This document shows, piece by piece, positions 1-64,000 of a DNA stretch of 64,000 nucleotides. This DNA is from Treponemataceae bacterium. GTDB lineage: Bacteria > Spirochaetota > Spirochaetia > Treponematales > Rectinemataceae. The stretch covers positions 64,001-128,000 of the forward strand of contig CAXXHO010000004.1 in assembly GCA_963667725.2 (NCBI GenBank), written 5' to 3'. Below the pieces are notes generated by a model that had not been told where the DNA came from, did no database searches, and was given only the letters and a program-made list of their open reading frames with translations. Made by a program: the position numbers and the translations under genes. How positions within the stretch are numbered: the stretch's first letter is position 1; each line of letters starts with the position of its first letter.

Positions 1-106
1 GGCGGCGTCGTGGGGGACGCCGCAAGCGCGCCGGGTGGGGGAGGTCGCGGCGGAATTTTTGCGGGATTTCTTTTACTTTACTGAACATTAGTGTAGAGTA
101 TCGCTG

Positions 107-790
107 ATGAAATTCGAGGATATCGTCCGAACCTTCGGCGACAAGCCCTGGTTCGACTTCGAGATGGCGCACCTCGTCTCGGGCGAGGCGGCGCCGTGCG
201 TCCATACGGAACTCTACCGCTGGCGGCAGGCGGGCAAGCTCGTCGAGCTGCGGCGGGGATTCTTCACGCTGGCCGAGCCTTGGCGGCGCCGTTCCCTGGA
301 CGGGGCGGAGCTGGCGGGGGGGCTGTACGAGCCCTCCTACCTGTCGGGGAGCTGGGCGCTGGCGAGGCTGGGAGCCTTGCCGGCGCCCGCGGGGCACACC
401 CCTGAAGGCTTGCCCCGCTACACCTCGGCGACGACGCGTCCGGCCGCGGTCTTTGAGAACGCCTTGGGGCGGTACGAGTACGCGGCGCTGCCGAGGGATT
501 TGATGTTCGGGATGACGCCCAGGGGCAATGGCGGCAGCGGCGGCAGCGGGGCGCCCGCGATAGCGGGCGCCGCCTGCGTTGCCACTCCCGAAAAGGCGCT
601 GCTGGACTGGTGGCTCATTGAAGGCGGAGACTGGGACGAGGGCCGCATGGAGGCCGCTGCTCTGAATCCAACGCCCATTAACCTTGAGCGGCTGAAGGCG
701 GCGGCGGACCGCGCGGGCCGTCCCAGGCTCGCGAAAGCGGTGCGGGCCTTCCGCCGCTACGCGGCGCGGAAAGGAGCGGCGCAATGCTGA
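107..790 (+). CDS. abiEi: AbiEi-like type IV TA antitoxin / transcriptional regulator
   Basis: N-terminal wHTH-like 'LYRWRQAGKLVELRRG', then 'LYEPSYLSGSWAL' and 'ATPEKALLD' motifs; overlaps the downstream AbiEii-like gene. Confidence 0.8.
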   Translation: MKFEDIVRTFGDKPWFDFEMAHLVSGEAAPCVHTELYRWRQAGKLVELRRGFFTLAEPWRRRSLDGAELAGGLYEPSYLSGSWALARLGALPAPAGHTPEGLPRYTSATTRPAAVFENALGRYEYAALPRDLMFGMTPRGNGGSGGSGAPAIAGAACVATPEKALLDWWLIEGGDWDEGRMEAAALNPTPINLERLKAAADRAGRPRLAKAVRAFRRYAARKGAAQC

Positions 791-1242
791 AAGACGAGAT
801 GCTCGCGCTGGCGGCCGCGGTTCCCGACTCCGAGGGGAAGCGCGCCGTCTTGCGGGATTGCCTGCAGGCCTCGGTGCTGCGGTCCTTCCACGAGGCCGAG
901 GCCTTCCTGTCCGTGGCGATCGCAAGCGAGGGCGCGGCGGGCCTCGAGTTCGCCCTTCTGGACAAGAAAGACTACAAGCCCGAGCGCTGGCTCTTCGCGG
1001 CCAAGCGCCGACTCTGGTTCATGGGGCTTGATCCGCGCATAGCCTTCGCGCGCAAGCTCTCGGTCCACCAGGGCTGGGTCAAGGTGCCCGGCCTCCTGGC
1101 GGAGGCGGGGCTGCCCGAGGACGCCGCGGATCCGCTGGGGGTCAGGATTCAGATCGCTTTGGCGCCGCCCGAGCATTGTGGTACCTCAGTGGCCATCGTG
1201 GAACGCTTTGGGCTGCGGTTTGGGATTAAGAGGACAGGATGA
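784..1242 (+). pseudogene. abiEii: Degenerate, truncated AbiEii-like nucleotidyltransferase toxin
   Basis: 'LRDCLQASVLRSFHEAEAF' resembles the AbiEii N-terminus, but the GGT...RxSxDLDF motif is absent. Only 152 aa; the stop codon lies inside hairpin repeat 1. Confidence 0.65.
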
Positions 1243-1396
1243 CGGGACCGGACAGGATTTACTGGGAGAATGTTTTTGGGTTAGGAGAACGCGCGGCTCT
1301 TCTCGCAGCCTGTCTCGTTTACCTATTTCTTTTCTTCTCTTTCTTTCTTAACCATAAGCTTTTTCCTGTCAGTCCTGATGGTCCTGTTGTCCTGTC
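1233..1396 (+). repeat. Long hairpin repeat, copy 1
   Basis: GACAGGATGAC...GGGTTAGGA...TCTTAACC...GTCCTGTTGTCCTGTC. Confidence 0.95.
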
Positions 1397-2075
1397 GTAG
1401 TATTCACGCCGATAAAGCCTAGGTAGGTGTCGCGGTTGACGCACTCGAAACCGGCGCCGGGATACGCGGCGGTCCAGGAAGCGGGCGGCCGGAGCGTCCG
1501 TTTGGCGAGCTTGAACTCGAAGCCGGCGAGGTTGCCTTCCGACTCCTCGACATAGTCGAGTTCGGCTCCCGTATGCGTGCGCCAGAACCATGCGCCGCCG
1601 TGCCAGCCCCGATAGGCGTTGTGCTTTCTCCGCTCGCCGACGAGGAAGTTCTCCCAGAGAGCGCCCTTGTCCGGCCTTAGCTCCCAGTCCTTGAAATCAT
1701 CGATCAGCGCGTTCCTGATTCCGTTGTCGTAGAAATAAATCTTGTCCTTGCGGGTCACTTCTTTCCTGAGGTTCCTGCCGTAGCCGCCGAGGCGGAAGAC
1801 GACAAAGGCCTTTTCGAGCAGGTCGATATAGGAGATCACCGTGTCGGCGCTCATGGAAGTTTGCCGGCCCAGTTCTTGATAGGAGACTTCAGATCCCACC
1901 TGATAGGCCAGGAGGCGCAGGAGGTCCCGAAGCTTGCGCGGGTTGCGGATGCCGCCCAGCTCGAGGACAGCTTCTCGCCAAGTTCGGGAAAGGCGATCGG
2001 ATAGAGCGTATAGGTTCGGGCGATGGAGAGGCTTGAGCGATCGCTCGACGTTCGGGATCGGTCCTAGTAGATGTT
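1369..2075 (-). pseudogene. Deletion remnant of an AAA_14/DUF4143 ATPase (paralog of 6947..8137)
   Basis: 3' half nearly identical to 6996-7568; 5' half reduced to short fragments; start codon lost. Confidence 0.9.
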
Positions 2076-2120
2076 ATGGCGCGATTTCATCGACTATGAA
2101 AGATGAAATGGTGAGAATTG

Positions 2121-2284
2121 GACAGGATGACAGGAATGGGACAGGATTAACAGGAAAGAGTTTTTGGGTTGGGAAAGAGGACACAGTGCGCTTCTCGGAG
2201 TTTGGCGCGGTTACCTATCGCCGCGCTTCTCTTTCTTGAGCAAAGGCGCTTTCCTGTGAGTCGTGGGGGTCCTGTCGTCCTGTC
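2121..2284 (+). repeat. Long hairpin repeat, copy 2 (loop type B)
   Basis: Same arms as copy 1 with a different central loop. Confidence 0.95.
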
Positions 2285-2285
2285 T

Positions 2286-2312
2286 AAAAGTTAAAAAATG
2301 GGGTCTGACCCC
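2286..2312 (+). repeat. Short REP-like motif AAAAGTTAAAAAAT-GGGGTCTGACCCC
   Basis: 13-bp palindrome with an A-rich leader; recurs at 3836, 8329, 9777, 15654 (minus strand), 21296 and 30684. Confidence 0.9.
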
Positions 2313-2315
2313 CTC

Positions 2316-3656
2316 TTAACGGCGCGCCAGCTTATTATTGACCGTATCCTTGTCGAAGCGATCCGGTGCCCAGCGGATCCTGGGAGCCGGCGAGGCGAAC
2401 AGCGTGGCCGAGGCTTCAGCACGAAGTTCCTTATAACCCTCGATGCCGCCGCAGTCTTCGGGGGGAGTAGCCATGGCGCCGTCCAGGCAGACGCAGCAGG
2501 AGGTCCAGGCTTCCTCGTCTTGGAACTTTTCCCGCGCCTTCACTTTTATGGAATGCACCCAGTCGTCGCCAAAATCGTAGGTGTATTCGAGCGTATGGCC
2601 CACCTTGAGCCTCAGTTCGTCGAGGCTGACGATATCGTCGGCGATGATCACTCGCTCCTCGTCGTCCGAGAGTTCGCCGAATATCGCATGGTCATAGCGA
2701 AACTCATGGAGGTGATAGTCTTCCCAGCCGAAGGCGTCCTGCAGGCAGCGATGGAGGTCGGCGAGGGTCCGGTTGCCGGGAATCCGGAGGGTTCTGAAGA
2801 TGCGCGGCTTGGTTCCTCGCAGGGCGACTTCCAGCACATAGCTGTACTTCGAGGGCATGTACCCCTGGCGGGAGAGGGTGGCATGGTTGGAATCACGGCC
2901 TTTCGCCGGTATTTTCCTGGCGTGCCGCCGAGAGGACATAAGGGCTTCCAGGTCATCGAGGGTGGCTAGGTACGCTTTAAGGCTGGCGTTGCCTTGTTTC
3001 AGCACTTCGGCGAGGCGCGCTTTATCGGAGCGCAGCGGCTCATCGAGCTGGTGGCACAGGTTGAGGAGCTCGTTCATTTTAACGAGGTGCGCGGCAAGCT
3101 GTTTTTCTTCAGCTTCCGATGCATCCTCCAGGCTGTGGCGGACGATGCGCATCCAGAGAAGGAAGCGTTCGAAAATATCCATCAGGGCTTCGCGGAGGTA
3201 GTTTGCCTGCGGGATCTCGATGATGGAGAAATCGATGGTATCGAGGAAAGCCTCCGCCGCGCCGCGCGCGCAGGCTCTTAGCGCTTTGCGCCCGGATTCA
3301 GGAATTCCCGTGAAACAGAGGCCCACGAGCGTTCGATCGATCGCCTTTTCAATGAGGCTTTCCCGAAGGGCCGAGTCCGATGCAAGCTTTTTCTTGGTGA
3401 ATGTGCCGATTGCCGCATAGTGTCCGAGTTCGACGGCGAGGAAGTGTTCGATATCGGCCGCATCCACCGATAGATCGTATTCCTCGGCGAGGTCATGAAA
3501 GGGATCCAGGGAAGGCAATGCGCCCTTGGTGATGTCCTGAAACATTTCCTGCATGAGGGCAAGCTCTTTGTCGGAGAGCCCCTCCAGCATGGCGTTGCAG
3601 GCATTGGTTATGGCCGCAGCATCGAGTGGGTCTTTGCTCTTTTTCATGGTTCCCAT
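2316..3656 (-). CDS. pRiA4b ORF-3 family protein with long N-terminal extension (copy A)
   Basis: C-terminal 'TLADLHRCLQDAFGWEDYHLHEF...YTYDFGDDWVH...PPEDCGGIEGY'. Confidence 0.85.
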   Translation of the reverse strand: MGTMKKSKDPLDAAAITNACNAMLEGLSDKELALMQEMFQDITKGALPSLDPFHDLAEEYDLSVDAADIEHFLAVELGHYAAIGTFTKKKLASDSALRESLIEKAIDRTLVGLCFTGIPESGRKALRACARGAAEAFLDTIDFSIIEIPQANYLREALMDIFERFLLWMRIVRHSLEDASEAEEKQLAAHLVKMNELLNLCHQLDEPLRSDKARLAEVLKQGNASLKAYLATLDDLEALMSSRRHARKIPAKGRDSNHATLSRQGYMPSKYSYVLEVALRGTKPRIFRTLRIPGNRTLADLHRCLQDAFGWEDYHLHEFRYDHAIFGELSDDEERVIIADDIVSLDELRLKVGHTLEYTYDFGDDWVHSIKVKAREKFQDEEAWTSCCVCLDGAMATPPEDCGGIEGYKELRAEASATLFASPAPRIRWAPDRFDKDTVNNKLARR

Positions 3657-3712
3657 GGGTGTTTACTTTATGCTGGTTCTTTGGTTTTTGCCAGAAGGTT
3701 TCTTGGGATGTG

Positions 3713-3833
3713 GACAGGATGACGGGACTGGACAGGATTTACGGGAAGGAGTTATGGGTTAGGAGGGAGCGCGGCTCTTCTTTCTTAGCTAAAAGCTTTT
3801 TCCTGTGGGTCCTGGGAGTCATGGGATCCTGTC
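3713..3833 (+). repeat. Long hairpin repeat, copy 3 (short loop), followed by a GGGGTCAGACCCC motif ending at 3862
   Basis: Arms conserved, loop shortened. Confidence 0.9.
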
Positions 3834-3853
3834 CTAAAAGTTAAAAATTGGGG

Positions 3854-5221
3854 TCAGACCCCATTTAGCAACCTTTCGGATTGTTCAACGAGGTAGAGGG
3901 GGAGGGAGAGAAGCTTAAAGGGCTGAGAGGGTTTCCCCGCGATCGAGGTCGTGGACTCAAGGCAAGAAGGCACGTCGTCGTTGAAACGCAACCCCAAGGA
4001 AGCGTTTTTCTCCTGGAGGAACACCTGGAGCGACCTGAGACGGCCTGTCTTGCCCGCCTTGACTTCGACGGGAACAACCCGGCTTCCCTGCTGGATGAGA
4101 TAATCCACTTCGGCCGTGGATCCCTTGTTCCGCCGGTTCCAATAGAAAAGCGAAGGCTCGTGATAGAACCCATTCCGGTATAAAAGATGCTGACCGATGA
4201 ACTGCTCCGCCATGGCGCCGGAATTGACAAGCGTCATATCCCTATCGCGCGGAAAGTCGGCTGCGTTGAGACCCAGAAAAGACGCCAGAAGCCCGATATC
4301 CAGAAAAACAAGTTTGAAGGATGAAGGATGGACCTCGGCTCCAAGGGGAATCCCGTTCCCATCCGAATGGAACACCCTGAACACGAGGCGCGCCTTCTCC
4401 AACAGATCCAGGCTCTCTCGCACCTGGATCGATCGAGCGAGAGGATTGAGGCTCGAGTATTTCGCCGTCTTGCCGATCGTCGCGGGAATATTCTTGAAGA
4501 CTGCCTGCAGCATCGGAACATCGGCTTTTCGCTTATACTTGCTGAAATCGGCATAGTAGGTGAGCAATAGGTTGCTCTGCGCGCGCGACGCGGCTTTCAA
4601 GTCCAGATCCGATTCTATGAAAGCCTTTACCACCCCCGGCAAGCCCCCAACCAGGAAGTACTCCCTCATGCAGGCTCGCGCCTTGGCATGAAGCGCTTCG
4701 GGAAGGCTTTGCGGAATTCGGTATTCGGAAAGGTACTCGCGCAGCTGCTCCTGTCCGCGAGCCAGGAGGAATTCCTCAAAACTCATGGGCCCCAGATACA
4801 TGAATTCGATTCTTCCGACGGGAACGGAATATTCCGGCGCGCCGAGCGAGAAATCCAAGAGGGAGCCCGCGGCGATCACATGGAGTTCCGGCATTTTTTC
4901 GTAGAAATAGCGGAGCTTGGCGAGAACCGCGGGAACCGCTTGAATTTCATCAAGGAAAAGAAGGGTCTTCCCCGGGACTATCTTCTCGGAAGCATCGACT
5001 TCGATAAGCCGCACGATGGTCCGGACATCAGGCTCGTCGAAAAGGCTCGCTTTTTCGGGATCTTCATCGAAATTGATTTCCACGACCGAATCGAATGCCT
5101 GGCGCGCGAAGATCCGCACAAGCTCCGTTTTTCCCACTTGCCGGGCTCCGCGCAGTACGAGAGGTTTTCTGTCGGGCCTTACGCGCCACTGCGCGAGAAA
5201 ATCGAAGGCGAAGCGTATCAT
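3854..5221 (-). CDS. AAA_14 ATPase with DUF4143 C-terminal domain
   Basis: Walker A GARQVGKT, Walker B LFLDEIQ, 'VGGLP', C-terminal 'EVDYL...PVEVKAG'. Confidence 0.9.
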   Translation of the reverse strand: MIRFAFDFLAQWRVRPDRKPLVLRGARQVGKTELVRIFARQAFDSVVEINFDEDPEKASLFDEPDVRTIVRLIEVDASEKIVPGKTLLFLDEIQAVPAVLAKLRYFYEKMPELHVIAAGSLLDFSLGAPEYSVPVGRIEFMYLGPMSFEEFLLARGQEQLREYLSEYRIPQSLPEALHAKARACMREYFLVGGLPGVVKAFIESDLDLKAASRAQSNLLLTYYADFSKYKRKADVPMLQAVFKNIPATIGKTAKYSSLNPLARSIQVRESLDLLEKARLVFRVFHSDGNGIPLGAEVHPSSFKLVFLDIGLLASFLGLNAADFPRDRDMTLVNSGAMAEQFIGQHLLYRNGFYHEPSLFYWNRRNKGSTAEVDYLIQQGSRVVPVEVKAGKTGRLRSLQVFLQEKNASLGLRFNDDVPSCLESTTSIAGKPSQPFKLLSLPLYLVEQSERLLNGV

Positions 5222-5228
5222 GAAATTG

Positions 5229-5257
5229 ATTATGCACTATTTACCTAGTATTTTCAA
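5229..5257 (-). promoter_or_regulatory. Sigma70-type promoter for a probable leaderless mRNA
   Basis: On the minus strand: TTGAAA-17 nt-CATAAT-7 nt-ATG. Confidence 0.7.
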
Positions 5258-5285
5258 CATTTTTTGCTATTATTATAGGATATTT

Positions 5286-5453
5286 GACAGGATGACAGGA
5301 ATGGGACAGGATTAACAGGAAAGAGTTTTTGGGTTAGGAAGGAGAACGCGCGGCTCTTCTCGCAGCCTGTCTCGTTTACCTATTTCTTTTCTTCTCTTTC
5401 TTTCTTAACCAAAAGCTTTTTCCTGTCAGTCCTGATGGTCCTGTCGTCCTGTC
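5286..5453 (+). repeat. Long hairpin repeat, copy 4
   Basis: Loop nearly identical to copies 1 and 5. Confidence 0.95.
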
Positions 5454-6748
5454 GCCTTATTGAGCAGGGAGAGCGCGTAGAGGGGGATGTTCGTCAGCCA
5501 GCTTTGTTCGCGGTAGGGCGACAGCGAGGTTCGAAAAGCGCGCGGGGGCGAAAACTTGTCGTAATAGACGCGGAGGCTCTTGGCTTGCAGGTTTTCCGCC
5601 GCTTTTACTTCGAGGGGGTAAACAGAACCTTGGGCCTGAAGCAAAAAATCGACCTCAGCCCGGGAGGTGTCGCTCGACCAGTATGAGGCATCCATTTCTT
5701 CCATGAGACACAATTCCTGCGCGACATATTGCTCGGTCAGCGCGCCCTTGAATTCCTCGAAAAGGGCGTTCCCCCGCAATACCGCCTGCATCGGCAAGCC
5801 CGCATGCGCCGCCAGCAGCCCGATATCAAGCATGTAGAGCTTGAACGCGTTGAGCTCCTGATATGCCTTGAGCGGAAGCCCGGGCTTCGAGACTCTGAAG
5901 ATTTTGCGCGACAAGCCCGCATCGCAAAGCCACTCGATCGCGGATTCATATTCTCTCGCCCTGGCGCCCTCGCGGACGAGTCCGTACACGAATTTTTTCT
6001 GTTCCCGGGCCAATTGGGCCGGCAGGGAATTCCAGACCGCCCGGATCCGAGGGACCGTGTCTGGTTTCGCGTATTTCGAAAAATCCCGTTCATAGGCTTC
6101 AAGCAGCGCTTTCTGGAAGACGCGGACCTTGTCGAGATCCTTGGTTTCCACGAAGGTGACCACGCTCTCCGGCATGCCGCCGACGCAATAGTAATAGCGC
6201 AGGGATTCGGTCAGCTTTTCCCTGAACGCATCGATCATGGACCAGTCGCCTGATGCGACAAGGTCCGCCAGCTCAGGCTCGCCGATGGCTTTCAAGAATT
6301 CCAGGAAGGAGAGCGGATAGAGATTCAAGAAGTCGACTTTGCCGACGGGGAAGGAAGTGTCCGCATGCAGCGAGATCCCCAGGAGCGATCCTGCCGCGAT
6401 AAGGTGGTACTGGGGAGCATTCTCATAAAAATACTTGAGCGAGGTGAGGGCCTTTGGGTTCGCCTGGACTTCGTCGAATACGATGAGCGTCTTTTCAGGC
6501 TCGATGGGCACGCCCGTCTCCACGCGCAAGCCCATGAGGAGGCGCGCAGGGTCCACGTTGGAGGAGAAAAGCGTTGTCATACGCTCATTGGACTCGAAAT
6601 TTATATAGGCGATGTTTTGGTAGATGCTTTTGCCGAATTCTTTGAGCAGCCATGTTTTGCCGACTTGGCGGGCGCCGTTCAGGACGAGAGGTTTTCTGCG
6701 CGGATCACGTTGCCACGCCAGCAGGGCTGAGAGGGCTTTTCTTTCCAT
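5426..6748 (-). CDS. AAA_14 ATPase with DUF4143 domain
   Basis: GARQVGKT, IVFDEVQ, VGGMPE, EVDFL...PLEVKA; last residues encoded by repeat 4. Confidence 0.9.
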   Translation of the reverse strand: MERKALSALLAWQRDPRRKPLVLNGARQVGKTWLLKEFGKSIYQNIAYINFESNERMTTLFSSNVDPARLLMGLRVETGVPIEPEKTLIVFDEVQANPKALTSLKYFYENAPQYHLIAAGSLLGISLHADTSFPVGKVDFLNLYPLSFLEFLKAIGEPELADLVASGDWSMIDAFREKLTESLRYYYCVGGMPESVVTFVETKDLDKVRVFQKALLEAYERDFSKYAKPDTVPRIRAVWNSLPAQLAREQKKFVYGLVREGARAREYESAIEWLCDAGLSRKIFRVSKPGLPLKAYQELNAFKLYMLDIGLLAAHAGLPMQAVLRGNALFEEFKGALTEQYVAQELCLMEEMDASYWSSDTSRAEVDFLLQAQGSVYPLEVKAAENLQAKSLRVYYDKFSPPRAFRTSLSPYREQSWLTNIPLYALSLLNKATGRQDHQD

Positions 6749-6769
6749 ACTATAAGTGTATTGCGGGTC

Positions 6770-6797
6770 ATCACAAAAGTGTAGCCTCTTTTGTGAT
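6770..6797. promoter_or_regulatory. Inverted-repeat operator candidate upstream of the ATPase gene
   Basis: ATCACAAAAG-N8-CTTTTGTGAT. Confidence 0.55.
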
Positions 6798-6830
6798 TAG
6801 TTGAACAAAAGTCGTACAAGTTTTGTGTTT

Positions 6831-6995
6831 GACAGGATGACAGGAATGGGACAGGATTTACAGGTAGGAGTTTTTGGTTAGGAAGGAGAACGCGGCTCTT
6901 CTCGCAGCCTGTCTCGTTTATTTATTTCTTTTCTTCTCTTTCTTTCTTAACCAAAAGCTTTTTCCTGTGGGTCCTGACGGTCCTGTCGTCCTGTC
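6831..6995 (+). repeat. Long hairpin repeat, copy 5
   Basis: Conserved arms and type A loop. Confidence 0.95.
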
Positions 6996-8137
6996 TTAGT
7001 ATTCACGCCGATAAAGCCTAGGTAGGTGTCGCGGTTGACGCACTCGAAACCGGCGCCGGGATACGCGGCGGTCCAGGAAGCGGGCGGCTGGAGCGTCCGT
7101 TTGGCGAGCTTGAACTCGAAGCCGGCGAGGTTGCCTTCCGACTCCTCGACATAGTCGAGCTCGGCTCCCGTATGCGTGCGCCAGAACCATGCGCCGCCGT
7201 GCCAGCCCCGATAGGCGTTGTGCTTTCTCCGCTCGCCGACGAGGAAGTTCTCCCAGAGAGCGCCCTTGTCCGGCCTTAGCTCCCAGTCCTTGAAGTCGTC
7301 GATCAACGCGTTCCTGATCCCGTTGTCGTAGAAATAGACCTTATCCTTGCGGGTCACTTCTTTCCTGAGGTTCCTGCCGTAGCCGCCGAGCCGGAAGACG
7401 ACAAAAGCCTTTTCAAGCAGGTCGACATAGGAGATCACCGTGTCGGCGCTCATGGAAGTTTGTCTGCCTAATTCCTGATATGAGACTTCCGATCCCACTT
7501 GATAGGCCAGAAGGCGCAGGAGATCCCGAAGCTTCCGCGGGTTGCGGATGCCGCCCAGCTCGAGGACATCCTTGTACAGGTATGCGGAACTCAATTCCAG
7601 AAGGTGCGCGACTTTGTCGGCTTTCGCGCCCATGCTGAAAAGCGCGGGATACAGCCCGAGCACGAGGCATTCGGGCAGACTCCCCTCGAGCTCGAAGGGA
7701 GACAGCTTTTCGCCAAGCTCGGAAAAGGCGATCGGATAGAGCGTATAGGTCCAGGTTCGCCCCGTGAGTGCTTCGGTGGCGGTTCGGGCGATGGAGAGGC
7801 TCGAGGAGCCCGTCACCAGGAGCGAGCCGGGGAAGCCTTCGTCGTAGAGCAGCTTGAGCGCCCGCTCGACGTTCGGGATGTGCTGCGCCTCGTCGACGCA
7901 GACGAGATCGAAGCCGGCGATTTGCCCTTTGATCATGCGAAGATCGCTCGAAGCCCAGAGCTCCTGTACGCGCGGATCCTCGCCGTTGACCATGATGGTT
8001 TTGCCTTCGAAGCTCCGCATCGCAGCCCGGGCAAGGGTTGTCTTGCCGCATTGCCGAGGCCCATAAAGAAGCACTATGCGCCGGTCGGTCCGCAGGCGGT
8101 GCTGGAGTATCCCTAAGAGCGCTCTATCGATGTTCAT
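6947..8137 (-). CDS. AAA_14 ATPase with DUF4143 domain
   Basis: GPRQCGKT, CVDEAQ, TGSSS, GALWEN, ELDYV...FEFK. Confidence 0.9.
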   Translation of the reverse strand: MNIDRALLGILQHRLRTDRRIVLLYGPRQCGKTTLARAAMRSFEGKTIMVNGEDPRVQELWASSDLRMIKGQIAGFDLVCVDEAQHIPNVERALKLLYDEGFPGSLLVTGSSSLSIARTATEALTGRTWTYTLYPIAFSELGEKLSPFELEGSLPECLVLGLYPALFSMGAKADKVAHLLELSSAYLYKDVLELGGIRNPRKLRDLLRLLAYQVGSEVSYQELGRQTSMSADTVISYVDLLEKAFVVFRLGGYGRNLRKEVTRKDKVYFYDNGIRNALIDDFKDWELRPDKGALWENFLVGERRKHNAYRGWHGGAWFWRTHTGAELDYVEESEGNLAGFEFKLAKRTLQPPASWTAAYPGAGFECVNRDTYLGFIGVNTKTGRQDRQDPQEKAFG

Positions 8138-8144
8138 AATAGAT

Positions 8145-8181
8145 ATTATAACGCGATTTCATCGACTATGGAAGATGAAAT
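8145..8181 (-). promoter_or_regulatory. -10 box plus inverted-repeat operator candidate
   Basis: TATAAT 7 nt upstream of the ATG; ATTTCATC-N10-GATGAAAT at 8156-8181. Confidence 0.6.
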
Positions 8182-8192
8182 TGTGTGAATTG

Positions 8193-8326
8193 GACAGGAT
8201 TTACAGGTAGGAGTTTTGGGTTAGGAAGGAGAGCTCGGCTTTTCTCCTAACCCTTTTTTATATTCTCTTTTCTTCTCTTCTCTTTCTTAACTAAAAGCTT
8301 TTTCCTGCTAGTCCTGGGATCCTGTC
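8193..8326 (+). repeat. Long hairpin repeat, copy 6, followed by a GGGTCAGACCCC motif ending at 8354
   Basis: Shorter arms, same core. Confidence 0.9.
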
Positions 8327-8357
8327 GTAAACTTCAAAATTAGGGTCAGACCCCGCT

Positions 8358-9698
8358 TTAACGACGCTCCAGCTTTTTGTTGACCGCGTCTTTGTCGAAG
8401 CGCTCCGGGACCCAGCGAATCCTGGGAGTCTTGGGGACGAACAGCGTGGCCGATGCCTCCGCTCGGAGTTCCTTATAGCCCTCGATGCCGCCGCAGTCTT
8501 CGGGGGGAGCGGCCATGGCGCCGTCCATGCAGACGCAGCGGGAAGTCCAGGCTTCCTCGCCTTGGAGCTTGTCCCGCGCCTTTACTTTTATAGAATGCAC
8601 CCAGTCATCACCGAAATCGTAGGTGTATTCGAGCGTATAGCCTACCTTGAGCCCAAGCTCGTCGAGGCTGACGATGTCGTCGGCGATGATCACGCGTTCC
8701 TCCTCATCCGAGAGCTCGCCGAATATCGCATGGTCATAGTGAAACTCATGGAGGTGATAGTCTTCCCAGCCGAAGGCGTCCTGCAGGCAGCGATGGAGGT
8801 CGGCGAGGGTCCGGTTGCCGGGGATGCGGAGGGTTCTGAAGATGCGCGGCTTGGTTCCCCGCAGGGCGATTTCCAGCTCATAGTAATACTTCGAGGGTAT
8901 GTACCCCTGGCGGGAGAGGGTGGCATGGTTGGAATCACGGCCTTTCGCCGGTATTTTCCTGGCGTGCCGCCGAGAGGACATAAGGGCTTCCAGGCCATCG
9001 AGGGTGGCGAGGTACGCTTTAAGGCCGGCCTGGCCTTGTTTCAGCACTTCGGCGAGGCGCGCTTTGTCGGAGCGCAGTGTTTCGTCGAGCTGATAGCACA
9101 GGTTGAGGAGCTCGTTCATTTTGGCGAGGTGCGTGGCGAGCTGTTTTTCTTCAGCTTCAGACGCTTCGTCCAGGTTGTGGCGAACGATGCGCATCCAGAG
9201 AAGGAAGCGTTCAAAAATCTCCATAAGGGCTTCGCGGAGATAGTTTGCCTGCGGGTTCTCAATGATGGAGAGATCGATGCCATCGAGGATGGCCTCCGCC
9301 GCGCCGCGCGCGCAGAGCCTCAGCGCTTTGCGTCCGGATTCGGGAATGCCCGTTACGCAGAGGCCCACGAGCGTTCGATCGATCGCACTTTCCATGAGCC
9401 GTTCCCGAAAGGCCGGGTCGGAGGCGAGCTTTTTCTTGGTGAGTTTGCCGATTGCCGCATAGTGTCCGAGTTCGACGGCGAGGAAGTTTTCAATATCGGC
9501 CGCATCAACCGAAAGGTCGTATTCCTCGGCGAGGTCGTGAAAGGGGTCGCGGGAGGGCAATGCGCCCTGGGTGATGTCTTGAAGCATTTCCTGCATGAGG
9601 GCCAGCTCTTTATCGGAGAGTCCCTCCAGCATGGCATTGAAGGCATTGCCGATCGTCGCGGCATCGAGGGGGTCTCTGCTCTTTTTCGTGGTTCCCAT
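8358..9698 (-). CDS. pRiA4b ORF-3 family protein (copy B)
   Basis: Colinear 446-aa paralog of 2316..3656. Confidence 0.85.
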   Translation of the reverse strand: MGTTKKSRDPLDAATIGNAFNAMLEGLSDKELALMQEMLQDITQGALPSRDPFHDLAEEYDLSVDAADIENFLAVELGHYAAIGKLTKKKLASDPAFRERLMESAIDRTLVGLCVTGIPESGRKALRLCARGAAEAILDGIDLSIIENPQANYLREALMEIFERFLLWMRIVRHNLDEASEAEEKQLATHLAKMNELLNLCYQLDETLRSDKARLAEVLKQGQAGLKAYLATLDGLEALMSSRRHARKIPAKGRDSNHATLSRQGYIPSKYYYELEIALRGTKPRIFRTLRIPGNRTLADLHRCLQDAFGWEDYHLHEFHYDHAIFGELSDEEERVIIADDIVSLDELGLKVGYTLEYTYDFGDDWVHSIKVKARDKLQGEEAWTSRCVCMDGAMAAPPEDCGGIEGYKELRAEASATLFVPKTPRIRWVPERFDKDAVNKKLERR

Positions 9699-9739
9699 GG
9701 GTGTTTACTCTATGATGTTTCTTTGGTTTTTGCCAGAAG

Positions 9740-9804
9740 GTTTTCCTGGTAGTCCTGATGGTCCTGCTATCCTGTTAAAAAGTTGAAAATTGGGGTCTGA
9801 CCCC
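9740..9804 (+). repeat. Right-arm-only copy of the long repeat plus GGGGTCTGACCCC motif
   Basis: TTTCCTGGTAGTCCTGATGGTCCTGCTATCCTGT-AAAAAGTTGAAAATTGGGGTCTGACCCC. Confidence 0.8.
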
Positions 9805-9808
9805 GAAG

Positions 9809-11122
9809 CTAGAGCGCCCACCAGGGGATGGCGGTGACTGTGTCGCTTATGCGAAGGGGATACGGGGCACGGCAAACGATGTATCCCTGAGGCGCGACGG
9901 CCTTATGATCCTGCAGGAACGCCTCGAGATGGCGCGCATCCTTTTTTGTCGGGTTTTCCGTCCATTTCACCTCTATCGGGACAAGCGCTCCCGCACGCTC
10001 CACGATAAAATCAATCTCAGCTCCGCCCGCGGTGCGATAATAGCTGAGTTTCGCGTCTCCGCGATAGGCAAGCCTCTTATAGAGCTCTATGCCCACCCAT
10101 TGTTCAAAAAGAGGGCCCGGGTTCGCGAGCACCGTGTCCGGACCGAAGGAAAGCCCCGCCAGCGCATTCCGCACGCCGAGATCGATGAAAAAGAATCGGG
10201 GGCTGGAAAGCGCGGTCTTGCGCGGGCTTCCGGAAAAAGCGGGTACCGTGAATCCAAGAAACATGTCCTCGAGAAGCTGATAATGCGCCTTGATCGTGGG
10301 CGAGGAGACTCCCGATTCTTTGGCGATCCCTGAAAAGTTGACAATGCTCCCCGATTCGGCGGCCGCGAGCGACAAGAATCGCAGGAAAGGCCCCCACGCC
10401 CTTATCTGCGCTTCCCGATGAAGCTCCTCCTCGACATACGCGCCCGCATAGGCGCGAAGCACGTCGCTCCTATCGGAGCGCTCGACCGCAATTCCGGGAA
10501 GATCGCCAAAAGTCATCCTATCCTCGAGGCTCCTCGGCGGAAAGGGTATCTTCAGGGAAGGTTCATCCTGAAGACAGGGAAGCAGGCTTCGCCTTCCGGC
10601 GAGTCGGTCGATAGGATATCCCACGGGGATCGTTTGTTCGTACTCGGCGCTGGTGAGCGGATAGAGTCGATGCATGAAGCTTCTGCCGGGGAGCAAATTG
10701 GCGCCGATGCGCCTGAGCCGCCGCGCCGAGCTCCCGCAAAGTATGAAACGGCTGCGCCGCTCTTCCGGCAAAATTCGTTTTTCCTCATCGTAAAGAAATT
10801 GGACCGCATCGAAAAGCTCCGGTACGGTTTGGGCCTCGTCAAGGAAGACCCATCGCGGAGTACCCGCGCGAGGGTTCCCCGAATCGGGGAGCGCTCGGTA
10901 AAGATCGATGAACCTCCCGGGAGCGGCGGCGAACCGCATCCGCAGGGAGGGATCGGAAAAATCGAAGACGAGCGCATCGGAGGGAATACAGCTTCTAATG
11001 AGCGTCGATTTCCCCGTTTGACGAGCGCCGAACATGATATGGACATAGGGCGCCGCCAATTTTTTAGAAAACTCCCCGAAATAAAGTCGATCGAACAGTT
11101 CCATATCCGAATCATCGAACAT
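9809..11122 (-). CDS. AAA_14 ATPase with DUF4143 domain
   Basis: GARQTGKS, FLDEAQ, CGSSARRL, EIDFI...PIEVKW. Confidence 0.9.
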   Translation of the reverse strand: MFDDSDMELFDRLYFGEFSKKLAAPYVHIMFGARQTGKSTLIRSCIPSDALVFDFSDPSLRMRFAAAPGRFIDLYRALPDSGNPRAGTPRWVFLDEAQTVPELFDAVQFLYDEEKRILPEERRSRFILCGSSARRLRRIGANLLPGRSFMHRLYPLTSAEYEQTIPVGYPIDRLAGRRSLLPCLQDEPSLKIPFPPRSLEDRMTFGDLPGIAVERSDRSDVLRAYAGAYVEEELHREAQIRAWGPFLRFLSLAAAESGSIVNFSGIAKESGVSSPTIKAHYQLLEDMFLGFTVPAFSGSPRKTALSSPRFFFIDLGVRNALAGLSFGPDTVLANPGPLFEQWVGIELYKRLAYRGDAKLSYYRTAGGAEIDFIVERAGALVPIEVKWTENPTKKDARHLEAFLQDHKAVAPQGYIVCRAPYPLRISDTVTAIPWWAL

Positions 11123-11195
11123 TTGCCCAGAATTGTAAACTATTACTTTAAATAATTTGAGTATTTTTAAAGTGTTGCTTTTAATTTGTTGACAA

Positions 11196-11374
11196 GACAG
11201 GATTACAGGATGGGACAGGATTTACAGGAAGGAGTTTCGGGTTAGGAAAGAGGACGCTGCGCGCTTCTCGGAGCTTGGCGCGGTTACCGCGGTTACCTAT
11301 CGCTGGACTTCTCTTTCTTGACCAAAGGCGCTTTCCTGTAGGTCCTGAAGGTCCTGTCGTCCTGTCGTCCTGTC
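11196..11374 (+). repeat. Long hairpin repeat, copy 7 (loop type B)
   Basis: Conserved arms with an extra GTCCTGTC unit. Confidence 0.95.
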
Positions 11375-11460
11375 CTTGGGCTTCTTGAATTACGGGAAGC
11401 CGCGGAGATACTTAAACTTATCGGAGTTTCCATTTTCCACGCATCACCGCCTGGGAGGAA

Positions 11461-12438
11461 ATGATGAACAAAAAGGCTACCCGGCATTTTGGATTCCCGT
11501 CGATCATCCTGGCGCTCCTCGCGCTGGCGGCATGGGGCGCGCTGGCCGCCTGCAGCCTGGACACCTACGAACCCAAGGAAAACGAAGTGAAGGTGACCAT
11601 CTCGGGCCTGGGCGACAAGGCCGTCCTTGCCCGCGAAAGCCTTGGCGCCGAGAAGGCGCGGGGCTTCGCGGCGTCCTGGGTGAAGGTGGCGGTGATCGAC
11701 GGCGACGGCGCCCAAACCGGATCGGGCAGCCTCGCCCTGGAGAACGGCGTCTGGGAAGGCTACGTCCAGCTGTCCGGCCCGGGCGCGATGACCTTCATCG
11801 TCTCCGCCGGAACGGCGGCAGACCAGGTCTCGTGGATGGGCAACGGCGCCCTGACCGTCGGCGGGAAAGGCCAGGAGATCACCGTGACGGTGACGGTGCC
11901 CGCCCTCGGCGCGAAGGGCCCCGCCGGCGGCTCGATCTTCTACGACAAGGGCAGCTACTCGAACGGCTGGCGATACCTGGAAGCCTCGCCCACCGACACC
12001 GCGGCGACGGCCTCCGTTTCCGACAATGGGTACCGGCTCTGGGCGGCCCAGACAACCTATGTCGTGGGCAACACCTACGCGGGGATCGGCTACGGCAAGG
12101 AGAACACGGACTGGATCCAGGCCGCGGGCAACGCCACGATGTACCCGGCCGCCTGGTATTGCGCCGAATTGGAATGCGGCGGCGCGGCCGACTGGTTCCT
12201 GCCCTCGTGGGACGAGCTTGCCGAGATGCGGAAGGTCATCGGCCACGCCGGCTTCCATGTCGAGTATCAAGGCGCCTTTTGGTCTTCGACCGAGCGGACG
12301 GCCCTGGACGGCGGCACGGACGCGGCCTACTACGTCTACACAGACGCCTACAAGACGACGAAGGGTCCGGCGCTGAAGACCAACGCGGACGTGTACGTGA
12401 AGGCCGCGCGGCGGTTTTTATGTAAGAGGACAGGATGA
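11461..12438 (+). CDS. Lipoprotein with DUF1566/C-type-lectin-like C-terminal domain
   Basis: Signal peptide with lipobox LAAC; 'GPAGGSIFYDKG...WRYLEA', 'DWFLPSWDEL', 'FWSSTE', 'VKAARRF'. Confidence 0.7.
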   Translation: MMNKKATRHFGFPSIILALLALAAWGALAACSLDTYEPKENEVKVTISGLGDKAVLARESLGAEKARGFAASWVKVAVIDGDGAQTGSGSLALENGVWEGYVQLSGPGAMTFIVSAGTAADQVSWMGNGALTVGGKGQEITVTVTVPALGAKGPAGGSIFYDKGSYSNGWRYLEASPTDTAATASVSDNGYRLWAAQTTYVVGNTYAGIGYGKENTDWIQAAGNATMYPAAWYCAELECGGAADWFLPSWDELAEMRKVIGHAGFHVEYQGAFWSSTERTALDGGTDAAYYVYTDAYKTTKGPALKTNADVYVKAARRFLCKRTG

Positions 12439-12593
12439 CGGGAATGGGACAGGATTTACTGAGAGAATGTTTTTGGGTTAGGAAAGACGACGTTGTGCGC
12501 TTCTCGGGGACTGGCACGGTTGCCTATCGCCGCGCTTCTCTTTCTTGACCAAAGGTTCTTTCCTGTAGGTCCTGATGGTCCTGTCGTCCTGTC
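12429..12593 (+). repeat. Long hairpin repeat, copy 8 (loop type B)
   Basis: Conserved arms; supplies the stop codon of the lipoprotein gene. Confidence 0.95.
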
Positions 12594-12645
12594 AGATTCC
12601 CGAAGAGGGAGCCGGACCATCGGGCTGGCTGCGCTAGCGCTTCAG

Positions 12646-12984
12646 TCATGCCTTTGAGAGTTCGTTTTCAAGCGCTTTCTGCATGAGCTGGTTCAGGGAG
12701 ATCCCCTGCTCCACCGCCGTTCGCTTTGCTCTTTTATGCAGTTCGGGCGATATTCTCACGTTGAAGCTTCCCTTATAGGATTTTTCAGTTTCCTTTTCCT
12801 CTCGCTTGCAGGTTTCAAGATAGTCTTCAACGGATTCCTTAAAGGCGGATTTGAGGGCGTCGACGCTTTTCGCCTCAAAGGTCACCAAGTCGTCTATCCC
12901 TTCCAGCTTGCCATAGAAGATTTCGTCTTCAGCGCAGTAATGTACCGAGCCCATATAGTCTTTATAGGTAAGAACGTCTTTCAT
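12646..12984 (-). CDS. hicB: HicB family antitoxin (orphan)
   Basis: 'YKDYMGSV...FYGKLEGIDDLVTF...VEDYL...YKGSFNVRISPELH...GISLN'. Confidence 0.9.
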   Translation of the reverse strand: MKDVLTYKDYMGSVHYCAEDEIFYGKLEGIDDLVTFEAKSVDALKSAFKESVEDYLETCKREEKETEKSYKGSFNVRISPELHKRAKRTAVEQGISLNQLMQKALENELSKA

Positions 12985-12998
12985 TGTCTTTATTATAC

Positions 12999-13157
12999 GA
13001 CAGGACTACGGGATGGGACAGGATTTACAAGAAGGAGCTTTTAGGTTAGGAGGGCGCGCGGCGCTTATCGGAGCCTATTTAGGTTATGCATACTTGCTCT
13101 TCTCTTTCTTAACCAAAGGTTCTTTCCTGTAGGTCCTGATGGTCCTGTCGTCCTGTC
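12999..13157 (+). repeat. Long hairpin repeat, copy 9
   Basis: Conserved arms, divergent loop. Confidence 0.9.
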
Positions 13158-13537
13158 GTGGTTTTGGGCGTGTAGTCGCGGTACTTGCGCTTGAAGGTGA
13201 TGTCCTGGGGGCCGAAGTTGATCACGAGGCCGGTGGGGGTGTCCGTGGCCTTGAGGTAGTTCACGAGCTGGACTTCGTGGGCTTTGGCGATGGCCTCGAC
13301 GGCTTTGAGCTCGAGGATCACGCGGCCTTTGACGATGACGTCGGCGAAGAAGGAGCCGATGACGGTTCCGTCGTAGAAGACGTCGATGGGCGCCTCGATG
13401 ATGAAGGGCAAGGCGGCTTTGTGCAGTTCCATGGCCATGGCTTGCTTGTAGACGGATTCCAGGAAGCCGGCGCCGAGGGTGTTGTACACCTTGAACGCGC
13501 ACCCGATGATTTTTTCCGTGAGCGGGTCGTCGATCAT
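13109..13537 (-). CDS. GxxExxY protein (PD-(D/E)XK nuclease superfamily)
   Basis: 'LGAGFLESVY', 'ADVIV...ILELKA', 'QLVNYLKAT...GLVINFG'. Confidence 0.92.
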   Translation of the reverse strand: MIDDPLTEKIIGCAFKVYNTLGAGFLESVYKQAMAMELHKAALPFIIEAPIDVFYDGTVIGSFFADVIVKGRVILELKAVEAIAKAHEVQLVNYLKATDTPTGLVINFGPQDITFKRKYRDYTPKTTTGRQDHQDLQERTFG

Positions 13538-13581
13538 GCTAATATTCCGCGCAAAGATAGGGCTCTTGATTCAAATAATTG

Positions 13582-13744
13582 GACAGGACGACAGGAATGG
13601 GACAGGATTCACAGGAAGCGTTTTTGGGTTAAGAGAGCGCGCGGCTCTTCTCTTAACCCTTTTTCATTTTCTCCGCTCTTCTCTTCTCTTTCTTTCTTAA
13701 TCAAAAGCTTTTTCCTGTCAGTCTTGGGGTCCTGTTATCCTGTC
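13582..13744 (+). repeat. Long hairpin repeat, copy 10
   Basis: Conserved arms; supplies the stop codon of the CocE gene. Confidence 0.95.
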
Positions 13745-15618
13745 CTACTAGGAAGGAAGAGGCGGGAGGGGTGCTCCGGCCCCAGATGCAGGGCGTTCGT
13801 CGCCGCACGCCAGGTGCGGGAGGAGCCCTCGGGCTCGCCTGTGTTGGGGTTGACGTCGAAGTGGGGGAAGTTGGAGCTGGAGACGTCCAGCCGGATGCGG
13901 TGGCCGGCGGCGAAGAGGTTGCTGGTGGGGAAGGCGCGCACCGTGACCCTGTAGATCCTGCCGGGCTGCAGGGGCTCGGGCGATTCCCAGGAGTCGCGGT
14001 AGCGGGCGCGCAGGATGCCGTCCGTGAGGTTCATGGCGAAGCCGCGGGGATAGTCGGCGGAGGGCGGGTAGACGTCGATCAGCTTGATGGTGAAGTCGGT
14101 GTCCGGGCAGTCGGAGGAGATCCAGAGCTCGGCCTCGATGGGGCCGGTCACCTCGAGGGCGCTCGCCAGGGGCTCGGTTTGGAAGACGAGGATGTCGGGG
14201 CGCGCCGCGAGGGGGAGGCCGGGGTGGGAGCAGCCGAAGAAGCGTTCGTCTTCGACTTGGTCGAAGGCGCCGCCGCGCATGATGGGTTCGCCGGAGGTGA
14301 TGGAGCCGCCGATGGAGGGGACGGGGTCGCGGGGGTCGTAGCGGTAGGCGATCGAGGTTTCCTCTTGTGGCGGCGTGTCGCCCAGGAGCCCGCCGGGGAG
14401 GAGGTGGAGGGCTCGGCGCTCGGCGTCGGGCAGGGGCCAGTCGGGGGCGCTGCGCCATTCGCCGCCGTGCTCGAGCCGGCCCTGGGCGTTTTTGCGGCCG
14501 GAGCCGCCGCCCATGCGGAAATAGCGCACAGGGAGATCGGATTGGGCCGCGCCGGAGGCGGGGGCTTTGAGCCAGCGGTCGAACCAGGTGAGGCGGAGCT
14601 GGAGGAAGTCGGGGGCCACGTTCCCCTCCAGGGGGGCGCGGGGGCCGAAATCGACGTCGCCCGCATAGGTGAGGCAGCGGTCGCCGTGGGTCCAGGGGCC
14701 AAGGATGAGGGCCAGGGGGCCTTTGCCTCGCCGCTTGAGGTCCTGGTAGTTCTCGGTGGCGGTGCGGGGGTAGGGGTCGTACCAGCTGGACATGTGGACC
14801 ATGGGGATGGCCGCGAAGCCGTCCATGTAGGCGGCGGCGCAGATGCCGAGCCGGCGCCAGAATTCGTCGTACCGGCCGTGGCCCCACTGCTCCAATAAAT
14901 AGTCCTCGAAGTCGGGGAGCCAGCGCAGGGGGGACTGGCCGGCGCGCCAGGGGAGGGCGCGGAACCAGGCGCGGATGTGGGCGAATTCGGACTCCAGCGC
15001 GCCCTTGACGAGGGGGTCGGCAGCGGCCTCGGGGCTCTGGATGGCCTGGCGCATGGCCCAGGTGGCCTGCTTGAGCTCGAAGGCCCCGCCCTGCCTGATG
15101 CCGCCCTGGTAGGCGTCGTGAAAGCCGCCGGAGTCGACGAACATGGCCTTGAGGGCGGTGGGCGCCAGGCAGGCGGCGGCCACTTGGGTGTGGGCCGCAT
15201 AGGAGAGGCCCATAGTGCCGACCTTGCCGTCACACCAGCTCTGGGCGGCGATCCAGGCGATGGCGTCGTAGCCGTCCTCGCCTTCGGAGAGGTATTTGGT
15301 GAAGGTTCCTTCCGAGCGGTGGGTGCCGCGGCAGTCCTGGTAGACGAAGGCGTAGCCCCGCTCGACGAAGTAGGCGGCCACTTCAGCGCGGCCGAGGGGC
15401 TGGGGGTTGGCGACGCTCCGCTCCGAGCGGGAGGGGGCGGTTTTGTCGTAGGGGGTGCGCTCGAGGATGACGGGGAAAGACCCTGGGAGAGCGGCTTGGC
15501 CGCCGCTCTCCCCGCCGGCCGCGGCGGGCAGGTAGACGTCGGTGGCGAGGCGGACGCCGTCGCGCATCGGGACCATGACGTTGGAAAGGAGCACGTAGGT
15601 TTTCTTCGTTTCGGGCAT
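13735..15618 (-). CDS. CocE/NonD family hydrolase (peptidase S15)
   Basis: 'MRDGVRLATDVYLP', 'RTPY', nucleophile 'GLSY', 'GPWTH', 'SSNFPHFD'; RBS GGAGG before MPETKK. Confidence 0.9.
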   Translation of the reverse strand: MPETKKTYVLLSNVMVPMRDGVRLATDVYLPAAAGGESGGQAALPGSFPVILERTPYDKTAPSRSERSVANPQPLGRAEVAAYFVERGYAFVYQDCRGTHRSEGTFTKYLSEGEDGYDAIAWIAAQSWCDGKVGTMGLSYAAHTQVAAACLAPTALKAMFVDSGGFHDAYQGGIRQGGAFELKQATWAMRQAIQSPEAAADPLVKGALESEFAHIRAWFRALPWRAGQSPLRWLPDFEDYLLEQWGHGRYDEFWRRLGICAAAYMDGFAAIPMVHMSSWYDPYPRTATENYQDLKRRGKGPLALILGPWTHGDRCLTYAGDVDFGPRAPLEGNVAPDFLQLRLTWFDRWLKAPASGAAQSDLPVRYFRMGGGSGRKNAQGRLEHGGEWRSAPDWPLPDAERRALHLLPGGLLGDTPPQEETSIAYRYDPRDPVPSIGGSITSGEPIMRGGAFDQVEDERFFGCSHPGLPLAARPDILVFQTEPLASALEVTGPIEAELWISSDCPDTDFTIKLIDVYPPSADYPRGFAMNLTDGILRARYRDSWESPEPLQPGRIYRVTVRAFPTSNLFAAGHRIRLDVSSSNFPHFDVNPNTGEPEGSSRTWRAATNALHLGPEHPSRLFLPSRTG

Positions 15619-15653
15619 GGTGCCTCCGTTATTTCGGCCGCTCGTTAAAAAAC

Positions 15654-15680
15654 GGGGTCTGACCCCGATTTTTAACTTTT
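15654..15680 (-). repeat. Short REP-like motif, stand-alone and inverted
   Basis: Reverse complement reads AAAAGTTAAAAATC-GGGGTCAGACCCC and contains the TAA stop of the upstream ATPase gene. Confidence 0.85.
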
Positions 15681-16670
15681 CGTGTTGAGGTGGCAGGCGG
15701 AGCGGCGGCCTGGAGCGATCTCCGCCAGCGCCGGCGCCGCCTCGCGGCAGAGGGGCATGGCGTGGGGGCAGCGGGGGTGGAAGTGGCAGCCGGGGGGCGG
15801 GTCCAGGGGCGAGGGAATCTCGCCCTTGACGGGGCGGTAGGCGGCCTTGCGGTCCTCGATCTTTGGCACCTGGCTTAAGAGGGCCTGGGTATAGGGGTGG
15901 TTGGGCGCGGCGAAGAGCTCCGCGGCGGGGCCTTCCTCGACCAGGCGGCCCAGGTACATGACCATGACGCGGTCGGAGATGTGCTTGACCACGCCGATGG
16001 AGTGGCTGACGAAGAGGTAGCTCAAGGAAAGTTCCTCGCGGAGCTTCATGAAGAGGTTGAGGATCTGGGCTTGGATGGAGACGTCCAGGGAGGCGACGGC
16101 CTCGTCGGCGACGATCAGCTCGGGGCGCACGGCCAGGGCGCGGGCGATGCCGACGCGCTGGCGCTGGCCGCCGGAGAACTGGTGGGGGTAGCGGTCCATG
16201 TAGGCCGGGTCCAGGCCGCAGCGGGAGAGGGTCTCGGCCACCCATGCGTCGAGGTTTTCCGCGGGCACGAGGCCGTGGACGAGGGGGGCTTCGCCGACGA
16301 TGTCCCGCACGCGGAGGCGGGGGTTGAGGGAGGCGTAGGGGTCCTGGAAGATCATCTGGGCGCCCAGGGCCTTGAGGCGCTCAGTTTTGGTGCGGGCGTC
16401 GGCCAGGGAGACGCCGTTGTACAGGACCTTGCCCGCGCTGGGCGGAAGGAGGCCGACGGCCATGCGGCCCAGGGTGGACTTGCCGCAGCCGGACTCGCCG
16501 ACGAAGCCCACGACTTCGCCCCGGGCGAGGGTGAAGCTGACGTTGTCCACGGCGCGGACGGCGCGCTCGTCGACATGGCCGCCGAGGCGTTTGACGATCT
16601 TGGCGGGCAGGTCGAGTTTCTTGGAAAAGACTTTGGAGACGCCCTCGACGGTGAGGATGGGATCGCTCAT
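15672..16670 (-). CDS. Peptide ABC transporter ATP-binding protein (OppF/DppF-like)
   Basis: [28 protein letters not shown]. Confidence 0.92.
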   Translation of the reverse strand: MSDPILTVEGVSKVFSKKLDLPAKIVKRLGGHVDERAVRAVDNVSFTLARGEVVGFVGESGCGKSTLGRMAVGLLPPSAGKVLYNGVSLADARTKTERLKALGAQMIFQDPYASLNPRLRVRDIVGEAPLVHGLVPAENLDAWVAETLSRCGLDPAYMDRYPHQFSGGQRQRVGIARALAVRPELIVADEAVASLDVSIQAQILNLFMKLREELSLSYLFVSHSIGVVKHISDRVMVMYLGRLVEEGPAAELFAAPNHPYTQALLSQVPKIEDRKAAYRPVKGEIPSPLDPPPGCHFHPRCPHAMPLCREAAPALAEIAPGRRSACHLNTKS

Positions 16671-17647
16671 ACCGGTTCCTCCTCGCTGTGGGGGTGATGG
16701 CAGCGGCAGCCGCGGCCGGGGCCGAGCTCGGTTTCGGCGGGGTCGCGATCGCAGGAGGCGTCGGCCCTGGGGCAGCGCGCCCGGAAGGCGCATTCCTCGC
16801 CGATGGCGAGGGGAGAGGGGGTCATGCCGGGGATCTGGTAGAGTTCGCCGCCCCGAGCCGAGCGCGCGGGCAGGGAACGTATCAGGCCGCGGGTGTAGGG
16901 GTGGCGGGGGTGGTCCAGGATCTGGTCCACGGTGCCGCGCTCCACGATCTTGCCGGCGTACATCACGCAGATTTTATCGGCCAGGCCGGCCACCACGGAG
17001 AGGTCGTGGGTGATCCAGATCAGGGCGGTGCCGGACTCGGCGCAGAGGGCGCGCATTTCGTACAGGATTTGGGCCTGGATGGTAACGTCCAGGGCGGTGG
17101 TGGGTTCGTCGGCGATGATGAGGGCGGGTTGGTTCAGGAGGGCGATGGCGATGCAGACGCGCTGGCGCATGCCGCCCGAGAACTGGTGGGGATAGGCGGC
17201 GAGCCTTTCCTCCGGCGAGGGGATGCCGACCTTGCGCAGGGCCTCCACGGCGCGGCGGCGGGCCTCGGCCTCGCCCACTTTGGCGTGGGCGCGCACGGCC
17301 TCGACCATCTGGGTGCCGATGCGCAAGACGGGGTTCAGGGTCATGAGGGGGTCCTGGAAGACCGCCGCGATGGCCGAGCCGCGCAGCTGGCGGCGCCGTT
17401 CCTCGCTCATGGCGAGCATGTCCTCGCCTTTGAAGAGGATATGGCCGCCGGCGATCCTGCCCGGGCTGTCCACGAGGCCGAGGATGGAAAAGCCGGTGAC
17501 GCTCTTGCCGGAGCCGGACTCGCCCACGATGCCGAGGACTTCCCCGGCGTCCAGGGTGAAGGAGATGTCGTTGACGGCCTTGACCTCGCCCGCCTTGGTG
17601 AAAAAGGAGGTTCGGAGATCGCGCACGTCCAGGGTGGGGGGGGTCAT
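16667..17647 (-). CDS. Peptide ABC transporter ATP-binding protein (OppD/DppD-like)
   Basis: [24 protein letters not shown]. Confidence 0.92.
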
Positions 17648-18570
17648 CGCTTGAGCCTCGGGTTGAGCACGTCGCGCAGGCGGTCGCCCATCATGTTGAG
17701 GGCGACGATCACGACGACCAGGGCGATGCCTGGGTAGAAGCTGATCCAGTACTTTCCGGAAAGGAGGTAACGGAATCCGTTGGAGATGAGGAGGCCGAGC
17801 GAGGGCTCGGTGATGGGCAGGCCGATGCCGAGGAAGCTCAGGGTGGCTTCCGTAGAGATGGCCCTGGCCACCATGGTGGTGGCGATGACGATGATGGAGG
17901 GCATGACGTTGGGCATGAGGTGGCGGAAGATGATGCGGGCTTCCGAGAGGCGCAGGGCGCGGGCGGCTTCGATATATTCGCGGTTGCGCTCGGCCAAGGC
18001 CGATCCACGGGCGGCGCGGGCGAAGTAGGCCCAGTGGACGATGACGAGGGCGAGTGTGATTTTGTCCACGCCCTGGCCAAGGACGACGAGGAGGACCAGC
18101 GCGATAAGCAGGGCCGGGAAGCTGAGCTGGAGGTCCACGACGCGCATGAGGAGGGTGTCGAATCGGCCGCCCTTGTAGGCGGCGATGAGGCCGAGCGAGG
18201 TGCCGAGGATGAAGGCAGCGATGGTGCTGATGATGCCGACCGAGAGGCTGATGCGCATGCCGTAGAGGATGGCGGAGAGCATGTCCCTGCCCTGCTCGTC
18301 GGTGCCGAGGAGGTAGGTCATGCCGGAGAAGCTCTTGGAGAGGGGCGCGAGGGCGCCGTCCAGGAGGTCGAGCTTGGCGAGGTCGTAGGGGTCCTGGGGC
18401 GCGATGATGCTGGCGGCCGCGGCGGCCAGGACGAAGAGGGCCACGATGACGGCGGCGATGATGGCCGAGGGGCTTTCGGCGTACTCGGCCAGGGCCTTGC
18501 CGAGGGGGCGGTCGCGGAACGGCACGGCGGTTTTAGCCCGGGCAGCGGGTAGCTTTCGGGCGCGGCTCAT
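17644..18570 (-). CDS. Peptide ABC transporter permease (OppC/DppC-like)
   Basis: 'LGTDEQGRDM', EAA loop 'EYIEAARAL', transmembrane segments. Confidence 0.9.
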   Translation of the reverse strand: MSRARKLPAARAKTAVPFRDRPLGKALAEYAESPSAIIAAVIVALFVLAAAAASIIAPQDPYDLAKLDLLDGALAPLSKSFSGMTYLLGTDEQGRDMLSAILYGMRISLSVGIISTIAAFILGTSLGLIAAYKGGRFDTLLMRVVDLQLSFPALLIALVLLVVLGQGVDKITLALVIVHWAYFARAARGSALAERNREYIEAARALRLSEARIIFRHLMPNVMPSIIVIATTMVARAISTEATLSFLGIGLPITEPSLGLLISNGFRYLLSGKYWISFYPGIALVVVIVALNMMGDRLRDVLNPRLKR

Positions 18571-19541
18571 CGGCGTTCCTCCAGGCGAACCCGGGGGTCC
18601 AGGGCGGTGTAGACGAGGTCGACGATCAGGTTGATGGCGATGAACATGACGACGATCATCATGAGGTAGGCGACGATGACGGGGCGGTCCAGGACGCCGA
18701 TGCTGTCGATCAGGAGCTTGCCCATGCCGGGCCAGGCGAAGACGGTTTCGGTGACGGTGGCGAAGGCAATGGTTCTGCCGAATTCGAGGCCGAGGACGGT
18801 GACGATGGGAAGGAGGGTGTTTTTCAGAACGTGCACGAAGATGACGCGGGCGGGCCTGAGGCCTTTGGCCTTGGCGTACTTGACGTAGTCGCTGCGGACG
18901 ACTTCTTGAGTGCCCGCCCGCGTGAGACGAATCACGAGCGAGAGCTTGAAGCAGGCCAGATTGAAGGCCGGCAGCAGCATGTGCCTGAGGCCGTCCAGGG
19001 TGAGGAAGCTGAAGGGGATGCCGAAGAGGTCCTTTGTCTGGCCTCTGCCGGAGGCGGGGAGCCATCCCAGAAAGACTGAAAACACCATGACCATCATCAG
19101 GCCCAGCCAGAAGGAGGGGACGGAGAATCCGAAGGCGGAGAAGCCCATGATCATTTTGCTCCAGGGGGCGTCGGGTTTGAGCCCGCAGAGGAGGCCCAAG
19201 GGGATGCCCACGAGGATGGTGAGGAAGAGGGCGGCGAAGGCGATCTCCAGGGTGGCGGGCACGCGCTCGGCGATGAGGCCGAGCGCCGGCTCGTTGTACT
19301 TGAAAGACCGCCCGAGGTCGCCTTTGGCGGCGTTGGCGAGGAAGAGGCCGTACTGGGCGTAGAGGGGCTTGTCGAGGCCGAAGTGGCGGACGATGTCCGC
19401 GCGCTCGGCCTCGGTGGCGTCCGGGGATATGAGCACGTCGGCGGGATTGCCGATGGCGTAGACGCCCATGAACACCAGGAGCGACATCGCGAGGATGAGG
19501 ATAACGCTCTGGAAGAGCCGCCGAACGATAAAGACGACCAC
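18567..19541 (-). CDS. Peptide ABC transporter permease (OppB/DppB-like)
   Basis: GTG start after GGAGG; 'GLDKPL...GDLGRS', 'AKAKGL', 'ETVFAWPGMG'. Confidence 0.9.
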   Translation of the reverse strand: MVVFIVRRLFQSVILILAMSLLVFMGVYAIGNPADVLISPDATEAERADIVRHFGLDKPLYAQYGLFLANAAKGDLGRSFKYNEPALGLIAERVPATLEIAFAALFLTILVGIPLGLLCGLKPDAPWSKMIMGFSAFGFSVPSFWLGLMMVMVFSVFLGWLPASGRGQTKDLFGIPFSFLTLDGLRHMLLPAFNLACFKLSLVIRLTRAGTQEVVRSDYVKYAKAKGLRPARVIFVHVLKNTLLPIVTVLGLEFGRTIAFATVTETVFAWPGMGKLLIDSIGVLDRPVIVAYLMMIVVMFIAINLIVDLVYTALDPRVRLEERR

Positions 19542-19567
19542 GGTGTGTCCTCCGCTCCCTTGTCCGC

Positions 19568-21163
19568 TTACTTTACCGGCCTGACGTAATTGGCCAGGGT
19601 GTATTCGTCCATGCGCGCCTCGTAGGTGAGGCCTTTCTTGAGCGCCCAGGTAGTGGTCTGGTAGTAGAGCGGGATGATGGCGTGGTCTTTGGCGAAGGCG
19701 ATGCGCGCCGCTTCCTGGAGGAAGGATTCGCGCTTGTCGTCGTCGGAGGCCGCGGCCGCCGCCACGATCTGCTTGTCGAACTCGGGGTTGGAATAGCGGC
19801 CGCGGTTGTTGGCCCCCAGGCCCGCGGCGGTGTTGTAGGTGGCCAGGACGGCCGTCATGCCACGGGCGGAGTCGCCGGTGGTGTTGCCGAAGCCCATCAG
19901 GAAGATGCTGTACTCGAGCTTGGTGGCCGCCGTGCTGAAGACCGAGTAGGGCAGCGCCTGGACTTTGATGTCCAGCCCAATGCGGGCGAAGAACTGGCCG
20001 ATGGTCTGGGCGACCTGCTCGTCGTTGAGGTAGCGGTCGTTGGGCGAATGCAGGGTGAGGGAGAAGCCGTTGGGGTAGCCCGCCTCGGCGAGGAGGCGCT
20101 TGGCTTTCTCGACGTCGTAGGGTTCGGGCAGGAGGTCGGGGGCGTAGCCGACCATGCCTTCCGGGACGAACTGGCCGGCGGGCTCGGCCGCGCCGGAGAG
20201 GACGCGCTCGACCAGGGCCTGGCGGTTGATGGCCAGGGAAAGGGCTTCGCGGACTTTGGGGTCCTTGAGGGGGTTCTTGTCCAGGGGCTTGCCGTCCTTG
20301 CCGGCCACGAAGGGCGACTTGTCGCGGTTGGAGTCCATGTGGATGTACATCATGGTGGCTGCGGGCTTGGACAGGAGAGTGACGCGGCTGTCCTTGCGGA
20401 GCCTGTCCTGGTCCACGGGGGAGACTTGGTCGATCATGTCCACGTCGCCGGCCAGGAGGGCGGCCACGCGGGAGGGGTCGTTGGTGATGGGCCTGAAGAT
20501 GACGCGGTCGTAGGAGGATTTGACGCCCCAGTAGGCGGGGTTCTTGTCCAGGACGAGGCGGTCGCCGCGCACCCATTCGACGAATTTGAAGGGGCCAGTG
20601 CCGTTCACGTACTTGCCTTTGTTGAAGTCGTCCTGGGTGGCGTCGGCCGGGGTGGTCGAAGGCAGGACGTACACGAAGGTGAGGTCGATGGGCAGCTGGG
20701 GCGAGGGGGTCTTGAGAAGGAGCCTGACAGTGAGGTTGTCCACGGCCACGGCATCCTTGATGGCGGCCACGTTGCGCTTGTAGCTGGAGGGGGAGTCGGG
20801 CACGCGGGGGATGCGCTTGAGGCTGAAGACGATGTCGTCGGCGCCGAAGAGCTTGCCGTCGTGGAACTTGACGCCGGGCCTGAGCTTGAGTTCCCAGGTG
20901 AGGGAGTCGACTTCCTTCCAGGAGAGGGCGAGGTTGGGGATCATGCGCAGGTTCTTGTCCCTGCCCACGATGGTCTCGAAGATTTGCTGGGAGGCGAGCT
21001 GGGTGGCTCCGGTGGTGGAGTACTGGGGGTCGATGGAGGCGGGTTCGGTGGAGACGCCCACTTTGAGGGTGGTCTGCGCGTAGGCGCCGAAGAGCGCCGC
21101 GAAAATGGCGGCGACGGCGAGCGCGAGGGTTGCGCGGCGTCGGGCGACGGTTCCTTTCGTCAT
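19568..21163 (-). CDS. Family 5 ABC substrate-binding protein (OppA/DppA-like)
   Basis: Signal peptide, 'LRPGVKFHDG', 'GTGPFK', 'AKRLLAEAGY'. Confidence 0.92.
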   Translation of the reverse strand: MTKGTVARRRATLALAVAAIFAALFGAYAQTTLKVGVSTEPASIDPQYSTTGATQLASQQIFETIVGRDKNLRMIPNLALSWKEVDSLTWELKLRPGVKFHDGKLFGADDIVFSLKRIPRVPDSPSSYKRNVAAIKDAVAVDNLTVRLLLKTPSPQLPIDLTFVYVLPSTTPADATQDDFNKGKYVNGTGPFKFVEWVRGDRLVLDKNPAYWGVKSSYDRVIFRPITNDPSRVAALLAGDVDMIDQVSPVDQDRLRKDSRVTLLSKPAATMMYIHMDSNRDKSPFVAGKDGKPLDKNPLKDPKVREALSLAINRQALVERVLSGAAEPAGQFVPEGMVGYAPDLLPEPYDVEKAKRLLAEAGYPNGFSLTLHSPNDRYLNDEQVAQTIGQFFARIGLDIKVQALPYSVFSTAATKLEYSIFLMGFGNTTGDSARGMTAVLATYNTAAGLGANNRGRYSNPEFDKQIVAAAAASDDDKRESFLQEAARIAFAKDHAIIPLYYQTTTWALKKGLTYEARMDEYTLANYVRPVK

Positions 21164-21274
21164 GATGGTTCCTCCTGGAAATGCCTGGGTATGGGGCATC
21201 GGGCCTCCGCGGGCCCTTAGCGCTATTCTAGGGTCGCCTTTGGGCGGGGTATGTAGGAGCCCGGCGGAACTTCG

Positions 21275-21293
21275 CGTAGGACGGCGTCCTACG
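21275..21293. promoter_or_regulatory. Palindromic operator candidate upstream of the ABC operon
   Basis: CGTAGGACG-G-CGTCCTACG; extra GTAGGA half-site at 21253; TAGAAT on the minus strand at 21225-21230. Confidence 0.55.
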
Positions 21294-21295
21294 AA

Positions 21296-21328
21296 GTTAA
21301 CTATTGGGGTCAGACCCCAATAGTTAAC
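21296..21328. repeat. Perfect 33-bp palindrome built on GGGGTCAGACCCC
   Basis: GTTAACTATTGGGGTC-A-GACCCCAATAGTTAAC; contains the response regulator stop codon. Confidence 0.9.
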
Positions 21329-21959
21329 CGAAGTCGGCCAGGCCGTGGAGGTGGGCGTAGCGCATGAGCTGGCTGTTGTTCTCGAAGCGCATTTTCTCCA
21401 TGAGCCGGGTGCGGTAGGTGCTGACCGTTTTGACCGAGAGGTTGAGGGCGGCGGCGATCTCGCCCACGCTCCTGCCGCCGGCCAGGAACTTGAGGATCTG
21501 GAATTCGCGGTCTGAGAGGCGGAGGTGGGGGCTGTCCTCGCCGCCGGAGAGTTCGTCCAGGAGGAGCTCGCCGGCCTTGGGGCTGAGGTAGCGCCTGCCC
21601 GCCAGCACGGTTTTGACAGCCTCGACGAGCTCGCCGGGGTCGATGGCTTTGTTGGCGCAGCCGGAGGCGCCGAGCCTGAAGGCGCGCAGGGCGTACTGTT
21701 CCTCCGGTAGGATGGTGAGGACGAGGATGTGGGTGGCGGGGTCGAGGTCCTTGAGGTCGCGGATGAGGTCGAGGCCGTCCATGCCGGGCATGGAGAAGTC
21801 CAGGATGACGAGGTCGTAGCTTGCGGCGCGCGCGAGGCCGAGGACGGCGTGGCCGTCCTCGGCCTCGTCCACGGCGCAGTCGGGCAGGGTGGATTCAAGG
21901 AGCTGGCGCAGGCCTTTGCGCACGAGGAAGTGGTCGTCGGCCACGAGTATGCGTTTCAT
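21324..21959 (-). CDS. NarL/FixJ-family response regulator
   Basis: REC domain 'ADDH...LDFSMPGMDG' and LuxR HTH 'LSDREFQI...LSVKTVSTYR'. Confidence 0.92.
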   Translation of the reverse strand: MKRILVADDHFLVRKGLRQLLESTLPDCAVDEAEDGHAVLGLARAASYDLVILDFSMPGMDGLDLIRDLKDLDPATHILVLTILPEEQYALRAFRLGASGCANKAIDPGELVEAVKTVLAGRRYLSPKAGELLLDELSGGEDSPHLRLSDREFQILKFLAGGRSVGEIAAALNLSVKTVSTYRTRLMEKMRFENNSQLMRYAHLHGLADFG

Positions 21960-24900
21960 GGTTCCTCCGAGGTGCGGCGGGGTCTGGCCACGGGAAAACG
22001 CGCGGTGACCGTGCAGCCGCCGCCCGGCGGCGACGCGAAGCTCAAGGCGCCTTTTCGGGCGGCGCAGGCCTCCCGCATGCCGATAATGCCGAACGAGTCG
22101 CGCGCCGCGATCTTGGCCGCCCCGATGCCGACGCCGTCGTCCTGGACTTCGAGGAGGTAGAAGCCCTCCTCGAGGCGGAAGCGCACGGCGGCGGTTGTGG
22201 CCTGGGCATGCCTTGCCACATTGCTGAGCATTTCCTGCAGGAGGCGGAAAAAGGCCTTGGCGGTGTCCGCCGGCATGTCCTTCCAGCCGGGTCCGATGTC
22301 CAGGCTCGTCCCGATGCCGCTCATGCGGTCGAAGCTCCTCACGTAATACTTCAGGACGTCGGGGAAGTCCAGCGTGTCCAGGCCGACGGGGCGCAGGCGG
22401 GTGGCCACGACCTTGACCGCGGCCATGGCGTCCAGGATGCCTTTCTGCAGCTGGGCCACCACGGGCAGGCGCTCGGAGGCCTCGGCCTCGGGGTGCCGGG
22501 CGAGCCAGTAGGCGTGGAAATTGAGGACCATGAGGTGCTGGCCGATCTCGTCGTGGACGTCGCGGGCGGCGATGGTGCGCTCCTCCTCCCTGGCATCCTC
22601 GATGTGGCGGGCGAAGCGCGCGAGGAGTTCGTTGCGGCGCTTGAGGCTGCGCAGGGCCGCCATGACGCCCGCCACCACGAGGAGGGCGAGGCCGGCGGCG
22701 GAGGCGGCGCGGAACCACCAGGCTCCCCACCAGGGCGGGCTGACGACGATGGCCAGGGAGGCGCCGTAGCGGTTCCAGACGCCGTTGCCGTTGGCGGCGC
22801 GCACGCGGAGCATGTAGCGCCCGGGGGCGAGGGGCGCGATGTAGCCCGAGTTCATGGAGCCCATGTCGGACCAGGCCGACTGCCGGCCTTCGAGCATCAT
22901 GGCGTAGCGGTTCCTGCCCGAGGAGGAGAAGTCGATGGCGGCGATGGTGAAGCGCAAGCCGGCGTTGCCGTAGCCGAGGCTGATCTCGTCGCGCTCGGGG
23001 GAGCGCCTGGCCGCGCCGGAGCCGCCGGCGGTCTCAACGTCGGCGACGATGACGTCGGGCGGAAGGCCGTAGCGCGAGACTTTGGCGGGGTCGAAGCGGG
23101 TGATGCCGCCCTCGCCTCCCAGCCAGATATGGCCGTCCGAGTCCGCCAGGACCATGCCCGCGCCGTAGCCGCCGGGGGCGAGCCCGTCCTCGGGGCCGAA
23201 GCGAAAGAGGTCGCCGCGCTGGGGGTCGTAGGCGTAGAAGCCGCGGGAACCGGCCACCCAGAGGATGCCCTGGCTGTCCTCTGCCAGGCCGTAGATGGTT
23301 TCGTCGTCCAAGCCCGATGCGACAGCCCGCGCGCCTATGGTTTCGGTTTTAGGGTCGATGGCGGCGAGGCCGCCGCCGCCCATGCCGACCCAGAGCCTGC
23401 CGCGGGAGTCTTCCAGGACGGCGTTGACGCGCAGGCTGCCCAGGCCTTCACGGCTGCGGCCGCCTCTGCCGAAGGACCTGAAACGCGCGCCGCTGGGTTC
23501 GCGGACGAAGAGGCCGGCGTCGGCAGTCCCCGCCCAGGTTCTGCCCGACGAATCGCGGTAGAGGCAGGAAATCGTGGAGGCGGGCAGGCGCGGAGGCTGC
23601 TGCTGCGAGGGCAGCGGGGCTTGCCCCGCCGCGTAGCCCCAATGCTCGGCCTTGCCCGTGCGCGGATCGACGAGGTCGAGGCCGCCGCCTTCCGTGCCCA
23701 CCCAGATTTTGCCGTTTTCGGCTTCAAGAAGGCTTAGGACATAGGGGGAAGCGATCCTGACGATGCGGCCGTCCGGTCTGCGCCCGACCAAGCCTTCCCT
23801 GCCCATGCCCAGCCAGAGCGAGCCGTCGGCGAGGGCCAGGATTGCCTGCGCCTTTCCGCGGGCGGCCGGCGGCATCGGCGTGGCCGGCGCGAACGCGCCG
23901 GCCACCGCATCGAACGCGACGAGCCCGGAATTCGAGCCCGCCGCCAACAGCCGCCCCGAGGGTGTCTTGGCCATCGCCGCAACCGCGCCGAGCGTTCCGC
24001 CGCCCGCGACCGCCGAGAAGCGCTGGAAATTGGCCGAGCGGAAATCGCCGGTGAGGAGGCCGCCCGACCGCATGCCCGCCCAGAGCAGGCCGCGGCGGTC
24101 GCGCAGCATGGCCGAGACTTCGCGCCCCTGGCCAAAGGGGTACGCCGCAAGCTCCATGCTCGAAGGGTCGAGGATGCCCACCCCGCCCTCGCGCAAGCCC
24201 ACCCAGATTTGGCCCTGCTGGTCCTCGGCGATGGCGGAAACGGCTATGGCCGCGCCCGCCGCCGCGCCGCCCTTGGCGCCGGCCGCCAAACGGGCATGCC
24301 TGAATTTTCCGCCCTCGAAAAGGTCGAGGCCGCCGTCCGCGTAGCCCACCCATAAAAAGCCGAGCGAATCTTCCATTATCGCGCTGACGCGATCGGAGGC
24401 GAGGCCGCCCGCGCCCTTCGCGTAGCGCGCCAGGGGTTTCCCCTCGCCGTCGAGGAGCGAAATGCCCGCCCCGTCGGTGCCGACCCAGACCCGCTCCCTC
24501 GCGTCGGCGGCGAGGGCCGTCACCGCTGCGCCCGTATCGCCCGGCGCCGCGAACACTCCTCCCGTCAGGCTTTCGGGATCGATCGCCCAGACCGTGCCGT
24601 CATTCGCCCCGGCGAAGACCCTGCCCCGCAGGTCGATGGCTAAGGCGGCGATCCGCAGGGAGCGCTCGCCGGGCGGGTCGGCCAGCTGGACCCGCCGGAA
24701 CTCACCTGAGAGCGTATCGTACCGCAGGACGCCGTCGGAGGCGGCGATCCAGATCCCGTTCCGGCCGTCGGCCAATATCCTGTTGATCGAGGGCACGCCC
24801 AGTACGCCGCCCCAGGTTTCCGGCCTGAACGAGGCGAAGCCCTGGCCGTCGTAACGGTACAGGCCGTCGCCGGCGCCGATCCAGATCAGGCCCCTGCTGT

Positions 24901-25078
24901 CCTGGGCGATCGAATGGATAGCGCCGCCCGCGAAACCCTGGTCCCTGCCCAGGGTACGCCAGGCGATGTCCGCAGGGTCGCTGGCCCACGCCCGCATTGC
25001 GGCCAGCGCGAAGGCAAGGGCGCAGAGAACGGTCCTCCGCCGCAAAAAATGAGTCAGCCGTCCGCGCTTGGTCGCCAT
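21956..25078 (-). CDS. Sensor histidine kinase with beta-propeller/Y_Y_Y sensor and HisKA_3 domain
   Basis: Repeated 'DSRGxxWVG' blades, TM helix, 'EERTIAARDVHDEIGQ', 'DDGVG', 'GIIGMRE'. Confidence 0.9.
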   Translation of the reverse strand: MATKRGRLTHFLRRRTVLCALAFALAAMRAWASDPADIAWRTLGRDQGFAGGAIHSIAQDSRGLIWIGAGDGLYRYDGQGFASFRPETWGGVLGVPSINRILADGRNGIWIAASDGVLRYDTLSGEFRRVQLADPPGERSLRIAALAIDLRGRVFAGANDGTVWAIDPESLTGGVFAAPGDTGAAVTALAADARERVWVGTDGAGISLLDGEGKPLARYAKGAGGLASDRVSAIMEDSLGFLWVGYADGGLDLFEGGKFRHARLAAGAKGGAAAGAAIAVSAIAEDQQGQIWVGLREGGVGILDPSSMELAAYPFGQGREVSAMLRDRRGLLWAGMRSGGLLTGDFRSANFQRFSAVAGGGTLGAVAAMAKTPSGRLLAAGSNSGLVAFDAVAGAFAPATPMPPAARGKAQAILALADGSLWLGMGREGLVGRRPDGRIVRIASPYVLSLLEAENGKIWVGTEGGGLDLVDPRTGKAEHWGYAAGQAPLPSQQQPPRLPASTISCLYRDSSGRTWAGTADAGLFVREPSGARFRSFGRGGRSREGLGSLRVNAVLEDSRGRLWVGMGGGGLAAIDPKTETIGARAVASGLDDETIYGLAEDSQGILWVAGSRGFYAYDPQRGDLFRFGPEDGLAPGGYGAGMVLADSDGHIWLGGEGGITRFDPAKVSRYGLPPDVIVADVETAGGSGAARRSPERDEISLGYGNAGLRFTIAAIDFSSSGRNRYAMMLEGRQSAWSDMGSMNSGYIAPLAPGRYMLRVRAANGNGVWNRYGASLAIVVSPPWWGAWWFRAASAAGLALLVVAGVMAALRSLKRRNELLARFARHIEDAREEERTIAARDVHDEIGQHLMVLNFHAYWLARHPEAEASERLPVVAQLQKGILDAMAAVKVVATRLRPVGLDTLDFPDVLKYYVRSFDRMSGIGTSLDIGPGWKDMPADTAKAFFRLLQEMLSNVARHAQATTAAVRFRLEEGFYLLEVQDDGVGIGAAKIAARDSFGIIGMREACAARKGALSFASPPGGGCTVTARFPVARPRRTSEEP

Positions 25079-25117
25079 GGTGACGATGGTAGCCCGAACG
25101 AGGCGCCTTTTCCATAT

Positions 25118-25301
25118 GACAGGACGACAGGAGGGGACAGGATTTACAGGAAATGTGTTTAGGTTAAGAGAACACGCGGCTCTTCTCTTAACCCTTTTTT
25201 TATTTCCATTTCTTCTCTTCTCTTTCTTTCTTAACCAAAAGCTCTTTCCTGTCAGTCCTGAGGAGTCCTGGGATCCTGTCGTGGAGTCCTGTCGTCCTGT
25301 C
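25118..25301 (+). repeat. Long hairpin repeat, copy 11
   Basis: Lies between divergent genes; extra arm units. Confidence 0.95.
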
Positions 25302-25355
25302 CTCTTCACGGGCTTGAGGATTGTTGCCTGAGGCGAAGCATTGTATCCTTCCCGC

Positions 25356-26588
25356 GTGGACCTTCAAAAGATAGGCAAGCTCGGCCTGCTGCTCGCGATT
25401 CTCGCGCTCGCCCATTGGGCGGGAGGATTCCCCACGTTCCATGTGACGCTGGAGGGCATGTGCCTGATCGCGGCGCTCTCAATCTACGTCATCGGCACCC
25501 GCACCTACCGCTTCTCGAACAGCGTGATGCTCCTCTATATCAGCGTGGCGTTCATGTACGTCGGGGCGCTCGAAGTGCTCCACCTGTTCTACTATAACGG
25601 CGTCGGCCTGCTGCAGGGCGCCTCGACCAACCGGGCCGCGCAGTTCTGGACCGCCTCGCGCGCCCTGGAAATCGGGGCGATCTGCGCAGTGCCCCTCGCC
25701 CTCAAGCGCCGATCTTCCCGCCTCAGGCTCCATCTCGGCTTTTTCGCGGCCGCCGCCCTCCTAGCCGCCTCGATTCTGGCGGGAATCTTTCCGGCCTGCT
25801 TCGTCGAGGGCTCGGGCTACACCGCCTTCAAGCGCTGGGCCGAACTGGCAATCGCAGCCGCGTCGGCCGCGAGCCTTGTGATGATGAGGGCGACGCCAGG
25901 CAAGGTTGGGAGCAAGGTTTCAGCAAGGACAATGTCGGGCGTCGCGGCTTTCGGAGCCTCGGGCCTGCTCTTCGCCTTCAGGCTCGCCCACCAGGGGCCG
26001 CTTGACGCCTTCGCCCATCTCCTCAGCCTTCTCTCCTTCGCTTTTTTCTGGTCCATCGTGATCGAGGAGGGGCTCGACCGCCCTTACGAGCACATGTTCC
26101 GCGAAATCTACGAGCGCTCCACCCGCGACATCCTGACGGGGCTCCGCAACCGCGCGGGCTTCGACCGCGACGCGGAGTCGGCGCTCGCCGCCAAGGGCGC
26201 CGGGGAGACTGAGTTCTCGCTTTTAGCCATGGATTTGGACGATTTCAAGCAGGTGAACGACGACTTCGGCCACCCGGAGGGCGATGTGGCGCTCAAGGAG
26301 TTCGCGGCCATCCTCGCCGAAGCGCTGGGCGAAGGCCCTCTTATCGCCCGTTACGGCGGGGACGAATTCGTGGTGCTCGCCGAGGGCGGCGCGGCCTGGG
26401 CTTCAGCCGCCGAGGCTAGGCTGCGCAGCCGCGCCGCGGCATGGCGCGAATCCCCGCGCCGTACGGCCCTGGGGCTTTCACTCGCTTGGGTGTCGCGGCG
26501 CGGCGGTCCGGGCGCCGCCCTGGAAGCCCTCTATCGCGAGGCCGACGCCCTCATGCTCGACGAGAAGCGCCGGAAGCACGCGCGATAG
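25356..26588 (+). CDS. Membrane diguanylate cyclase (MASE3-like + GGDEF)
   Basis: Multiple TM helices; 'DILTGLRNR', 'DLDDFKQVND', 'RYGGDEF'. GTG start inferred from the TATCCT box. Confidence 0.88.
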   Translation: MDLQKIGKLGLLLAILALAHWAGGFPTFHVTLEGMCLIAALSIYVIGTRTYRFSNSVMLLYISVAFMYVGALEVLHLFYYNGVGLLQGASTNRAAQFWTASRALEIGAICAVPLALKRRSSRLRLHLGFFAAAALLAASILAGIFPACFVEGSGYTAFKRWAELAIAAASAASLVMMRATPGKVGSKVSARTMSGVAAFGASGLLFAFRLAHQGPLDAFAHLLSLLSFAFFWSIVIEEGLDRPYEHMFREIYERSTRDILTGLRNRAGFDRDAESALAAKGAGETEFSLLAMDLDDFKQVNDDFGHPEGDVALKEFAAILAEALGEGPLIARYGGDEFVVLAEGGAAWASAAEARLRSRAAAWRESPRRTALGLSLAWVSRRGGPGAALEALYREADALMLDEKRRKHAR

Positions 26589-26767
26589 GACAGGACGATA
26601 CGACAGGACGACAGGACTAGACAGGATCTACAGGAAATGTGTTTGGGTTAAGAGAACGCGCGGCTCTTCTCCTAACCTTTTTTTTAATCTTTTCTTCTCT
26701 TCTCTTCTCTTCTCTTTCTTAACCAAAAGCTCCTTCCTGTCAGTCCTGTGTTTCCTGTCGTCCTGTC
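26589..26767 (+). repeat. Long hairpin repeat, copy 12
   Basis: Fills almost the whole gap between convergent genes. Confidence 0.95.
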
Positions 26768-26771
26768 GTAT

Positions 26772-27281
26772 TTACTTGCCGCCCTTCCCGCCCTTTTCGG
26801 GTTTCTCCCCCTTGCCCTGCTTTTCCTCGCGCTCTTGCTTCCGCTCACGGGCTTCCTTGCCGATCTTGTCGCCGCGCTCGACGATTTTGCCCTTTAGGGC
26901 GAAGAACTCGTCCGAACCGGGCTTTACGCCGAGGACCTGGGCGAGGACGCCCCAGCCGTGGCCTTCGGTGCCTTCGGCGAGGGCGACCGCGTCGGCGAGG
27001 GGCATGGCGGTTTTCGCCGAGATCTCGAGAGCCAGCCAGAGCTCGCCGGGCGTGGCGCCCGAGTCGTAGTAGGCCTGGAGCACCGCCTGATCGACGGCGA
27101 ACTCCTCGGCGAGCATCGCCAGGATGGCGGCGGGGTCGCCCTCGGCGGCCTGGTCGAGTTCCTCCAGAGTCTCCTTGAGGTCTTCGTCGGCTTGTTGCTC
27201 TTGCGCCATGGCGGCCTGCGCCGCACCGAAAAGCAGGGCGAGTACTGCGAGCGTCACGATCCATTTTTTGATTGTGTTCAT
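26772..27281 (-). CDS. Secreted hypothetical protein with Lys/Gly-rich tail
   Basis: GGAGG RBS, signal peptide, 'GWGVLAQVLGVKPGSDEF'. Confidence 0.75.
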   Translation of the reverse strand: MNTIKKWIVTLAVLALLFGAAQAAMAQEQQADEDLKETLEELDQAAEGDPAAILAMLAEEFAVDQAVLQAYYDSGATPGELWLALEISAKTAMPLADAVALAEGTEGHGWGVLAQVLGVKPGSDEFFALKGKIVERGDKIGKEARERKQEREEKQGKGEKPEKGGKGGK

Positions 27282-27391
27282 CTGGTACCTCCGTTGCTCC
27301 CTTTTTCGGGAAGCTACGCCCAGGGATACGCCGCGGTCCGGCGATCGGTTGCAGGGTGGCCAAAGCGTCGGGCGCCTGGTATATTTCAGGA

Positions 27392-27973
27392 ATGAAGGGC
27401 GATCAGGCTGACGACGACGCGGTGGCGCGAGTGCTCTCGGGGGACCGGGACGCATTCCGCTCGCTCGTGGACCGCTATGGGCAGCGGATCATCGCCTTCT
27501 GCGGCTCTCGCTTGCGCTCGGAGGACGAGGCGCGCGACGCCGCGCAGGAAGTCTTCGTCCGCGCTTACCGCTCGCTCGGCACGTTCCGCCGGGGCGAGAG
27601 TTTCCCCGCCTGGCTTTTCGCCATCGCCGCCAATCAGCTCCGCACGCGGTTCCGCGTCTTCGCCTCAGACCGGCACAAGGTGGAGGCGGCGGGCTCCGAG
27701 GCCGCCGCGGCGGCGTCCGCCGATCCTGCGGAGGAGGCTGCCGACGCCATCAGGGCGCAGGCGCTCAGGAGGGCGGTGGCCGCACTGCCCCGCGACCAGC
27801 GCCTGCCGGTGGAGCTCTACTATTTCGGCGAGCTGTCGGTGGCCGAAGTCGCCCGCGCCCTGGGCCTGGGCGAGGAGGCGGTGAAGACGCGGCTGTTCCG
27901 CGCGCGCAAGGCGCTGCGGATCGCGTTGGAAGGAAAGCAACCCCGCGAGGGTTCCCGAGGTATACAGAAATGA
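27392..27973 (+). CDS. ECF RNA polymerase sigma factor
   Basis: 'ARDAAQEVF', 'FPAWLFAIAAN', region 4 'EVARALG...VKTRLFRAR'. Confidence 0.9.
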   Translation: MKGDQADDDAVARVLSGDRDAFRSLVDRYGQRIIAFCGSRLRSEDEARDAAQEVFVRAYRSLGTFRRGESFPAWLFAIAANQLRTRFRVFASDRHKVEAAGSEAAAAASADPAEEAADAIRAQALRRAVAALPRDQRLPVELYYFGELSVAEVARALGLGEEAVKTRLFRARKALRIALEGKQPREGSRGIQK

Positions 27974-28611
27974 TGAACTGTGATAACACGCGCGCCTTGG
28001 TCGACGAATGGGAAGCCGGCACGGCGCCCTCCCGCGGCCCGGAGGAATTGGCGGCCCACCTCGCTTCCTGCGCCGACTGCGACGAACGCTTTGGCGCTCT
28101 TCTGCCCTTAGTGGAGCGCGACTGCCGCGAAGCGATGGGGTCCGAGTCCAGCGAGTGCCCGGGGGCTGACCCCTGTCTTGGCGACGCGGTCATGGCTTCC
28201 CTCGATGCGCCGAGGCGGGGGCTTTCGCCCTTCGCGCCCGCGGCGCGGATTCATGCCGTATCCACGCATCTTCTGGCGGCGGCCGCCGCGGCGATCTTCG
28301 TCCTGGGATTGGGCCTGGGCATCTATTTCGCCCGTCAGGGGAGCAGCACGGTGACGGTGAGCTTCGCCCTGCAGGCGCCCCAGGCATCGACGGTCTCGCT
28401 GGCGGGCGACTTCAACGGCTGGTCGGGCGAGGGTTACCAGCTGCGCCGCGTGGGCAGGTCGGGCACCTGGGAGATCAAGGTGCCGCTCAAGCGGGGCAAG
28501 GCCTATGTGTACAATTTCGTGATCGACGGCAAAGTATGGATCGCCGACCCTGCCGTGCCGGCCAAGATCGACGACGGTTTCGGAGGCTCCGGCAGCCTCC
28601 TGAGGCTCTAG
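27970..28611 (+). CDS. Probable anti-sigma factor: zinc finger, TM helix, CBM48-like glycogen-binding domain
   Basis: 'HLASCADC', TM helix, 'VSLAGDFNGW...YNFVIDGKVWIADP...DDGFGG'. Confidence 0.8.
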   Translation: MMNCDNTRALVDEWEAGTAPSRGPEELAAHLASCADCDERFGALLPLVERDCREAMGSESSECPGADPCLGDAVMASLDAPRRGLSPFAPAARIHAVSTHLLAAAAAAIFVLGLGLGIYFARQGSSTVTVSFALQAPQASTVSLAGDFNGWSGEGYQLRRVGRSGTWEIKVPLKRGKAYVYNFVIDGKVWIADPAVPAKIDDGFGGSGSLLRL

Positions 28612-28613
28612 CC

Positions 28614-29402
28614 ATGCGCGCCACTACGCTGAGCAGGGCGGCATTCCGTCTCGCGGCGGCGCTGCTGTTGGCGGCGGCCTTCCCTTCGTTCGTCGCGGCC
28701 CAGAATCTGGCGGCCTGGTTCGCCGCGCCGGCGAACCAGGCCGCGTACGGTGCCCTGGCCGCTGAGGCTCAGCAGCTGGCGGCGGCCCTCTCCCAGGCCG
28801 GACTCTCGGACAGCCTCCTGGCCGATCGCTTAGTCGAAGCGGCCAAAAAACGCGTAGCCCCGGCGACGTTAGCCGCCACCTTGCGCGAGGACACCCAGCG
28901 CTGCCTGGCGGTGGCCGCCTCGCTCAGAGGCCTCGGGCTCCTACCCTCGGACCCAAAAAAAGCCTCGGCGTCCGTCGAGCAGGCATCCCTCATCCTCCGC
29001 GCGGGCATCTCGGAGCAAGCCCTCCGGGCCGCCTTTGCGGCCGCCGCGGACAAGCTCGGCGCGAACCAGGCCGCCGTGGACCGGGCGCTGGCCGCCCTCT
29101 CCGTGGTCGCCACGCTCGAGGCCGAGTACCGCCTCTCCGATGCCGAGGTTCTCGCCCTGGCGACGGGGCTGGTCGACTGCGATCTCTCCAACGGCAAGCT
29201 CAATTCCCTGGTGGCCGCGATCAAGTCCGCGGTCAAGAAAGGCCTATCCGTCTCCCAGGCGATCGACGATTCCCTGGCCAAGGTCACCAAGGGCAAATCC
29301 TCCAACGCCAACACCGAAAAGTCGAACAATGCCGACAAGGAAAAGAAGTCCAAGGAGAACAACGGCAAGGGGAGCGGCTCGAAGAAGGGGCTGAGCGGGT
29401 AG
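28614..29402 (+). CDS. Secreted Ala-rich hypothetical protein with Lys-rich tail
   Basis: Signal peptide; directly follows the anti-sigma gene. Confidence 0.7.
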   Translation: MRATTLSRAAFRLAAALLLAAAFPSFVAAQNLAAWFAAPANQAAYGALAAEAQQLAAALSQAGLSDSLLADRLVEAAKKRVAPATLAATLREDTQRCLAVAASLRGLGLLPSDPKKASASVEQASLILRAGISEQALRAAFAAAADKLGANQAAVDRALAALSVVATLEAEYRLSDAEVLALATGLVDCDLSNGKLNSLVAAIKSAVKKGLSVSQAIDDSLAKVTKGKSSNANTEKSNNADKEKKSKENNGKGSGSKKGLSG

Positions 29403-29416
29403 GCTTTGCCGTTGAC

Positions 29417-30565
29417 TTAGGCTCCAGCATCCAATAGCTGGGCAACGAGGGCATCGAGCGGGCAAAAAACAACGCGGAGATTGCCAATTTCCCGTTCGTA
29501 GGACCGATGCAGATCCGCCGCGACCACGTAATTGCGCCCCTGCGGATGAAGGGCTCTGAAGGCTCGAATGCCGTTAGGCTCGAATGCGTCGGCGGACCAT
29601 TTTACCTCTATCGCGCTGGGCGCTGTTCCGCGCGGCGCCCAAACAAAGTCGACTTCATGCCCTTCCTTGTCGCGCCAGGTGAACGGCGCGCTGTCCTGAA
29701 GTCCCGCGTTCATTTCGTTCAAGACGAGGTGTTCCCAGAAAAAGCCTTTTTCCTTTGCCGGAATCTCATGCAGCCCCTGCGCCCAGGCAATGAACCCTGT
29801 ATCGAAGCCATAGACGCGCGGTGTGGCCGTGATTTCCCTGGCGTTCCCCCCATGATAGGGACGCACGACGTGTACGAGATGCGTTGCTTCTAATATCCCG
29901 AGATAATTTATAATAGTGGTGCGGCTTACGCCGCATGAGGCCGCGAACGCGGTGGCGTTGAATTGCCCTCCGCTCTGCGCCAGAAGCAGTTCAGCGAATT
30001 TCAGGAACGAGGCGCGGCGCTCCAAGCGAAACAATTCGAGAATATCGCGCGCCCAGAATGCTTCTATCCATTCCGAATACTCTCTGTCATCGCGCGCTTC
30101 GGCAAGGAAGAATCCAGGCAAGCCGCCGTTCAGGAACCGTCTTGAACGATCGCCGTATCCCGGGAACGCGGTATCGTTTTCGCAGAGCGGGGTGAGCCTG
30201 AGTTCCAGCTTTCTGCCCGCCAAGGTATCTTTGAACTTTGCTGATGCGCCTAAGGTCGACGACCCTGTCGCTACAATGCGGATTTCCGGGAAATGGTCGG
30301 CGGCAATTTTAAGGAGGAGCGCGGGGTCGGCGAGCCGATGGATTTCGTCGAGCGCGAGGATTCCGCTCCCGATAGCTTTGAGGAATGCTTCAGGATCCTC
30401 AATCTCCCTTCGCACTGAAGGCAACTCGCAATCAAAGTAGCGGATTCCCTCCAAATTCTTGCAGAGAACGGTCTTTCCCACCCTACGGACGCCTGACAGC
30501 CAGACGATCGGACGCTTTTCCCATAGCGATCGGATTCTTGCTTCCCACCATTGCCTTTGTATCAT
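29417..30565 (-). CDS. AAA_14 ATPase with DUF4143 domain
   Basis: GVRRVGKT, LDEIH, TGSS, EVDFV...IEVKW. Confidence 0.9.
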   Translation of the reverse strand: MIQRQWWEARIRSLWEKRPIVWLSGVRRVGKTVLCKNLEGIRYFDCELPSVRREIEDPEAFLKAIGSGILALDEIHRLADPALLLKIAADHFPEIRIVATGSSTLGASAKFKDTLAGRKLELRLTPLCENDTAFPGYGDRSRRFLNGGLPGFFLAEARDDREYSEWIEAFWARDILELFRLERRASFLKFAELLLAQSGGQFNATAFAASCGVSRTTIINYLGILEATHLVHVVRPYHGGNAREITATPRVYGFDTGFIAWAQGLHEIPAKEKGFFWEHLVLNEMNAGLQDSAPFTWRDKEGHEVDFVWAPRGTAPSAIEVKWSADAFEPNGIRAFRALHPQGRNYVVAADLHRSYEREIGNLRVVFCPLDALVAQLLDAGA

Positions 30566-30586
30566 ACAGGAAGCTTAATGCAGTCT

Positions 30587-30620
30587 ATGACCAAACGCAA
30601 GTCTACTTGCGTTTGGTCAT
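30587..30620. promoter_or_regulatory. Perfect 16-bp inverted repeat upstream of the ATPase gene
   Basis: ATGACCAAACGCAAGT-CT-ACTTGCGTTTGGTCAT. Confidence 0.65.
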
Positions 30621-30656
30621 GACGAAACGAAAATAGACTTACTTTTTTAGCGGTCG

Positions 30657-30709
30657 ATCCTGACAGTCCTGCCATCCTGTCCAAAAGTCAAAATTGAGGT
30701 CTGCCCCCA
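30657..30709 (+). repeat. Degenerate right arm of the long repeat plus degenerate short motif
   Basis: ATCCTGACAGTCCTGCCATCCTGTCC-AAAAGTCAAAATTGAGGTCTGCCCCC. Confidence 0.7.
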
Positions 30710-30711
30710 GG

Positions 30712-30740
30712 TTGAATAAAGTCAGCCAATGCGCTATATT
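30712..30740 (+). promoter_or_regulatory. Sigma70-type promoter of the helicase gene
   Basis: TTGAAT-17 nt-TATATT. Confidence 0.6.
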
Positions 30741-30889
30741 ACAATAAATTCATCGAACGGCGCTGCATGAATCGAATTTGTAACATTTTCGAACGCCGTT
30801 TTACTGAGCTAGCCCTCCGCCGCCACCGTGCGGCCTCAGCCTTGATTGACCAGATTCATGCTGTTCAAGCAAACCACTAGGATTCTCAC

Positions 30890-32026
30890 TTGAATTTCTC
30901 CTCATTCGGATTCGACCAGCGGATAGCCGCCGCCATTGCCGCGGCTGGCTACGAAACCCCCACGCCCATCCAGGAAAAGACGATTCCCGCCACGTTGGCG
31001 GGCAAGGACGTGCTGGGCCTTGCCCAGACGGGCACCGGCAAGACGGCGGCCTTCGCGCTGCCGATCTTCCAGCGGCTATTGGGCGGCGAGCGCTGCGTGA
31101 TCCGCGCCCTCGTCATTTCCCCCACGCGGGAGCTGGCCGAGCAGACGCACCAGGCTTTCGAGATGCTGGGCAAGGACACGGGCTTCCGCAGCATGAGCAT
31201 GTACGGCGGCGTTACAGTCAAGTCGCAGGTTAAGACGCTCAAGGGGCGCATGCCCGAGATCATCGTGGCCTGCCCGGGTCGCCTCCTGGACCTGATGGGC
31301 CAGGGCTATGTCGACCTGCGCTCGGTCGAGACGCTGGTGCTGGACGAGGCCGACCAGATGTTCGACATGGGCTTCATGCCCTCGATCAAGAAGATCATCG
31401 CAGCCCTGCCCCGCGCGCATCAGACCCTGCTCTTTTCCGCCACCCTCCCCCAGGAGATCCGCACGCTGGCCAAGCAGTACCAGCGCGATCCGGTCCGCGT
31501 CGAGATCGGCAATTCCAAGCCGGTGGAGACGGTGAGCCACTACGTGAGCTCGATGGGCCAGAACGACAAGTACGAGGCCTTGCGCTCCGTGCTGGTGGAC
31601 GACTGGGGTTCGAACGGCCCCGGCGGGCAGACGCTGGTCTTCACGCGCACGAAGCACCGGGCCAAGCGGCTCGCGCAGCAGCTCGCCAATTCGGGCTTCG
31701 CGGCCACGTCCCTGCAGGGCAACCTTTCCCAGGGCCAGCGCGAGAAGGCCATGGCGAATTTCCGCTCCGGCCGCGCCGCGATCATGGTGGCGACCGACAT
31801 CGCCGCCCGCGGCATCGATATCACCAAGATTTCCCGCGTGATCAACTTCGATATTCCCGACACCCCCGAGGCCTATACGCACCGCATCGGCCGCACGGGG
31901 CGCATGGAGCGCAAGGGCGTTGCCCTGACCTTCGTGACGCCCGAGGATTCGTCCGTGCTGCGCCAGATCGAGCGCTTTATCGGCGCTCCGATCGAGCGAA
32001 TGTCCCTGCCGGCGGTTGGGGAGTAA
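30890..32026 (+). CDS. DEAD-box RNA helicase (RhlE-like)
   Basis: AQTGTGKT, PTRELA, LDEAD, SAT, ARGID, HRIGRTGR. Confidence 0.95.
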   Translation: MNFSSFGFDQRIAAAIAAAGYETPTPIQEKTIPATLAGKDVLGLAQTGTGKTAAFALPIFQRLLGGERCVIRALVISPTRELAEQTHQAFEMLGKDTGFRSMSMYGGVTVKSQVKTLKGRMPEIIVACPGRLLDLMGQGYVDLRSVETLVLDEADQMFDMGFMPSIKKIIAALPRAHQTLLFSATLPQEIRTLAKQYQRDPVRVEIGNSKPVETVSHYVSSMGQNDKYEALRSVLVDDWGSNGPGGQTLVFTRTKHRAKRLAQQLANSGFAATSLQGNLSQGQREKAMANFRSGRAAIMVATDIAARGIDITKISRVINFDIPDTPEAYTHRIGRTGRMERKGVALTFVTPEDSSVLRQIERFIGAPIERMSLPAVGE

Positions 32027-32039
32027 GCGCTCTCCCGCG

Positions 32040-32100
32040 AAAGAGCGCGGTTCGGCGGCTCGCATCCTCGCGATGCGCGGCGCTGGACCGCGCTTTTTTT
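32040..32100 (+). terminator. Probable intrinsic terminator
   Basis: AGCGCGGTTCGGCG...CGCTGGACCGCGCT hairpin followed by a T-run. Confidence 0.6.
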
Positions 32101-32187
32101 ATAATTGCGGCGCTGGGCGACTCATAGTATAGTGCCTTCACTGAGCCGGTCCGGCTGGTTTTCCTACTGCACTCCAAGGAGCCCGCA

Positions 32188-32595
32188 ATGAGAAAAAGCA
32201 CCTTTGCCCTCTTTTCCCTCGCGATCCTGGCGCTGATGGCCAGCTGCACTCCCTTTGCCCTTAACGACGCGCTGGGGGAGTGGGAAGTCGCCTCCGGCAC
32301 CATAAAGGGCGTGGCTGCCACGAGCATTCACTTAAGCGTGATGTCCGATGGGCAAATGTACGATGCGGGCTGGGATACCGCGGACAATCACTACTGGCTC
32401 CATTGTGATGGCTCCACGGCGAAGAATGTCTTTACTGGCATCTACGATGGCAACGACGACGGTGGACAGATCGCCGACGACCAGCAGATTACGATCACGC
32501 TCTCGCTCAAGAACGGCAAGCTTTCCGCGAAATTCACCGGCGCGGGACCGCTCGACGGCGTCACTTTCACGGATCTGACGAAGGCAACCCTCTAG
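32188..32595 (+). CDS. Small lipoprotein of unknown function
   Basis: RBS AAGGAG; lipobox MASC. Confidence 0.75.
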   Translation: MRKSTFALFSLAILALMASCTPFALNDALGEWEVASGTIKGVAATSIHLSVMSDGQMYDAGWDTADNHYWLHCDGSTAKNVFTGIYDGNDDGGQIADDQQITITLSLKNGKLSAKFTGAGPLDGVTFTDLTKATL

Positions 32596-32705
32596 CAAAC
32601 CAGGCGCCCCGGCTTTACCGCCGCGGCGCCTCATTTTATACTGACTCAGCATCGAAGCCGCGGCGCCGGGAATGACGTTGTGCGCTCGATACCGGGAGGC
32701 TTTCC

Positions 32706-33413
32706 TTGTTCGCTATCAATCTGACTTCAAAACGTTATGCGGAACTGGCTGGAAAAATCGACACGGTCATCATCCCCGTGGGCAGCTTCGAGGCCCACGG
32801 GATGCACTGCCCGCTGGGCACCGACATCCTGATTCCGGAGCGCATGTGCCGCGATCTTGAGGCGGCGGCGGGCGGCGATTTCCTCATCGCGCCGACGGTG
32901 AACTACGGCTACACGCCCACCCTGGCCGGATTTCCCGGCACGGTGACGATCCCCGCCGAGACGCTCATAAGCCTCTACGCCGAGATCGGCTCCTGCTTCG
33001 TGCGCTGGGGCGCGAAGAACATCGTCTTCATGAACGGGCACGGCGGGAACATCGCGGCGCTCACACTGGCTTGCGACAAGATTGCGGCGGCGGGCGGCAC
33101 GGCCCTCGTGATCAGCTGGTGGGCGACCTACTCGGCGGAGATCCTGAAGATCTGCGGCACGCAGGGCCACGCGGGCGAGGACGAGACCTCGACGGTGCTC
33201 GCGATCGACGCCTCGCTTGTCGACGATTCCGCGCGGAGCGTCCACCTGCGCAAGGTGTTCTGCGCGCCGCTCTCGGGTCCGACGCAGACCAAGGCGCGCT
33301 ATCCCGAGGCTATGAACGGCGACGCCACGGCCGCCACTCGCGAAAAAGGCGAAAAACTCTACGCCATGCTGCTCGCGGCCCGATTCACGGCTAATCCGAA
33401 GGCTGCAGCGTGA
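32706..33413 (+). CDS. Creatininase family protein
   Basis: 'PVGSFEAHGMHCPLGTD', 'NGHGGN', 'HAGEDETS'. Confidence 0.9.
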   Translation: MFAINLTSKRYAELAGKIDTVIIPVGSFEAHGMHCPLGTDILIPERMCRDLEAAAGGDFLIAPTVNYGYTPTLAGFPGTVTIPAETLISLYAEIGSCFVRWGAKNIVFMNGHGGNIAALTLACDKIAAAGGTALVISWWATYSAEILKICGTQGHAGEDETSTVLAIDASLVDDSARSVHLRKVFCAPLSGPTQTKARYPEAMNGDATAATREKGEKLYAMLLAARFTANPKAAA

Positions 33414-35778
33414 AATAGAAGCAGGCGCCCTTGCCGGGCTCGGCTTCGGGCCAGATGCGTCCGCCATGCCGGCTCACGATTCGCTTGACCGTTACGAGCC
33501 CGATGCCCGTTCCCGAATATTCCGTCATCGCGTGGAGCCGATGGAAGGGCGTGAAGAGTTTCCCCGCGTAGGCCATGTCGAAGCCGACGCCGTTGTCTTT
33601 GACCCAGAAGACCGTCGTGTCCGCCGCCCCCTGCCGGTCCTGCCGCGCGCCCATCTCGATGCGCGGCGAGGCCGCCTTGCCGCTGAACTTGATCGCGTTG
33701 CCCAGAAGGTTCCGCAGGAGTATGTCGAGCAAAGCGGGATCGGCGAAGCATTTCATTCCCACCTGGATCTGCACGGTCGGACGGTTGGCCGATTCCGCCT
33801 CCACGCCGTCGAGCAGCTGCGCCGCTATCGTCTCCGCCATATCGCTGACATCAATCCGCGTTCTGACGAGGGGAGCCCGCGTCAGGCGGGAAAGGCTGAG
33901 CAGATCTTCGATGAGCTGTCCCATTCGCGTGGAGGCGCTTCTGATCCGCCGCAAATAATCATTGCCTTTTTCATCGAGGACCCGTCCGTATTGCTCGGAA
34001 AGAATCGCGCTGAATCCCTCCATCGCGCGCAGGGGCGCCCGGAGATCATGGGAGACCGCGTACGAGAAGGCCTCCAGCTCTTTCAGGGAAGCTGCGAGCT
34101 CGACGGTCCTTTCGGACACGCGCCGCTCCAAATCCTGGTTGAGCTTCTTCACTTCCTCCTCTGCCTTGGTCCGCTCGGCGATTTCCAGCGTCAATTGGCG
34201 CGTGCTCTGAATCACTTTTTTCCGCAGCATCCTTGACCAGAGCAGAACGACTATAAGAAGGAAGACCGCCACCAGCGCGACGTACTGGAGGGCGATCAGG
34301 AATTTCGAGCCTATCCGCTCGTAGGACCCGAGCCATTTCTCCTCGATGCGACGATATTCGCCCGAGGCGATCACCGCGGCGAGCCCTTGCGACAATTGGG
34401 CCTGCAATACGCCGTTCGCGCTGGGAACCGCGTAGCAGTACTCGGCGGCGAGGAGTGGCGCGCCGGAAAGCCGTATGTTCGAAAGTTTGTTGCTTTTAAT
34501 GAAATAGAGGGCCGGAATTTTAGCCACGAGGGCGACATCGTATTTCCCCTCGGCGACCAGCCGCAGCGCGTTTTCCTGCGTGGCGACCCGGACGAGGCTG
34601 TCGCCGAGGCCGGCGGCGGTCGCGAAGTCATCCATGACATCGCCTTTCATGACGACGACGGATTTGCCTTTCAGCTGCTCCAGGGTTTCCGGGATTGGGG
34701 AACGTGATCGTCCCGCGATGACATGGTTCACCACGGCGTGGGCGGGAGTAAAGCCGTAGACCTTGTCGCGCTCCGCCGAATAGAACATCCCTTGAACAAC
34801 GTTGATCGAACCGTCGCTCAAGCCTTGCCGTATCTCGTCCCAGGTGCCCAGGCGTATCTCGACGTCCAAGCCCGCCTGGGCGGCGATGGCGCGGGTGAGG
34901 TCGACGTTGTATCCCGCGGGCTGGCCGTTTTTGTCCAGGAATTCGTACGGCGGATAGTCCTTGTCGCCGCCGATGATGATTCGGCTCCTGGCCTGCCCCA
35001 AGGCTTCTATTTCGGAAAACCAGGTCGCGTAGAGACTCCGGAACGTTCCATCCGATACCGCCAGAGAGAGTCCTTCGTTCAGCGTGGCGAGCAGTTCGGT
35101 GTTTCCCTTGTACGTGGCGAAGCAGAAGCTCTGCTTGAAGTCTTCGAGGGGCGGCCCCACGGCGCGAAGGTTGGCGAGACCGTTGTTCTTGATGATCTGC
35201 ATGGCGACGAGCTTCTGGATGACGACTGCGTCGTAATTGCCGCCAGAGAGTTCGCGAAGCGCCGTATCGAAGGAATCGAGGGGTATGATCTCGGCGCCGA
35301 GCTTGGCTTTCCTGAGGTATTCCTCGGCATTGTCGCCCCTGAGCACGGCGACTTTTTTGCCGGCGAGGTCGGCCGGCGTCTGGATATCGGCAGTATCGTC
35401 GCGCACGACGATCGTTCCATGCATGACGAGGTAGGGGACGGTGAATTCGTAGATCGCCTCACGCTCCGGGGTCCGGCCTACGAGCGGCAGGACTTCGATC
35501 CGCTTTTCCACAAGGTCGCGCTTGAGATCCTCCCAGGCTCCCGCCTTGAAGACGACGTCCCGGCCCATGGCCTTCATGGCCGCGCGCAGCAGTTCGACGG
35601 AAAATCCGGTCACCGAACCGTCGGGATTGACGATGCAATAGGGGGGATAGTCGTACTCGCAGCCCGATCGGAGCGGGGCGAGATTTTTCTGGGCGCCGAG
35701 CGTGCCCGAAAAGGTTGCGATCGCCCCGAGGAGGAGGATCAGGAGAACGAGGCGTATGGCGGGGCGCTTTGCATTCAT
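33391..35778 (-). CDS. Sensor histidine kinase with two family-3 solute-binding domains
   Basis: Two 'DYPPY' domains, TM helix, 'FSYAVSHDLRAPL', 'DNGVGF', 'GTGIGL'. Confidence 0.92.
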   Translation of the reverse strand: MNAKRPAIRLVLLILLLGAIATFSGTLGAQKNLAPLRSGCEYDYPPYCIVNPDGSVTGFSVELLRAAMKAMGRDVVFKAGAWEDLKRDLVEKRIEVLPLVGRTPEREAIYEFTVPYLVMHGTIVVRDDTADIQTPADLAGKKVAVLRGDNAEEYLRKAKLGAEIIPLDSFDTALRELSGGNYDAVVIQKLVAMQIIKNNGLANLRAVGPPLEDFKQSFCFATYKGNTELLATLNEGLSLAVSDGTFRSLYATWFSEIEALGQARSRIIIGGDKDYPPYEFLDKNGQPAGYNVDLTRAIAAQAGLDVEIRLGTWDEIRQGLSDGSINVVQGMFYSAERDKVYGFTPAHAVVNHVIAGRSRSPIPETLEQLKGKSVVVMKGDVMDDFATAAGLGDSLVRVATQENALRLVAEGKYDVALVAKIPALYFIKSNKLSNIRLSGAPLLAAEYCYAVPSANGVLQAQLSQGLAAVIASGEYRRIEEKWLGSYERIGSKFLIALQYVALVAVFLLIVVLLWSRMLRKKVIQSTRQLTLEIAERTKAEEEVKKLNQDLERRVSERTVELAASLKELEAFSYAVSHDLRAPLRAMEGFSAILSEQYGRVLDEKGNDYLRRIRSASTRMGQLIEDLLSLSRLTRAPLVRTRIDVSDMAETIAAQLLDGVEAESANRPTVQIQVGMKCFADPALLDILLRNLLGNAIKFSGKAASPRIEMGARQDRQGAADTTVFWVKDNGVGFDMAYAGKLFTPFHRLHAMTEYSGTGIGLVTVKRIVSRHGGRIWPEAEPGKGACFYFTLQPSD

Positions 35779-35834
35779 AGGTTCATTCTAATGCACGCCG
35801 TTTCGCGCGTCGATGCGGCATTTCGCGATTTCGC

Positions 35835-36801
35835 TCAGCCCGCCGCGTCCTCGAACACGCGCGCGAAGTTGCGCCAGGCGATTTTCTCGACCTCGCCCTC
35901 GGAATAGCCCGAGGCGAAGAGGGCGTCGATGATGGCCTGGGCGCGCGAGGCGTCCTCGAGGCCGGACACGAGGGGGTATTCCTCGCGCGTGTAGAGGTAT
36001 TCGCAGAAGTGGAGGCCGAGGCCGACGTGGTCGACTCCCGCGGCGCCGATCATGTGGTTCAGGTGCTCCATGTAGCGTTCGAGCGTGTGGTGGGCGCGGT
36101 CGGCGGCGGGCGCGAGCGCCGCGGGGCTGGTCATGCAGCCGACAAGGCCGCCCGAGTCGGCGATATCGCGCAACGCTTCGTCGGAGAGGTTGCGGCCGGT
36201 GTCGTACACCGCCTTGCACGAGGGTGTGCGAGAGCATGACGGGCCTGGTCGAGGCGGCGAGGATGTCGCGCCGCGTGGCCGCGCCGGCGTGGGCCATGTC
36301 CACCAGGATGCCGAGCTTGTTCATGGCGGCCAGGGCCTCGCGGCCTTTTTCGGTGAGGCCGCCGCCGGAGCCGAGCGCCCCGCCGCCGAAGATGTTGTCG
36401 TCGTTGTGCGTGAGCGAGGCGACGCGCAGGCCGGCCTCGCCATAGAGCCGCCACAGCCAATCAATATCGCCCAACGTTGCGGAGAGTCCCTCGTAGCCGA
36501 CGACGGCCGCGAAGGCGCCGGATTCCATGGCGGCGCGGAGATCGGCGGCGCGGAGCACGGTCACGGCGCCAGGCCACGCGGCGGCGAGCTCGCGCCGCGC
36601 CGCCGCGATGAAGCGCTCGAGGTGCTCGGGACCGGCCGCCTCGCCGGCCATGCGGCAGTCTATAAGGGCCGCTCCCGCGACGCCTCCGGCGCGCATGCGG
36701 CGCAGGTGGCGCTCCTCGAGCTCGGGCGCGGCGTTATGCGATTCATGCCGGCGCGTCAAGTCCATGAACACGTCGGCGTGCAAGTCAAATATCGGCACCA
36801 T
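35835..36801 (-). CDS. Membrane dipeptidase (M19), one frameshift near 36223
   Basis: 'DLHAD', 'LTHN', 'VDMAH', 'SHT', 'RNLSDE'. An extra C in a C-run breaks the frame; probably a sequencing error. Confidence 0.8.
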
Positions 36802-36810
36802 GGCTAATAG

Positions 36811-36973
36811 GACAGGATGACAGGATAAGAGGACAGGATTTACAGGAAAAGGACTTTGGTTAGGATAGCGTTTTCTTCGCATCCTGTTATCGCGTCTTTC
36901 TTCTTCTCTCTTTCTTCTCTTCTCTCAACCAAAAACTCTTTCCTGCCAGTCCTGCTCATCCCGTTATCCTGTC
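36811..36973 (+). repeat. Long hairpin repeat, copy 13
   Basis: More divergent copy inside a peptidase operon. Confidence 0.9.
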
Positions 36974-36982
36974 CAACCCCCC

Positions 36983-38077
36983 TCAGCGGCTGTAGCTCAG
37001 GATATCGCGCTCGTACGCCGCGCGGTCCATCGAGCGCAGGAAGGCCAGGGCGAAAGCCTTGGCGGCGGCGTAGTCGTCGTAGGTCATCATGCTGGAATTG
37101 GTGTGGATGTAGCGCGACGGCACGCCCACCGTGATCGAGGGGCAGCCCGAGCGCGTCGTGTGGATCTCGCCCGAATCGGTGCCGCCCAACGCCATGAAAT
37201 GCTGGAAGGGGATGCCCTTGTCCTCGGCCAGTCTGGTCGAGTACATGAAAATGCCGCGATGCGTGATCGAGGTGCGGTCGATGTAGCGCAAAAGGACGCC
37301 CTTGCCCTGCTGGCCCAGCTCCTCGGGATCGCCCATGTTGTCGTTGGCGGCCGAGGACTCGAACACGATCGAGAGGTCGGGATCGATGGTGAAGGCGGCG
37401 GTCCTGGCGCCGCGCAGGCCCGACTCTTCCTGCACGGTGGCGCCGATGTAGAGGTCGACGCCCAGGTCCTCGTTCGCCACTTCCTCGAGCACGTCCAGGG
37501 CGAGGCAGCAGCCGAAGCGGTTGTCCCAGGCCTTGGCGAGGAGCTTGGCGCCGCCGAAAAGCGGCACGAAGGGTCCGTCGATGACGATCATGTCGCCCGG
37601 CCTGATGCCCGCGGCGAGCACGTCCTCGCGCGAGGCGGCGCCGATGTCCACCAGCATCTGGTCGATGGAGAGGAGCTTTTTGGCCGAATCCTCGGGCAGA
37701 AGGTGGGGCGGGATCGAGGCCACGCAGCCGGGATAGCCCTGGCCGGTGATGCTGGAATAGACGGTGACGCGCTGGGCCATGATCACATGCTCCCAGGTCC
37801 TGCCGATGGGGAAGAACTTGATGAGGCCCTTGGGCGTGATCTGCTTGACGATGAAGCCGACTTCGTCCATGTGGCCACCCATCATCAATTTCGGGGCGTT
37901 GGGGCGCCTGGATTTCTTGACGCCGAACACCGAGCCCAGGTTGTCGTAGACGAGTTCGGGGCAGAAGCGCGAAAGCTCCCGCTTCATGTAGTCGCGCACG
38001 CGCATTTCATGGGCCGAGATGCCGGGGATTTGCGTAAGCGTCCGGAAACGCTCCATCTGTTTCTCGTTGGGTACCAT
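36983..38077 (-). CDS. M42 family aminopeptidase
   Basis: 'GHMDEVG', 'KAWDNRFG', 'VQEESGLRGA', 'GGTD', 'RYIH'. Confidence 0.92.
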   Translation of the reverse strand: MVPNEKQMERFRTLTQIPGISAHEMRVRDYMKRELSRFCPELVYDNLGSVFGVKKSRRPNAPKLMMGGHMDEVGFIVKQITPKGLIKFFPIGRTWEHVIMAQRVTVYSSITGQGYPGCVASIPPHLLPEDSAKKLLSIDQMLVDIGAASREDVLAAGIRPGDMIVIDGPFVPLFGGAKLLAKAWDNRFGCCLALDVLEEVANEDLGVDLYIGATVQEESGLRGARTAAFTIDPDLSIVFESSAANDNMGDPEELGQQGKGVLLRYIDRTSITHRGIFMYSTRLAEDKGIPFQHFMALGGTDSGEIHTTRSGCPSITVGVPSRYIHTNSSMMTYDDYAAAKAFALAFLRSMDRAAYERDILSYSR

Positions 38078-38095
38078 ATCGTTTCCTCCTGGGTA

Positions 38096-39096
38096 TCAGG
38101 CGAATTGTTCGGCCAGGCGGCACGCGACAAAACGGCCGGGTCTGACTTCGCGCAGGGCCGGGTCGGCGGCCGAGCATTCGGGCGAGGCGTAGGCGCATCG
38201 CGGGGCGAAGCGGCAGCCGGGCTTGGGGTCGATGGGCGAGCTGACCTCGCTCTTCAGGATGATGCGTTCCTTGCGCGCGTTCAGCTTGGGCACGGGTATG
38301 GCCGACAGGAGGGCCTGCCCGTAGGGGTGGATGGGCCGCGCGAAGAGTTCCTCGGTGGGTCCGCGCTCGACGATCTGCCCCATGTACATGATGACGATAT
38401 CGTCGGAGATGTGCTTGACCACCGAGAGGTCGTGGGTGATGAAGAGGTAGGTCAGGCCCAGCTTGTCCTGGAGGTCCATCAGGAGGTTGAGGATCTGGGC
38501 CTGGATCGACACGTCGAGCGCGGAGACGGGCTCGTCGCAGACGATGAACTCGGGATCGAGGGCCAAGGCGCGCGCGATGCCGATCCGCTGGCGGCGGCCG
38601 CCGTCCAGCTCGTGGGGATAGGCGTCGTAGAGGCGGTCGGCCAGGCCGACGGTGGCCATGAGGCTCCGCACCCTGTCCTCGTACTCGGCCACGCCCCTCA
38701 CCTTTTTGTGGATCTTGAGGGGCTCGCCGATGATGGTAGCCACGGTGTGGCGCGGGTTGATGGAGGAGTAGGGATCCTGGAAGATCATCTGCATACGGGT
38801 GCGGAGCTTCTGGAGCTCGCGGTCCGAGGCGGCGGTGACTTCCTGGCCGTCGTAGAGGATGGAGCCCGCGGTCGACTCGTGCAGGCGCACGAGGAGGCGG
38901 CCGGTGGTGGACTTGCCGCAGCCGGACTCGCCGACCATGCCGAGGGTTCTGCCCTTGGCGATGTCGAAGCTGACGTCGTCCACCGCGTGGAGCTTGCCGT
39001 GGGCGGACTGGAAATATTTCTTGAGGCCGTTCACGCGCAGGATGGGCGCGCGGCGCCGGAGGCCGGGGCGGAAGCTGGTGTTTTGGCGCTGCTCAT
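38096..39096 (-). CDS. Peptide ABC ATP-binding protein (OppF-like), frameshift near the 5' end
   Basis: [25 protein letters not shown]; the ATG at 39096 is out of frame with the main ORF. Confidence 0.85.
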
Positions 39097-39542
39097 TTGG
39101 CCCTCCCTTCGGTGGCGACAGCCGCGGAGCCGGTTTTCGCCGCGCCCTTCGCCGCGCCGGCGGCCGCGTAGAGGTGGCACTTTACGCGGTGGCCGCCAAG
39201 GTCCACGTCCGCGGGGTGCTCGGCCGCGCAGATGTCCATGGCGTGGGGGCAGCGCGGGCAGAAGAAGCAGCCCTCGGGCAGGGCGGTCGGGTCGGGCATC
39301 AGGCCGGGGATGGGCTTGAGCCGGTCCGTGGCCGTCGAGAGGTCGGGCAGGGAGCCGAAGAGGCCCTGGGTGTAGGGGTGGAGGGCTTTTCCGAAGACCT
39401 GCTCCACGGTGCCGTACTCGACGATCTCGCCCGAGTACATGGTGGCCACCTCGTCGCAGTTTTCGGCCACCAGGCCCAGGGAGTGGGTGATGAAGAGCAC
39501 CGAGGTGCCGTTCTCCCTGATGAGCGTGCGCATGAGGTCGAT
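39093..39542 (-). CDS. 3' half of an OppD-like ABC ATPase, cut at the junction
   Basis: 'DLMRTL...LFITHSLG...HPYTQGL...GCFFCPRC'; Walker A half missing. Confidence 0.85.
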
Positions 39543-39543
39543 C
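39539..39543. other. Probable chimeric junction between two unrelated sequences
   Basis: ABC ATPase coding switches mid-ORF to BACON coding; repeat families and frameshift density change here. Confidence 0.8.
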
Positions 39544-40630
39544 GTCCCACTCCCTCCTGCCGCCGACACCGTCGGTCTCGATGGCGTGATGCCGAACGCA
39601 CAGCCCGTCAATTGGTTGACCAGAAATGACTGGCCCGCGATGGACAGCGTTGTGCTGCGCGGCGGGCCGTCGTTGGCTTCCACGCTGAAGCCCACCGTGC
39701 CGCTGCCGGTCCCGGTCATGCCGCTCGTAATCGTCACCCAACTCGCCGGACTCGAAGCCTGCCACTGCGGGCATCCCTGCGGCGAACCGACCACCACGAA
39801 GCCGTTCGACGCCGTCGGCCCCACTGCCACTGCTCCCGCCGACAGCGTGTTTATAACAGGTTGCTCCCAACGGGCTCGTCGTGTCCGTGAACGACTGCGA
39901 CGCCGTTTGCGGGCTTGGCGTGGAGTTGTCTTTCACTTTGCACGGAGAAGCTATAGGACCCCAGTGTCGCCGGCAAACTCCCCGACAGTCACCACGCTTC
40001 CGCTCGTCGCACTCAACGACAATCCCGGCGGCATGTTGCCCGCCAGCGTCCACTGTACGACCCCGTGCCGCCGCTCGCGATGCACGTCGCGGAGAAGAGC
40101 ACCGGCCCCGCATTGGGAGTGCATACCATGCTCAGCGGACTGCTCGACGCGCTCACAATCCCGGCCACCGCGAAATACGCGTGACCGCCCGGGGGAATTG
40201 GCGGGTTGAACACCACCGTTCCGGACGCCCGGTCCGGGCTGATATCGATGAACGATGTCCCCGGGCCCTCGAATCCGGTCGGACCGAACGGACAACCCGG
40301 CGGTGCGGGAACGATGGGGCACAGACCGTTCCCGCTGAAGGCCAGGATGGGCGCTCCATTGCCGCGGATGGGTAGCGAGGTAAGCGGACGCGAGGAGGAG
40401 TTCTGCGCCCCCACCAGCGTGGCGCTCCCCATGCCGTCCACCGGCAGTTGGGTCGAATCTCGAAGCAGGGTTGTGGCGCCGTCCATGACGGTTACCAGGT
40501 AGGCACAACCGGTGCTGAAACCGATCGGCGGGGCATTGACTGAACAGCGGGTTCTGCGCCTCGGCGGGCGCGCCTGCCAATACCAGGACCAGTAAGAGCA
40601 GAAAGGTTCCTCTGAGGAGAATCCGAGCAT
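39543..40630 (-). CDS. 5' part of a secreted Ig-like/BACON-domain protein (frameshifted, truncated)
   Basis: '[10 protein letters not shown]' and '[31 protein letters not shown]...[16 protein letters not shown]'. Confidence 0.7.
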
Positions 40631-40689
40631 CGGATTAGTGTAACCCGACCGGCGAGTACTGACCAGGGGCCTCATCCGGAGCGTCGCTC

Positions 40690-41042
40690 CCCAACGCCCC
40701 CGAGGGACTGACACCTCCGTCCCCACGCACCCCGCACGAAGCCCGCAGCGCTCCGAGGCGCGGACGGAGCGTGTCTGTCCCAAACGGAACCCCAACGCCC
40801 CCCAACGCCCCCGCGGGACTGACACCTCCGTCCCCACGTACCCCGCCCAGACCCCGCCCGCTCGCGGAGGCGCGGACGGAGCGTGTCTGTCCCAAACGGA
40901 ACCCCAACGCCCCCGCGGGACTGACACCGTCCGTCCCCACGCACCCCGCCCGGCCCCCGCCGCTCGCGGAGGCGTGGACGGAGTGTGTCTGTCCCAAACG
41001 GAACCCCAACGCTCCCCAACGCGCCCCGCGGGGACTGACACC
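40690..41042 (+). repeat. Tandem ~100-115 bp REP-like hairpin units (left part of array)
   Basis: GGGACTGACACCTCCGTCC...GGACGGAGYGTGTCTGTCCC-AAACGGAACC, three units plus the start of a fourth. Confidence 0.92.
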
Positions 41043-42676
41043 GAGCCTGTCGAAATGAAAATGGGTACCCATAAGGATACCCAATGGCAGGATCAGAAGA
41101 ATCAATTGGCCTGCGAGGAATGGTGTTGCTTACTCTGGTAAGTGAAGCGTTTTCGCGACTGTAGCCTCGACCAGCCGTACCTGCTGCCGCCCTCTGTGTC
41201 CGACTGGCTGCCCGAGCAGCATGTGGCTCGATTCATCGGCGAAGTGGTCGACACTCTCGACCTGAGCAGCATCCTCAGCCAGTACCGACGCAACGACGCC
41301 CGCGGCGCCCCTGGCCTACCATCCGGTGATGCTCGTCCGCCTGTTGCTGTATGCCTACTGCATCGGTCAACCCAGCTCCCGCCGCATCGAGCGCGCCACC
41401 TACGAAGACATCGCCTTCCGCTACCTGAGCGCCGATCAGCACCCCCGATCACGCCACCATCGCGCACTTCCGCCAGCAACACCTCGAGCAACTGGCCGCG
41501 CTGTTCACCGACGGTCTGGCGATGTGCCGTGAGGCGGGACTGGGTAAGCTCGGCAAGGTGCTGCTGGACGGCACCAAGATGGGCGCCAACGCCGCCCGGC
41601 AGCAATCGCGCAGCATGGAGAAGCTGACGCGCGAAGAAGAGCGCCTTCGCCAGCAGGTCGAACAACTGCTGGCCGAAGCCCAGACCACCGATCAGAACGA
41701 GGATCAACTCTACGGCGCGGATCGGAGCGGCGACGAGTTGCCGGAAGGCTTGTCGGACGTCCACCAACGGCTGCAGCGCATTCAGGAAGCCAAACAGGCA
41801 CTCCAGGAGCGCAACAAAGAGCGGCTCAAGGAGGCCGAAGAGGAACGCAAGGACGCAAAAGGCCAGCGGCAAGCCGCCGACAGCAGCGCAGAAGAAGCGC
41901 TACACGCGGGCGCGAGAAGCGGTCGCAAAGAATCTGGGCGCCATCAACCTGACCGATCCCGACTCGCGCATCATGAAAGCCGGCAATCGCGGCGGATACT
42001 TGCAGGGTTACAACGCTCAGGCAGCGGTCACCGAAGACCAGATCATCATCGCGGCCGACGTTACCGAACAGGAATGCGACAAGCAACAGCTGGTGCCGAT
42101 GATGGTGTGCATTCGCGAAGGGTTGAAGGGTGAGCCGACGGCGGTGGTGGCCGACACGGGATACTACAGCGACGAAGCGGTGACGGACGCATCGCTGGCG
42201 GAAGTAGACCTGTATGTGCCGCCGGACCGGGCCAAGCGGGGCGAGCCGTTGAAGGCGAACGCGCCGACGAGTGCGACGGCAGCGTCGATGCGAGAGAAGC
42301 TGTGGAGCGAAGCGGGCATCGAGTGCTATCAGCTGCGTGCTCAGACGATTGAGCCGGTGTTTGGGCAGATCAAGGAAGGTCGGGGGCTGCGTCGGTTCTT
42401 ATTGCGGGGCACCAAGAAAGTGCGTTGTGAGTGGAAGCTGATTGCGCTGACGCACAATCTGCTGAAGCTCTACCGGCACAAGAATCCGGGTCGGAACGGC
42501 AGCCCATGGCGGCGCAAGGAGCGGAGAAGGGTGGTCGCGGTGCCGGCACCGTTCGGGTTGGGTTGCCGTTGCCGCCAGTCGCGACCGTGTCGCACACTGG
42601 CGGCTTGAGTCGGCACTTTTTGACGCGCGATACCCCTGCGCGCACTCTTCTGCCGGAAGTTTCATTTCGACAGCTC
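41043..42676 (+). mobile_element. IS1182-family insertion sequence
   Basis: Ends GAGCCTGTCGAAATGAAA / TTTCATTTCGACAGCTC; CACC duplicated on both sides. Confidence 0.88.
41142..42608 (+). CDS. IS1182-family DDE transposase (several frameshifts)
   Basis: 'LLPPSVSDWLPEQH', 'LLLYAY...SSRRIE', 'LDGTK', 'GYNAQ', 'ADTGY', 'IEPVFGQIK', 'HNL'. Confidence 0.88.
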
Positions 42677-43140
42677 CACCTCCGTCCCGACGCGCCACGC
42701 CCGGCCCCCGTCACTCGCGGAGGCGCGGACGGAGTGTGTCTGTCCCAAACGGAACCTCAACGCTTCCCCAACGCCCCCGCGGGACTGACACCTCCGTCCC
42801 CACGTGCCACGCCCAGACCCCGCCGCTCGCGGAGGCGCGGACGGAGTGTGTCTGTCCCAAACGGAACCCCAACGCCCCCCAACGCGCCCGCGGGACTGAC
42901 ACCTCCGTCCCCACGCGCCACGCCCAGACCCCGCCGCTCGCGGAGGCGCGGACGGAGTGTGTCTGTCCCAAACGGAACCTCAACGCCCCCCAACGCCCCC
43001 GCGGGACTGACACCTCCGTCCCTACGCGCCACGCCCAGACCCCCGCCGCTCGCGGAGGCGCGACGGAGCGTGTCTGTCCCAAACGGAACCTCAACGCCCC
43101 CCTCAACGCCCCCCCAACGCCCCCGTCTGTCCCGAACGGA
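42677..43140 (+). repeat. Tandem REP-like hairpin units (right part of array)
   Basis: Rest of the interrupted unit, three full units and a partial one. Confidence 0.92.
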
Positions 43141-43192
43141 GGCCCATCACCCCTGGCCTCACCAGCCACCCAAGTCCCGACAATCACGCCGA

Positions 43193-44251
43193 CTACGGCG
43201 GCAGCAACCGCCGTAGCCCGTGTGCGATCATCACCGCCGCAAAGACACCATTCCGCACCAGCAGCGCCAGGAACGGAAGCCTCATCCTTCCGCGTCTCGC
43301 CCCGGACGCCACCACCTCGCCCAGTCTCGACCCCTGTGCCTCGATCCATCGAGGACTTCTCGGCCAATCGAGGATTCCATCGCGCCACTCCTGCGGTATG
43401 CCTCCAGGCCCGACTCGGGCGCCAACAATCGCCCCTGCAATCGCCGCCATGGTGTCCGTGTCTCCGCCGCACTGGGACCACCTCACTTACAGCCGCCCGG
43501 TAATCCAAAGGATGCCGCAGCCACGCGTGCAGAGCCACAGGGGACACTCTGAAGGCAGTATCCTGACGGACCTCGACCGGGGCTAACCTGCTCGGCATAG
43601 GCAGCGGTGCTGGTGCCGGCCGTAACACTCGTCACCACCTCTTCGACTCGTTTCCAGTACTCGCCGACACCATCCATGTGCTCGCGGAGGGCCTTGTGGA
43701 AAGCCCCGGCGTCGGCGATCCCGCGCCTCGATAAGTGCGCGGCAATCGCCACCGACAACGCCGCGTGCTCAGCCTTCGGGTCAGTATGCGTAATCCGTGT
43801 AGAGAGGCTCACAAGTTTTCCGCATCCGCACCGGGTCCTGCCCATAACAAACGCCGATCAGCGCCGACCGCATTGCCGGGCCGTTTCCTGCCGAGAACAC
43901 GCCGGAGTGCCGCGGACCGAAGCCCAGCCAGAGCTTGGTAGTCGCTCTCAATGTTGCCAGGCCGGTGCCGGCTGGCAAAGTCGCAAGCCATGCGCGTAGG
44001 CCGCGGGCGAGTTCGCGCTGAAAGATAGCTTCGTCGCCGCCGGATTCAATCAGGGCATTCGCCAACAGGCATGTGTGTTCCGTGTCATCGGAAGTCATGC
44101 CGCGCCCGAACAACAGGCAATGCGAGTCGACCTTCGCGCACATCCGTCGTAACCGCCGAGGCGGCAGTCCCTCGAAAGGCAACCCGATCGCGTCGCCGAC
44201 GGCCGTTCCGAGCATGCAGCCGACGATCGCATCCGTCGTTCGCGTCTCCAT
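43193..44251 (-). CDS. ADP-ribosylglycohydrolase family protein (frameshifted)
   Basis: 'GTAVGDAIG', 'TSDDTE', 'GNGPAMR', 'ITH', 'GGDTDTMAAIAGA'. Confidence 0.85.
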
Positions 44252-44339
44252 CCTGTATCGTAGACGCGTGAAAGAGCCATTTGGACGACTCGTGCAGACG
44301 CCAGCATGGCTCGCAGACCTCGCTTGCTACCATCAGCAA

Positions 44340-44928
44340 ATGGACCGGTCCAATGGCTACGAAGCCCGTCCTCGAGGGAGTTTCTCGCGCGTCGCGGCCA
44401 TGCTCCCTCCGTCGGCATCGGAGCGAAGGAAGTGCGGAAATGGGCGAGATCACTGGCACGCGGCAGTAGCGTCATTGACTTGGGTTGCGGACCGGGCTTT
44501 CCCATCACGGCCGTGCTGGTCGACGAAGGGCTGGATGTCTTCGCCGTCGATGCAGCCCCGTCGTTTGTCGCGGCATTCCAACGCAAACTGCCGGGAACGC
44601 CCATCATCTGCGACGCGGTCCCAGGAGTCGGAGTTATTTGGTCGGACTTTCGATGCTGTCTTGGCATGGGGGCTGATCTTCCTTCTCGACGCCGCCGATC
44701 AACATCGCCTGATCCGGAGATTCGCCGACGTCCTCGTGCCGGGTGGCCGTCTGCTATTCACCTCGCCGGCCCAGCCCGTCGTTTGGAACGACGCCATGAC
44801 CGGCCTGGAATCGCGCTCCTCTCGGTTCCGGGCAATACCGTAAACTGCTCAAAGCCGTCGGCATATCGGTAGCCAACGAGTACGAAGACGAAGGCGAGAA
44901 TCACTACTTCGACGCCTTCAAGGAGTAA
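44340..44928 (+). CDS. Class I SAM-dependent methyltransferase (frameshifted)
   Basis: 'VIDLGCGPG', 'FDAVLAWG', 'LVPGGRLLFT'. Confidence 0.8.
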
Positions 44929-44988
44929 GTCGTGTAAGTGCGCCGGCTGGACCAATCATGTCCCAGGCGACATCGTTCGGCCTCGGAC

Positions 44989-45364
44989 TTACGAGGCCGA
45001 CGGCTCCCTCGTCGACGGCGCGAACGTGACGATTTGCCCCAACTTACCTTCAGGTGTAACACGGATGGCATCGTGTCCCAGCACGCCCGGCGTCCCATCG
45101 GGAAGGATCAGTTGCCACTCCATCAGTGCCACGTCGTGATGCTCCGAGACGCTGTGGAGCGCGAACTGCCCTCCTGGAAACTTCGCCTGAAACTCGTTCA
45201 TGTCGTCGATGACGACTTGATGGCCTGTCCCCTCCAACCTCGGAATGCGGTAGACCACCTCTGTCTCCCAGCACCGCGTCCACGATCCTGCGGCGCTCTT
45301 GGTCTGAGATAGCGGACCAGCCTTTGGCGTAACGCTTGTAAAGTTCGATTGCTTTCGATGGCAT
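44989..45364 (-). CDS. SnoaL/NTF2-like protein (frameshifted)
   Basis: 'FQAKFPGGQF...HHDVALMEW...GKLGQIVTF'; divergent from the AraC gene. Confidence 0.6.
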
Positions 45365-45460
45365 ATCCTTGCACCGGCTCCTCGGATCCAGAATATTCAG
45401 TCCTGCTCACACCGTCGATAATCCCTGCACCGAATTCGTTTATCCGGAGTCCAATACTGG

Positions 45461-46386
45461 ATGGACCCTTTCGCCGATCTGATCGGTTTGCTCAAACCGC
45501 GGGCCACGCTGTGGGGGCCGCATCCAGGGCACCGGCAGGTGGGCCGTCTCCTTTCGCAAGCGCGATGACCTCCTCTTCTGCTGGGTCGAAGCTGGCGAGT
45601 GCCTTCTGACACGCCCCCATGCCGACTCGGGCGCGGCTGAGAACCGGAGACTTCGCCTTCATCCGGACCTCGTCGCCGTTTGCTCTGACATCCGATCCGA
45701 AGCTGGAACCGGCAGACAGCGAGGCCATCGTCGCCGCGACAGGGGAGTACCGAGCTTGTGCTGGGAGACGCGACGGGGACCTGCACCATGCTCCGATGTG
45801 GTCGTTTCGTCTTCGACACGAACAACGAAGCGTTGCTGTGGAGCCTTCTTCCCTCTCTCATTCACATCCCGGCTGACCAGCAGATCTCCTGGCGCCTGCG
45901 CTCGTTACTCAACATGAACGACGCCGAAGGTCAACATCCGGGACCCGGCAGCGATCTCGTCGTCAGCCGTCTGATGGAGTTGACCCTCCTGGAACTGCTG
46001 CGTAGCGAAGTAGTGCGGCTGAAACCGGGAACAAAAGGTCTGCTCTCCGGTCTCGCCGATCCGGTCATCGCGAAATCGCTCTCAGCGATGCATCGCGACG
46101 TCGCCGGCGTATGGACGGTGGCCCGCCTTGCACGCATCTCCGGCCGTCTCGCGGTCAACGCTCGCGGCCCGGTTTTCGGGCCGTGATGGGGATCGGCCCC
46201 ATCGAGTACCTGGCAAACTGGCGGATCGCCTTGGCGAAAGACGAGCTCTCCTGCGGAACAAAGACCATCGGAGAGATTGCTCTGTCCGTAGGTTTTCACT
46301 CTTCGAGCGCCTTCAGCACCGCATTCACCCGCGCGGCAGGTTGCTCGCCAAAACGATTCGCGACCCGGAGAGTGCCCGGCAAATAG
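45461..46386 (+). CDS. AraC family regulator with cupin domain (frameshifted)
   Basis: 'WTVARLA', 'PIEYLANWR', 'IGEIALSVGFHSSSAFSTAF'. Confidence 0.8.
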
Positions 46387-46490
46387 CCGATCAGAAGCGC
46401 CGCCGGGGGGCGGACACGCACCGGCAACTCGCGCTGTCGCACGGCGAATGCGACAAGCCGAATCCGGGCCAGCCCCTGTGACGCTCGCGA

Positions 46491-46934
46491 TCACTCCCCA
46501 AGCAGCAGGACATGCTTGCTGTCGGTCGCCAGGCTCACCAGTCGACGGTCGAACGTGACCAGCACGGCGTTGTGAGTCACCGCGAGGCGCAGCAGGTACG
46601 CGTCAGTCACCTGTTTGTGTCCCAGGAGGTCGTTGAAGATCGGCTGACAGACGCTCGATACCGGCGCGGGTAGAGTGTCGAGGTAGGTGTGTAGCGGGTC
46701 GGCGACCATCCTCGCAAGCACTCCGGCGACCTCGCGAGGACTTCGCGCGGTGGCGACGATCAATGGATTGGACGACAACCGAATAAACCCCAGTTGGGTG
46801 AGTGCACACGTCGCCCACCGCTTACGCGAGGAGAGCGCGGCCAGGGCCTCTCGGTGAAACTGGTGGTTGGGCCAGGCGATCGCCAGTAGGACGTTCACGT
46901 CCAATAGCAGCGGGCTAGAAGATGCCTTCTTCAT
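46491..46934 (-). CDS. vapC: VapC/PIN toxin
   Basis: 'LLDVNVLLA', 'GHKQVTDAYL', 'TFDR'. Confidence 0.88.
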   Translation of the reverse strand: MKKASSSPLLLDVNVLLAIAWPNHQFHREALAALSSRKRWATCALTQLGFIRLSSNPLIVATARSPREVAGVLARMVADPLHTYLDTLPAPVSSVCQPIFNDLLGHKQVTDAYLLRLAVTHNAVLVTFDRRLVSLATDSKHVLLLGE

Positions 46935-47157
46935 CGATTGCGCGCTGGATCCGGGAGGCCGCGATCACGGGTGCATCTGCTGAAACGTCGAATGTCGGGA
47001 ATCGGCGTGTGGAACGGCGCGCGCCCTCGCCCGATGCCGGCTTCAATCCGCGCCGGGCGAGTGTCGAGAGCACCTTCCCGAGCCGTTCACCCGAGGTGCG
47101 CGACAGATGCATAGCGGCATCGTAGACGTCGTCGTCCAGCGTAACAGTGGTCCTCAC
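46915..47157 (-). CDS. vapB: VapB-type antitoxin
   Basis: 'MRTTVTLDDDV' RHH-like start; overlaps the PIN gene. Confidence 0.85.
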   Translation of the reverse strand: MRTTVTLDDDVYDAAMHLSRTSGERLGKVLSTLARRGLKPASGEGARRSTRRFPTFDVSADAPVIAASRIQRAIDEEGIF

Positions 47158-47285
47158 AGTCTCAGAATGATGTGGTGATACGCTGATGTCAAGCTGCCGA
47201 AGCCGCGAAGATCAAGGCGGCGCCAGTCGCCCAATCGGTCGCATCCAACCGGACGGATACCGCAATCTGCGCGGCAGTGCGCGAT

Positions 47286-47666
47286 CTAGATTCGCTCCAC
47301 CGCCACGTCGGCAGCGTGGGCCGCCAGCGCCTTCAGGTCGTCCGGATCCGACGTCAGCACGGTCCCCCCGGGTTCTGCGAATGCAACGACCAGTGCATCG
47401 ACGGCTGACCCGCGACGCGCCAGTCGACGCAGGGTCGCAGCTCGCCGCGCCAGAGACTCCGGGACCGCATCGGCGATCTCACAGGTCTTGAGGAAACGAT
47501 TCTCGTTTGCGTCGCGTCCTGCGTGCCCCTGCAGGCACTCCACGAGAACCACCGCCGGAACCGTTGGTGGCCACAGGCCCTCCTCGCGAAGGGCGACGAT
47601 CAGCGCCAGAGCGTGGCGCGATCGCTCCGCCAGTTGACTGACGGCGCCCGAGTCGAGAATCAACAC
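47286..47666 (-). CDS. vapC: PIN-domain toxin
   Basis: 'LILDSGA', 'VLVE', 'SAVDALV', 'LTSDPDDL'. Confidence 0.8.
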   Translation of the reverse strand: MLILDSGAVSQLAERSRHALALIVALREEGLWPPTVPAVVLVECLQGHAGRDANENRFLKTCEIADAVPESLARRAATLRRLARRGSAVDALVVAFAEPGGTVLTSDPDDLKALAAHAADVAVERI

Positions 47667-47672
47667 AAAAGC

Positions 47673-47922
47673 CTAGCCTGCCTTCCGACCCGTGCGACCG
47701 GCGATTCGTTGTGCCAGGGGCGGCGGCGCGGGTGCGTTCTCGGGGAGTGGGTTCGCCGACCTGCGACTCCAGTTCGTCCGTGTACCGCCGGCTGGCGGTC
47801 TGCAGTTCCCGACGACGCACTTCGGCGCGCACGGCCTCCTGCAGCAGTTCGGACGCGGAGAGCCGGCGCTCCTTGACGATTTCGTAGAGATCCGTCGGCA
47901 GGTAGACCTGCATGCGCGGCAT
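47673..47922 (-). CDS. RHH-type antitoxin (frameshifted)
   Basis: 'MPRMQVYLPTDL...SELLQEAV'; directly upstream of the PIN gene. Confidence 0.7.
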
Positions 47923-48275
47923 ACGCCTAGTATACACACATGCATTCACGAGGTCGCGGACATCCACTCAGGACACAGCCTATCCGCAACCCAGGCGACG
48001 TTCACCTCGGCCGATTCGTGAGCCCGTTGAACGCTGGAGAAGACCCGGGGTTTCACGATCGCTCCATTTCAACACACGCGCCAGACGCGTGTTCAGCCGA
48101 CGGGCGATCTCCCGCGCCGACAGGCCTTCAAGTGTGTATCACAACGGCCTTCGCGCGTCTCGCCTGTTCGGGCCGCGAAAGCTGCGAGATTGGAGGGACA
48201 TTATGCCGGGAATCGGTCCGGCCTGACAGCATTGGCAATGTTTGCCAAGTCCGCTACGATGAATGGGGAGGGGCT

Positions 48276-48563
48276 ATGCCGACGCGGAATATCAATCTCA
48301 CCGAGCATCTCGACCGTTTTGTGGCGGGCGAAGTGAATGCCGGGCGGTATGGCAACGCGAGCGAGGTGGTGCGCGAAGGGCTCCGGCTGATGGAGCGCCG
48401 ACACCAGGAGGAGCGCGCCAAGCTGAAATGGCTGCGAGGCGCGGTGCGGGCCGGGGTGAACGAACTCGACCGCGGCGAAGGTATCGAGTTCGAATCGGCG
48501 GAAGATCTGAGTCGGGCGATCTCCCGGCTCACGGCGGCTCCGGCAAGAAAGCGACGTGGCTAA
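48276..48563 (+). CDS. parD: ParD-family antitoxin
   Basis: 'GRYGNASEVVREGLRL'. Confidence 0.88.
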   Translation: MPTRNINLTEHLDRFVAGEVNAGRYGNASEVVREGLRLMERRHQEERAKLKWLRGAVRAGVNELDRGEGIEFESAEDLSRAISRLTAAPARKRRG

Positions 48564-48948
48564 GACGTCCCAGTGCCCGGCGCGTCCGCGTCAGCCCATC
48601 GGCCATGCGCGACATCGAAGAGGCGCTGGCGTGGACCGAGGAGCACTTCGGACAGCGCGCCGCGATGCGCTACGGGCGGTTGATCAGTCGGGCTGTTTTC
48701 GATGTCGCTACCGATCCGCAACGCGTCGGAGCCAAGGCGCGGCCCGAGCTTGCATCCGGCATCTGGACCTATCACCTGTGGTTCAGTCGCGAGCGAACAC
48801 TACTTCGCTAAAGAATCCGCGTCACTTTCTGGTCTATCGAACAACCGAGGCTTCGATCGAGGTGGTGCGCCTCCTGCATGACGCGCGCGAGTTGGAGCGC
48901 CATCTGCCACTCGATAGCGGCGAAGCGGCTGGTGGCACGACCGTCTGA
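48556..48948 (+). CDS. parE: ParE/RelE-family toxin (frameshifted)
   Basis: 'SPSAMRDIEE...HFG...RY', 'RHFLVYR...IEVVRLLHDAR'. Confidence 0.82.
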   Translation: MAKTSQCPARPRQPIGHARHRRGAGVDRGALRTARRDALRAVDQSGCFRCRYRSATRRSQGAARACIRHLDLSPVVQSRANTTSLKNPRHFLVYRTTEASIEVVRLLHDARELERHLPLDSGEAAGGTTV

Positions 48949-49456
48949 GCGATACCGGCCAGTCAGCCGAGGCAGCTCGCTATTTCGACGATTTCTACGC
49001 GGTCCCGCAAAGCGGCACGCCAACCATTACTCCAGCTACGAACGCGATCGCCAGACGCGACCGTGGGGCGCGAGTTCTCGCCGCGATCCAACACGGCCCG
49101 TGGCCGTCGGGCGCCTGGCCGGTAGCGTTTGCCAAGTCGCTAACAACGTCCTCACATCGTTCGCGATCCCGCCTCTTGCGCGGACTTGCACGCCCTCCGT
49201 CGCCGATTCGAGGACTGACACGACCCAATACGCGAGGCCGAAGCCGTCCGAATAGATATCGCAGCTCACGTTTGTGACGATTCTCAACTGATCCAACCAG
49301 GCGGCGGAGCTTGGGGCCGTGAGTGCCGTTGGGCTGTTGCTAGTAAGAAGTCTGATGCAGAACAACGCGTGCGCCAAAGCGCGGGGAAGTCAACTGCTCC
49401 CCTGCCGCCGGAAGCACTATTGTTGAGGCGAAGAACTCGCGCTCGGCAGGTGAGGA

Positions 49457-49921
49457 TCACGCGCAGAACATGCCGAGATGATAGATGACCATTCGCCTCG
49501 CTTCTGGAACCCAAATCGTGTAAAGCACCCCATCATGGAGCGGGATGAGCACAATCTCGACGATCTCAGCTGGGATGTTCTTTCTCAGGTGGCGCTGTTG
49601 CGCGACGGTGTCGCCGAGCCGCGCGGCCTCGTCTCGCGTTGCCCTGAAGATCACGTAGTGATCCTCGTCGGCTCGGTTCTCGGCGCGATTCAGCAACTGA
49701 CTCCACCCCTCGCTTTGCCGCAGAACGTCAAGTCGGACAACGGAACGGACACTGTCGGCCTTGTGCCGGGAGAAATCGTGCAGGAACCCCTTGAGCCTTG
49801 CGCGGATCTCACTCGGCGTGGCGGCTTCCACTCCGCTCACGCATGACTCGGTGAGAAGTGCGCGGTTGTGGAAGGCGCGCGATGAAAACCAGCCGAGCGT
49901 GCTGTCGATATCACCGGACAC
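49457..49921 (-). CDS. Hypothetical protein
   Basis: 154-aa ORF with plausible composition; start uncertain. Confidence 0.45.
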   Translation of the reverse strand: MSGDIDSTLGWFSSRAFHNRALLTESCVSGVEAATPSEIRARLKGFLHDFSRHKADSVRSVVRLDVLRQSEGWSQLLNRAENRADEDHYVIFRATRDEAARLGDTVAQQRHLRKNIPAEIVEIVLIPLHDGVLYTIWVPEARRMVIYHLGMFCA

Positions 49922-50518
49922 CAGCCATGACCGCAGGAATGCATTTACACGCCTCCGTCGACAGCGCTGTCCTGGAAGGGCCGCCCAAGGTCCAACGCCG
50001 CCACCGTAGCGAACAAGATGTAGAGCCGTGACCTCACGAACTCATCCTATCCCGCACCGCGTCGCGATAGTCTGTTGTAGAGGACCGTGTCAGGTGAAAG
50101 TCACGCTGAATAGAGAATCAATAGGGCAGTGCGAAGTGTGGATTGATCCTGGCGAAGTGCTACCAGTTCTCGCCATTATGAATCAGAGCGATGGTTCCAA
50201 ACTCCTCCTATGGTCGGGCAAGCAAGAAGCTGTTGCCCTCTTCTCCGCTTCGAAGTTCGTCGTGTTGACAGCCGGCTCCCTCCTCAGTGGGAGGCTTCCG
50301 TGAACACTGCGGGCCACGTCGAACTGTCACCGAAGGAGTGGAAGACGCCAGAGTTTTGGGAGGCCTATCACGACGCGACGTGCTCTGCGGAGGAGTTGTT
50401 CCGCTCCATCGCAGACAGCATAATCGCGGTTTCTTAAGCGGTTCACTCAGCGATATGGTGGATCGGCGTAACAGAAGTCGCCGGCCGCCTGCAATTCTCG
50501 TGTTACTCCCTCCTTACT

Positions 50519-50850
50519 ATGACAATTGCCGATATTGCCAAGGCGGTGGACGTGCTCTCCCACGGGCAGCAACGCCGCTTTCTTGCCGGATTAGCGCAAG
50601 CGTTCACCGTGGCGGCACGAGACACATACGTGGCAGGTAGTGAGGATGTCCAGGCTCCTAGGGGCCTCCGGGCATACATCGAGATGCAGCACAGGATCAC
50701 TGCTTGTCTGGCGGATAAGTTGAATGGCGAAAGCCACGATATCTGGACGTGGTCGTATCTGGCGGAATGCGCTGAAGGATACAGTTGCGAAGCGGCGGTA
50801 TTGGGTGCATGCGCACGAGCCCTCCGCCTGTGCACCATAAGCCGAGACTT
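50519..50850 (+). CDS. Small hypothetical (immunity-like) protein; runs into the 105-bp repeat
   Basis: 'FLAGLAQAFTVAARDTY...EMQHRI'; the true stop is unclear. Confidence 0.5.
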
Positions 50851-50953
50851 GACTCTGGTAGCGATGATCAATGAGATAGTGCGAGCTCCTGGCGTGTTCG
50901 CTTCCTTCAGCGATTGGCGATCACGGCGCAATTGGAGTGCTCTGGAGCGTGGT
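50848..50953 (+). repeat. ~105-bp dispersed direct repeat, copy 1
   Basis: CTTGACTCTGGTAGCGATGATCAATGAGATAG...CTCTGGAGCGTGGT; matches 54651-54754. Confidence 0.9.
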
Positions 50954-51110
50954 CGCCTTTTGGGGTGGTGTTGTTGCACCGCCGGACGCACTGATGGCTC
51001 GCGAAAACGCCAGCTGGCCGTGCGACTCTGTATCGCGACTCCATTTATGGGCCTGCCGAGCTCGGCTCAAGACGTCTGGCGGTCCTGCCGAAATCGATGG
51101 AAGGAGCACC

Positions 51111-51596
51111 GTGGACATTGACCACTACCTGATCGACCAAGCGGGGTTCGATTGGCAGGTGCTCCTTCAGGGCTGGGCAGAGATCCTGCCCGCGACATTT
51201 ACGATTTGGCTAGTTACCAGATTCGGCGATGTGTTCCTGATTTCGGAAGATCGCTCTGTCCAACATCTCGACGTCGGACTCGGTAGGTTACAACAGGTCG
51301 CGAAGACGCGGGAGCAGTTTGCGGACCTGATGGATGTGCCCGAAAACGCGGACGACTGGCTCATGATTCCGCTTGTAGACCAGTGTGTTGAATCGGGCAT
51401 CGCGCTTGCCCCCGGGCAGTGCTACGGCTTTAAGACTTCCCCGCTTTTCGGTGGCGAGTATCGACCCGAGAACGTTTATTCTATCGACCTTGCGAAGTAC
51501 TATTCATATCTGGCCGACATCTTCCTGCAGACGAAAGACCTCCAGGATGGGACACGCGTCAGGCTGCTGGTGCGCCCGGATCCGCCCGGTCGCTGA
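51111..51596 (+). CDS. DUF1851 / Tdi1-like immunity protein
   Basis: RBS AAGGAG, GTG start; 'TRFGDVF', 'HLDV..G', 'LAPGQCYGFK..PLFGGEY'. Confidence 0.75.
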   Translation: MDIDHYLIDQAGFDWQVLLQGWAEILPATFTIWLVTRFGDVFLISEDRSVQHLDVGLGRLQQVAKTREQFADLMDVPENADDWLMIPLVDQCVESGIALAPGQCYGFKTSPLFGGEYRPENVYSIDLAKYYSYLADIFLQTKDLQDGTRVRLLVRPDPPGR

Positions 51597-51824
51597 AGCG
51601 CGTTCGGTGGCTCTCCACCAGACACCAAGTGCCATGTCGGGACCGACGGTCGCGTAGCGGCAGCGGTGCGACACCTTTACCTGGTGCTGTTCGAAGCGAG
51701 CGGCCCGCCGATATCTTGGTGAACTCCGCGAATCCACCGAAACGGTCGTGAACAGTCGGAAGGCCGTTCCGCGACCATCTCCAGTGCCGGCCTCTGCGAG
51801 AACGACTGCCAATAGAATAGATAG

Positions 51825-52267
51825 ATGGACATCCCCGCAGAGGACAGCGTGGGCTCGATAGGCCTGGAAGGCATTCCACCCATGGATCCAGGAGCGCCCT
51901 GTCCCATGGTCTTTGCTGAGGACCACGCGTTGGTGTTGTCCTACTGGTGCCGCGACGAGCCGCCCTATCCGCCAGCGACGGCGCCTTTGGCGGTCATTCG
52001 CTTTGACGATCCGTATTACCACTCGTCTGGTCCGCCAAACGACGAAGCGATAGCGGGACACCGTCTCGCTGGCAAGGGGTTGCATCCCTGCGGTGTGTTT
52101 CGGGTCGAAGAATCATCACTGATTCGGCAGCTTGAACAGATGAACACCGTCCCATCCCCGCCACGACCCCGAGGCCTTCGGTCGCATGGTCCATTACATT
52201 TTCACGTTTCACGATTCCACCTTTGAATGCATCGCTGGAGGCTTTACCGCCACCGTAGAGCAGGTAG
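51825..52267 (+). CDS. Hypothetical protein (frameshifted)
   Basis: 'GPPNDEAIAGH...GL', then 'HYIFTFHDSTFECIA' in another frame. Confidence 0.6.
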
Positions 52268-52331
52268 GACTGGGCCAGGAATATGACCGAACTCTTGCGT
52301 GTTTGCGCCGGCGCGAGGGGCAATAACCGAG

Positions 52332-52912
52332 ATGGCCGGGCCCGTGGCTTCGATTCTCGTGCCTGAGCTACTGAGCGATGCGCGCCTGGGGGCGCTCCGA
52401 ATGCTCGGAGATCCACGACCCGCCGCTTCGAACGCGAGTGCCGCATTGCGGATCACGGACACACGAGCGGTTGGGGGAGACTACTTCGGCGAGGGCACGC
52501 CCTTTCATATTCGCGTGCGACCCTCCCGACTTGGACCCGTCGGAAGTGGCCCGGATCGCCGACACTTTCGGTTTCGTGCCTAGGCAGGAGTTTGTGCTTG
52601 CGGCGATGTGCAACGCTCCTGAGGATCACAGAATTCTGGGCGCTGTTGCCGCGCACCTCGCTGAGCAGTGGTCCGGCGTCATCGACCTAGGTGGAGCATT
52701 AGTGCCGCCCTCCTGGATACACCGGAAGTACTGGACGGTCTCCTGGTCCGAGATAGAGCCGGAACTTGGCCCCTGGGTAGCTTCAATCGGCGGGTCGCAT
52801 TCTGACACTCCCTTATGAGGCAAGGAACGGACACATATGGGCGGAGCATGTAGTTGACGTGACGTTCCTGCGGAACTGGCTTCAGCACCCAGATTTCTAT
52901 ATGGTCAAGTAG
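52332..52912 (+). CDS. Hypothetical protein, possibly DUF6368-like (frameshifted)
   Basis: Begins MAGPVAS; 'AAMCN..EDHRILG'; ends 'FYMVK*'. Confidence 0.5.
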
Positions 52913-53394
52913 ACCGGACGAAATGCGGGAATCTGGATGCGGGGTCGTCATTTCTGAATTAGGCTCGTACGGGCTGGAGTTCAAAGGCGCGATTACGAAT
53001 TCCGTATCGCGACTGGACATTTCAGCCCACATAAGCCAGACCACACTACTTCGGCGTTCATTGAGAAGTTCAGTGGTGGAGGTCTCGACCACTACCACTA
53101 CGATTGACAGTTCGATCCAGTTCCTGCCCCCAGGCGCCTGGCTTCGTACGGGGTGTGGTGCCGCAGGAACAGAATGGCGTACTGCGGATCTGGACGAGCC
53201 CTGTAACGCTGAACGACATAACCGACCGATTGACCACCGGTGCGATCCGATGCGGAAATGGTTGGAGGCACCACCGACATCATGCCAAACCAGCCAGAAC
53301 GAGCAGGCTACTTGAATGTTTCCGGAAGCGCCACTGCTGCACCGACGGCCGTTCGGCTGCGATGCTGGGCTGGGCACAACAATGAGAGGGAAAC

Positions 53395-53580
53395 ATGCAA
53401 ATCGATGAGGTTGAACAGAACTCGCCCGATTTCGATTGGTTCGCTGTCGATGAGCAAGGTTTGATCGCTCACTTTGCGACGGCAGGATTCAAGCTCTTGC
53501 CAGGGACGGTTTCAAGCTCGGCAGAAGACCTCGCCACCGTCACGAGCTATTTTCTGAACCGCGCTCCGGTCGTCAGCGGG
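53395..53580 (+). pseudogene. 5' fragment of a hypothetical gene
   Basis: 'DFDWFAVDEQGLIAHFATAG', then an abrupt switch to AraC-derived sequence. Confidence 0.55.
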
Positions 53581-53584
53581 GCTG

Positions 53585-53760
53585 GTCCCATTGAGTACCT
53601 GCGAACTGGCGCATCGCCCTGGCGAAAGACGAACTTTCCTGCGGAACAAAGACCATCGGAGAGATTGCTCTGTCCGTAGGTCTTCACTCTTCGAGCGCCG
53701 TCAGCACCGCCTTCACTCGCGCGGCGGGTTGCTCTCCAAAACGGTATGCGGCGCGGAGAG
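53585..53760 (+). pseudogene. Diverged duplicate of the 3' end of the AraC gene
   Basis: Shares CCTGCGGAACAAAGACCATCGGAGAGATTGCTCTGTCCGTAGG and flanks with 46195-46370. Confidence 0.85.
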
Positions 53761-53762
53761 AA

Positions 53763-54248
53763 CTATCGCGGCCCCAGTTTGGCTTGTAGGTCTTGGAACA
53801 CGTTTTGCAGCACGACAGAATCGTACCCCTGGAAAGCCTCCTTCAGGCGTCCTTTACTGATTTTCGCAAGATGGCCCGAGGCTTGAATCCGAATTTTCTG
53901 AGCTGTTCCGGGCTCGCCAGCAGCACCCGGAACGTAGGCGAACTTGATGCTCACTTGAACGTTGTAGACCCAGTCGCCCTTGAGCACGACAACGCCTGCG
54001 TTCTCCGTGGTTCTCAAGTAGCCGGACTCTTTGTCCATCGTAGCAACGGCAAAGTTGCTTTCCAGGATCGCGTTCAACGCCGTCTGCCAGCATTTCTCGT
54101 ATTGGTGTTGGAGGTCGTCGCGGATAGGGATCTCTCGCCAGACCGGGTCGCCGACTACGAACCGGGATTTGACCGGGTCCGGTAGACCGGCAAATGCGGG
54201 CACGCAAGCAAGTGTAATGGAGAGTACGACGCAAAGAGATGAGCGCAT
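53763..54248 (-). CDS. Secreted hypothetical protein
   Basis: GGAGG RBS, signal peptide ending AFA, 'DKESGYLRT'. Confidence 0.7.
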   Translation of the reverse strand: MRSSLCVVLSITLACVPAFAGLPDPVKSRFVVGDPVWREIPIRDDLQHQYEKCWQTALNAILESNFAVATMDKESGYLRTTENAGVVVLKGDWVYNVQVSIKFAYVPGAAGEPGTAQKIRIQASGHLAKISKGRLKEAFQGYDSVVLQNVFQDLQAKLGPR

Positions 54249-54650
54249 TTAGCAAGGCCTCCGTCCTGCCAACAAAGCGAAGCTCGGATGGTTCTCAGGA
54301 CACCATCAGTTCATGAAAACCGATCGGCGACAACTGGAATAGCTGGTCGATCTCTGCCAAAAAGAGGAAGCGTAATCCATGAAACTGAAGTCCTTTATTC
54401 GGACGATCTCGCTGGGCCTCGCCATCGAACTTAAGCCCTCCTCGTGAAAACAATCCAGGCTGGTGGCACGGTAAGCTTCCTGCTTCTCGTCCTTGATCGC
54501 CACAATCAAGGACTTCTGCGAGTGTCGCCCGGCCTTTCGATCGGCAGGCCGGCCATAAGTACGTCGGCCTGTGATCGCCCCTCTCAATCCACTTAAGAAG
54601 ATACCCGAAACGGCTTTCTCCCGAAACAACTTTCCCCTTCGGACGCCCTC

Positions 54651-54754
54651 CTTGACTCTGGTAGCGATGATCAATGAGATAGGCGAGCCCTGGGATGTTC
54701 GCTTCCTTCAGCGATTGGCGATCACGGCGCAATTGGACTGCTCTGGAGCGTGGT
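54651..54754 (+). repeat. ~105-bp dispersed direct repeat, copy 2
   Basis: Matches 50848-50953 with a few substitutions and indels. Confidence 0.9.
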
Positions 54755-54764
54755 AGCGAGTAAG

Positions 54765-55996
54765 ATGGACCGAGTGGCTCATTGTATCGTTCGTGACACC
54801 GCAGGTTTTCCGCGCACATACCGCGCTTCCGGCTTCTGGTTGATTCTGCTCACAGTCGTTGGATCCGGCCTTTGCGCTCGGCGGCGCCATCGGTGCATGG
54901 CAGCTTGTTGCGAAGGGCCCCCGAAATGGCACTCTCTGGATAGTAGGTGTTTGCGTTCTCGTTGCCGTCTTCGGAATCTACTGCCTGTTGTCCACGTACC
55001 GCTCGAAGGTTGTACTTTTTCCGGACCGTATCGAAGCCGAAGAACTCACTCGGACCGATGTGCTCAGCCGCGACGAGATTCGGGGCTGGAGACCAATCCC
55101 GACATCGCCCGGAGGATTTGTCTTCATTCCCAAGAACCCTGGTCAGCGTCCGGTGAAAGTGGCCCAGGTGTTCCGTCCGGATTCGACATTCCTCGAATGG
55201 GTGTACACGCTGCCTTCCTTGGACGAGTTGGACAGGAAGCGGTCGAAAGGTGAGGTCCGCAAGGATGCCCGCCTTGGTGCCACGCCTGGTGAGCGAATGA
55301 AGTCGCTGGCCAAGGGGCGGCGCCTCGCGGCATGCGTCAATATCGGAGCTTCTTCGGTCGCGCTTTGGGGGTTCTTGTGGCCCCAACCATACGAGACGGT
55401 CGTGCTGTCCCTGGTCGCGGTGCCTTGGGTGGCTCTCGCCATCGTCAAGGGATCGCGAGGCCTGTTCCGCGTAGACGGATATAAGAACGACGCTCATCCT
55501 AACGTCGCGATCGCTCTGATATTTCCGGGGCTGATACTGATGTTTCGTGGTGTGATCGACTATCAAGTCCTGGGGGCACTCGCTCTTGGCTGGTACGCAC
55601 TGGGCATTGGTGTTGCCTTGTGGTTCTGTACCTGCCTTGCCGACGCCACCATGAGGACGCGAGTGGGCAGCGCGATCGCCTTCTTTGCATTCGCTGTTCT
55701 CTACGGCTATGGCGTTGCGGCTGAAGCGAACGCATTGCTGGATCGCTCGCCGGAGCAATCGTATTCCGCGGAAGTGACAGATAAGCGGGTTGTGTCCGGG
55801 AAGAACTACCACCTACCGACTTGACCTGGGCCCATGGGGACCTCTGTCGGACGCAAACCATATTCGCGTGGGGCAGAGTACCTATGAGTACATTCAGCGC
55901 GGAGATATCGTCCATATGGTCGTGCAGAATGGCGCATTGGGCGTAAAGTGGTTCTATTTTCGCTCCTGGGAGCGCGGTGGATCGCGCCAACGCTAA
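54765..55996 (+). CDS. Multi-pass membrane hypothetical protein (frameshifted)
   Basis: Three consecutive overlapping ORFs with many TM segments. Confidence 0.65.
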
Positions 55997-56312
55997 ATGA
56001 AGCGCGACCAAGCCTCCGCAACTCGATGAGGTGCTGATTGGTCACAAGCCTTTGGTCTCCGCTCGCTGCCCGGGCAGTGAGAAGCACATACTCTTTCGAA
56101 GGAGGTCCCCCTTTTTATGTGCCAGAGAGCCTCGAGAGATACGACGGCGTTTGTCGTTGCTAATCTTGCCCGAACTCAGGATTGTGCCAATTCTTCGAGA
56201 GGCCGGTACTATAGCCAAAGTGCGCCGCAGCGTTGCGCGGATAGGCATTCTCTGCCGGAAGGGCAAATTCCGGGTAAAGCGGAACTGTTCCTTATTGTCG
56301 TAAGGAGGAAGG

Positions 56313-59300
56313 TTGGAACCACCAATGGCAAGCTCAGCTGAAGCCTCCTTGAAGAAGGTCTATCCCTGGAAACGGTTCTGGGTGCCCCGTGGTACGGAAC
56401 TGACGCTCCTTAACAATGCATACCTCCCGGACCCGGAGGCTGACTTCACTCGCTTCTACAACCAGAATGTGTCCACTTTCAAGGCGATGAGCGGCGGGCA
56501 GTGTAACGTGCTTCTTGGCGATGGCGGCATGGGCAAGAGCTGGAGTCTGGGCCGCGACCATCGTGAGTTGACTCCGATTTGGGAGTCCCAAAAGGAATGC
56601 GGGGCTCTCATGGACCTCGGCCAGCTATCGCGCTGTGCCGACCTCGATCTTCGGTTGAACGACGATGCGGCCGTCCGGCGGTGGCGGAGCGAAGGGGGAA
56701 TCCTGCACCTAACTTTTGACTCCCTCGATGAGGCGCTCCCCTCACTGCCGAATCTGCCTAAGGTGCTCCTTGGTATCCTAGAGAGACTTCCCAAAGACTC
56801 CTTGCGGCTCTCAATATCGTGCCGCTCGGTCCTGTGGCCGCCATTTCTCGAGGATCGCCTGCAAAGCCTATATGGGCGGGCCGGAGTCCAGGTGTGGCGG
56901 CTTGCTCCGCTCCGGCGTGAGGATGTGCGCGTAGCTGCCTCGGTGAACAATCTGGACGGCGATGCGTTTCTTCAGGCTGTCGGAGACAAAAACGTAGAGG
57001 CAATGGCGGCGCATCCTCTGACGCTTGCGTTACTCCTCCGCTCAGTCTCCAGCGGCTCCGCACTTCCCGATGAACTGACTCAACTTTATGAGCGCGGTTG
57101 CAAGACATTTCTTCTTGAGCCGGCAGACTCGAGTCGCGCTGTTACGCCTGGACGGATGAACGCAGACGAGATGATGGCGGTTGCGGGACGCATGGCTTGC
57201 ATGATGCTCTTTGCCGCGAAGACCGCTGTTGAAACGAACGAGGTTGATCCTTGCCCGGAGGATGCAGTCGGAATAGGCAGCTTGGCGGGAAGTTCCGAAA
57301 TCGTTCGGGGCGCCCGTTTTCAGATCGGAACTCTTGATGTGTGGGAGGCGATTAGGAGTGGCCTGTTCACGCGAACCGGTTCTCAGTTTCGGTGGATTCA
57401 CAAGAGCTTCGCTGAGTTTCTCGCCGCCTATCATCTGCGCGGCGAAGGCACCACCCTCTCGCAGATCCGGAAACTCTTTGTGGTGGCCGATCGGATCGCT
57501 CCGCCCTTGGCGGGGATTGGGGCGTGGCTCGCCGCGATGCGGGAAGATGTCGTGACCGAGTTCCTGCAAATCGATCCCGAGGTGCTTCTGGACGCCGATC
57601 TTTCGAAGAGCCCTACTTCGATTCAAGCGGATTTGGTTGAGTTCCTATTTCGGCTGGCTAAAGCTGAAAGCCCTTTCGTATATCAGTGGGGCCTGTTCTG
57701 GAAGTTCAAGAAGCTGAGCCATCCGGGTTTGCCGGCGCAGGTCGAAGCGCGGCTCGACGCATCAAATCCCAAAGGGGTTCGGAGGCTTGCCATCCAGATC
57801 GCAAATGCCTCTGGCGGGATCGGACTAACCCGGAAGCTTGTTGACATCGCATTGGACGACAACGAGGAAGGCTTCCTTCGCATCGATTCGGTAGCGTGGA
57901 TCTCGGAGTACGGAGATTCAAGTGACAGGGTACGTCTTCGCCCGTTGGCGCTGAAGGTGGGCGGCGAGAGGGACGAGCAACGTCTTCAGTCATACGCCCT
58001 TGCGGCCGTGTGGCCGTCGCACGCCACGTGGCCGGAAGTTCGCGACAGTGTCGGCCTGAAGGATTATCAACAAACGGACGCCCTCGGGCGATTCCTGGCT
58101 CACGATCTCATTAAGGAGCTTCCGAAGTCTGAGTTCGCCGGTGCGTTGCATTGGCTCGCTCAAGAATACCCTGATCCAAACCCGCTTTCCGGCTGGGCGG
58201 GCGCAGCGGATCAACTCATTCTGAGCGCTATGAACCATGTGGATGATGCAGCTATCCGATCCGCACTCGCGGATCTTCTGGCTGCGCGACTTGCGTATCA
58301 CCATATGGTCTTCGATAGTCGCGGGGTTTTCCAGCATAGGGAGGTTGTGTTGGGATCGGCCACAATGCGCCGAATTCTTGCTTCAGAGTTGGTACCCCGC
58401 CTTGGCGGAAAGACGCCAACTGCGTGGCTGCTACTCCAGGCCCCGGCTCCACTTCTCCTGGAAAGCGATCTCGAATTCGCGGTTGAAGAGTGGAAGCATG
58501 CTGTGCCTGACACTCGACCGAACTGGGAGAGTATTGTTGTGGCGCTCACTAAGTGGGACATCGCCGAAGCGCGGTCCAAGGTCTACGCCCTGACGGCGGA
58601 CCGGCCTGAGCTGAAAGCGACACTAAAAGCTCACTACGCCAGTAGCCGGCGGTTCAGGAAACGCGAGAATGACCTTCAAGCGAAGGCGCGCCGCAAGTCC
58701 GGGCGCACTCGCAGCATTCGCATTCGGGCCATTGGAGATCTCGTTGCCGAATGCGAGCGGGATCCTCGCTCGATACCGCGCCTTCTCTGGCTTATGGTCG
58801 CGAGAATCGACCGTGACATGGTCGAGGATCCTTTTCGCTCGAACCTTCGCGAACTGCCCGGCTGGTCGGTCCTGACGGCGATGGACGCGGATCGCGTCAT
58901 CGTGGCAGCGAAACGGTTCTTGACTGTCGAACCTTCTTACACAGGCATGACCCTTCGATACGGTGGTCGAAGCCGACGCGACCTCGCTGTATACAAGATC
59001 CTTCGGGACCGTATGGCTCATGAGCCCGGGTACGTGAGATCTCTCACTCCCGAGGTGCTTTCGAAGTGGGTTTTGAGTGTTCTGCTGTACCAGGCATCCC
59101 AAACGGACAAAGAATTGGACGAGACGGATGCCGTCTTGAGAAAACTCTGTTGTGCAAATGCATCGGCTGTCAGGCGCTGCTCGGAAATCCTCATTCGTCA
59201 GTACGACAGGCTCCACAATCCAGAGCGGTTACTGAAGTGGTTGTCGTCCGAATGCACGTCTCCGGAACTAGACCAAACTCTCCTCAGAATTGTTAACCTT

Positions 59301-60575
59301 CCCGCTGTGTCCGAGAGCCTGTATATCGAGGGTCTAGGGACGCTCTTTGAGCGAGAATCTAGGGCTGCTGAGAAGCTGGCTCAAGATCAACTCGCACTCG
59401 CAAAGAGCACTGGAGCTAGCGACCGTCGCATAGCCACCTGCTGCGCCGTCTGGATCGAACACTGCCGCGAACGGGCTTGGCGTGAGGTGTGGCCGGCCAT
59501 GACGACAAACGGCAGCTTTGCTAAAGAAGTCCTGGAGGTGATGTATTCAAGCGGCAAGATCGCCGAGAGACTAGGCGCATGGCTTCCCGAGAATGAGTGC
59601 CTCGACATCTACCGGTGGCTTCGCTCGACGTTCGGCGCTCCTCCAAACTCCGATCCATTCCAGCGCGATATCGTCCATACGACCCAGGGAAGTATTCTCC
59701 ATTGGCTCCAGGAACGGTCCACAGCTGAGGCGCTCGCGGCGCTTGAGACGCTGGATCGCGAGTACCCTGGCGACTGGTGGATACGAAAAGCAGCTTGGGA
59801 GACTGGCCGGGACAATCGCCCAAAGGAGTTGGCAGCCACTTGAGCCGGCTGCCGTTCAGCACGTTATCGAAGACCATCGACATCTGCTCGTCCGTGACGA
59901 AAAGGAACTCCTCGATGATCTCCTGGAGGCGTTAAGCGAACTCCAGGCGAAGTTCCACGCCACAGGCGATCGCGTAAGGAGGCTGTGGAACGAATACCAC
60001 ATAGGCCGGACTCTCAGGTGCAAGCCCAAGCCCGAAGAACCCGTATCCCGCGAGATCGCCTCAGAACTCATGGACCTCCTCAGGCGTCGTGGAGTCACCG
60101 CAACGCTGGAGCCGAAGATCCGCGAGGGGGAGTACGTAGACATTCATGTGACAGCGACCACGGAATCTTCTCCCCTCAAAGTTCCTCTCCCTCGTTATCG
60201 AGGTGAAGGGGTGTTGGAACCCTGGAGTGAGAAGTTCGCTTGATGCGCAGCTCGCGCGACGGTATCTCAAGGGCAATCAGTCGCCCTACGCTATCTATCT
60301 GGTCGTCCTGGTTCACGTGCGACGCGTGGGACGACCGAGATTCGAGACGAAAGGCCCAGGCTTCGAAAGAGACGCAGAAAGGCCTTACGGCATTCCTGAC
60401 AGAGGAGGCGAGCCGTGCGAGCCGTGATCACGCCGTCTCCATCAAGAGCTTCGTTTTGGATGCGACACTTAGGGGCGGGACGGCAAAAGAAGGTCGCCCG
60501 CAAGTCTGCCAAGCGCCAAGCCGCGAAAAAGGGCCGAGGGTAGAGCGTCAAGGTGAAGAGACCGCTACGCCTTGA
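56313..60575 (+). CDS. Large NACHT/STAND-like NTPase with probable C-terminal PD-(D/E)XK nuclease (frameshifted near the 3' end)
   Basis: Walker A 'LLGDGGMGKS', Walker B 'FDSLDE', 'SCR', 'HPLTL', 'HKSFAEFLAA'; tail 'YVDI...IEVKGCWN'. Confidence 0.72.
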
Positions 60576-61128
60576 GGGGCAGGCCGAGTCCGGACTGGAG
60601 TCCGCTACACCGGTACAGGCACAACCGAGCTGGCTATCTTTGTGACGCAAAGAAGTGATGGCTACCCCTTGATGCTGAGAACAGAGAATCCGACCCTTTC
60701 AAGGGCGGCAACTAAGGTTAGCACCAGTGATGCGTGATTCCGGCTCATGCCGCAACAGTCGCCCGCTGGACACGCCACCAACAAACTCCAACTGCTCGCC
60801 CGGCACGCTCTCGACTCCCGGACCGACCTCTATCGCTTCCCGAATGCGAACCACGACCTAATCAAGCGACTGCGCTTGCGTCTGGCACGCTGGAATCTGC
60901 GGCGCTGAGGCGTCCGCAGCAGCTGCCTTCTGCGTCGCGCTCAATACGGCACCGAAACTGGCGTGGCACCGGAGTTGTTCCTGGGCGGCGCAGGAAACCG
61001 TGCGACCCCGTTCCGCCCGGTCATAGCCCTCAAAAAAATCCTAACTCTTTCAAACTCCACCACATCCCGGCACCCGTACCCCGCCCTCGCAGAACCTCGC
61101 GCGTACTCTGTAGCCGAGGAGCACATCC

Positions 61129-61810
61129 ATGCCCAAGCACTACGACAACACCTCTCGCCCGCGACCCCGCCCGTCCACCGGGACACCGCGCAGCCCGACC
61201 CGCAAACCCACATCACCGGCGGCAAGCCGGCATCCTCCCGCAACCCGTTCGTCCCCGGCCTCCGCCGAACCATCATCCTTATGGACTGCGAGGACCCCGC
61301 AGAATTCGAAGCCCCTCGAACAACTCCTCCGCATCGAGTTCAGCCCGCGCTCCAACACCGAGGAAATGCTCTTCACCGAAATCGTCCTCATCCATTGGGA
61401 CCAGCGCCGGTGCCGCGGCATCCACTCCGCCCTCCTGCGCATCGCCTCCGAGGATCCCGACGCTCGCGACGGTTTCCAGCACATCGAAAGGCGCCGCACT
61501 CGCCGCCGTCTCCTACGAGCGCTGCGTCGGCCAGAGTCGTGCCCTCCAGGCCGTCGGCCCGCGACCTCGGCCGTCTCAGTCGCGAACTCAACCGCGCCGT
61601 CCGCCTCTACCTCCTCCTCCACGGGCCCCTCGACCCGCCCGAGCCTCCCGTCGAACCGCTGCCCTCCAAACCCGAATCCACCGAAAATACCCACGATTCG
61701 AAAAAAATCAAACCCATTCCCATAAACGAACACCCGCATTCGGCCTTTTACCGTCCGATAGCGAACGATTTCGTCCGCGCCGACCGTCCGGAGGTCGTCC
61801 CCGCTGACAG
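61129..61810 (+). CDS. Hypothetical protein (frameshifted)
   Basis: 'GKPASSRN...GL...EDPAEFE...FSPRSNTEEML' across frames; ends approximate. Confidence 0.45.
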
Positions 61811-61924
61811 TCGGGGCTCTCCATGGCTAACGCGGACTCGACGCACACACAAAAGGGGAAAACAAACGACAGGAGGGAAAAGAGGAAGGGAAGGCCCGGC
61901 AGCGGAACTACCGGGCCTCAAACA

Positions 61925-62725
61925 CTACTTCGAAAACGCCCAACGCTTCGCTTCCACCGGATCTTCGCCGGGTTCCCGGCGCGACGCGATGCTCGCGTTG
62001 CGGAAGTCCTGGTTCATCCGGGCGATCACGCTGAGGTTGATCTCCTTCGGACAAACCGCTTCGCATTCACCAATGTTGGTGCAGCTGCCAAACATCTCCT
62101 GCGTCATCTGCGCCACCATGTTCAGGCGCGCGGCTGTGACGCTCGGGCTGGCCCTGCGGCAGCAGTCCGAGATGCGAGATCTTGGCCCCGGTGAACAGCG
62201 CCGCGGCTGCATTCGGACACGCCGCCACGCAGGCGCCGCAACCGATACAGGCCGCCGCGTCCATAGACCGGTCGGCGTCTTCCTTCGGAATCAGGATCGC
62301 GTTGGCATCCTTCGGCGACCCGCTGGGTGCCGAAATGTACCCCGCCCGCCGCCACAATGCGGTCCAGCGCGCTCCGATCCACCATCAGGTCCTTCAGAAT
62401 CGGGAACGCCTTGGCGCGCCACGGTTCCAGGTACAGCTGGTCGCCATCTTTGAAATGACGCAGCGTCAACTGGCACGTCGTCGTTGCCGCCCGACGGACC
62501 ATGCGCCACGCCATTGATCATGAAGCCGCAGCACCCGCAGATGCCTTCCCGACAATCATGCTCGAACGTAACCGGCTCTTCACCCTTCTCAATGAGATGT
62601 TCATTGAGGACATCCAGGCACTCCAGCATGGACATGTCCTCGTTGGCATCCGTCATCTCATACCGGACCATCTTGCCCGGAGAGCTTGCGTTCTTCTGCC
62701 GCCAGATGTGAAGTATGAGTTTCAT
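61925..62725 (-). CDS. sdhB: Succinate dehydrogenase/fumarate reductase iron-sulfur subunit (frameshifted)
   Basis: '[10 protein letters not shown]', '[13 protein letters not shown]', '[13 protein letters not shown]'. Confidence 0.92.
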
Positions 62726-64000
62726 TTACTTGTAGCTCCGCTGGGAAGGATGCACGTATTCAAACTCGAGCGGCTCCTTGTTCATCTTGGCCGGCTGCGA
62801 GGGTCCCTGGTATTCCCAGGCGGCGACGTAGCTGAACTTGTCGTCCACGCGCTGCGCTTCACCTTCCGGCGTCTGGTATTCCTCGCGGAAGTGACCGCCG
62901 CACGATTCCGCGCGATGCAGCGCGTCCTGGCACATCAGCTCGCCCAGTTCGAAGAAGTCGCCCACGCGGGCCGCCTTCTCCAGCGACTGGTTGATGTCGT
63001 CGGACGATCCGAGCACCTTCACGTCCTGCCAGTATTCTTCACGCAGCGCCCGGATCTTGCTGATCGCTTTGCTCCAAGCCGGCCGCGTTTACGCGCCATA
63101 CCGCAGTCTTCCCACATCGTCCTTGCCCAGCTCGCGATGGAACGAATCCACCGTCCGCTTGCCGTTGATCGAGAGCAGCCGCTTGATGTTGCCGGCCACG
63201 CTCTCCATCGTCCCGCGAACTTCCGGATGGCTCTCGTCCACCTTCTCGTTCTTGTGGGTGGCGAGATAGTTGCCGATCGTGTACGGAATCACGAAGTAAC
63301 CGTCCGACAGCCCCTGCATCAGCGCGCTCGCGCCGAGGCGGTTGGCGCCGTGATCGGAGAAGTTCGCTTCGCCCAGCACGAACAGCCCGGGGATGGTGCT
63401 CATCAGTTCGTAGTCCACCCACAGGCCGCCCATCGTGTAGTGGATGGCCGGGTAGATGCGCATCGGAACCTTGTACGGGTTCTCGTCGGTGATGCGCTCG
63501 TACATGTCGAACAGGTTGCCGTAACGTTCCTTGACGGTCCCTTCACCGAGACGACGGATCGAATCGGCGAAATCGAGATACACGCCCAGGCCGCCAGGTC
63601 CCACGCCGCGGCCTTCGTCGCAGGCGTTCTTGGCGTTGCGCGACGCCACGTCGCGCGGCACCAGGTTGCCGAAGCTCGGATACTTGCGTTCGAGATAATA
63701 ATCGCGCTCGTTTTCGGGGATCTGGTCCGGCTTGCGCGTGTCGCCCTTCTTGAGCGGGACCCAGATCCGACCGTCGTTGCGCAGGCTTTCGCTCATCAGC
63801 GTCAGCTTCGATTGGTATTCGCCCGCAACCGGGATGCAGGTCGGGTGGATCTGCGTGAAGCACGGATTGCCGAACGCCGCGCCCTTCTTGTAGGCGCGCC
63901 AGATGGCCGTGGCGTTGGAGCCCTTGGCGTTGGTGGAAAGGTAATAGACATTACCATAGCCGCCCGTGGCCAGCACCACGGCATCGGCCGTGTGGGACTC
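62726..64000 (-). CDS. sdhA: Succinate dehydrogenase/fumarate reductase flavoprotein, 3' part (frameshifted)
   Basis: 'LATGGYG', 'QIHPT', 'HYTMGG', '[11 protein letters not shown]', '[10 protein letters not shown]'. Confidence 0.93.

Follow-up and report, generated by a model that had tools for sequence, protein, structure and literature searches.

A hairpin-delimited array of candidate defence genes in Rectinemataceae and its putative link to the GxxExxY protein family

Introduction

How can a row of single genes be assembled and rearranged between copies of a long hairpin in the absence of an integrase, and which enzyme, if any, serves the hairpin? The question is raised by the window analysed here, a stretch of 64,000 nt from a Rectinemataceae bin. 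An earlier note, made from the sequence alone, had taken the array for an integron-like shuffling platform or, alternatively, for a REP/MITE-like element that fills intergenic gaps. The array on the window's contig (C4) was compared with matching loci on two other contigs of the same mixed bin (C5 and C6), with other genomes of the family and with metagenomes. The comparisons point to an undescribed integrase-free way of swapping gene modules. They also draw attention to the GxxExxY protein encoded in the last unit, whose widespread family is listed as function unknown in the available portion of PMC3424549.

Results

Ten near-full hairpins and one half copy cut positions 1233-13744 of the window into ten one-gene units (Table 1). 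The earlier note had counted ten full copies and one half, and this count was correct except that R3 is shortened internally and R6 is without its outer left arm. Array copies are 121-179 nt in length. Their arms are tandem words of 9-10 nt which form one stem of 120-180 nt. The left-arm pattern was matched nine times in the window and not once in 100 shuffles, and the ten near-full copies folded on the plus strand with z-scores of −2.6 to −7.4 (30 dinucleotide shuffles each). Copies fold better on one strand, as G-T wobbles differed between strands by 184 to 42 over 34 copies and, for each of the ten array copies taken singly, by 6-10 to 0-1; cargo mRNAs of the array do not contain the strand that folds better. 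The hairpins are mosaics with ragged ends and a variable number of arm words, with a median likeness of 73% and a median exact stretch of 17 nt. Double changes were found in just 2 of 17 consensus pairs. No target duplication was present at 36 of the 41 copies in the bin (2 nt at four, 3 nt at one), in line with the earlier note. Rfam covariance models applied to positions 1-40000 gave two weak microRNA matches only, far below gathering scores.

Table 1. Features of the array and its surroundings (window coordinates).
Feature	Position	Strand	Remarks
AbiEi-like gene	107-790	+	left neighbour
Short partner gene	784-1242	+	only weakly similar to AbiEii; stop codon inside R1
Hairpin R1	1233-1396	+	
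Unit 1, remnant copy of unit-5 ATPase (DUF4143)	1369-2120	-	five internal deletions; stop codon inside R1
Hairpin R2	2121-2284	+	
Half REP-type palindrome	2286-2312		fused to R2
Unit 2, pRiA4b ORF-3-like protein	2316-3656	-	446 aa; paralog of unit 6
Hairpin R3	3713-3833	+	short loop
Half REP-type palindrome	3836-3862		supplies unit 3 stop codon
Unit 3, ATPase B	3854-5221	-	AAA_14+DUF4143; PADLOC candidate PDC-S01
Hairpin R4	5286-5453	+	
Unit 4, ATPase C	5426-6748	-	AAA_14+DUF4143; PDC-S01; stop codon inside R4
Hairpin R5	6831-6995	+	
Unit 5, ATPase A	6947-8137	-	AAA_14+DUF4143; PDC-S01; stop codon inside R5
Hairpin R6	8193-8326	+	outer left arm lost; then half REP-type palindrome ending 8354
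Unit 6, pRiA4b ORF-3-like protein	8358-9698	-	446 aa
Half hairpin R7	about 9741-9775	+	right arm only; plus half REP-type palindrome, to 9804
Unit 7, ATPase D	9809-11122	-	AAA_14+DUF4143; PDC-S01
Hairpin R8	11196-11374	+	
Unit 8, predicted lipoprotein	11461-12438	+	weak Lcl_C below cut-off; stop codon inside R9
Hairpin R9	12429-12593	+	
Unit 9, orphan HicB antitoxin	12646-12984	-	
Hairpin R10	12999-13157	+	
Unit 10, GxxExxY (TIGR04256, PF13366)	13109-13537	-	PD-(D/E)XK fold; stop codon inside R10
Hairpin R11	13582-13744	+	contains stop codon of flanking CocE/NonD hydrolase gene
Two further hairpins around MASE3-GGDEF gene	25118-26767	+	conserved on C6
Outlying DUF4143 ATPase	29417-30710	-	half hairpin and degenerate half REP
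Solitary hairpin	36811-36973	+	

Two features had been missed by the earlier note. A second palindrome, of REP type, is present as a half copy at four array junctions, and further hairpins lie outside the array at about 25118, 26589, 30644 (half) and 36811. At the site of the outlying DUF4143 ATPase, which has no hairpin at its left junction, C6 carries a lone full hairpin.

Profile matches agreed with the gene order and the one gene per interval that had been read from the open reading frames; nine genes lie on the minus strand, as reported, and unit 8 alone on the plus strand. No integrase or transposase family was matched by the ten array and three flank proteins scanned, as the earlier note had held. 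The cargo appears to consist mostly of PDC-S01 ATPases; PDC-S01 is a candidate anti-phage system, and the assignment is a profile match only. In the bin, 15 of 21 DUF4143-type ATPase matches lie at most 300 nt from a hairpin. The stop codon is taken from the hairpin in five of ten cargo genes and in both flank genes. Of 42 gene 3' ends directed towards a hairpin, 37 terminate within it or no more than 40 nt away (crude ORF calls). A sigma-70 scan of the array gave 6 sites against 4.0 ± 2.2 by chance. A TAnnnT hexamer stands 6-9 nt before the ATG in six of nine intact genes, and a seventh has TTGAAA-17-CATAAT. These raw counts may point to leaderless promoters, and the proposal that most units have a promoter of their own gained little from the scan.

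Unit content and order on C6 and C5, the comparison proposed in the earlier note, differ from the window, and those of hairpin arrays in several other genera vary. Unit 3 is 93% identical in amino acid sequence to one C5 unit, and unit 4 is common to C6 (98%) and C5 (88%). Homology of units ends mostly inside hairpins; that of unit 4 to C6 both starts and ends within them. The AbiEi-like/partner pair is itself bounded by hairpins on C5. Contigs from three other studies appear to be without units 1-3, and joints in which a hairpin connects the left flank with unit 4 were found in runs of three studies. In one relative (L139) the same 1857-nt unit is present three times. Units 5-10 are fixed in close strains at about 99% identity, and turnover is therefore slow. 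The C6 version keeps hicA in front of hicB; in the window hicA is missing, and the breakpoint of its loss lies 14 nt beyond a hairpin. Deletions of microhomology type can be seen in unit 1 and R7. No single or fixed crossover point was found within hairpins, and of 18 comparisons just 2, including one among the poor matches, had the same neighbouring gene beside the best-matching half. The idea of a shuffling platform thus stands as regards variable content and breakpoints, most of which lie inside the repeats; the static units 5-10, the hicA breakpoint and the hairpin halves, which are not cleanly linked to their neighbours, speak against a dedicated integron-like one. Joints that "go back" in assembled contigs are explained by near-identical repeat halves and were not counted as excised circles. 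Misassembly at R5 was suspected since depth steps down there in the likely source sample. It was ruled out by a metagenome contig (L221) which covers positions 6248-14215 at 98.9% and spans R5, so the join is real.

Hairpin copies are clustered, 33 of 41 in the bin lying within 1.6 kb of another copy, and do not occupy intergenic gaps across the whole genome. They are not equally dense between core genes genome-wide, the outcome that would have refuted the original idea. The hairpin was found in 31 of 68 other family genomes. In the family, each of the eight other genomes whose GxxExxY is at least 55% identical has 13-31 hairpin-model matches, against 3 of the other 60. Of 18 genomes whose GxxExxY proteins are all more distant, 16 gave no hairpin. 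Conversely, 23 of the 31 genomes with the hairpin lack this GxxExxY clade. An alignment search for GxxExxY was negative in all five genomes searched, including G002 and the hairpin-rich G005, G014 and G021 (94-97% complete). Most metagenome hairpin matches are solitary and without GxxExxY; the gene was present in the fetched DNA of only 5 of 122 loci with the arm pattern (45 of the 122 being about 630 nt or shorter), and just two loci were arrays.

Unit 10 scored 136 bits with TIGR04256 (cut-off 35) and 132 bits with PF13366. Its residues D66, E76 and K78 are intact and invariant in 18 of 18 alignment rows, and its predicted fold is that of a PD-(D/E)XK nuclease (pLDDT 92.5). The fold search gave generic PD-(D/E)XK neighbours only (best Z 8.7, rmsd 2.7, 95 aligned), among which Cas4, lambda exonuclease and Hjc were not separable; it therefore picks no mechanism. 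Each of the two GxxExxY copies in the bin lies between two hairpins. In the window and on C5 the gene forms the terminal unit; in G069 it lies mid-array, and the C6 array has none. The same GACAGGA-type arms enclose close homologs from Clostridiales, Methanoregula, Verrucomicrobiota and Calditrichia (L060-L063, L065), and the window's arm words also enclose GxxExxY at L173 and L208. At all these loci the arm words of the hairpin are terminal repeats around GxxExxY, as in a MITE and its parent. A tandem arm word was found within 260 nt at 34 of 38 distinct GxxExxY loci. On the GxxExxY tree the arm word changed twice when coded as own word against any other (shuffle mean 10.7) and eight times with seven types (shuffle mean 16.9); in either coding none of 1000 label shuffles was as low. 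In these sequences the arm word tracks the tree. Because kin share labels, tree and genome correlations can also come from inheritance of a fixed neighbour. GxxExxY had been read as cargo; its arms and the clade co-variation favour it instead as the best candidate for the hairpin's cognate enzyme, with putative catalysis. No description of a pairing between hairpin and GxxExxY was found in a literature search that left subscription journals mostly outside its scope and did not cover supplements.

Discussion

We think it somewhat probable that the hairpins are gene-less derivatives of a GxxExxY element which were reused as recombination joints for defence units. The ancestral small element would have held a GxxExxY PD-(D/E)XK nuclease gene between two inverted arms of 9-10 nt tandem words, and the hairpin would be its non-autonomous form. 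In Rectinemataceae, copies may have become established in hypervariable regions at the 3' ends of genes, in this case where a surface-polysaccharide cluster ends. With many co-oriented copies 0.4-1.5 kb apart, recombination at hairpins could delete, duplicate or exchange each self-contained transcription unit between two of them, so that defence-type units would accumulate and slowly reorder. GxxExxY may bind and cut the folded hairpin and spread it, and its cuts may stimulate unit exchange, host recombination finishing the reaction. The observations behind this proposal are the repeat anatomy, the identity of the arms, the co-variation of arm word and clade, the variable content and order, and breakpoints lying mostly in hairpins. 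Counted against it are hairpin-rich genomes without GxxExxY, the C6 array without it, the static units 5-10 and the site of the hicA loss. The two ideas of the earlier note are probably stages of one process, the REP/MITE-like element being the likely origin of the hairpin. A less likely possibility is that the array represents a new class of gene-capture platform. The 126-residue nuclease would recognise the word-repeat hairpin of its own clade, folded from a single strand, insert it at gene 3' ends and drive excision and re-insertion of units, giving defence arrays parallel to integrons with unrelated sites and chemistry.

A dedicated integron analogue, in which GxxExxY, alone or with host factors, excises unit circles at one folded hairpin strand and inserts them at another hairpin, would account for the single transcription unit per interval, the stop codons and 3' ends at hairpins, the co-oriented copies with one better-folding strand and the position of GxxExxY at two array ends. 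The median exact stretch of 17 nt is also short for RecA by rules of thumb. We consider this reading unlikely. PD-(D/E)XK nucleases cut and are not known to have a ligating step; no circle was demonstrated among assembled contigs, no single crossover point was found, hairpin halves do not track their neighbours, and GxxExxY can lie mid-array or be missing. The better-folding strand is antisense to cargo in the bin's three arrays, a relation which did not hold in other genera, where 7 cases were antisense and 8 sense, with 4 ties. Applied to true attC sites, the strand metric was not clearly asymmetric (34 versus 26) and so is not validated as an attC-like signal. A passive hot spot is a rather unlikely explanation. 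Hairpins would then act at the RNA level, as 3' stabilisers or as stems for processing, or else be selfish repeats that another enzyme moves; GxxExxY would hitch-hike, and arrays would change by ordinary RecA or microhomology events amid high gene inflow. All three versions of the locus do adjoin a variable polysaccharide cluster, hairpins are found between housekeeping-like genes too (C5, C6 and C3), and the microhomology-type deletions and the solitary metagenome copies agree with it. It leaves unexplained why GxxExxY clades in unrelated phyla have their own arm words and why 16 of the 18 genomes restricted to other clades lack this hairpin, and the better-folding strand of the array is not contained in cargo mRNAs.

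Movement of the units by a RAYT-REP system, with the hairpin as passenger of a Y1 HUH transposase, is highly improbable. The RAYT-like gene of the bin is flanked by the REP-type palindrome, not by the array hairpin. On C4 and C5 a Y1_Tnp gene between REP-type palindromes belongs to a comparable series of intervals with one gene each, and Y1/RAYT may have contributed the four REP-ended units locally. Its close relatives (87-95%) occur in 2 of 68 other family genomes against 31 with the hairpin, and it was rejected as a general driver; remaining Y1 matches are about 30% identical and distributed independently of the hairpin, and arrays in genera without this REP (G069, G061, G014) suggest content change at hairpins. 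Least credible is a CALIN, a cluster of attC sites without integrase served in trans by the integron integrase of the genome. The bin encodes three co-binned IntI copies (C5:550880, C1:34408, C7:37069), and long hairpins at gene 3' ends are attC-like in position. No integrase adjoins the array, the C5 copy being about 190 kb from it. The RYYYAAC...GTTRRRY pair was found in 0 of 42 hairpin copies and is absent from the array, whereas the same test found 12 attC sites beside the bin's integrases, none similar to the hairpin model. This positive control largely refutes the attC reading; judged by these motifs, the bin's real integron is elsewhere and its attC sites are unrelated to the hairpin.

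For GxxExxY the locus supplies a candidate substrate together with an outcome that can be seen in the genome, namely defence-type genes in rows of variable composition. Should the link between the two hold, these arrays are a further route to modular bacterial defence arrays besides integrons and REPIN-RAYT, and a new place to mine anti-phage genes. The locus also offers several divergent PDC-S01 ATPases as self-contained units. Three co-binned versions and the code of arm word and clade make specificity directly and easily testable.

MITEs are short non-coding elements with terminal inverted repeats which originate from autonomous gene-bearing forms. The hairpin resembles them, and MITE-flanked composites, in being short and non-coding with terminal inverted repeats and probably derived from such a form; it differs in its lack of target duplication at most copies, its ragged ends and the absence of a DDE transposase partner. 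In some 23S rRNA intervening sequences the loop that closes a long stem contains a small gene, comparable to the arm-gene-arm form in other phyla, whereas the hairpins here lie between protein genes, are mostly gene-less and are arrayed. As far as the available text of PMC5581495 describes REPIN-RAYT systems, these likewise combine many non-autonomous extragenic hairpins with a low-copy enzyme gene flanked by its own repeat, and the link between enzyme and repeat is indirect there as well. In the present case a PD-(D/E)XK-fold protein takes the place of the Y1 HUH enzyme, arms of tandem words build a stem of 120-180 nt instead of short palindromes, and copies cluster into cassette-like rows. 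Unlike integrons and CALINs, the array has no GTTRRRY core, integrase or attI/Pc, no fixed crossover point was found in it, and its units appear to have their own promoters. With sedentary chromosomal integrons and CALINs, as presented in the available portions of bioRxiv 10.1101/2024.07.02.601686 and PMC8876359, it shares co-oriented hairpin sites with one unit between them and a defence-rich cargo of variable content and order.

Structure of the hairpin array

The array in the window (see table) was found to consist of ten near-full hairpins and one right-arm-only copy, as the earlier note had read from the sequence. The hairpins are imperfect and 121-179 nt in length, starting with GACAGGA-nn-ACAGGA and ending with its reverse complement. 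The left-arm pattern occurred 9 times in the window and never in 100 shuffles, and folding of the ten near-full copies on the + strand gave z values of -2.6 to -7.4. No Rfam family matched the hairpin. As shown by ORFs and profile matches, each interval holds one gene, in the order that had been proposed: ATPase remnant, pRiA4b, ATPases B, C and A, pRiA4b, ATPase D, lipoprotein, HicB and GxxExxY (units 1 to 10). All four intact ATPases (AAA_14+DUF4143) matched the profile of the PADLOC candidate defence system PDC-S01. G+C content was 56% in the array versus 68% in the flanks. The stop codon was located inside a hairpin in 5 of 10 cargo genes and both flanking genes; four further cargo genes ended in, or not more than 5 nt from, a REP-type half-palindrome joined to the hairpin, and the HicB stop codon was 52 nt from a hairpin. 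Target duplications were absent at 36 of 41 copies, in agreement with the absence of a consistent duplication noticed before.

G-T wobbles in the arms of 34 related copies were polar, with 184 on one strand versus 42 on the other, and were symmetric in the three solitary copies of the window. The polarity was common to copies within an array (9/9 scored copies in G069, another family genome) and showed no tie to cargo direction across genera. The copies are mosaic, with a median likeness of 73% and longest exact stretches of 17 nt (median) to 72 nt (maximum), and no clean pattern was seen of hairpin halves following neighbour genes. These features fit repeated recombination or conversion with no fixed crossover.

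Coordinates and descriptions of features in the window and related loci
Feature	Location	Description
Hairpin array	window 1233-13744	
Unit 1	window 1369-2120	Unit 5 copy that has lost five separate internal segments of ~33-206 nt each over a 700-nt span, with short microhomologies at several; promoter and 3' end retained
Stretch preceding orphan hicB	window 12984-12998	hicA replaced by 14-nt stretch; TATAAT 7 nt before ATG
hicA adjoining GxxExxY	G012 (L088)	Also internally truncated
ATPase with half hairpin	window 29417-30710	At the site of a lone hairpin in C6; left junction without hairpin
Tandem repeats, ~111 nt	window 40685-43173	Two clusters; separate family unrelated to the hairpin
Y1_Tnp (RAYT-like) row	G000:C4:22831-29641 (L053); C5:693663-705916 (L056, L006)	One-gene intervals in polysaccharide cluster; several stop codons supplied by palindrome
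Chromosomal integron	G000:C5:550880, C1:34408, C7:37069 (L050-L052)	Three co-binned versions with different cassettes
Metagenome contig L221	window 6248-14215	98.9% identity, order unchanged

Variation at the array locus

The bin G000 is mixed (6.3% contamination). On its contigs C4 (the window), C6 and C5 the same regions occur in three related versions that are ~77-99% identical, and the integron integrase is likewise present in three copies. The bin thus provides a built-in comparison of locus versions but leaves the window without a clean genome of its own. Comparison of the orthologous locus, which the earlier note had advised, revealed different content and order in the three versions. 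The C6 array has the flanks of the window array, the AbiE-like pair on one side and the CocE gene on the other. Its six hairpins (one partial) delimit five units, namely an FGE-domain lipoprotein plus small ORF, a protein of 179 aa, a further AAA_14 ATPase, ATPase C and the HicA-HicB pair. Two genes alone are in common with the window, ATPase C at 98% aa and HicB at 94%, and GxxExxY is missing. In the C5 version this AbiE-like pair precedes six ATPase units and GxxExxY, and the order of ATPases C and B is the reverse of that in the window. All three arrays are located at the end of a polysaccharide cluster, the genes of which differ. The idea that breakpoints fall within hairpins held for ATPase C, whose homology between the window and C6 ended inside hairpins on both sides, but not for hicB, whose homology ended at the ATG, 14 nt outside the tenth hairpin (R10).

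Contigs of four runs were aligned to the window (likeness 90). Runs X5, X6 and X10, from three studies, contained two equal-depth joints that connect the left flank (position 1248), by way of a hairpin and a degenerate half REP, to position 5474 and so skip units 1-3; coverage over 1453-5324 was sparse in X6 and X10. Because the sides of these joints are short (30-55 letters) and the flank is diverged at that point, they may originate from a sister species. Units 5-10 were covered at ~99% identity in the same runs. The skipped and the near-identical units together point to a unit turnover that is real but slow and, in the compared strains, restricted to the left end. Units 1-2 duplicate units 5-6 and have diverged from them. 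In X1, the likely source sample, contig depth was 110-200 over window 1-6776 and 37-99 over 6777-14500; this step, at hairpin R5, suggests a second strain that is identical as far as R5 and differs from there on.

Distribution of hairpins and arrays

Within the bin, 33 of 41 near-full copies were 1.6 kb or less from another copy, a clustering at odds with the equal density between core genes that had been named as refuting a capture platform. The two chromosome-scale contigs (3.73 Mb) carried 18 copies, 15 of them in 110 kb of C5, and 15 of the bin's 21 DUF4143-type ATPase matches were within 300 nt of a hairpin. A covariance model, likewise suggested beforehand, had matches in 31 of 68 other family genomes, with match counts taken over both strands up to a ceiling of 41. 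Among 20 regions from relatives, hairpin rows with one or two genes per interval recurred in G069, G061, G005, G014, G046, G080 and G044, drawing in different orders on a common gene pool (ATPases, AbiE, HicAB, PIN, pRiA4b). A 1857-nt hairpin-plus-ATPase unit in G044 (L139, contig C167) is present in three tandem copies, reflecting either recent amplification or an assembly artefact. Only solitary copies were seen in two regions examined of G002, of the same genus. In metagenomes, at least 122 loci had the arm pattern (45 of them ~630 nt or shorter), including 44 hairpins, 5 loci with GxxExxY in the retrieved DNA and 2 arrays; arrays seem to be rare outside the family.

GxxExxY and its arm words

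Among the best named matches of GxxExxY is one of 85% in a Rectinemataceae (Spirochaetota) genome; another 85% match is on a contig labelled Shapirobacteria, which is probably mis-binned. Homologs of 52-58% identity from Clostridiales, Methanoregula, Verrucomicrobiota and Calditrichia, and the metagenome loci L173 and L208, have an arm-gene-arm arrangement with the same word as the hairpin. More distant clades are enclosed by other words (CACGGAG/CACAGAG, CACCGAT, CGCGAA). After removal of 4 loci (2 partial, 2 without match) and 2 duplicates from 44 examined, 34 of 38 had a tandem word within 260 nt of GxxExxY, as a raw count with no shuffled background. On the GxxExxY tree the word changed 2 times (two-state) or 8 times (seven-state), against null means of 10.7 and 16.9, and 0 of 1000 shuffles was as low; the label of L092, seemingly wrong through the labelling script, was kept. 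Since kin share labels, this fit is no proof of co-evolution.

Arm-GxxExxY-arm units of other clades were seen by eye at the same operon junctions in several genera (L070-L075, L079; L080, L081, L085, L097, L098), which we take to precede a topoisomerase-like gene or to lie inside a lysine-fermentation-like operon; this suggests long vertical residence. Residues D66, E76 and K78 were kept in 18/18 alignment rows, and the predicted structure (pLDDT 92.5) has a generic PD-(D/E)XK fold. In PMC3424549 the function of the family is given as unknown.

Proposed mechanism and alternatives

We lean, with a little more than even confidence, towards hairpins that would derive from the GxxExxY element, be spread by it and settle at the ends of genes where inflow is high. 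Once settled they would act as joints, and self-contained units would be lost, duplicated or swapped there, possibly assisted by cuts of the GxxExxY nuclease; we infer all catalytic steps. Each of the 8 other family genomes whose GxxExxY reaches 55% identity, a threshold set afterwards to fit the tree clade, had 13-31 hairpin matches; a count of 13 was reached by only 3 of the remaining 60. Of the 18 genomes whose only GxxExxY was distant, 16 had no hairpin. What counts against dependence is that 23 hairpin-positive family genomes are without a member of this clade and that alignment search found no GxxExxY in G005, G014 and G021. A passive hot spot on which GxxExxY is a hitch-hiker is rather improbable.

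The notion of an integron-like platform using a different site survived as to the site: the hairpin is without attC boxes. A dedicated integron-like reaction at hairpins is itself unlikely, though conceivable. RYYYAAC is the partner box in attC sites. RYYYAAC...GTTRRRY boxes were present in no hairpin copy, and the same test detected 12 attC sites of 113-126 nt beside three integrases as a positive control, ruling out the hairpin as an attC site. None of these 12 resembled the hairpin model, and with no box pair in the hairpins a CALIN can be practically dismissed. PMC8876359 gives GTTRRRY as the core. RAYT as the driver would find some room in a short palindrome, core GGGGTCWGACCCC, that on both C4 and C5 flanks the Y1_Tnp gene and separates single genes as well. 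Four array junctions consist of a hairpin plus half this REP-type palindrome, and some units therefore probably moved between the two kinds of row. But close relatives of Y1_Tnp were limited to 2 of 68 other family genomes, so that this enzyme cannot explain the hairpin family, and RAYT is very unlikely.

Relation to known systems

Our literature search found no description of the hairpin-GxxExxY pairing. The locus contributes one site in three versions, joints at strain level and a count across the family. With a putative role for the enzyme, we consider the array and GxxExxY a candidate new category; by defining tests it falls outside integrons, REPIN-RAYT systems and MITEs. In its working, the pairing of hairpin and GxxExxY is similar to the REPIN-RAYT pair as described in PMC5581495, and in its outcome the array is similar to integrons as portrayed in bioRxiv 10.1101/2024.07.02.601686.

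Follow-up and report, generated by a model that had tools for sequence, protein, structure and literature searches.

REPIN-like hairpins built of CAGGA words as borders of gene cassettes in a Treponemataceae bacterium, with a GxxExxY protein as candidate nuclease

Hairpins and cassettes of the window

The window, i.e. the whole stretch of 64,000 nucleotides analysed (contig C4, positions 1-64,000 of the stretch), contains 13 full copies of a hairpin element, which reproduces the earlier count: copies 1-10 form an array, and copies 11-13 are dispersed. The element is an inverted repeat of 120-180 nt, in which each arm, about 50 nt long and imperfect, is a row of tandem CAGGA words (8-9 nt), and the conserved arms enclose a variable centre. 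As in a REPIN, there are two inverted repeats, a hairpin and a variable spacer. An asymmetric internal loop of 4-6 nt has a conserved position, and the terminal bases of the arms are paired within the stem; no fixed extrahelical base was seen. In the window's genome (G000), 41 copies were catalogued, gene-less ones included; 4 of the 41 were not parsed at the unit level. The word pattern was found in 19 of 69 genomes of the family, the other 50 being pattern-free, and in 2 of the 401 genomes of a phylum sample, both from the host's own family.

All hairpins and remnants of the window are on the plus strand. The array is preceded by an AbiEi-type antitoxin gene (107..790, plus strand; PADLOC AbiEi, E 5.8e-24; Atlas AbiEi clusters, 0.95) and by a 152-aa ORF (784..1242, plus strand), which has no family match, runs into hairpin 1 and, from its position, is likely the AbiE partner. 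Hairpin 1 (1233-1396) is followed by a 3' fragment of the ATPase cassette Z (DUF4143; 1369..1899, minus strand; 96% identical to 6947-8137), and hairpin 2 (2121-2284) by a pRiA4b ORF-3-like cassette (2316..3656, minus strand; 87% identical to 8358-9698). Hairpin 3 (3713-3833), with a short centre, precedes cassette X, an AAA_14+DUF4143 ATPase (PDC-S01; 3854..5221, minus strand). Hairpins 4 (5286-5453) and 5 (6831-6995) contain the stop codons of cassettes Y (5426..6748, minus strand) and Z (6947..8137, minus strand), respectively, both PDC-S01 ATPases. Hairpin 6 (8193-8326), whose outer units are lost, is followed by a second pRiA4b ORF-3-like gene (8358..9698, minus strand), a right-arm remnant with left arm and centre deleted (9732-9775), and cassette W, a PDC-S01 ATPase (9809..11122, minus strand). 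Hairpin 7 (11196-11374), with one extra outer unit, and hairpin 8 (12429-12593) border an inverted cassette for an Lcl_C-domain protein (11461..12438, plus strand; a weak match, below the curated cut-off). The HicB antitoxin cassette (12646..12984, minus strand) comes next, and the GxxExxY (TIGR04256/PDDEXK_3) nuclease gene (13109..13537, minus strand) lies between hairpins 9 (12999-13157) and 10 (13582-13744). The latter is the right border of the array, and a peptidase S15 / Opp cluster, which C6 has as well, follows it.

The dispersed copies are hairpin 11 (25118-25301), hairpin 12 (26589-26767) and hairpin 13 (36811-36973), the last being identical in C6. A further right-arm remnant (about 30647-30681) adjoins a PDC-S01 ATPase gene (29417..30481, minus strand); at the same site, C6 has a full hairpin and no gene. 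Hairpins separate single-gene cassettes of defence type (PDC-S01 ATPases, pRiA4-ORF3, HicB, GxxExxY nuclease), and are placed after, or overlapping, the stop codon (-49 to +52 nt). Promoter-like sites were found upstream of several cassettes.

A second palindrome, of the GGGGTC[AT]GACCCC family and linked to a RAYT-like gene, is also present: a half copy (2290..2312) abuts hairpin 2, and further copies are found at 3840-3862, 9782-9804 and 15644-15676. Copies of this palindrome are terminator-like on the minus strand at 2312-2300 and 3863-3849.

Common orientation and strand-dependent folding

An earlier note on this DNA had claimed a single polarity for the 13 full copies, independent of their neighbours. 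Both points were confirmed: arm profiles, of which the 13 copies are partly the training set, score plus above minus in 13 of 13, and polarity is the same where flanking genes are tandem, divergent (copies 7 and 11) or convergent (8 and 12). The chance probability of such co-orientation, about 2e-4, is valid only for independent copies and does not apply here, because the copies are homologous and recombine. The plus-strand loop, said to be pyrimidine-rich in all copies, is so in 8 of 13 (pyrimidine fraction 0.67 or more) and not in copies 2, 3, 7, 8 and 9 (0.43-0.55); since several C5 copies of the same polarity also have purine-rich centres, it was discarded as an orientation marker. Polarity relative to flanking genes is as in the window for 23 of the 32 callable copies. 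Relative to replication it is opposite in G000 and G069, so that replication is not what sets it. Descent is the best explanation of the shared orientation: local spread would have kept the polarity of the copies fixed relative to the nuclease gene, and inversion of a cassette via its two flanking outer arms would keep hairpin polarity.

Both strings of the inner stem described for copy 4 were found (5316 and 5402), and pair, as read from the sequence, with three G·T and one bulged G. The better folding of the plus strand holds for 10 of the 13 copies of the window, i.e. copies 1-10 with RNA parameters (mean -16.9 kcal/mol) and copies 1-9 and 12 with DNA parameters (mean -4.2). Both strands have lower folding energies than their shuffles; with each strand scored against its own set (25 per strand), the plus strand is ahead by at least 1 z unit in 6 copies, roughly level with the minus strand in 5 and behind it in 2. 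Counted on plus and minus strands, G·T pairs stand at 72:5 for copies 1-10, i.e. the array, and at 7:8 for the dispersed copies 11-13; collapsed to distinct site types, the ratio is 7:2. Mismatches breaking both strands number 42 in the array and are not depleted; a functional hairpin of the plus strand thus explains this no better than founder effects would, or selection that keeps the minus strand from folding stably.

As a rule for the family, better folding of the non-coding strand is not borne out by the other genomes. All 12 copies of G069 have their better fold on the plus strand, and 8 of them adjoin only plus-strand genes, and in G014, G044 and G045 the coding strand folds better in 8 of 10. 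The non-coding strand is the better one in 11 of 22 metagenome loci (of the 79 loci, 42 without a partner arm at the score threshold and 7 with long spacers were excluded from the strand counts), and in 9 of 28 copies of a Clostridiales genome. The proposal that the non-coding strand is the functional fold finds no support, the coding strand often being the better one in G069 and in G014/G044/G045. Covariation, suggested as a check, is nil (term 0.16; 2 of 25 pairs), the stem being conserved because the CAGGA word is conserved. Given few independent sites, no covariation, and reversal or absence in relatives, a non-coding-strand hairpin or antisense RNA is unsupported as a general rule.

The better-folding strand of G000 is the leading-strand template, as judged from the position left of dnaA. 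G069 agrees in 14 of 14 copies (RNA parameters), its minus strand being leading by 47 of 51 core genes; it shows 37 G·T pairs versus 5, the 5 being on the presumed lagging template, and 87 both-strand mismatches. G005:C49 and G021 are weakly in line, G014:C87 and G045:C207 are contrary (direction inferred from one island gene each), as are single copies in G084:C60 and G005:C39. G476 favours neither strand, with 24 of 39 and G·T 143:128, on short arms and alignments that are noisy beyond them. A neutral C-to-T bias of replication or transcription was rejected as the cause in G000, as such a bias should place the G·T pairs on the minus strand, contrary to observation. There is about an even chance that the bias is a by-product of homogenisation, which would have spread a few mismatches; as another possible cause, selection may act against stable folding of the lagging-strand template, and most likely the bias does not reflect a functional fold of the non-coding strand. 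Where the repeats of a family are homogenised, a handful of sites can thus produce a seemingly overwhelming asymmetry of strand folding (72:5).

Rearrangements at the hairpins and the GxxExxY nuclease

An integron-like, DNA-level recombination or insertion element separating cassettes is supported: content and order differ between the locus versions, and breakpoints fall at hairpins. The assembly holds three versions (C4, i.e. the window, C6, and C5:743-755 kb), with different cassettes and AbiE-type left neighbours in common, the AbiEi-type gene being the left array neighbour in all three and having orthologues in C6 and C5. C4, C6 and C2 would be strain variants of the C5 island, the contamination of the assembly being 6.26%. 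C5 has a copy of cassette X (93% identical) placed beyond Y, the order of X and Y being opposite in C4 and C5; Y is found in C6 (98%) and C5 (88%) with different neighbours. The homology of common cassettes stops at, or within about 25 nt of, the outer end of a hairpin. C6 also has a hicA gene, which the window lacks beside its HicB gene; one end of this deletion is only a few bases away from hairpin 9. Contig C2 has an empty site in place of hairpin 11; no target-site duplication is evident at this one site.

Of the 15 joints listed from four public runs, each of a different study, 12 end in a hairpin or at most 40 nt from one; these joints come from short contigs at 90% likeness, and many are mosaic hairpins rather than changed gene order. 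X5 and X10 join AbiE, hairpin and Y without intervening cassettes. In 4 of 4 array pairs, the arms beside a common gene differ by 9-16%, versus 1.3-4.3% in the adjoining 300 nt of the gene; among the dispersed copies, two have diverged no further than their flanks, and the third slightly further (15% vs 9-13%). Agreement is best up to about column 65 between copies with the same left neighbour, and beyond it between copies with the same right neighbour (3+4 pairs). The ATPase cassette V is found in C6 and C2 at another site, with no hairpins, so that cargo also moves by other means.

The product of the GxxExxY gene, 142 aa long, has an intact D66 and E76-L-K78 motif, and its catalytic residues are invariant in 16 of 16 sequences. 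Its model (pLDDT 85) has weak structural matches (best E 7.5e-5, TM 0.4-0.5) to Cas4, lambda exonuclease and Hjc. The TIGR04256 gene is bracketed by arms of a tandem 7-9-nt word. Among the 69 genomes of the family, all nine with a homologue of at least 53% identity, which are kin and not independent, carry the word pattern, and none of the 50 pattern-free ones has such a homologue; 15 of these 50 have distant homologues only, many flanked by other words. More distant homologues are also found within the loop of CAGGA arms (L030, L081, L083, L155 and L194). Nine of the 19 pattern-bearing genomes gave no GxxExxY match, among them G005, G014 and G042, which are 94-97% complete and have arrays. 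The gene is in the fetched DNA of only 7 of 79 metagenome loci, and words are few upstream of the close homologues L024 and L027; the viral contigs searched gave no homologue of the nuclease. A literature search found no printed description of GxxExxY-associated word hairpins. The passages found of PMC3424549 list the GxxExxY / PDDEXK_3 family (TIGR04256, PF13366) as of unknown function and do not link it to repeats.

The repeats are best read as nuclease-associated, REPIN-like hairpins acting as recombination hotspots, with GxxExxY as the candidate nuclease. They are cassette borders and, rather probably, also the sites targeted by the GxxExxY nuclease whose gene lies among them; its putative cuts would be repaired by recombination between copies. 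The observations behind this are the anatomy, the common polarity, the reshuffling at hairpins, the empty site, the mosaic and fast-changing array hairpins, and the word-specific co-occurrence with one GxxExxY clade. The nuclease, with its predicted Cas4/RecB/Hjc-like fold, may read the word array, which would probably be extruded as a cruciform or hairpin, and may cut near the hairpin base. Repair could then insert gene-less hairpins, convert one copy into another, and delete, duplicate, invert or reorder the genes between copies. A wider proposal is put forward as speculative: an integrase-free cassette system, in which the predicted PD-(D/E)XK (GxxExxY) nuclease would read the tandem words on extruded hairpins and drive capture, excision, inversion and reordering of defence genes; mismatches would be so placed as to leave the lagging-strand template poorly folded.

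Other explanations and known systems

Host enzymes alone could in principle produce the rearrangements, the hairpins being selfish or relic repeats subject to SbcCD-type cleavage on the template of the lagging strand and to RecA recombination between 160-nt direct repeats, with GxxExxY as a passenger or historical source. This is rather unlikely, even though sbcD is found at C5:661 kb, arrays persist in genomes with no GxxExxY match, depletion is seen for the G·T pairs of the presumed lagging template (5 vs 72 in G000, 5 vs 37 in G069), and both-strand mismatches are common (42 and 87, respectively). In the cited palindrome-cleavage paper an 85-bp palindrome is uncut during replication, palindromes longer than natural ones being required, whereas the arms described here are about 50 nt and imperfect. 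The match of word to clade and the insertion into empty sites are left unexplained, and the junctions vary by 0-25 nt at the outer end, where pure homologous exchange would preserve them.

The model of the earlier note, in which the non-coding strand would form a strand-specific ssDNA hairpin that IntI recognises as it does attC, or an HUH transposase as it does REP, is improbable, both links having failed their tests. Co-oriented hairpins at gene 3' ends, the cassette-like split at about column 65, and the presence of IntI and a RAYT-like gene in the host genome are compatible with it, as is the better-folding strand of this genome, which is non-coding and the leading-strand template, as passages of PMC5371416 describe for large sedentary integrons. 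However, the folding strand is not conserved, covariation is lacking, and GTT and AAC are in reverse order to attC and not conserved. According to passages of PMC5027507, the attC R box has RYYYAAC before GTTRRRY and a conserved AAC crossover triplet; here GTTAGG precedes CTTAAC on both strands, and C5 and relatives have GGTAAAG or GGTAGGG there. The genome's own attC is another repeat (94 copies, C5:400-556 kb), about 190 kb from the C5 array; IntI is at C5:551 kb, and no tyrosine recombinase was found on C4 or C6. An integron attC site was thus rejected for want of an attC-order R box and a linked IntI/attI, and because the host attC family is different. The RAYT-like gene of the island, whose score does not reach the NF047646 cut-off, has the different palindrome on its flanks, co-occurs with it (3 of 3), and is found, with this query, in 3 of 69 genomes and in 2 of the 19 hairpin genomes; it was rejected as the cognate enzyme because it tracks that palindrome and is scarce among hairpin genomes.

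Least probable of all is a role in RNA, where the hairpin would insulate or silence cassettes as a terminator, as an RNase III processing stem or as antisense RNA: stems are long with G·U-compatible pairs, copies lie just past or over stop codons, and one RNA-library contig spans hairpin 8, but terminator-like sites are about as frequent as chance predicts (20 found, 19.2 expected), the full stems lack a U-tract, covariation is absent, polarity is the same for convergent and divergent genes, and breakpoints are at the DNA level. The absence of a U-tract, the chance level of sites and the independence of polarity from gene direction agree with the earlier exclusion of an mRNA terminator; a search of Rfam 15 with the hairpins gave no match at the gathering score.

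The integrase-free cassette system proposed above would, if true, have converged with sedentary integrons in its logic while using unrelated chemistry, assign a function to a widespread orphan nuclease family, and provide a second route, besides integrons, to a reshufflable bank of defence genes. The locus suits a direct test, with a 142-aa enzyme, a defined 160-nt substrate and three natural cassette orders in one assembly; further orders are available in public data, and homologues with other words offer a matched negative control.

Some ORF-bearing intervening sequences of 23S rRNA consist of a small gene enclosed by inverted arms, as in the in-loop form of the relatives. The hairpins described here differ in lying outside rRNA, in the dominance of gene-less copies and in rearrangement at the DNA level. 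The window gene is a clear member of the GxxExxY / PDDEXK_3 family, and lies between two complete hairpins, whereas its distant homologues lie inside the loop of one arm pair.

Sedentary chromosomal integrons, as passages of PMC5371416 and PMC5027507 describe them, share co-oriented hairpins after single genes, variable cassette order, and defence and toxin-antitoxin cargo, and, as far as this genome is concerned, a better-folding strand that is non-coding, G·T-rich and the leading-strand template. Unlike integrons, the hairpins have no attC-order R box and no conserved AAC, and neither an integrase nor attI is next to them; the cassettes are in part inverted, several have promoter-like sites upstream, junctions are imprecise, and the fold strand is not kept in relatives. 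With REP/REPIN-RAYT systems, as covered by passages of PMC3337134 and PMC3733652, they share a short, non-coding, intergenic inverted repeat with conserved arms and variable centre, empty and filled sites, and a small gene for a DNA-cutting enzyme (here predicted) flanked by its own repeats, the repeat being matched to the enzyme clade. In the same sources REPIN units are short palindromes with an unpaired GTAG/CGTC tag (PMC3733652) and the partner is an HUH (Y1) enzyme, whereas here the arms are tandem 8-9-nt CAGGA words, the candidate partner is a PD-(D/E)XK nuclease, and the copies cluster in one island, where they border interchangeable genes.

Anatomy and gene content of the hairpin array

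The 13 hairpins between 1233 and 36973 of the window all share one polarity, as claimed in an earlier note; two right-arm remnants are also present, one at 9732-9775 and one at about 30647-30681. Each arm is composed of four CAGGA words with a period of 8-9 nt, an internal loop of 4-6 nt past the second word and, after these, a purine/T tract of lower conservation; centres range in length from 21 to 71 nt. The stem of copy 4 is as previously described, and the pyrimidine-rich centre, attributed to all copies, is found in 8 of the 13. Among relatives, the polarity of the third word unit relative to neighbouring genes matches that of the window in 23 of 32 callable copies, and its polarity relative to the nuclease gene is likewise better conserved than the folding strand. 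Extra outer word units, which vary among strains, are seen at 11352-11374, 25274-25301 and 26589-26610, and at 12541 and 14006 of contig C6 of the same assembly; they often adjoin genes of minority orientation, and may be scars left where the outer end of a hairpin was joined.

Copies 1-10 are interleaved with single genes (cassettes), beside an AbiEi-type gene pair; copies 11-13 are solitary, amid ordinary genes. The array carries five AAA_14+DUF4143 ATPases, of which four are complete and match PDC-S01 of PADLOC and one is partial, together with two pRiA4b ORF-3-like genes, an Lcl-like gene, HicB and a GxxExxY nuclease. Each ATPase cassette is preceded by its own conserved AT-rich motif (5225-5285, 6750-6830, 8140-8190; C6:7290-7400), in which promoter-like hexamers accompany direct or inverted repeats; these motifs may be autoregulatory operators.

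Other repeats are present nearby. Seven copies of a tandem repeat of about 111 nt lie at 40685-41026 and 42650-43173, either side of a DDE transposase fragment (41973-42608). A direct repeat of 160 nt, 90% identical, is found at 46213-46372 and 53601-53760, in what is possibly another cassette region, with short unannotated ORFs and matches to PIN, ParD and Tdi1. The sbcD gene (C5:661446-662213) lies just beyond the edge of the hairpin-bearing island.

Rearrangement of cassettes at the hairpins

Further versions of the region are found in the same assembly on contigs C6 (92% over 16 kb), C2 and C5 (670-790 kb), and probably represent, we infer, co-binned strains or species. After the common AbiE-type pair, the window shows a fragment of ATPase cassette Z, pRiA4, ATPases X, Y and Z, pRiA4, ATPase W, Lcl, HicB and GxxExxY; C6 shows an FGE-sulfatase-domain gene, two unknowns, an AAA_14 gene, Y and HicBA; C5 shows a further ATPase (V), three other ATPase-type genes, Y, X and GxxExxY. 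Homology of common cassettes ends at the hairpins, with junctions varying by 0 to about 25 nt. In all four array pairs, the arm beside the common gene diverges by 9-16%, versus 1.3-4.3% for the gene, and dispersed hairpins diverge about as much as their flanks. Hairpin 11 is absent from C2 at an otherwise alignable site, and no target-site duplication is evident at this single empty site.

Four public runs, each from a different study, contain contigs in which 12 of the 15 listed joints terminate at hairpins; in two of the runs the AbiE side is joined via a hairpin straight to Y, and several of the hairpins in these contigs combine stretches of different window copies. Pairs of hairpins with the same left neighbour are most alike up to about column 65, and those with the same right neighbour beyond it (3 and 4 pairs only). 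Locus L095 (G044:C167) is a tandem of three identical 1857-bp units, each a 521-aa ORF plus hairpins, either a recent hairpin-bounded amplification or an assembly artefact.

The GxxExxY nuclease as candidate enzyme

Among 69 genomes of the family, a GxxExxY homologue is found in 25 and the arm pattern in 19. The pattern is present in all 9 genomes whose homologue reaches at least 53% identity; 15 genomes with solely distant homologues lack it, many of them having other words flanking the gene. In this clade two full hairpins bracket the gene; more distant homologues are enclosed in the loop of a single arm pair. The window protein retains the PD-(D/E)XK residues, and its structure model resembles, with weak scores, Cas4, lambda exonuclease and the Hjc junction resolvase. 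Rectinemataceae and Spirochaetota MAGs are among the nuclease's nearest relatives in named records, which makes a spirochaete of this kind the probable host. On a contig titled Candidatus Shapirobacteria (L078), a hairpin array occurs with a nuclease that is nearly identical (85-93%), by either transfer or mis-binning. Across the genome of a Clostridiales MAG (G476; L256-L275) there are 93 arm matches, some of them in tandem 200-410-nt units whose CAGGAT arms are short; this MAG also has a GxxExxY gene of the in-loop form (L081).

On balance, we favour hairpin recombination driven by this nuclease. The word-armed hairpins would be its non-autonomous partners; a cut at or near an extruded hairpin, repaired off another copy, would homogenise hairpins, produce mosaics, and delete, duplicate, invert or reorder intervening genes. 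Hairpins without genes would also insert into new intergenic sites. Against dependence on the nuclease count the 9 of 19 arm-pattern genomes lacking a homologue, and its presence within the fetched DNA at only 7 of 79 metagenome loci; recombination by host functions only is considered unlikely. The literature covered, to which subscription journals contributed little, yielded no link of GxxExxY/PDDEXK_3 to repeats and no such arrays; supplements to REP surveys might list the word. Passages from PMC3424549, PMC5371416, PMC5027507, PMC3733652, PMC3337134 and PMC3315005 were consulted.

A RAYT-like gene of the island (249 aa, C4:25153-25899, on the window's contig) was rejected as hairpin partner, since a second palindrome family flanks it and co-occurs with it in 3 of 3 cases, and the gene was found in only 2 of 19 hairpin genomes. 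This palindrome family (core GGGGTC[AT]GACCCC, GTTAA arms), whose pattern is seen in 5 of the 69 genomes, is found at 2290-2312, 3840-3862, 9782-9804, 15644-15676 and about 21296-21328 of the window, and in C4:22.8-29.7 kb and C5:693-705 kb. Its copies stand between AbiE, PIN/Phd, MazE/PIN and ATPase genes, so that the island contains a second cassette array punctuated by repeats, and half copies abut several CAGGA hairpins.

Folding strand and relation to known systems

Of the two strands, plus has the better fold in 10 of the 13 copies with RNA parameters and in 10 of 13 with DNA parameters; against each strand's own shuffles, it is clearly better in 6, equal in 5 and worse in 2. In the three array versions, arm mismatches pairing on the plus strand (G·T) and on the minus strand (A·C) number 72:5, 41:8 and 49:7; the counts for dispersed copies are 7:8, 12:13 and 16:16. 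As distinct site types in parsed outer arms they become 7:2, 8:2 and 6:2, largely common to the three versions, or 10:4 when pooled by hand (p = 0.18). Mismatches breaking both strands are not depleted in the arrays (42, 30 and 53), and the plus-strand bias would run opposite to a neutral deamination bias.

The non-coding strand, proposed earlier as the better-folding one, was not upheld as a general rule: the relation to genes flips in relatives. In G069 the better fold is on plus in all 12 copies, and plus is coding for most cassettes; in G014, G044 and G045 the better fold is on the coding strand in 8 of 10, metagenome loci split evenly (11 of 22), and G476 shows no strand bias. With dnaA at C5:863 kb and the genes to its left mostly on the minus strand, the plus strand at the window hairpins would be the leading-strand template, as is the attC bottom strand of large sedentary integrons (PMC5371416). 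The better-folding strand of G069 is again the presumed leading template; a replication rule is possible, though other cases disagree with it.

An attC/HUH-type element is improbable. The genome encodes an integron integrase, whose array is built on another repeat (94 copies), and in the hairpins GTT and AAC are in reverse order and unconserved, so that attC was rejected. The integron itself is large, with at least 94 attC-like repeats, and is present in several contig versions (C5:400-556 kb, C1, C7); its 472-aa IntI has a long N-terminal extension. An RNA element is very improbable: Rfam gave no match for the hairpins and covariation across their stems was nil. The earlier observation stands in part, and its interpretation, a single-stranded DNA hairpin or antisense RNA instead of a terminator, is supported in part.

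Under nuclease-driven recombination, the orientation of the copies would be inherited and the folding bias secondary. We regard the hairpins as a variant of REPIN-like repeat-enzyme systems, from which they differ in that the enzyme is of a different class and the cassettes behave integron-like.

What the first reader, a model, noticed from the sequence alone, without database searches (positions are those of the whole stretch)
12999..13744. GxxExxY nuclease-like gene tightly enclosed by repeats: candidate enzyme of the system
Seen: the last unit of the array is a GxxExxY gene that starts 44 bp from repeat 10 and runs about 49 bp into repeat 9. It has an intact D...ELK motif and host-like GC-rich codons, unlike the ATPase cargo. 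Known: GxxExxY proteins are small PD-(D/E)XK-fold proteins of unknown function. Inference: repeat-gene-repeat resembles the REP-RAYT layout, so this protein may cut or spread the hairpin and drive unit insertion. This is a hypothesis only.
Basis: inference. Interest (0 to 1): 0.8.

Follow-up and report, generated by a model that had tools for sequence, protein, structure and literature searches.

The report
Nuclease gene paired with matching hairpins
A tiny nuclease-type gene of unknown function sits between two DNA hairpins in a row of swappable defence-like genes, and across many bacterial phyla each branch of this gene family is boxed by its own version of the repeat, so the protein likely recognises and cuts these repeats and may help spread them, although no activity has been tested.

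Summary
Observation confirmed: a GxxExxY (PF13366/TIGR04256) gene at 13537-13109 starts 44 bp from hairpin 10 and runs 49 bp into hairpin 9; catalytic D66/E76/K78 are near-invariant. Tight spacing alone is not special, since an ATPase cargo gene is as tight. The gene-repeat link is real. 64 of 76 relatives from about 20 phyla have ACAGGAT arms on both sides, against 6 of 277 neighbouring ORFs. Other GxxExxY clades carry other motifs, and motif follows protein clade across phyla. In 61 family genomes, all 9 with this clade are ACAGGAT-rich. Empty sites exist, and the array differs between haplotypes. Against a strict enzyme role: 5 family and 2 Planctomycetota repeat-rich genomes lack a cognate gene, hairpins are recombination mosaics, four-helix-bundle genes share the layout, and no target duplication was found. 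Best reading (0.5): cognate cutter with host repair, REPIN-RAYT-like but with an unrelated enzyme. Not found in the papers searched. This scan noted the same link before on other DNA (88 findings, at least 84 genomes, including this genome's second copy).

The parts
13109..13537 (-). GxxExxY gene (PD-(D/E)XK fold; E27, D66, E76, K78, Q90xxxY94); the last 16 codons lie inside hairpin 9
12999..13157 (.). hairpin 9 (159 bp): tandem GACAGGA(T/C)-type units in inverted arms; absent, with the gene, from the C6 haplotype
13582..13744 (.). hairpin 10 (163 bp), array boundary next to the host hydrolase gene; a hairpin sits at the same place in the C6 haplotype
12646..12984 (-). orphan hicB; the C6 haplotype has hicA-hicB here, with hicA where the window has GxxExxY plus hairpin 9
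12429..12593 (.). hairpin 8
11461..12438 (+). lipoprotein-like cargo (weak Lcl_C hit, below the curated cut-off); this unit plus one hairpin is skipped in one contig of run X6
11196..11374 (.). hairpin 7
9809..11122 (-). AAA_14/DUF4143 ATPase cargo (PADLOC PDC-S01)
8358..9698 (-). PRiA4_ORF3 cargo, copy 2
8173..8326 (.). hairpin 6 (eroded outer unit), abutting a GGGGTC[AT]GACCCC palindrome at 8342
6947..8137 (-). AAA_14/DUF4143 ATPase cargo (PDC-S01), as tightly enclosed as GxxExxY (-49/35 bp)
6831..6995 (.). hairpin 5
5426..6748 (-). AAA_14/DUF4143 ATPase cargo (PDC-S01); the same unit lies at another rank in the C6 array and in the C5 array
5286..5453 (.). hairpin 4
3854..5221 (-). AAA_14/DUF4143 ATPase cargo (PDC-S01)
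3713..3833 (.). hairpin 3 (short loop), followed by a palindrome at 3850
2316..3656 (-). PRiA4_ORF3 cargo, copy 1
2121..2284 (.). hairpin 2, followed by a palindrome at 2300
1369..1899 (-). 5'-truncated duplicate of the ATPase at 6947-8137 (DUF4143 part)
1233..1396 (.). hairpin 1, array boundary next to the AbiEi-like gene pair (107-1242)
25118..25301 (.). solo gene-less hairpin
26602..26767 (.). solo gene-less hairpin
36819..36973 (.). solo gene-less hairpin

Best explanation
The gene encodes a conserved PD-(D/E)XK-fold protein whose family branch is consistently boxed by tandem ACAGGAT arms, and it likely binds those arms and nicks or cuts at them, so that host repair would copy the hairpin, with or without the gene, into new gene junctions. 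Shown: the fold and residues, the clade-specific flanks, solo hairpins, filled versus empty sites and array variation. Inferred: sequence-specific binding (from motif-clade covariation). Inferred more weakly: cleavage, and host-completed insertion; the protein has no evident strand-joining chemistry. In this spirochaete family the hairpins also serve as recombination points for an integrase-free row of defence-like genes, where the enzyme would at most stimulate exchange.
For: Flanks: among 76 GTDB relatives, a tandem ACAGGAT arm lies within 200 nt on at least one side in 71 and on both sides in 64. Controls: other ORFs in the same loci 28 and 6 of 277; shuffled flanks 8 and 0 of 1520; other-clade GxxExxY genes 1 and 0 of 42; DUF4143 ATPase loci in four of these genomes 1 of 30. 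Commonest layout: gene in the loop of the inverted repeat (35 strict plus 8 with an extra arm, of 76). Motif class on the tree needs 23 changes against 48 shuffled, 0 of 200 as low. The nearest protein from another phylum has the same motif class in 108 of 128, shuffled mean 63, maximum 85 of 2000. Family genomes (61): the 9 with this clade have 10-91 motif-A hits; the 17 with only other clades have 0-6 but up to 197 hits of motif C; the 7 with this clade only have 0-3 of motif C. Both copies in G000 are hairpin-enclosed. Empty sites: two operon junctions in G000 lack the element found there in relatives. One cassette sits in frame inside a kinase domain. dN/dS is 0.07 between the two G000 copies; E27, D66, E76, K78, Q90 and Y94 are at least 99% conserved. 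Fold: Cas4 SSO0001 by Foldseek, E 5e-5; VIA Z 8.6 BpuSI and 8.4 SSO0001. Internal parallel: two Y1 HUH genes of this genome are boxed by their own, different palindrome, and none of the five Y1 loci shows an ACAGGAT hairpin in the flanks printed.
Against: Five of 35 family genomes without any GxxExxY gene have 10-40 motif-A hits, and a sensitive re-search found no gene in them (76-97% complete). In 81 Planctomycetota genomes the two motif-A-richest (64 and 36 hits) carry only genes flanked by other motifs, and the five best-scoring sampled genomes after the centre have 0-2 hits. Two genes outside the clade carry motif A (L140, L145); I left them out of the 42-gene control. Four-helix-bundle (PF05635) genes, which are not known nucleases (recalled), show the same gene-in-tandem-arms layout with other motifs (by eye, 21 of 30 loci examined). 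Hairpins are mosaics of arms and loops from different copies. The C6 array has no GxxExxY, nor do the fetched array stretches of G013, G033 and G055:C167; in G056 and G043 the gene is mid-array like any cargo. No target-site duplication or fixed end junction was found. No activity data.
Confidence: 0.5

Rival explanations
1. Passenger: GxxExxY is ordinary cargo. The hairpins spread and shuffle by host homologous recombination or gene conversion, or by another enzyme in trans (Y1 HUH transposase, integron integrase), and gene and motif co-vary only because they travel together.
For: Mosaic hairpins; a one-unit deletion between two hairpins with 17 nt shared; repeat-rich genomes and arrays without the gene; equal tightness of an ATPase; 9 of 36 Y1-type palindromes lie within 120 bp of an ACAGGAT arm; three integron integrases in G000.
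Against: An 8-bp motif kept in tandem on both sides while the proteins diverge to about 50% identity across about 20 phyla needs selection tied to this gene. DUF4143 cargo shows no such link outside spirochaete arrays (1 of 30). The Y1 genes have their own palindrome and the integrases are not next to the arrays.
Confidence: 0.2
2. Cognate binding without mobility: the protein recognises its flanking arms for autoregulation or as an addiction or defence nuclease whose sites mark or titrate it; the repeats spread by other means.
For: Explains the clade-motif link and the purifying selection as well as the orphan repeat-rich genomes; neighbours are defence-like (PDC-S01, AbiEi, HicB); a family not known as a nuclease shares the layout.
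Against: No PADLOC match for the protein; it does not by itself explain why genome-wide solo copies track the cognate clade in the family, nor the in-frame insertion in a kinase.
Confidence: 0.2
3. RNA-level intervening sequence: the arms pair in the transcript and are cut out by RNase III or by the encoded protein, as for ORF-bearing rRNA intervening sequences.
For: The gene-in-loop layout at operon junctions; PF05635 is named after 23S rRNA intervening sequences and shares the layout; weak fold matches to tRNA splicing endonucleases, Z about 6.
Against: No sense-strand preference: gene-in-loop pairs fold better on the sense strand in 9 and on the antisense strand in 19 of 32, C-type in 11 against 9 of 20. 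All 10 array hairpins in the window fold better as RNA on the + strand, opposite to nearly all cargo. An in-frame insertion keeps the reading frame open across both arms.
Confidence: 0.1

Closest known systems
REPIN-RAYT (Bertels and Rainey 2011, PMC3116915; passages read) and TIRtron-TIRYT (Di Nocera et al. 2013, PMC3733652; passages read)
   Same: An enzyme gene boxed by inverted repeats, dispersed gene-less copies, enzyme-specific repeat flavours, low gene copy number.
   Different: The enzyme is PD-(D/E)XK (Cas4/RecB-like residues), not a Y1 HUH transposase; arms are tandem 8-10-bp units, not single short palindromes with GTAG, CGTC or GGGGWSAS tags; no known strand-transfer chemistry.
IS elements and MITEs (general knowledge); PD-(D/E)XK proteins in transposition such as TnsA and YhgA/Rpn (PMC3424549, passages read)
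   Same: Terminal inverted repeats with multiple binding-site-like units around one gene, and non-autonomous derivatives.
   Different: No DDE domain or partner transposase, no target duplication seen, one or two gene copies per clade per genome, long residence at shared sites across genera.
Integron cassette arrays (attC sites and IntI; general knowledge)
   Same: One gene or operon per imperfect hairpin, mostly co-oriented, defence-like cargo, variable between strains, hairpin more stable on the non-coding strand in these arrays.
   Different: No integrase beside any of the three arrays, no attC core consensus at the ends, crossovers apparently at several positions.
Four-helix-bundle / 23S rRNA intervening-sequence proteins (PF05635)
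   Same: Small gene inside inverted arms of tandem short units, at operon junctions.
   Different: Unrelated fold and different motif families; the layout outside rRNA was not found described in the papers searched either.
Cas4 / RecB-type nucleases (SSO0001, PDB 4IC1)
   Same: Best Foldseek match; E...D...ExK and QxxxY residues.
   Different: About 125 aa, with only one cysteine in the query so no evident Fe-S cluster, and no CRISPR context here.

Membership tests
GxxExxY / PDDEXK_3 (TIGR04256, PF13366) | HMM score above the curated cut-off and the GxxExxY motif | tested here: met
   131.6 bits against 22; 136.2 against 35; G24-F-L-E27-S-V-Y30
PD-(D/E)XK nuclease superfamily | Fold and D...(D/E)xK active-site residues | tested here: met
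   AF2 pLDDT 87.8; Foldseek and VIA hits dominated by PD-(D/E)XK nucleases; D66, E76, K78 at 99-100% of 137
PD-(D/E)XK nuclease superfamily | Demonstrated nuclease activity | not testable with these tools
   Listed as 'Unknown' in PMC3424549; no solved relative by sequence
REPIN-RAYT / TIRtron | Y1 HUH transposase as the repeat-flanked gene | tested here: not met
   The only Pfam hit is PF13366; the PF01797 genes of G000 lie elsewhere and two carry a different palindrome
REPIN-RAYT / TIRtron | Enzyme gene flanked by a repeat that is also dispersed gene-less, with enzyme-specific flavours | tested here: met
IS / MITE | Terminal inverted repeats | tested here: met
   Gene-in-loop layout in 43 of 76
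IS / MITE | Target-site duplication and precise ends | tested here: inconclusive
   None seen by eye in 35 G000 hairpins or at 11 filled sites against 2 empty ones; those pairs are too diverged to decide
IS / MITE | DDE, HUH or recombinase-type transposase | tested here: not met
Integron cassette array | Adjacent integron integrase | tested here: not met
   Three IntI genes in G000, none adjacent to a hairpin array
Integron cassette array | attC core sites RYYYAAC...GTTRRRY at the ends (consensus recalled) | tested here: not met
   Ends read GACAGGA...TCCTGTC; no attC model was run
rRNA intervening sequence | Location inside an rRNA gene | tested here: not met
   Only Rfam hit in 1-15000 is a sub-threshold miRNA model
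rRNA intervening sequence | Stem formed and processed in the transcript | tested here: inconclusive
   No sense-strand bias; no RNA reads were laid
Homing endonuclease element | One conserved target site | tested here: not met
   Many unrelated insertion sites, though some sites are shared within a family

The most novel reading that the evidence does not exclude
GxxExxY proteins are the cognate enzymes of a family-wide class of selfish hairpin elements: a stand-alone 125-residue PD-(D/E)XK nuclease with clade-specific, tandem-site DNA recognition inserts its hairpin into operon junctions and even in frame into genes, and in free-living spirochaetes the same hairpins build integrase-free, strain-variable arrays of defence genes, a functional analogue of integrons run on nuclease plus host repair.
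Probability: 0.3. Interest if true: 0.9.

Novelty: new variant of a known kind. Interest (0 to 1): 0.68.

Why it matters
GxxExxY is a very large family (7977 hits at E up to 1e-10 among the 7998 candidates scored) with no assigned function. The flanks give each clade a predicted DNA substrate, which makes the function directly testable with swapped-motif assays. If the enzyme mobilises the hairpins, it would be a repeat-enzyme pair outside the HUH and DDE transposases and an origin for abundant intergenic repeats in understudied phyla. The spirochaete arrays would be a second route, besides integrons, to shuffled defence-gene rows.

Tried and rejected
Tight enclosure as evidence in itself: rejected. 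Host-like codons as a family trait: rejected. 'Gene always heads the array': true in 2 of 3 G000 arrays, but it is mid-array in G056 and G043. Fixed crossover point in the hairpin: not supported. Strand-specific folding as a general rule: holds in the G000 arrays but not across phyla. Integron integrase or Y1 transposase beside the arrays: not found. PF05635 in G000: 0 matches. Target duplications: none seen. Specificity-determining residues: columns differ by clade but cannot be separated from ancestry. Viral contigs: 33 pattern matches, none encoding a relative (patterns specific to this clade). PDB by sequence: 0. ESM Atlas: 30 of 30 hits PF13366, nothing beyond. Rfam: nothing above a gathering score. 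Other joints had short sides or were repeat-to-repeat and were not used. No dimer prediction and no RNA-run mapping were obtained, so oligomeric state and expression stay open. Literature: 'GxxExxY' 3 papers, 2 listed (one passage read, an RT pipeline noting a cas4 gene called GxxExxY; the other seen as a listing only); PDDEXK_3/PF13366/TIGR04256 2 papers (passages of PMC3424549 read); four-helix bundle plus inverted repeat plus intervening sequence plus 23S 0; PF05635 terms 27, STRR terms 99, REPIN/RAYT terms 7, DUF559/GIY-YIG/hairpin terms 10 (listings only, apart from PMC3116915 and PMC3733652). None of what I saw describes the link. Subscription papers and all supplements were not searched.

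Full report
Observation. The window is G000:C4:64001-128000, probably a free-living spirochaete (close homologs are labelled Rectinemataceae or Spirochaetia). An ORF at 13537..13109 (-) encodes 142 aa that match PF13366 (131.6 bits) and TIGR04256 GxxExxY (136.2 bits). It starts 44 bp from hairpin 10 (13582-13744) and overlaps hairpin 9 (12999-13157) by 49 bp. GC3 of the core is 0.91, like three host genes (0.91-0.92) and unlike the four ATPases (0.65-0.76). The spacing is not unique: the ATPase at 6947-8137 has -49/35 bp. The tail is repeat-derived and has low model confidence.

The repeat and arrays. The window holds 13 hairpins of 121-184 bp, 10 of them in an array, each with inverted arms of 2-4 tandem GACAGGA(T/C)-type units. 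The genome has 91 strict tandem-motif hits against 1 for the reversed control, and three arrays: C4, C5 and C6. The second GxxExxY gene (84% identical, dN/dS 0.07) is also hairpin-enclosed, at the head of the C5 array. Cargo is AAA_14/DUF4143 ATPases (PADLOC PDC-S01), PRiA4_ORF3, HicAB and an AbiEi-like pair. Contig C6 is a second haplotype of this region (93% over 15.9 kb; the assembly has 6.26% contamination) with the same anchors but a different array. There hicA-hicB follows the boundary hairpin, where the window has GxxExxY, hairpin 9 and an orphan hicB. One contig of run X6 joins 11349 to 12577, skipping exactly one unit, with 255 letters on the short side, 17 shared letters, and 15 differences over about 4.1 kb (one contig of four runs laid). 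Arms and loops have different nearest neighbours among 15 hairpins, so exchange seems to happen at several positions.

Relatives. A GTDB scan returned 79 loci, the best 80 of 584 confirmed. I scored 76 (one duplicate of a family locus and two split genes dropped). A tandem ACAGGAT arm lies within 200 nt on at least one side in 71 and on both sides in 64. Controls: other ORFs at least 700 bp away 28 and 6 of 277; shuffles 8 and 0 of 1520; other-clade GxxExxY 1 and 0 of 42. From that last control I left out six loci: four clade-A-like or broken genes and two (L140, L145) that lie outside the clade yet carry the motif. The gene sits in the loop of the inverted repeat in 43 of 76; full hairpins on both sides, as here, are a minority. 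Other clades carry CAC(A/G)GAG or CGCAGAG, CACGAA, CGC(C/A/G)AAG or C(A/G)CAGAT arms. On a 137-protein tree the motif class needs 23 changes against a shuffled mean of 48 (0 of 200 as low; many forks unresolved). The nearest protein from another phylum has the same class in 108 of 128 (shuffled mean 63, maximum 85; 21 of 41 for the non-A genes). The sample is dominated by class A and my class patterns are permissive. Twenty further Planctomycetota loci (of 91 matches, chosen as high-scoring or from motif-rich genomes) all show tandem arms by eye, in a continuum of variants.

Copy number. In 61 family genomes, the 9 with this clade have 10-91 motif-A hits, the 17 with only other clades 0-6, and the 35 without a gene 0-40, five of them 10 or more. 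Motif C shows the mirror pattern. Kin are not independent, so I give no weight to the p-values. A re-search of the five orphans at E up to 1 found nothing. In 81 Planctomycetota genomes, all 8 with 3 or more motif-A hits have some GxxExxY gene (8 of 39 against 0 of 42), but the two richest carry only non-cognate genes and high-scoring genomes are not motif-rich. So the local link is very strong and the genome-wide link is partial.

Mobility signs. In G000 two operon junctions (topoisomerase B-A pair, 9 bp apart; a lysine-pathway junction; names recalled from the translations, not scanned) are empty, while 6 and 5 relatives carry arm-gene-arm there. In G090 a cassette lies in frame between the DWG and GTPAYM motifs of a kinase. 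No target duplication was seen.

Protein. The AF2 model has pLDDT 87.8. The best Foldseek match is Cas4 SSO0001 (E 5e-5, TM about 0.45). VIA gives BpuSI Z 8.6 (rmsd 2.6, 95 aligned), SSO0001 Z 8.4 (3.4, 101) and Hjc Z 6.9 (3.0, 84); these are close to tied and show a fold, not a function. E27, D66, E76, K78, Q90 and Y94 are at least 99% conserved in 137. PMC3424549 lists the family as 'Unknown', with multiple transfers.

Alternatives tested. Three integron integrases are present but not at the arrays. Two Y1 HUH genes are boxed by a different palindrome, GGGGTC[AT]GACCCC, with 36 loose matches genome-wide, which fits the TIRYT tag GGGGWSAS of PMC3733652. This is an in-genome example of the known repeat-enzyme layout and leaves the ACAGGAT hairpins without a HUH partner, although 9 of those palindromes lie within 120 bp of an arm. 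DUF4143 genes in four other genomes have a motif-A arm in 1 of 30 loci. Four-helix-bundle genes show the same layout with other motifs (21 of 30 loci read by eye), so the layout does not prove a nuclease role. There is no general strand bias.

Verdict. Cutting and spreading are inferred (0.5). Driving cassette insertion in this array is less likely than host recombination between hairpins, perhaps stimulated by the enzyme. It works like REPIN-RAYT or a TIRtron but fails membership (no HUH). The link was not found in seven paper searches. Earlier notes of this scan report it on other DNA (88 findings); these are unchecked AI notes and are not counted as support.

Noticed in passing
window 2300, 3850, 8342, 9792, 15654, 21306; G000:C4:25146-25982 and C5:694833-695672: A second palindrome family, AAGTTAAAAA-N-GGGGTC[AT]GACCCC (36 loose matches genome-wide), boxes two Y1 HUH transposase genes and fits the TIRYT GGGGWSAS tag; five copies start 13-15 bp after an ACAGGAT arm.
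   Followed up: partly
G000:C6 (L004, L005) against window 1-40000: Contig C6 is a second haplotype of the window region with a differently filled array, so the assembly mixes strains.
   Followed up: yes
L194-L223 (G061-G065): Four-helix-bundle (PF05635) genes are enclosed by inverted arms of tandem 6-8-nt units of many kinds; one resembles the cyanobacterial STRR2 heptamer (name recalled).
   Followed up: partly
L276:2-2401 (G090:C15): A GxxExxY cassette with its arms is inserted in frame in the activation segment of a Ser/Thr kinase; the same ORF has a similar short repeat-like insert earlier in the domain.
   Followed up: partly
L260 (G056:C25:7000-26000): A 14-kb array of more than ten hairpins with ATPases, GxxExxY, an AbiE-like pair and PRiA4_ORF3, the same cargo families as here in another genus.
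   Followed up: partly
L266 (G055:C167): Tandem near-identical 1857-bp units (a 520-aa ORF plus hairpins), which suggests amplification between hairpins.
   Followed up: no
window 40685-41026 and 42650-43173: An unrelated family of seven copies of about 97-112 bp in two tandem clusters.
   Followed up: no
G000:C7:37069, C1:34408, C5:550880: Three integron integrase genes with long N-terminal extensions, each followed by AT-rich cassette-like DNA.
   Followed up: partly
L254 (G011:C208): GxxExxY followed by an eroded hairpin, a truncated hicA start and hicB, the same GxxExxY-hicB adjacency as in the window but at another chromosomal site.
   Followed up: partly
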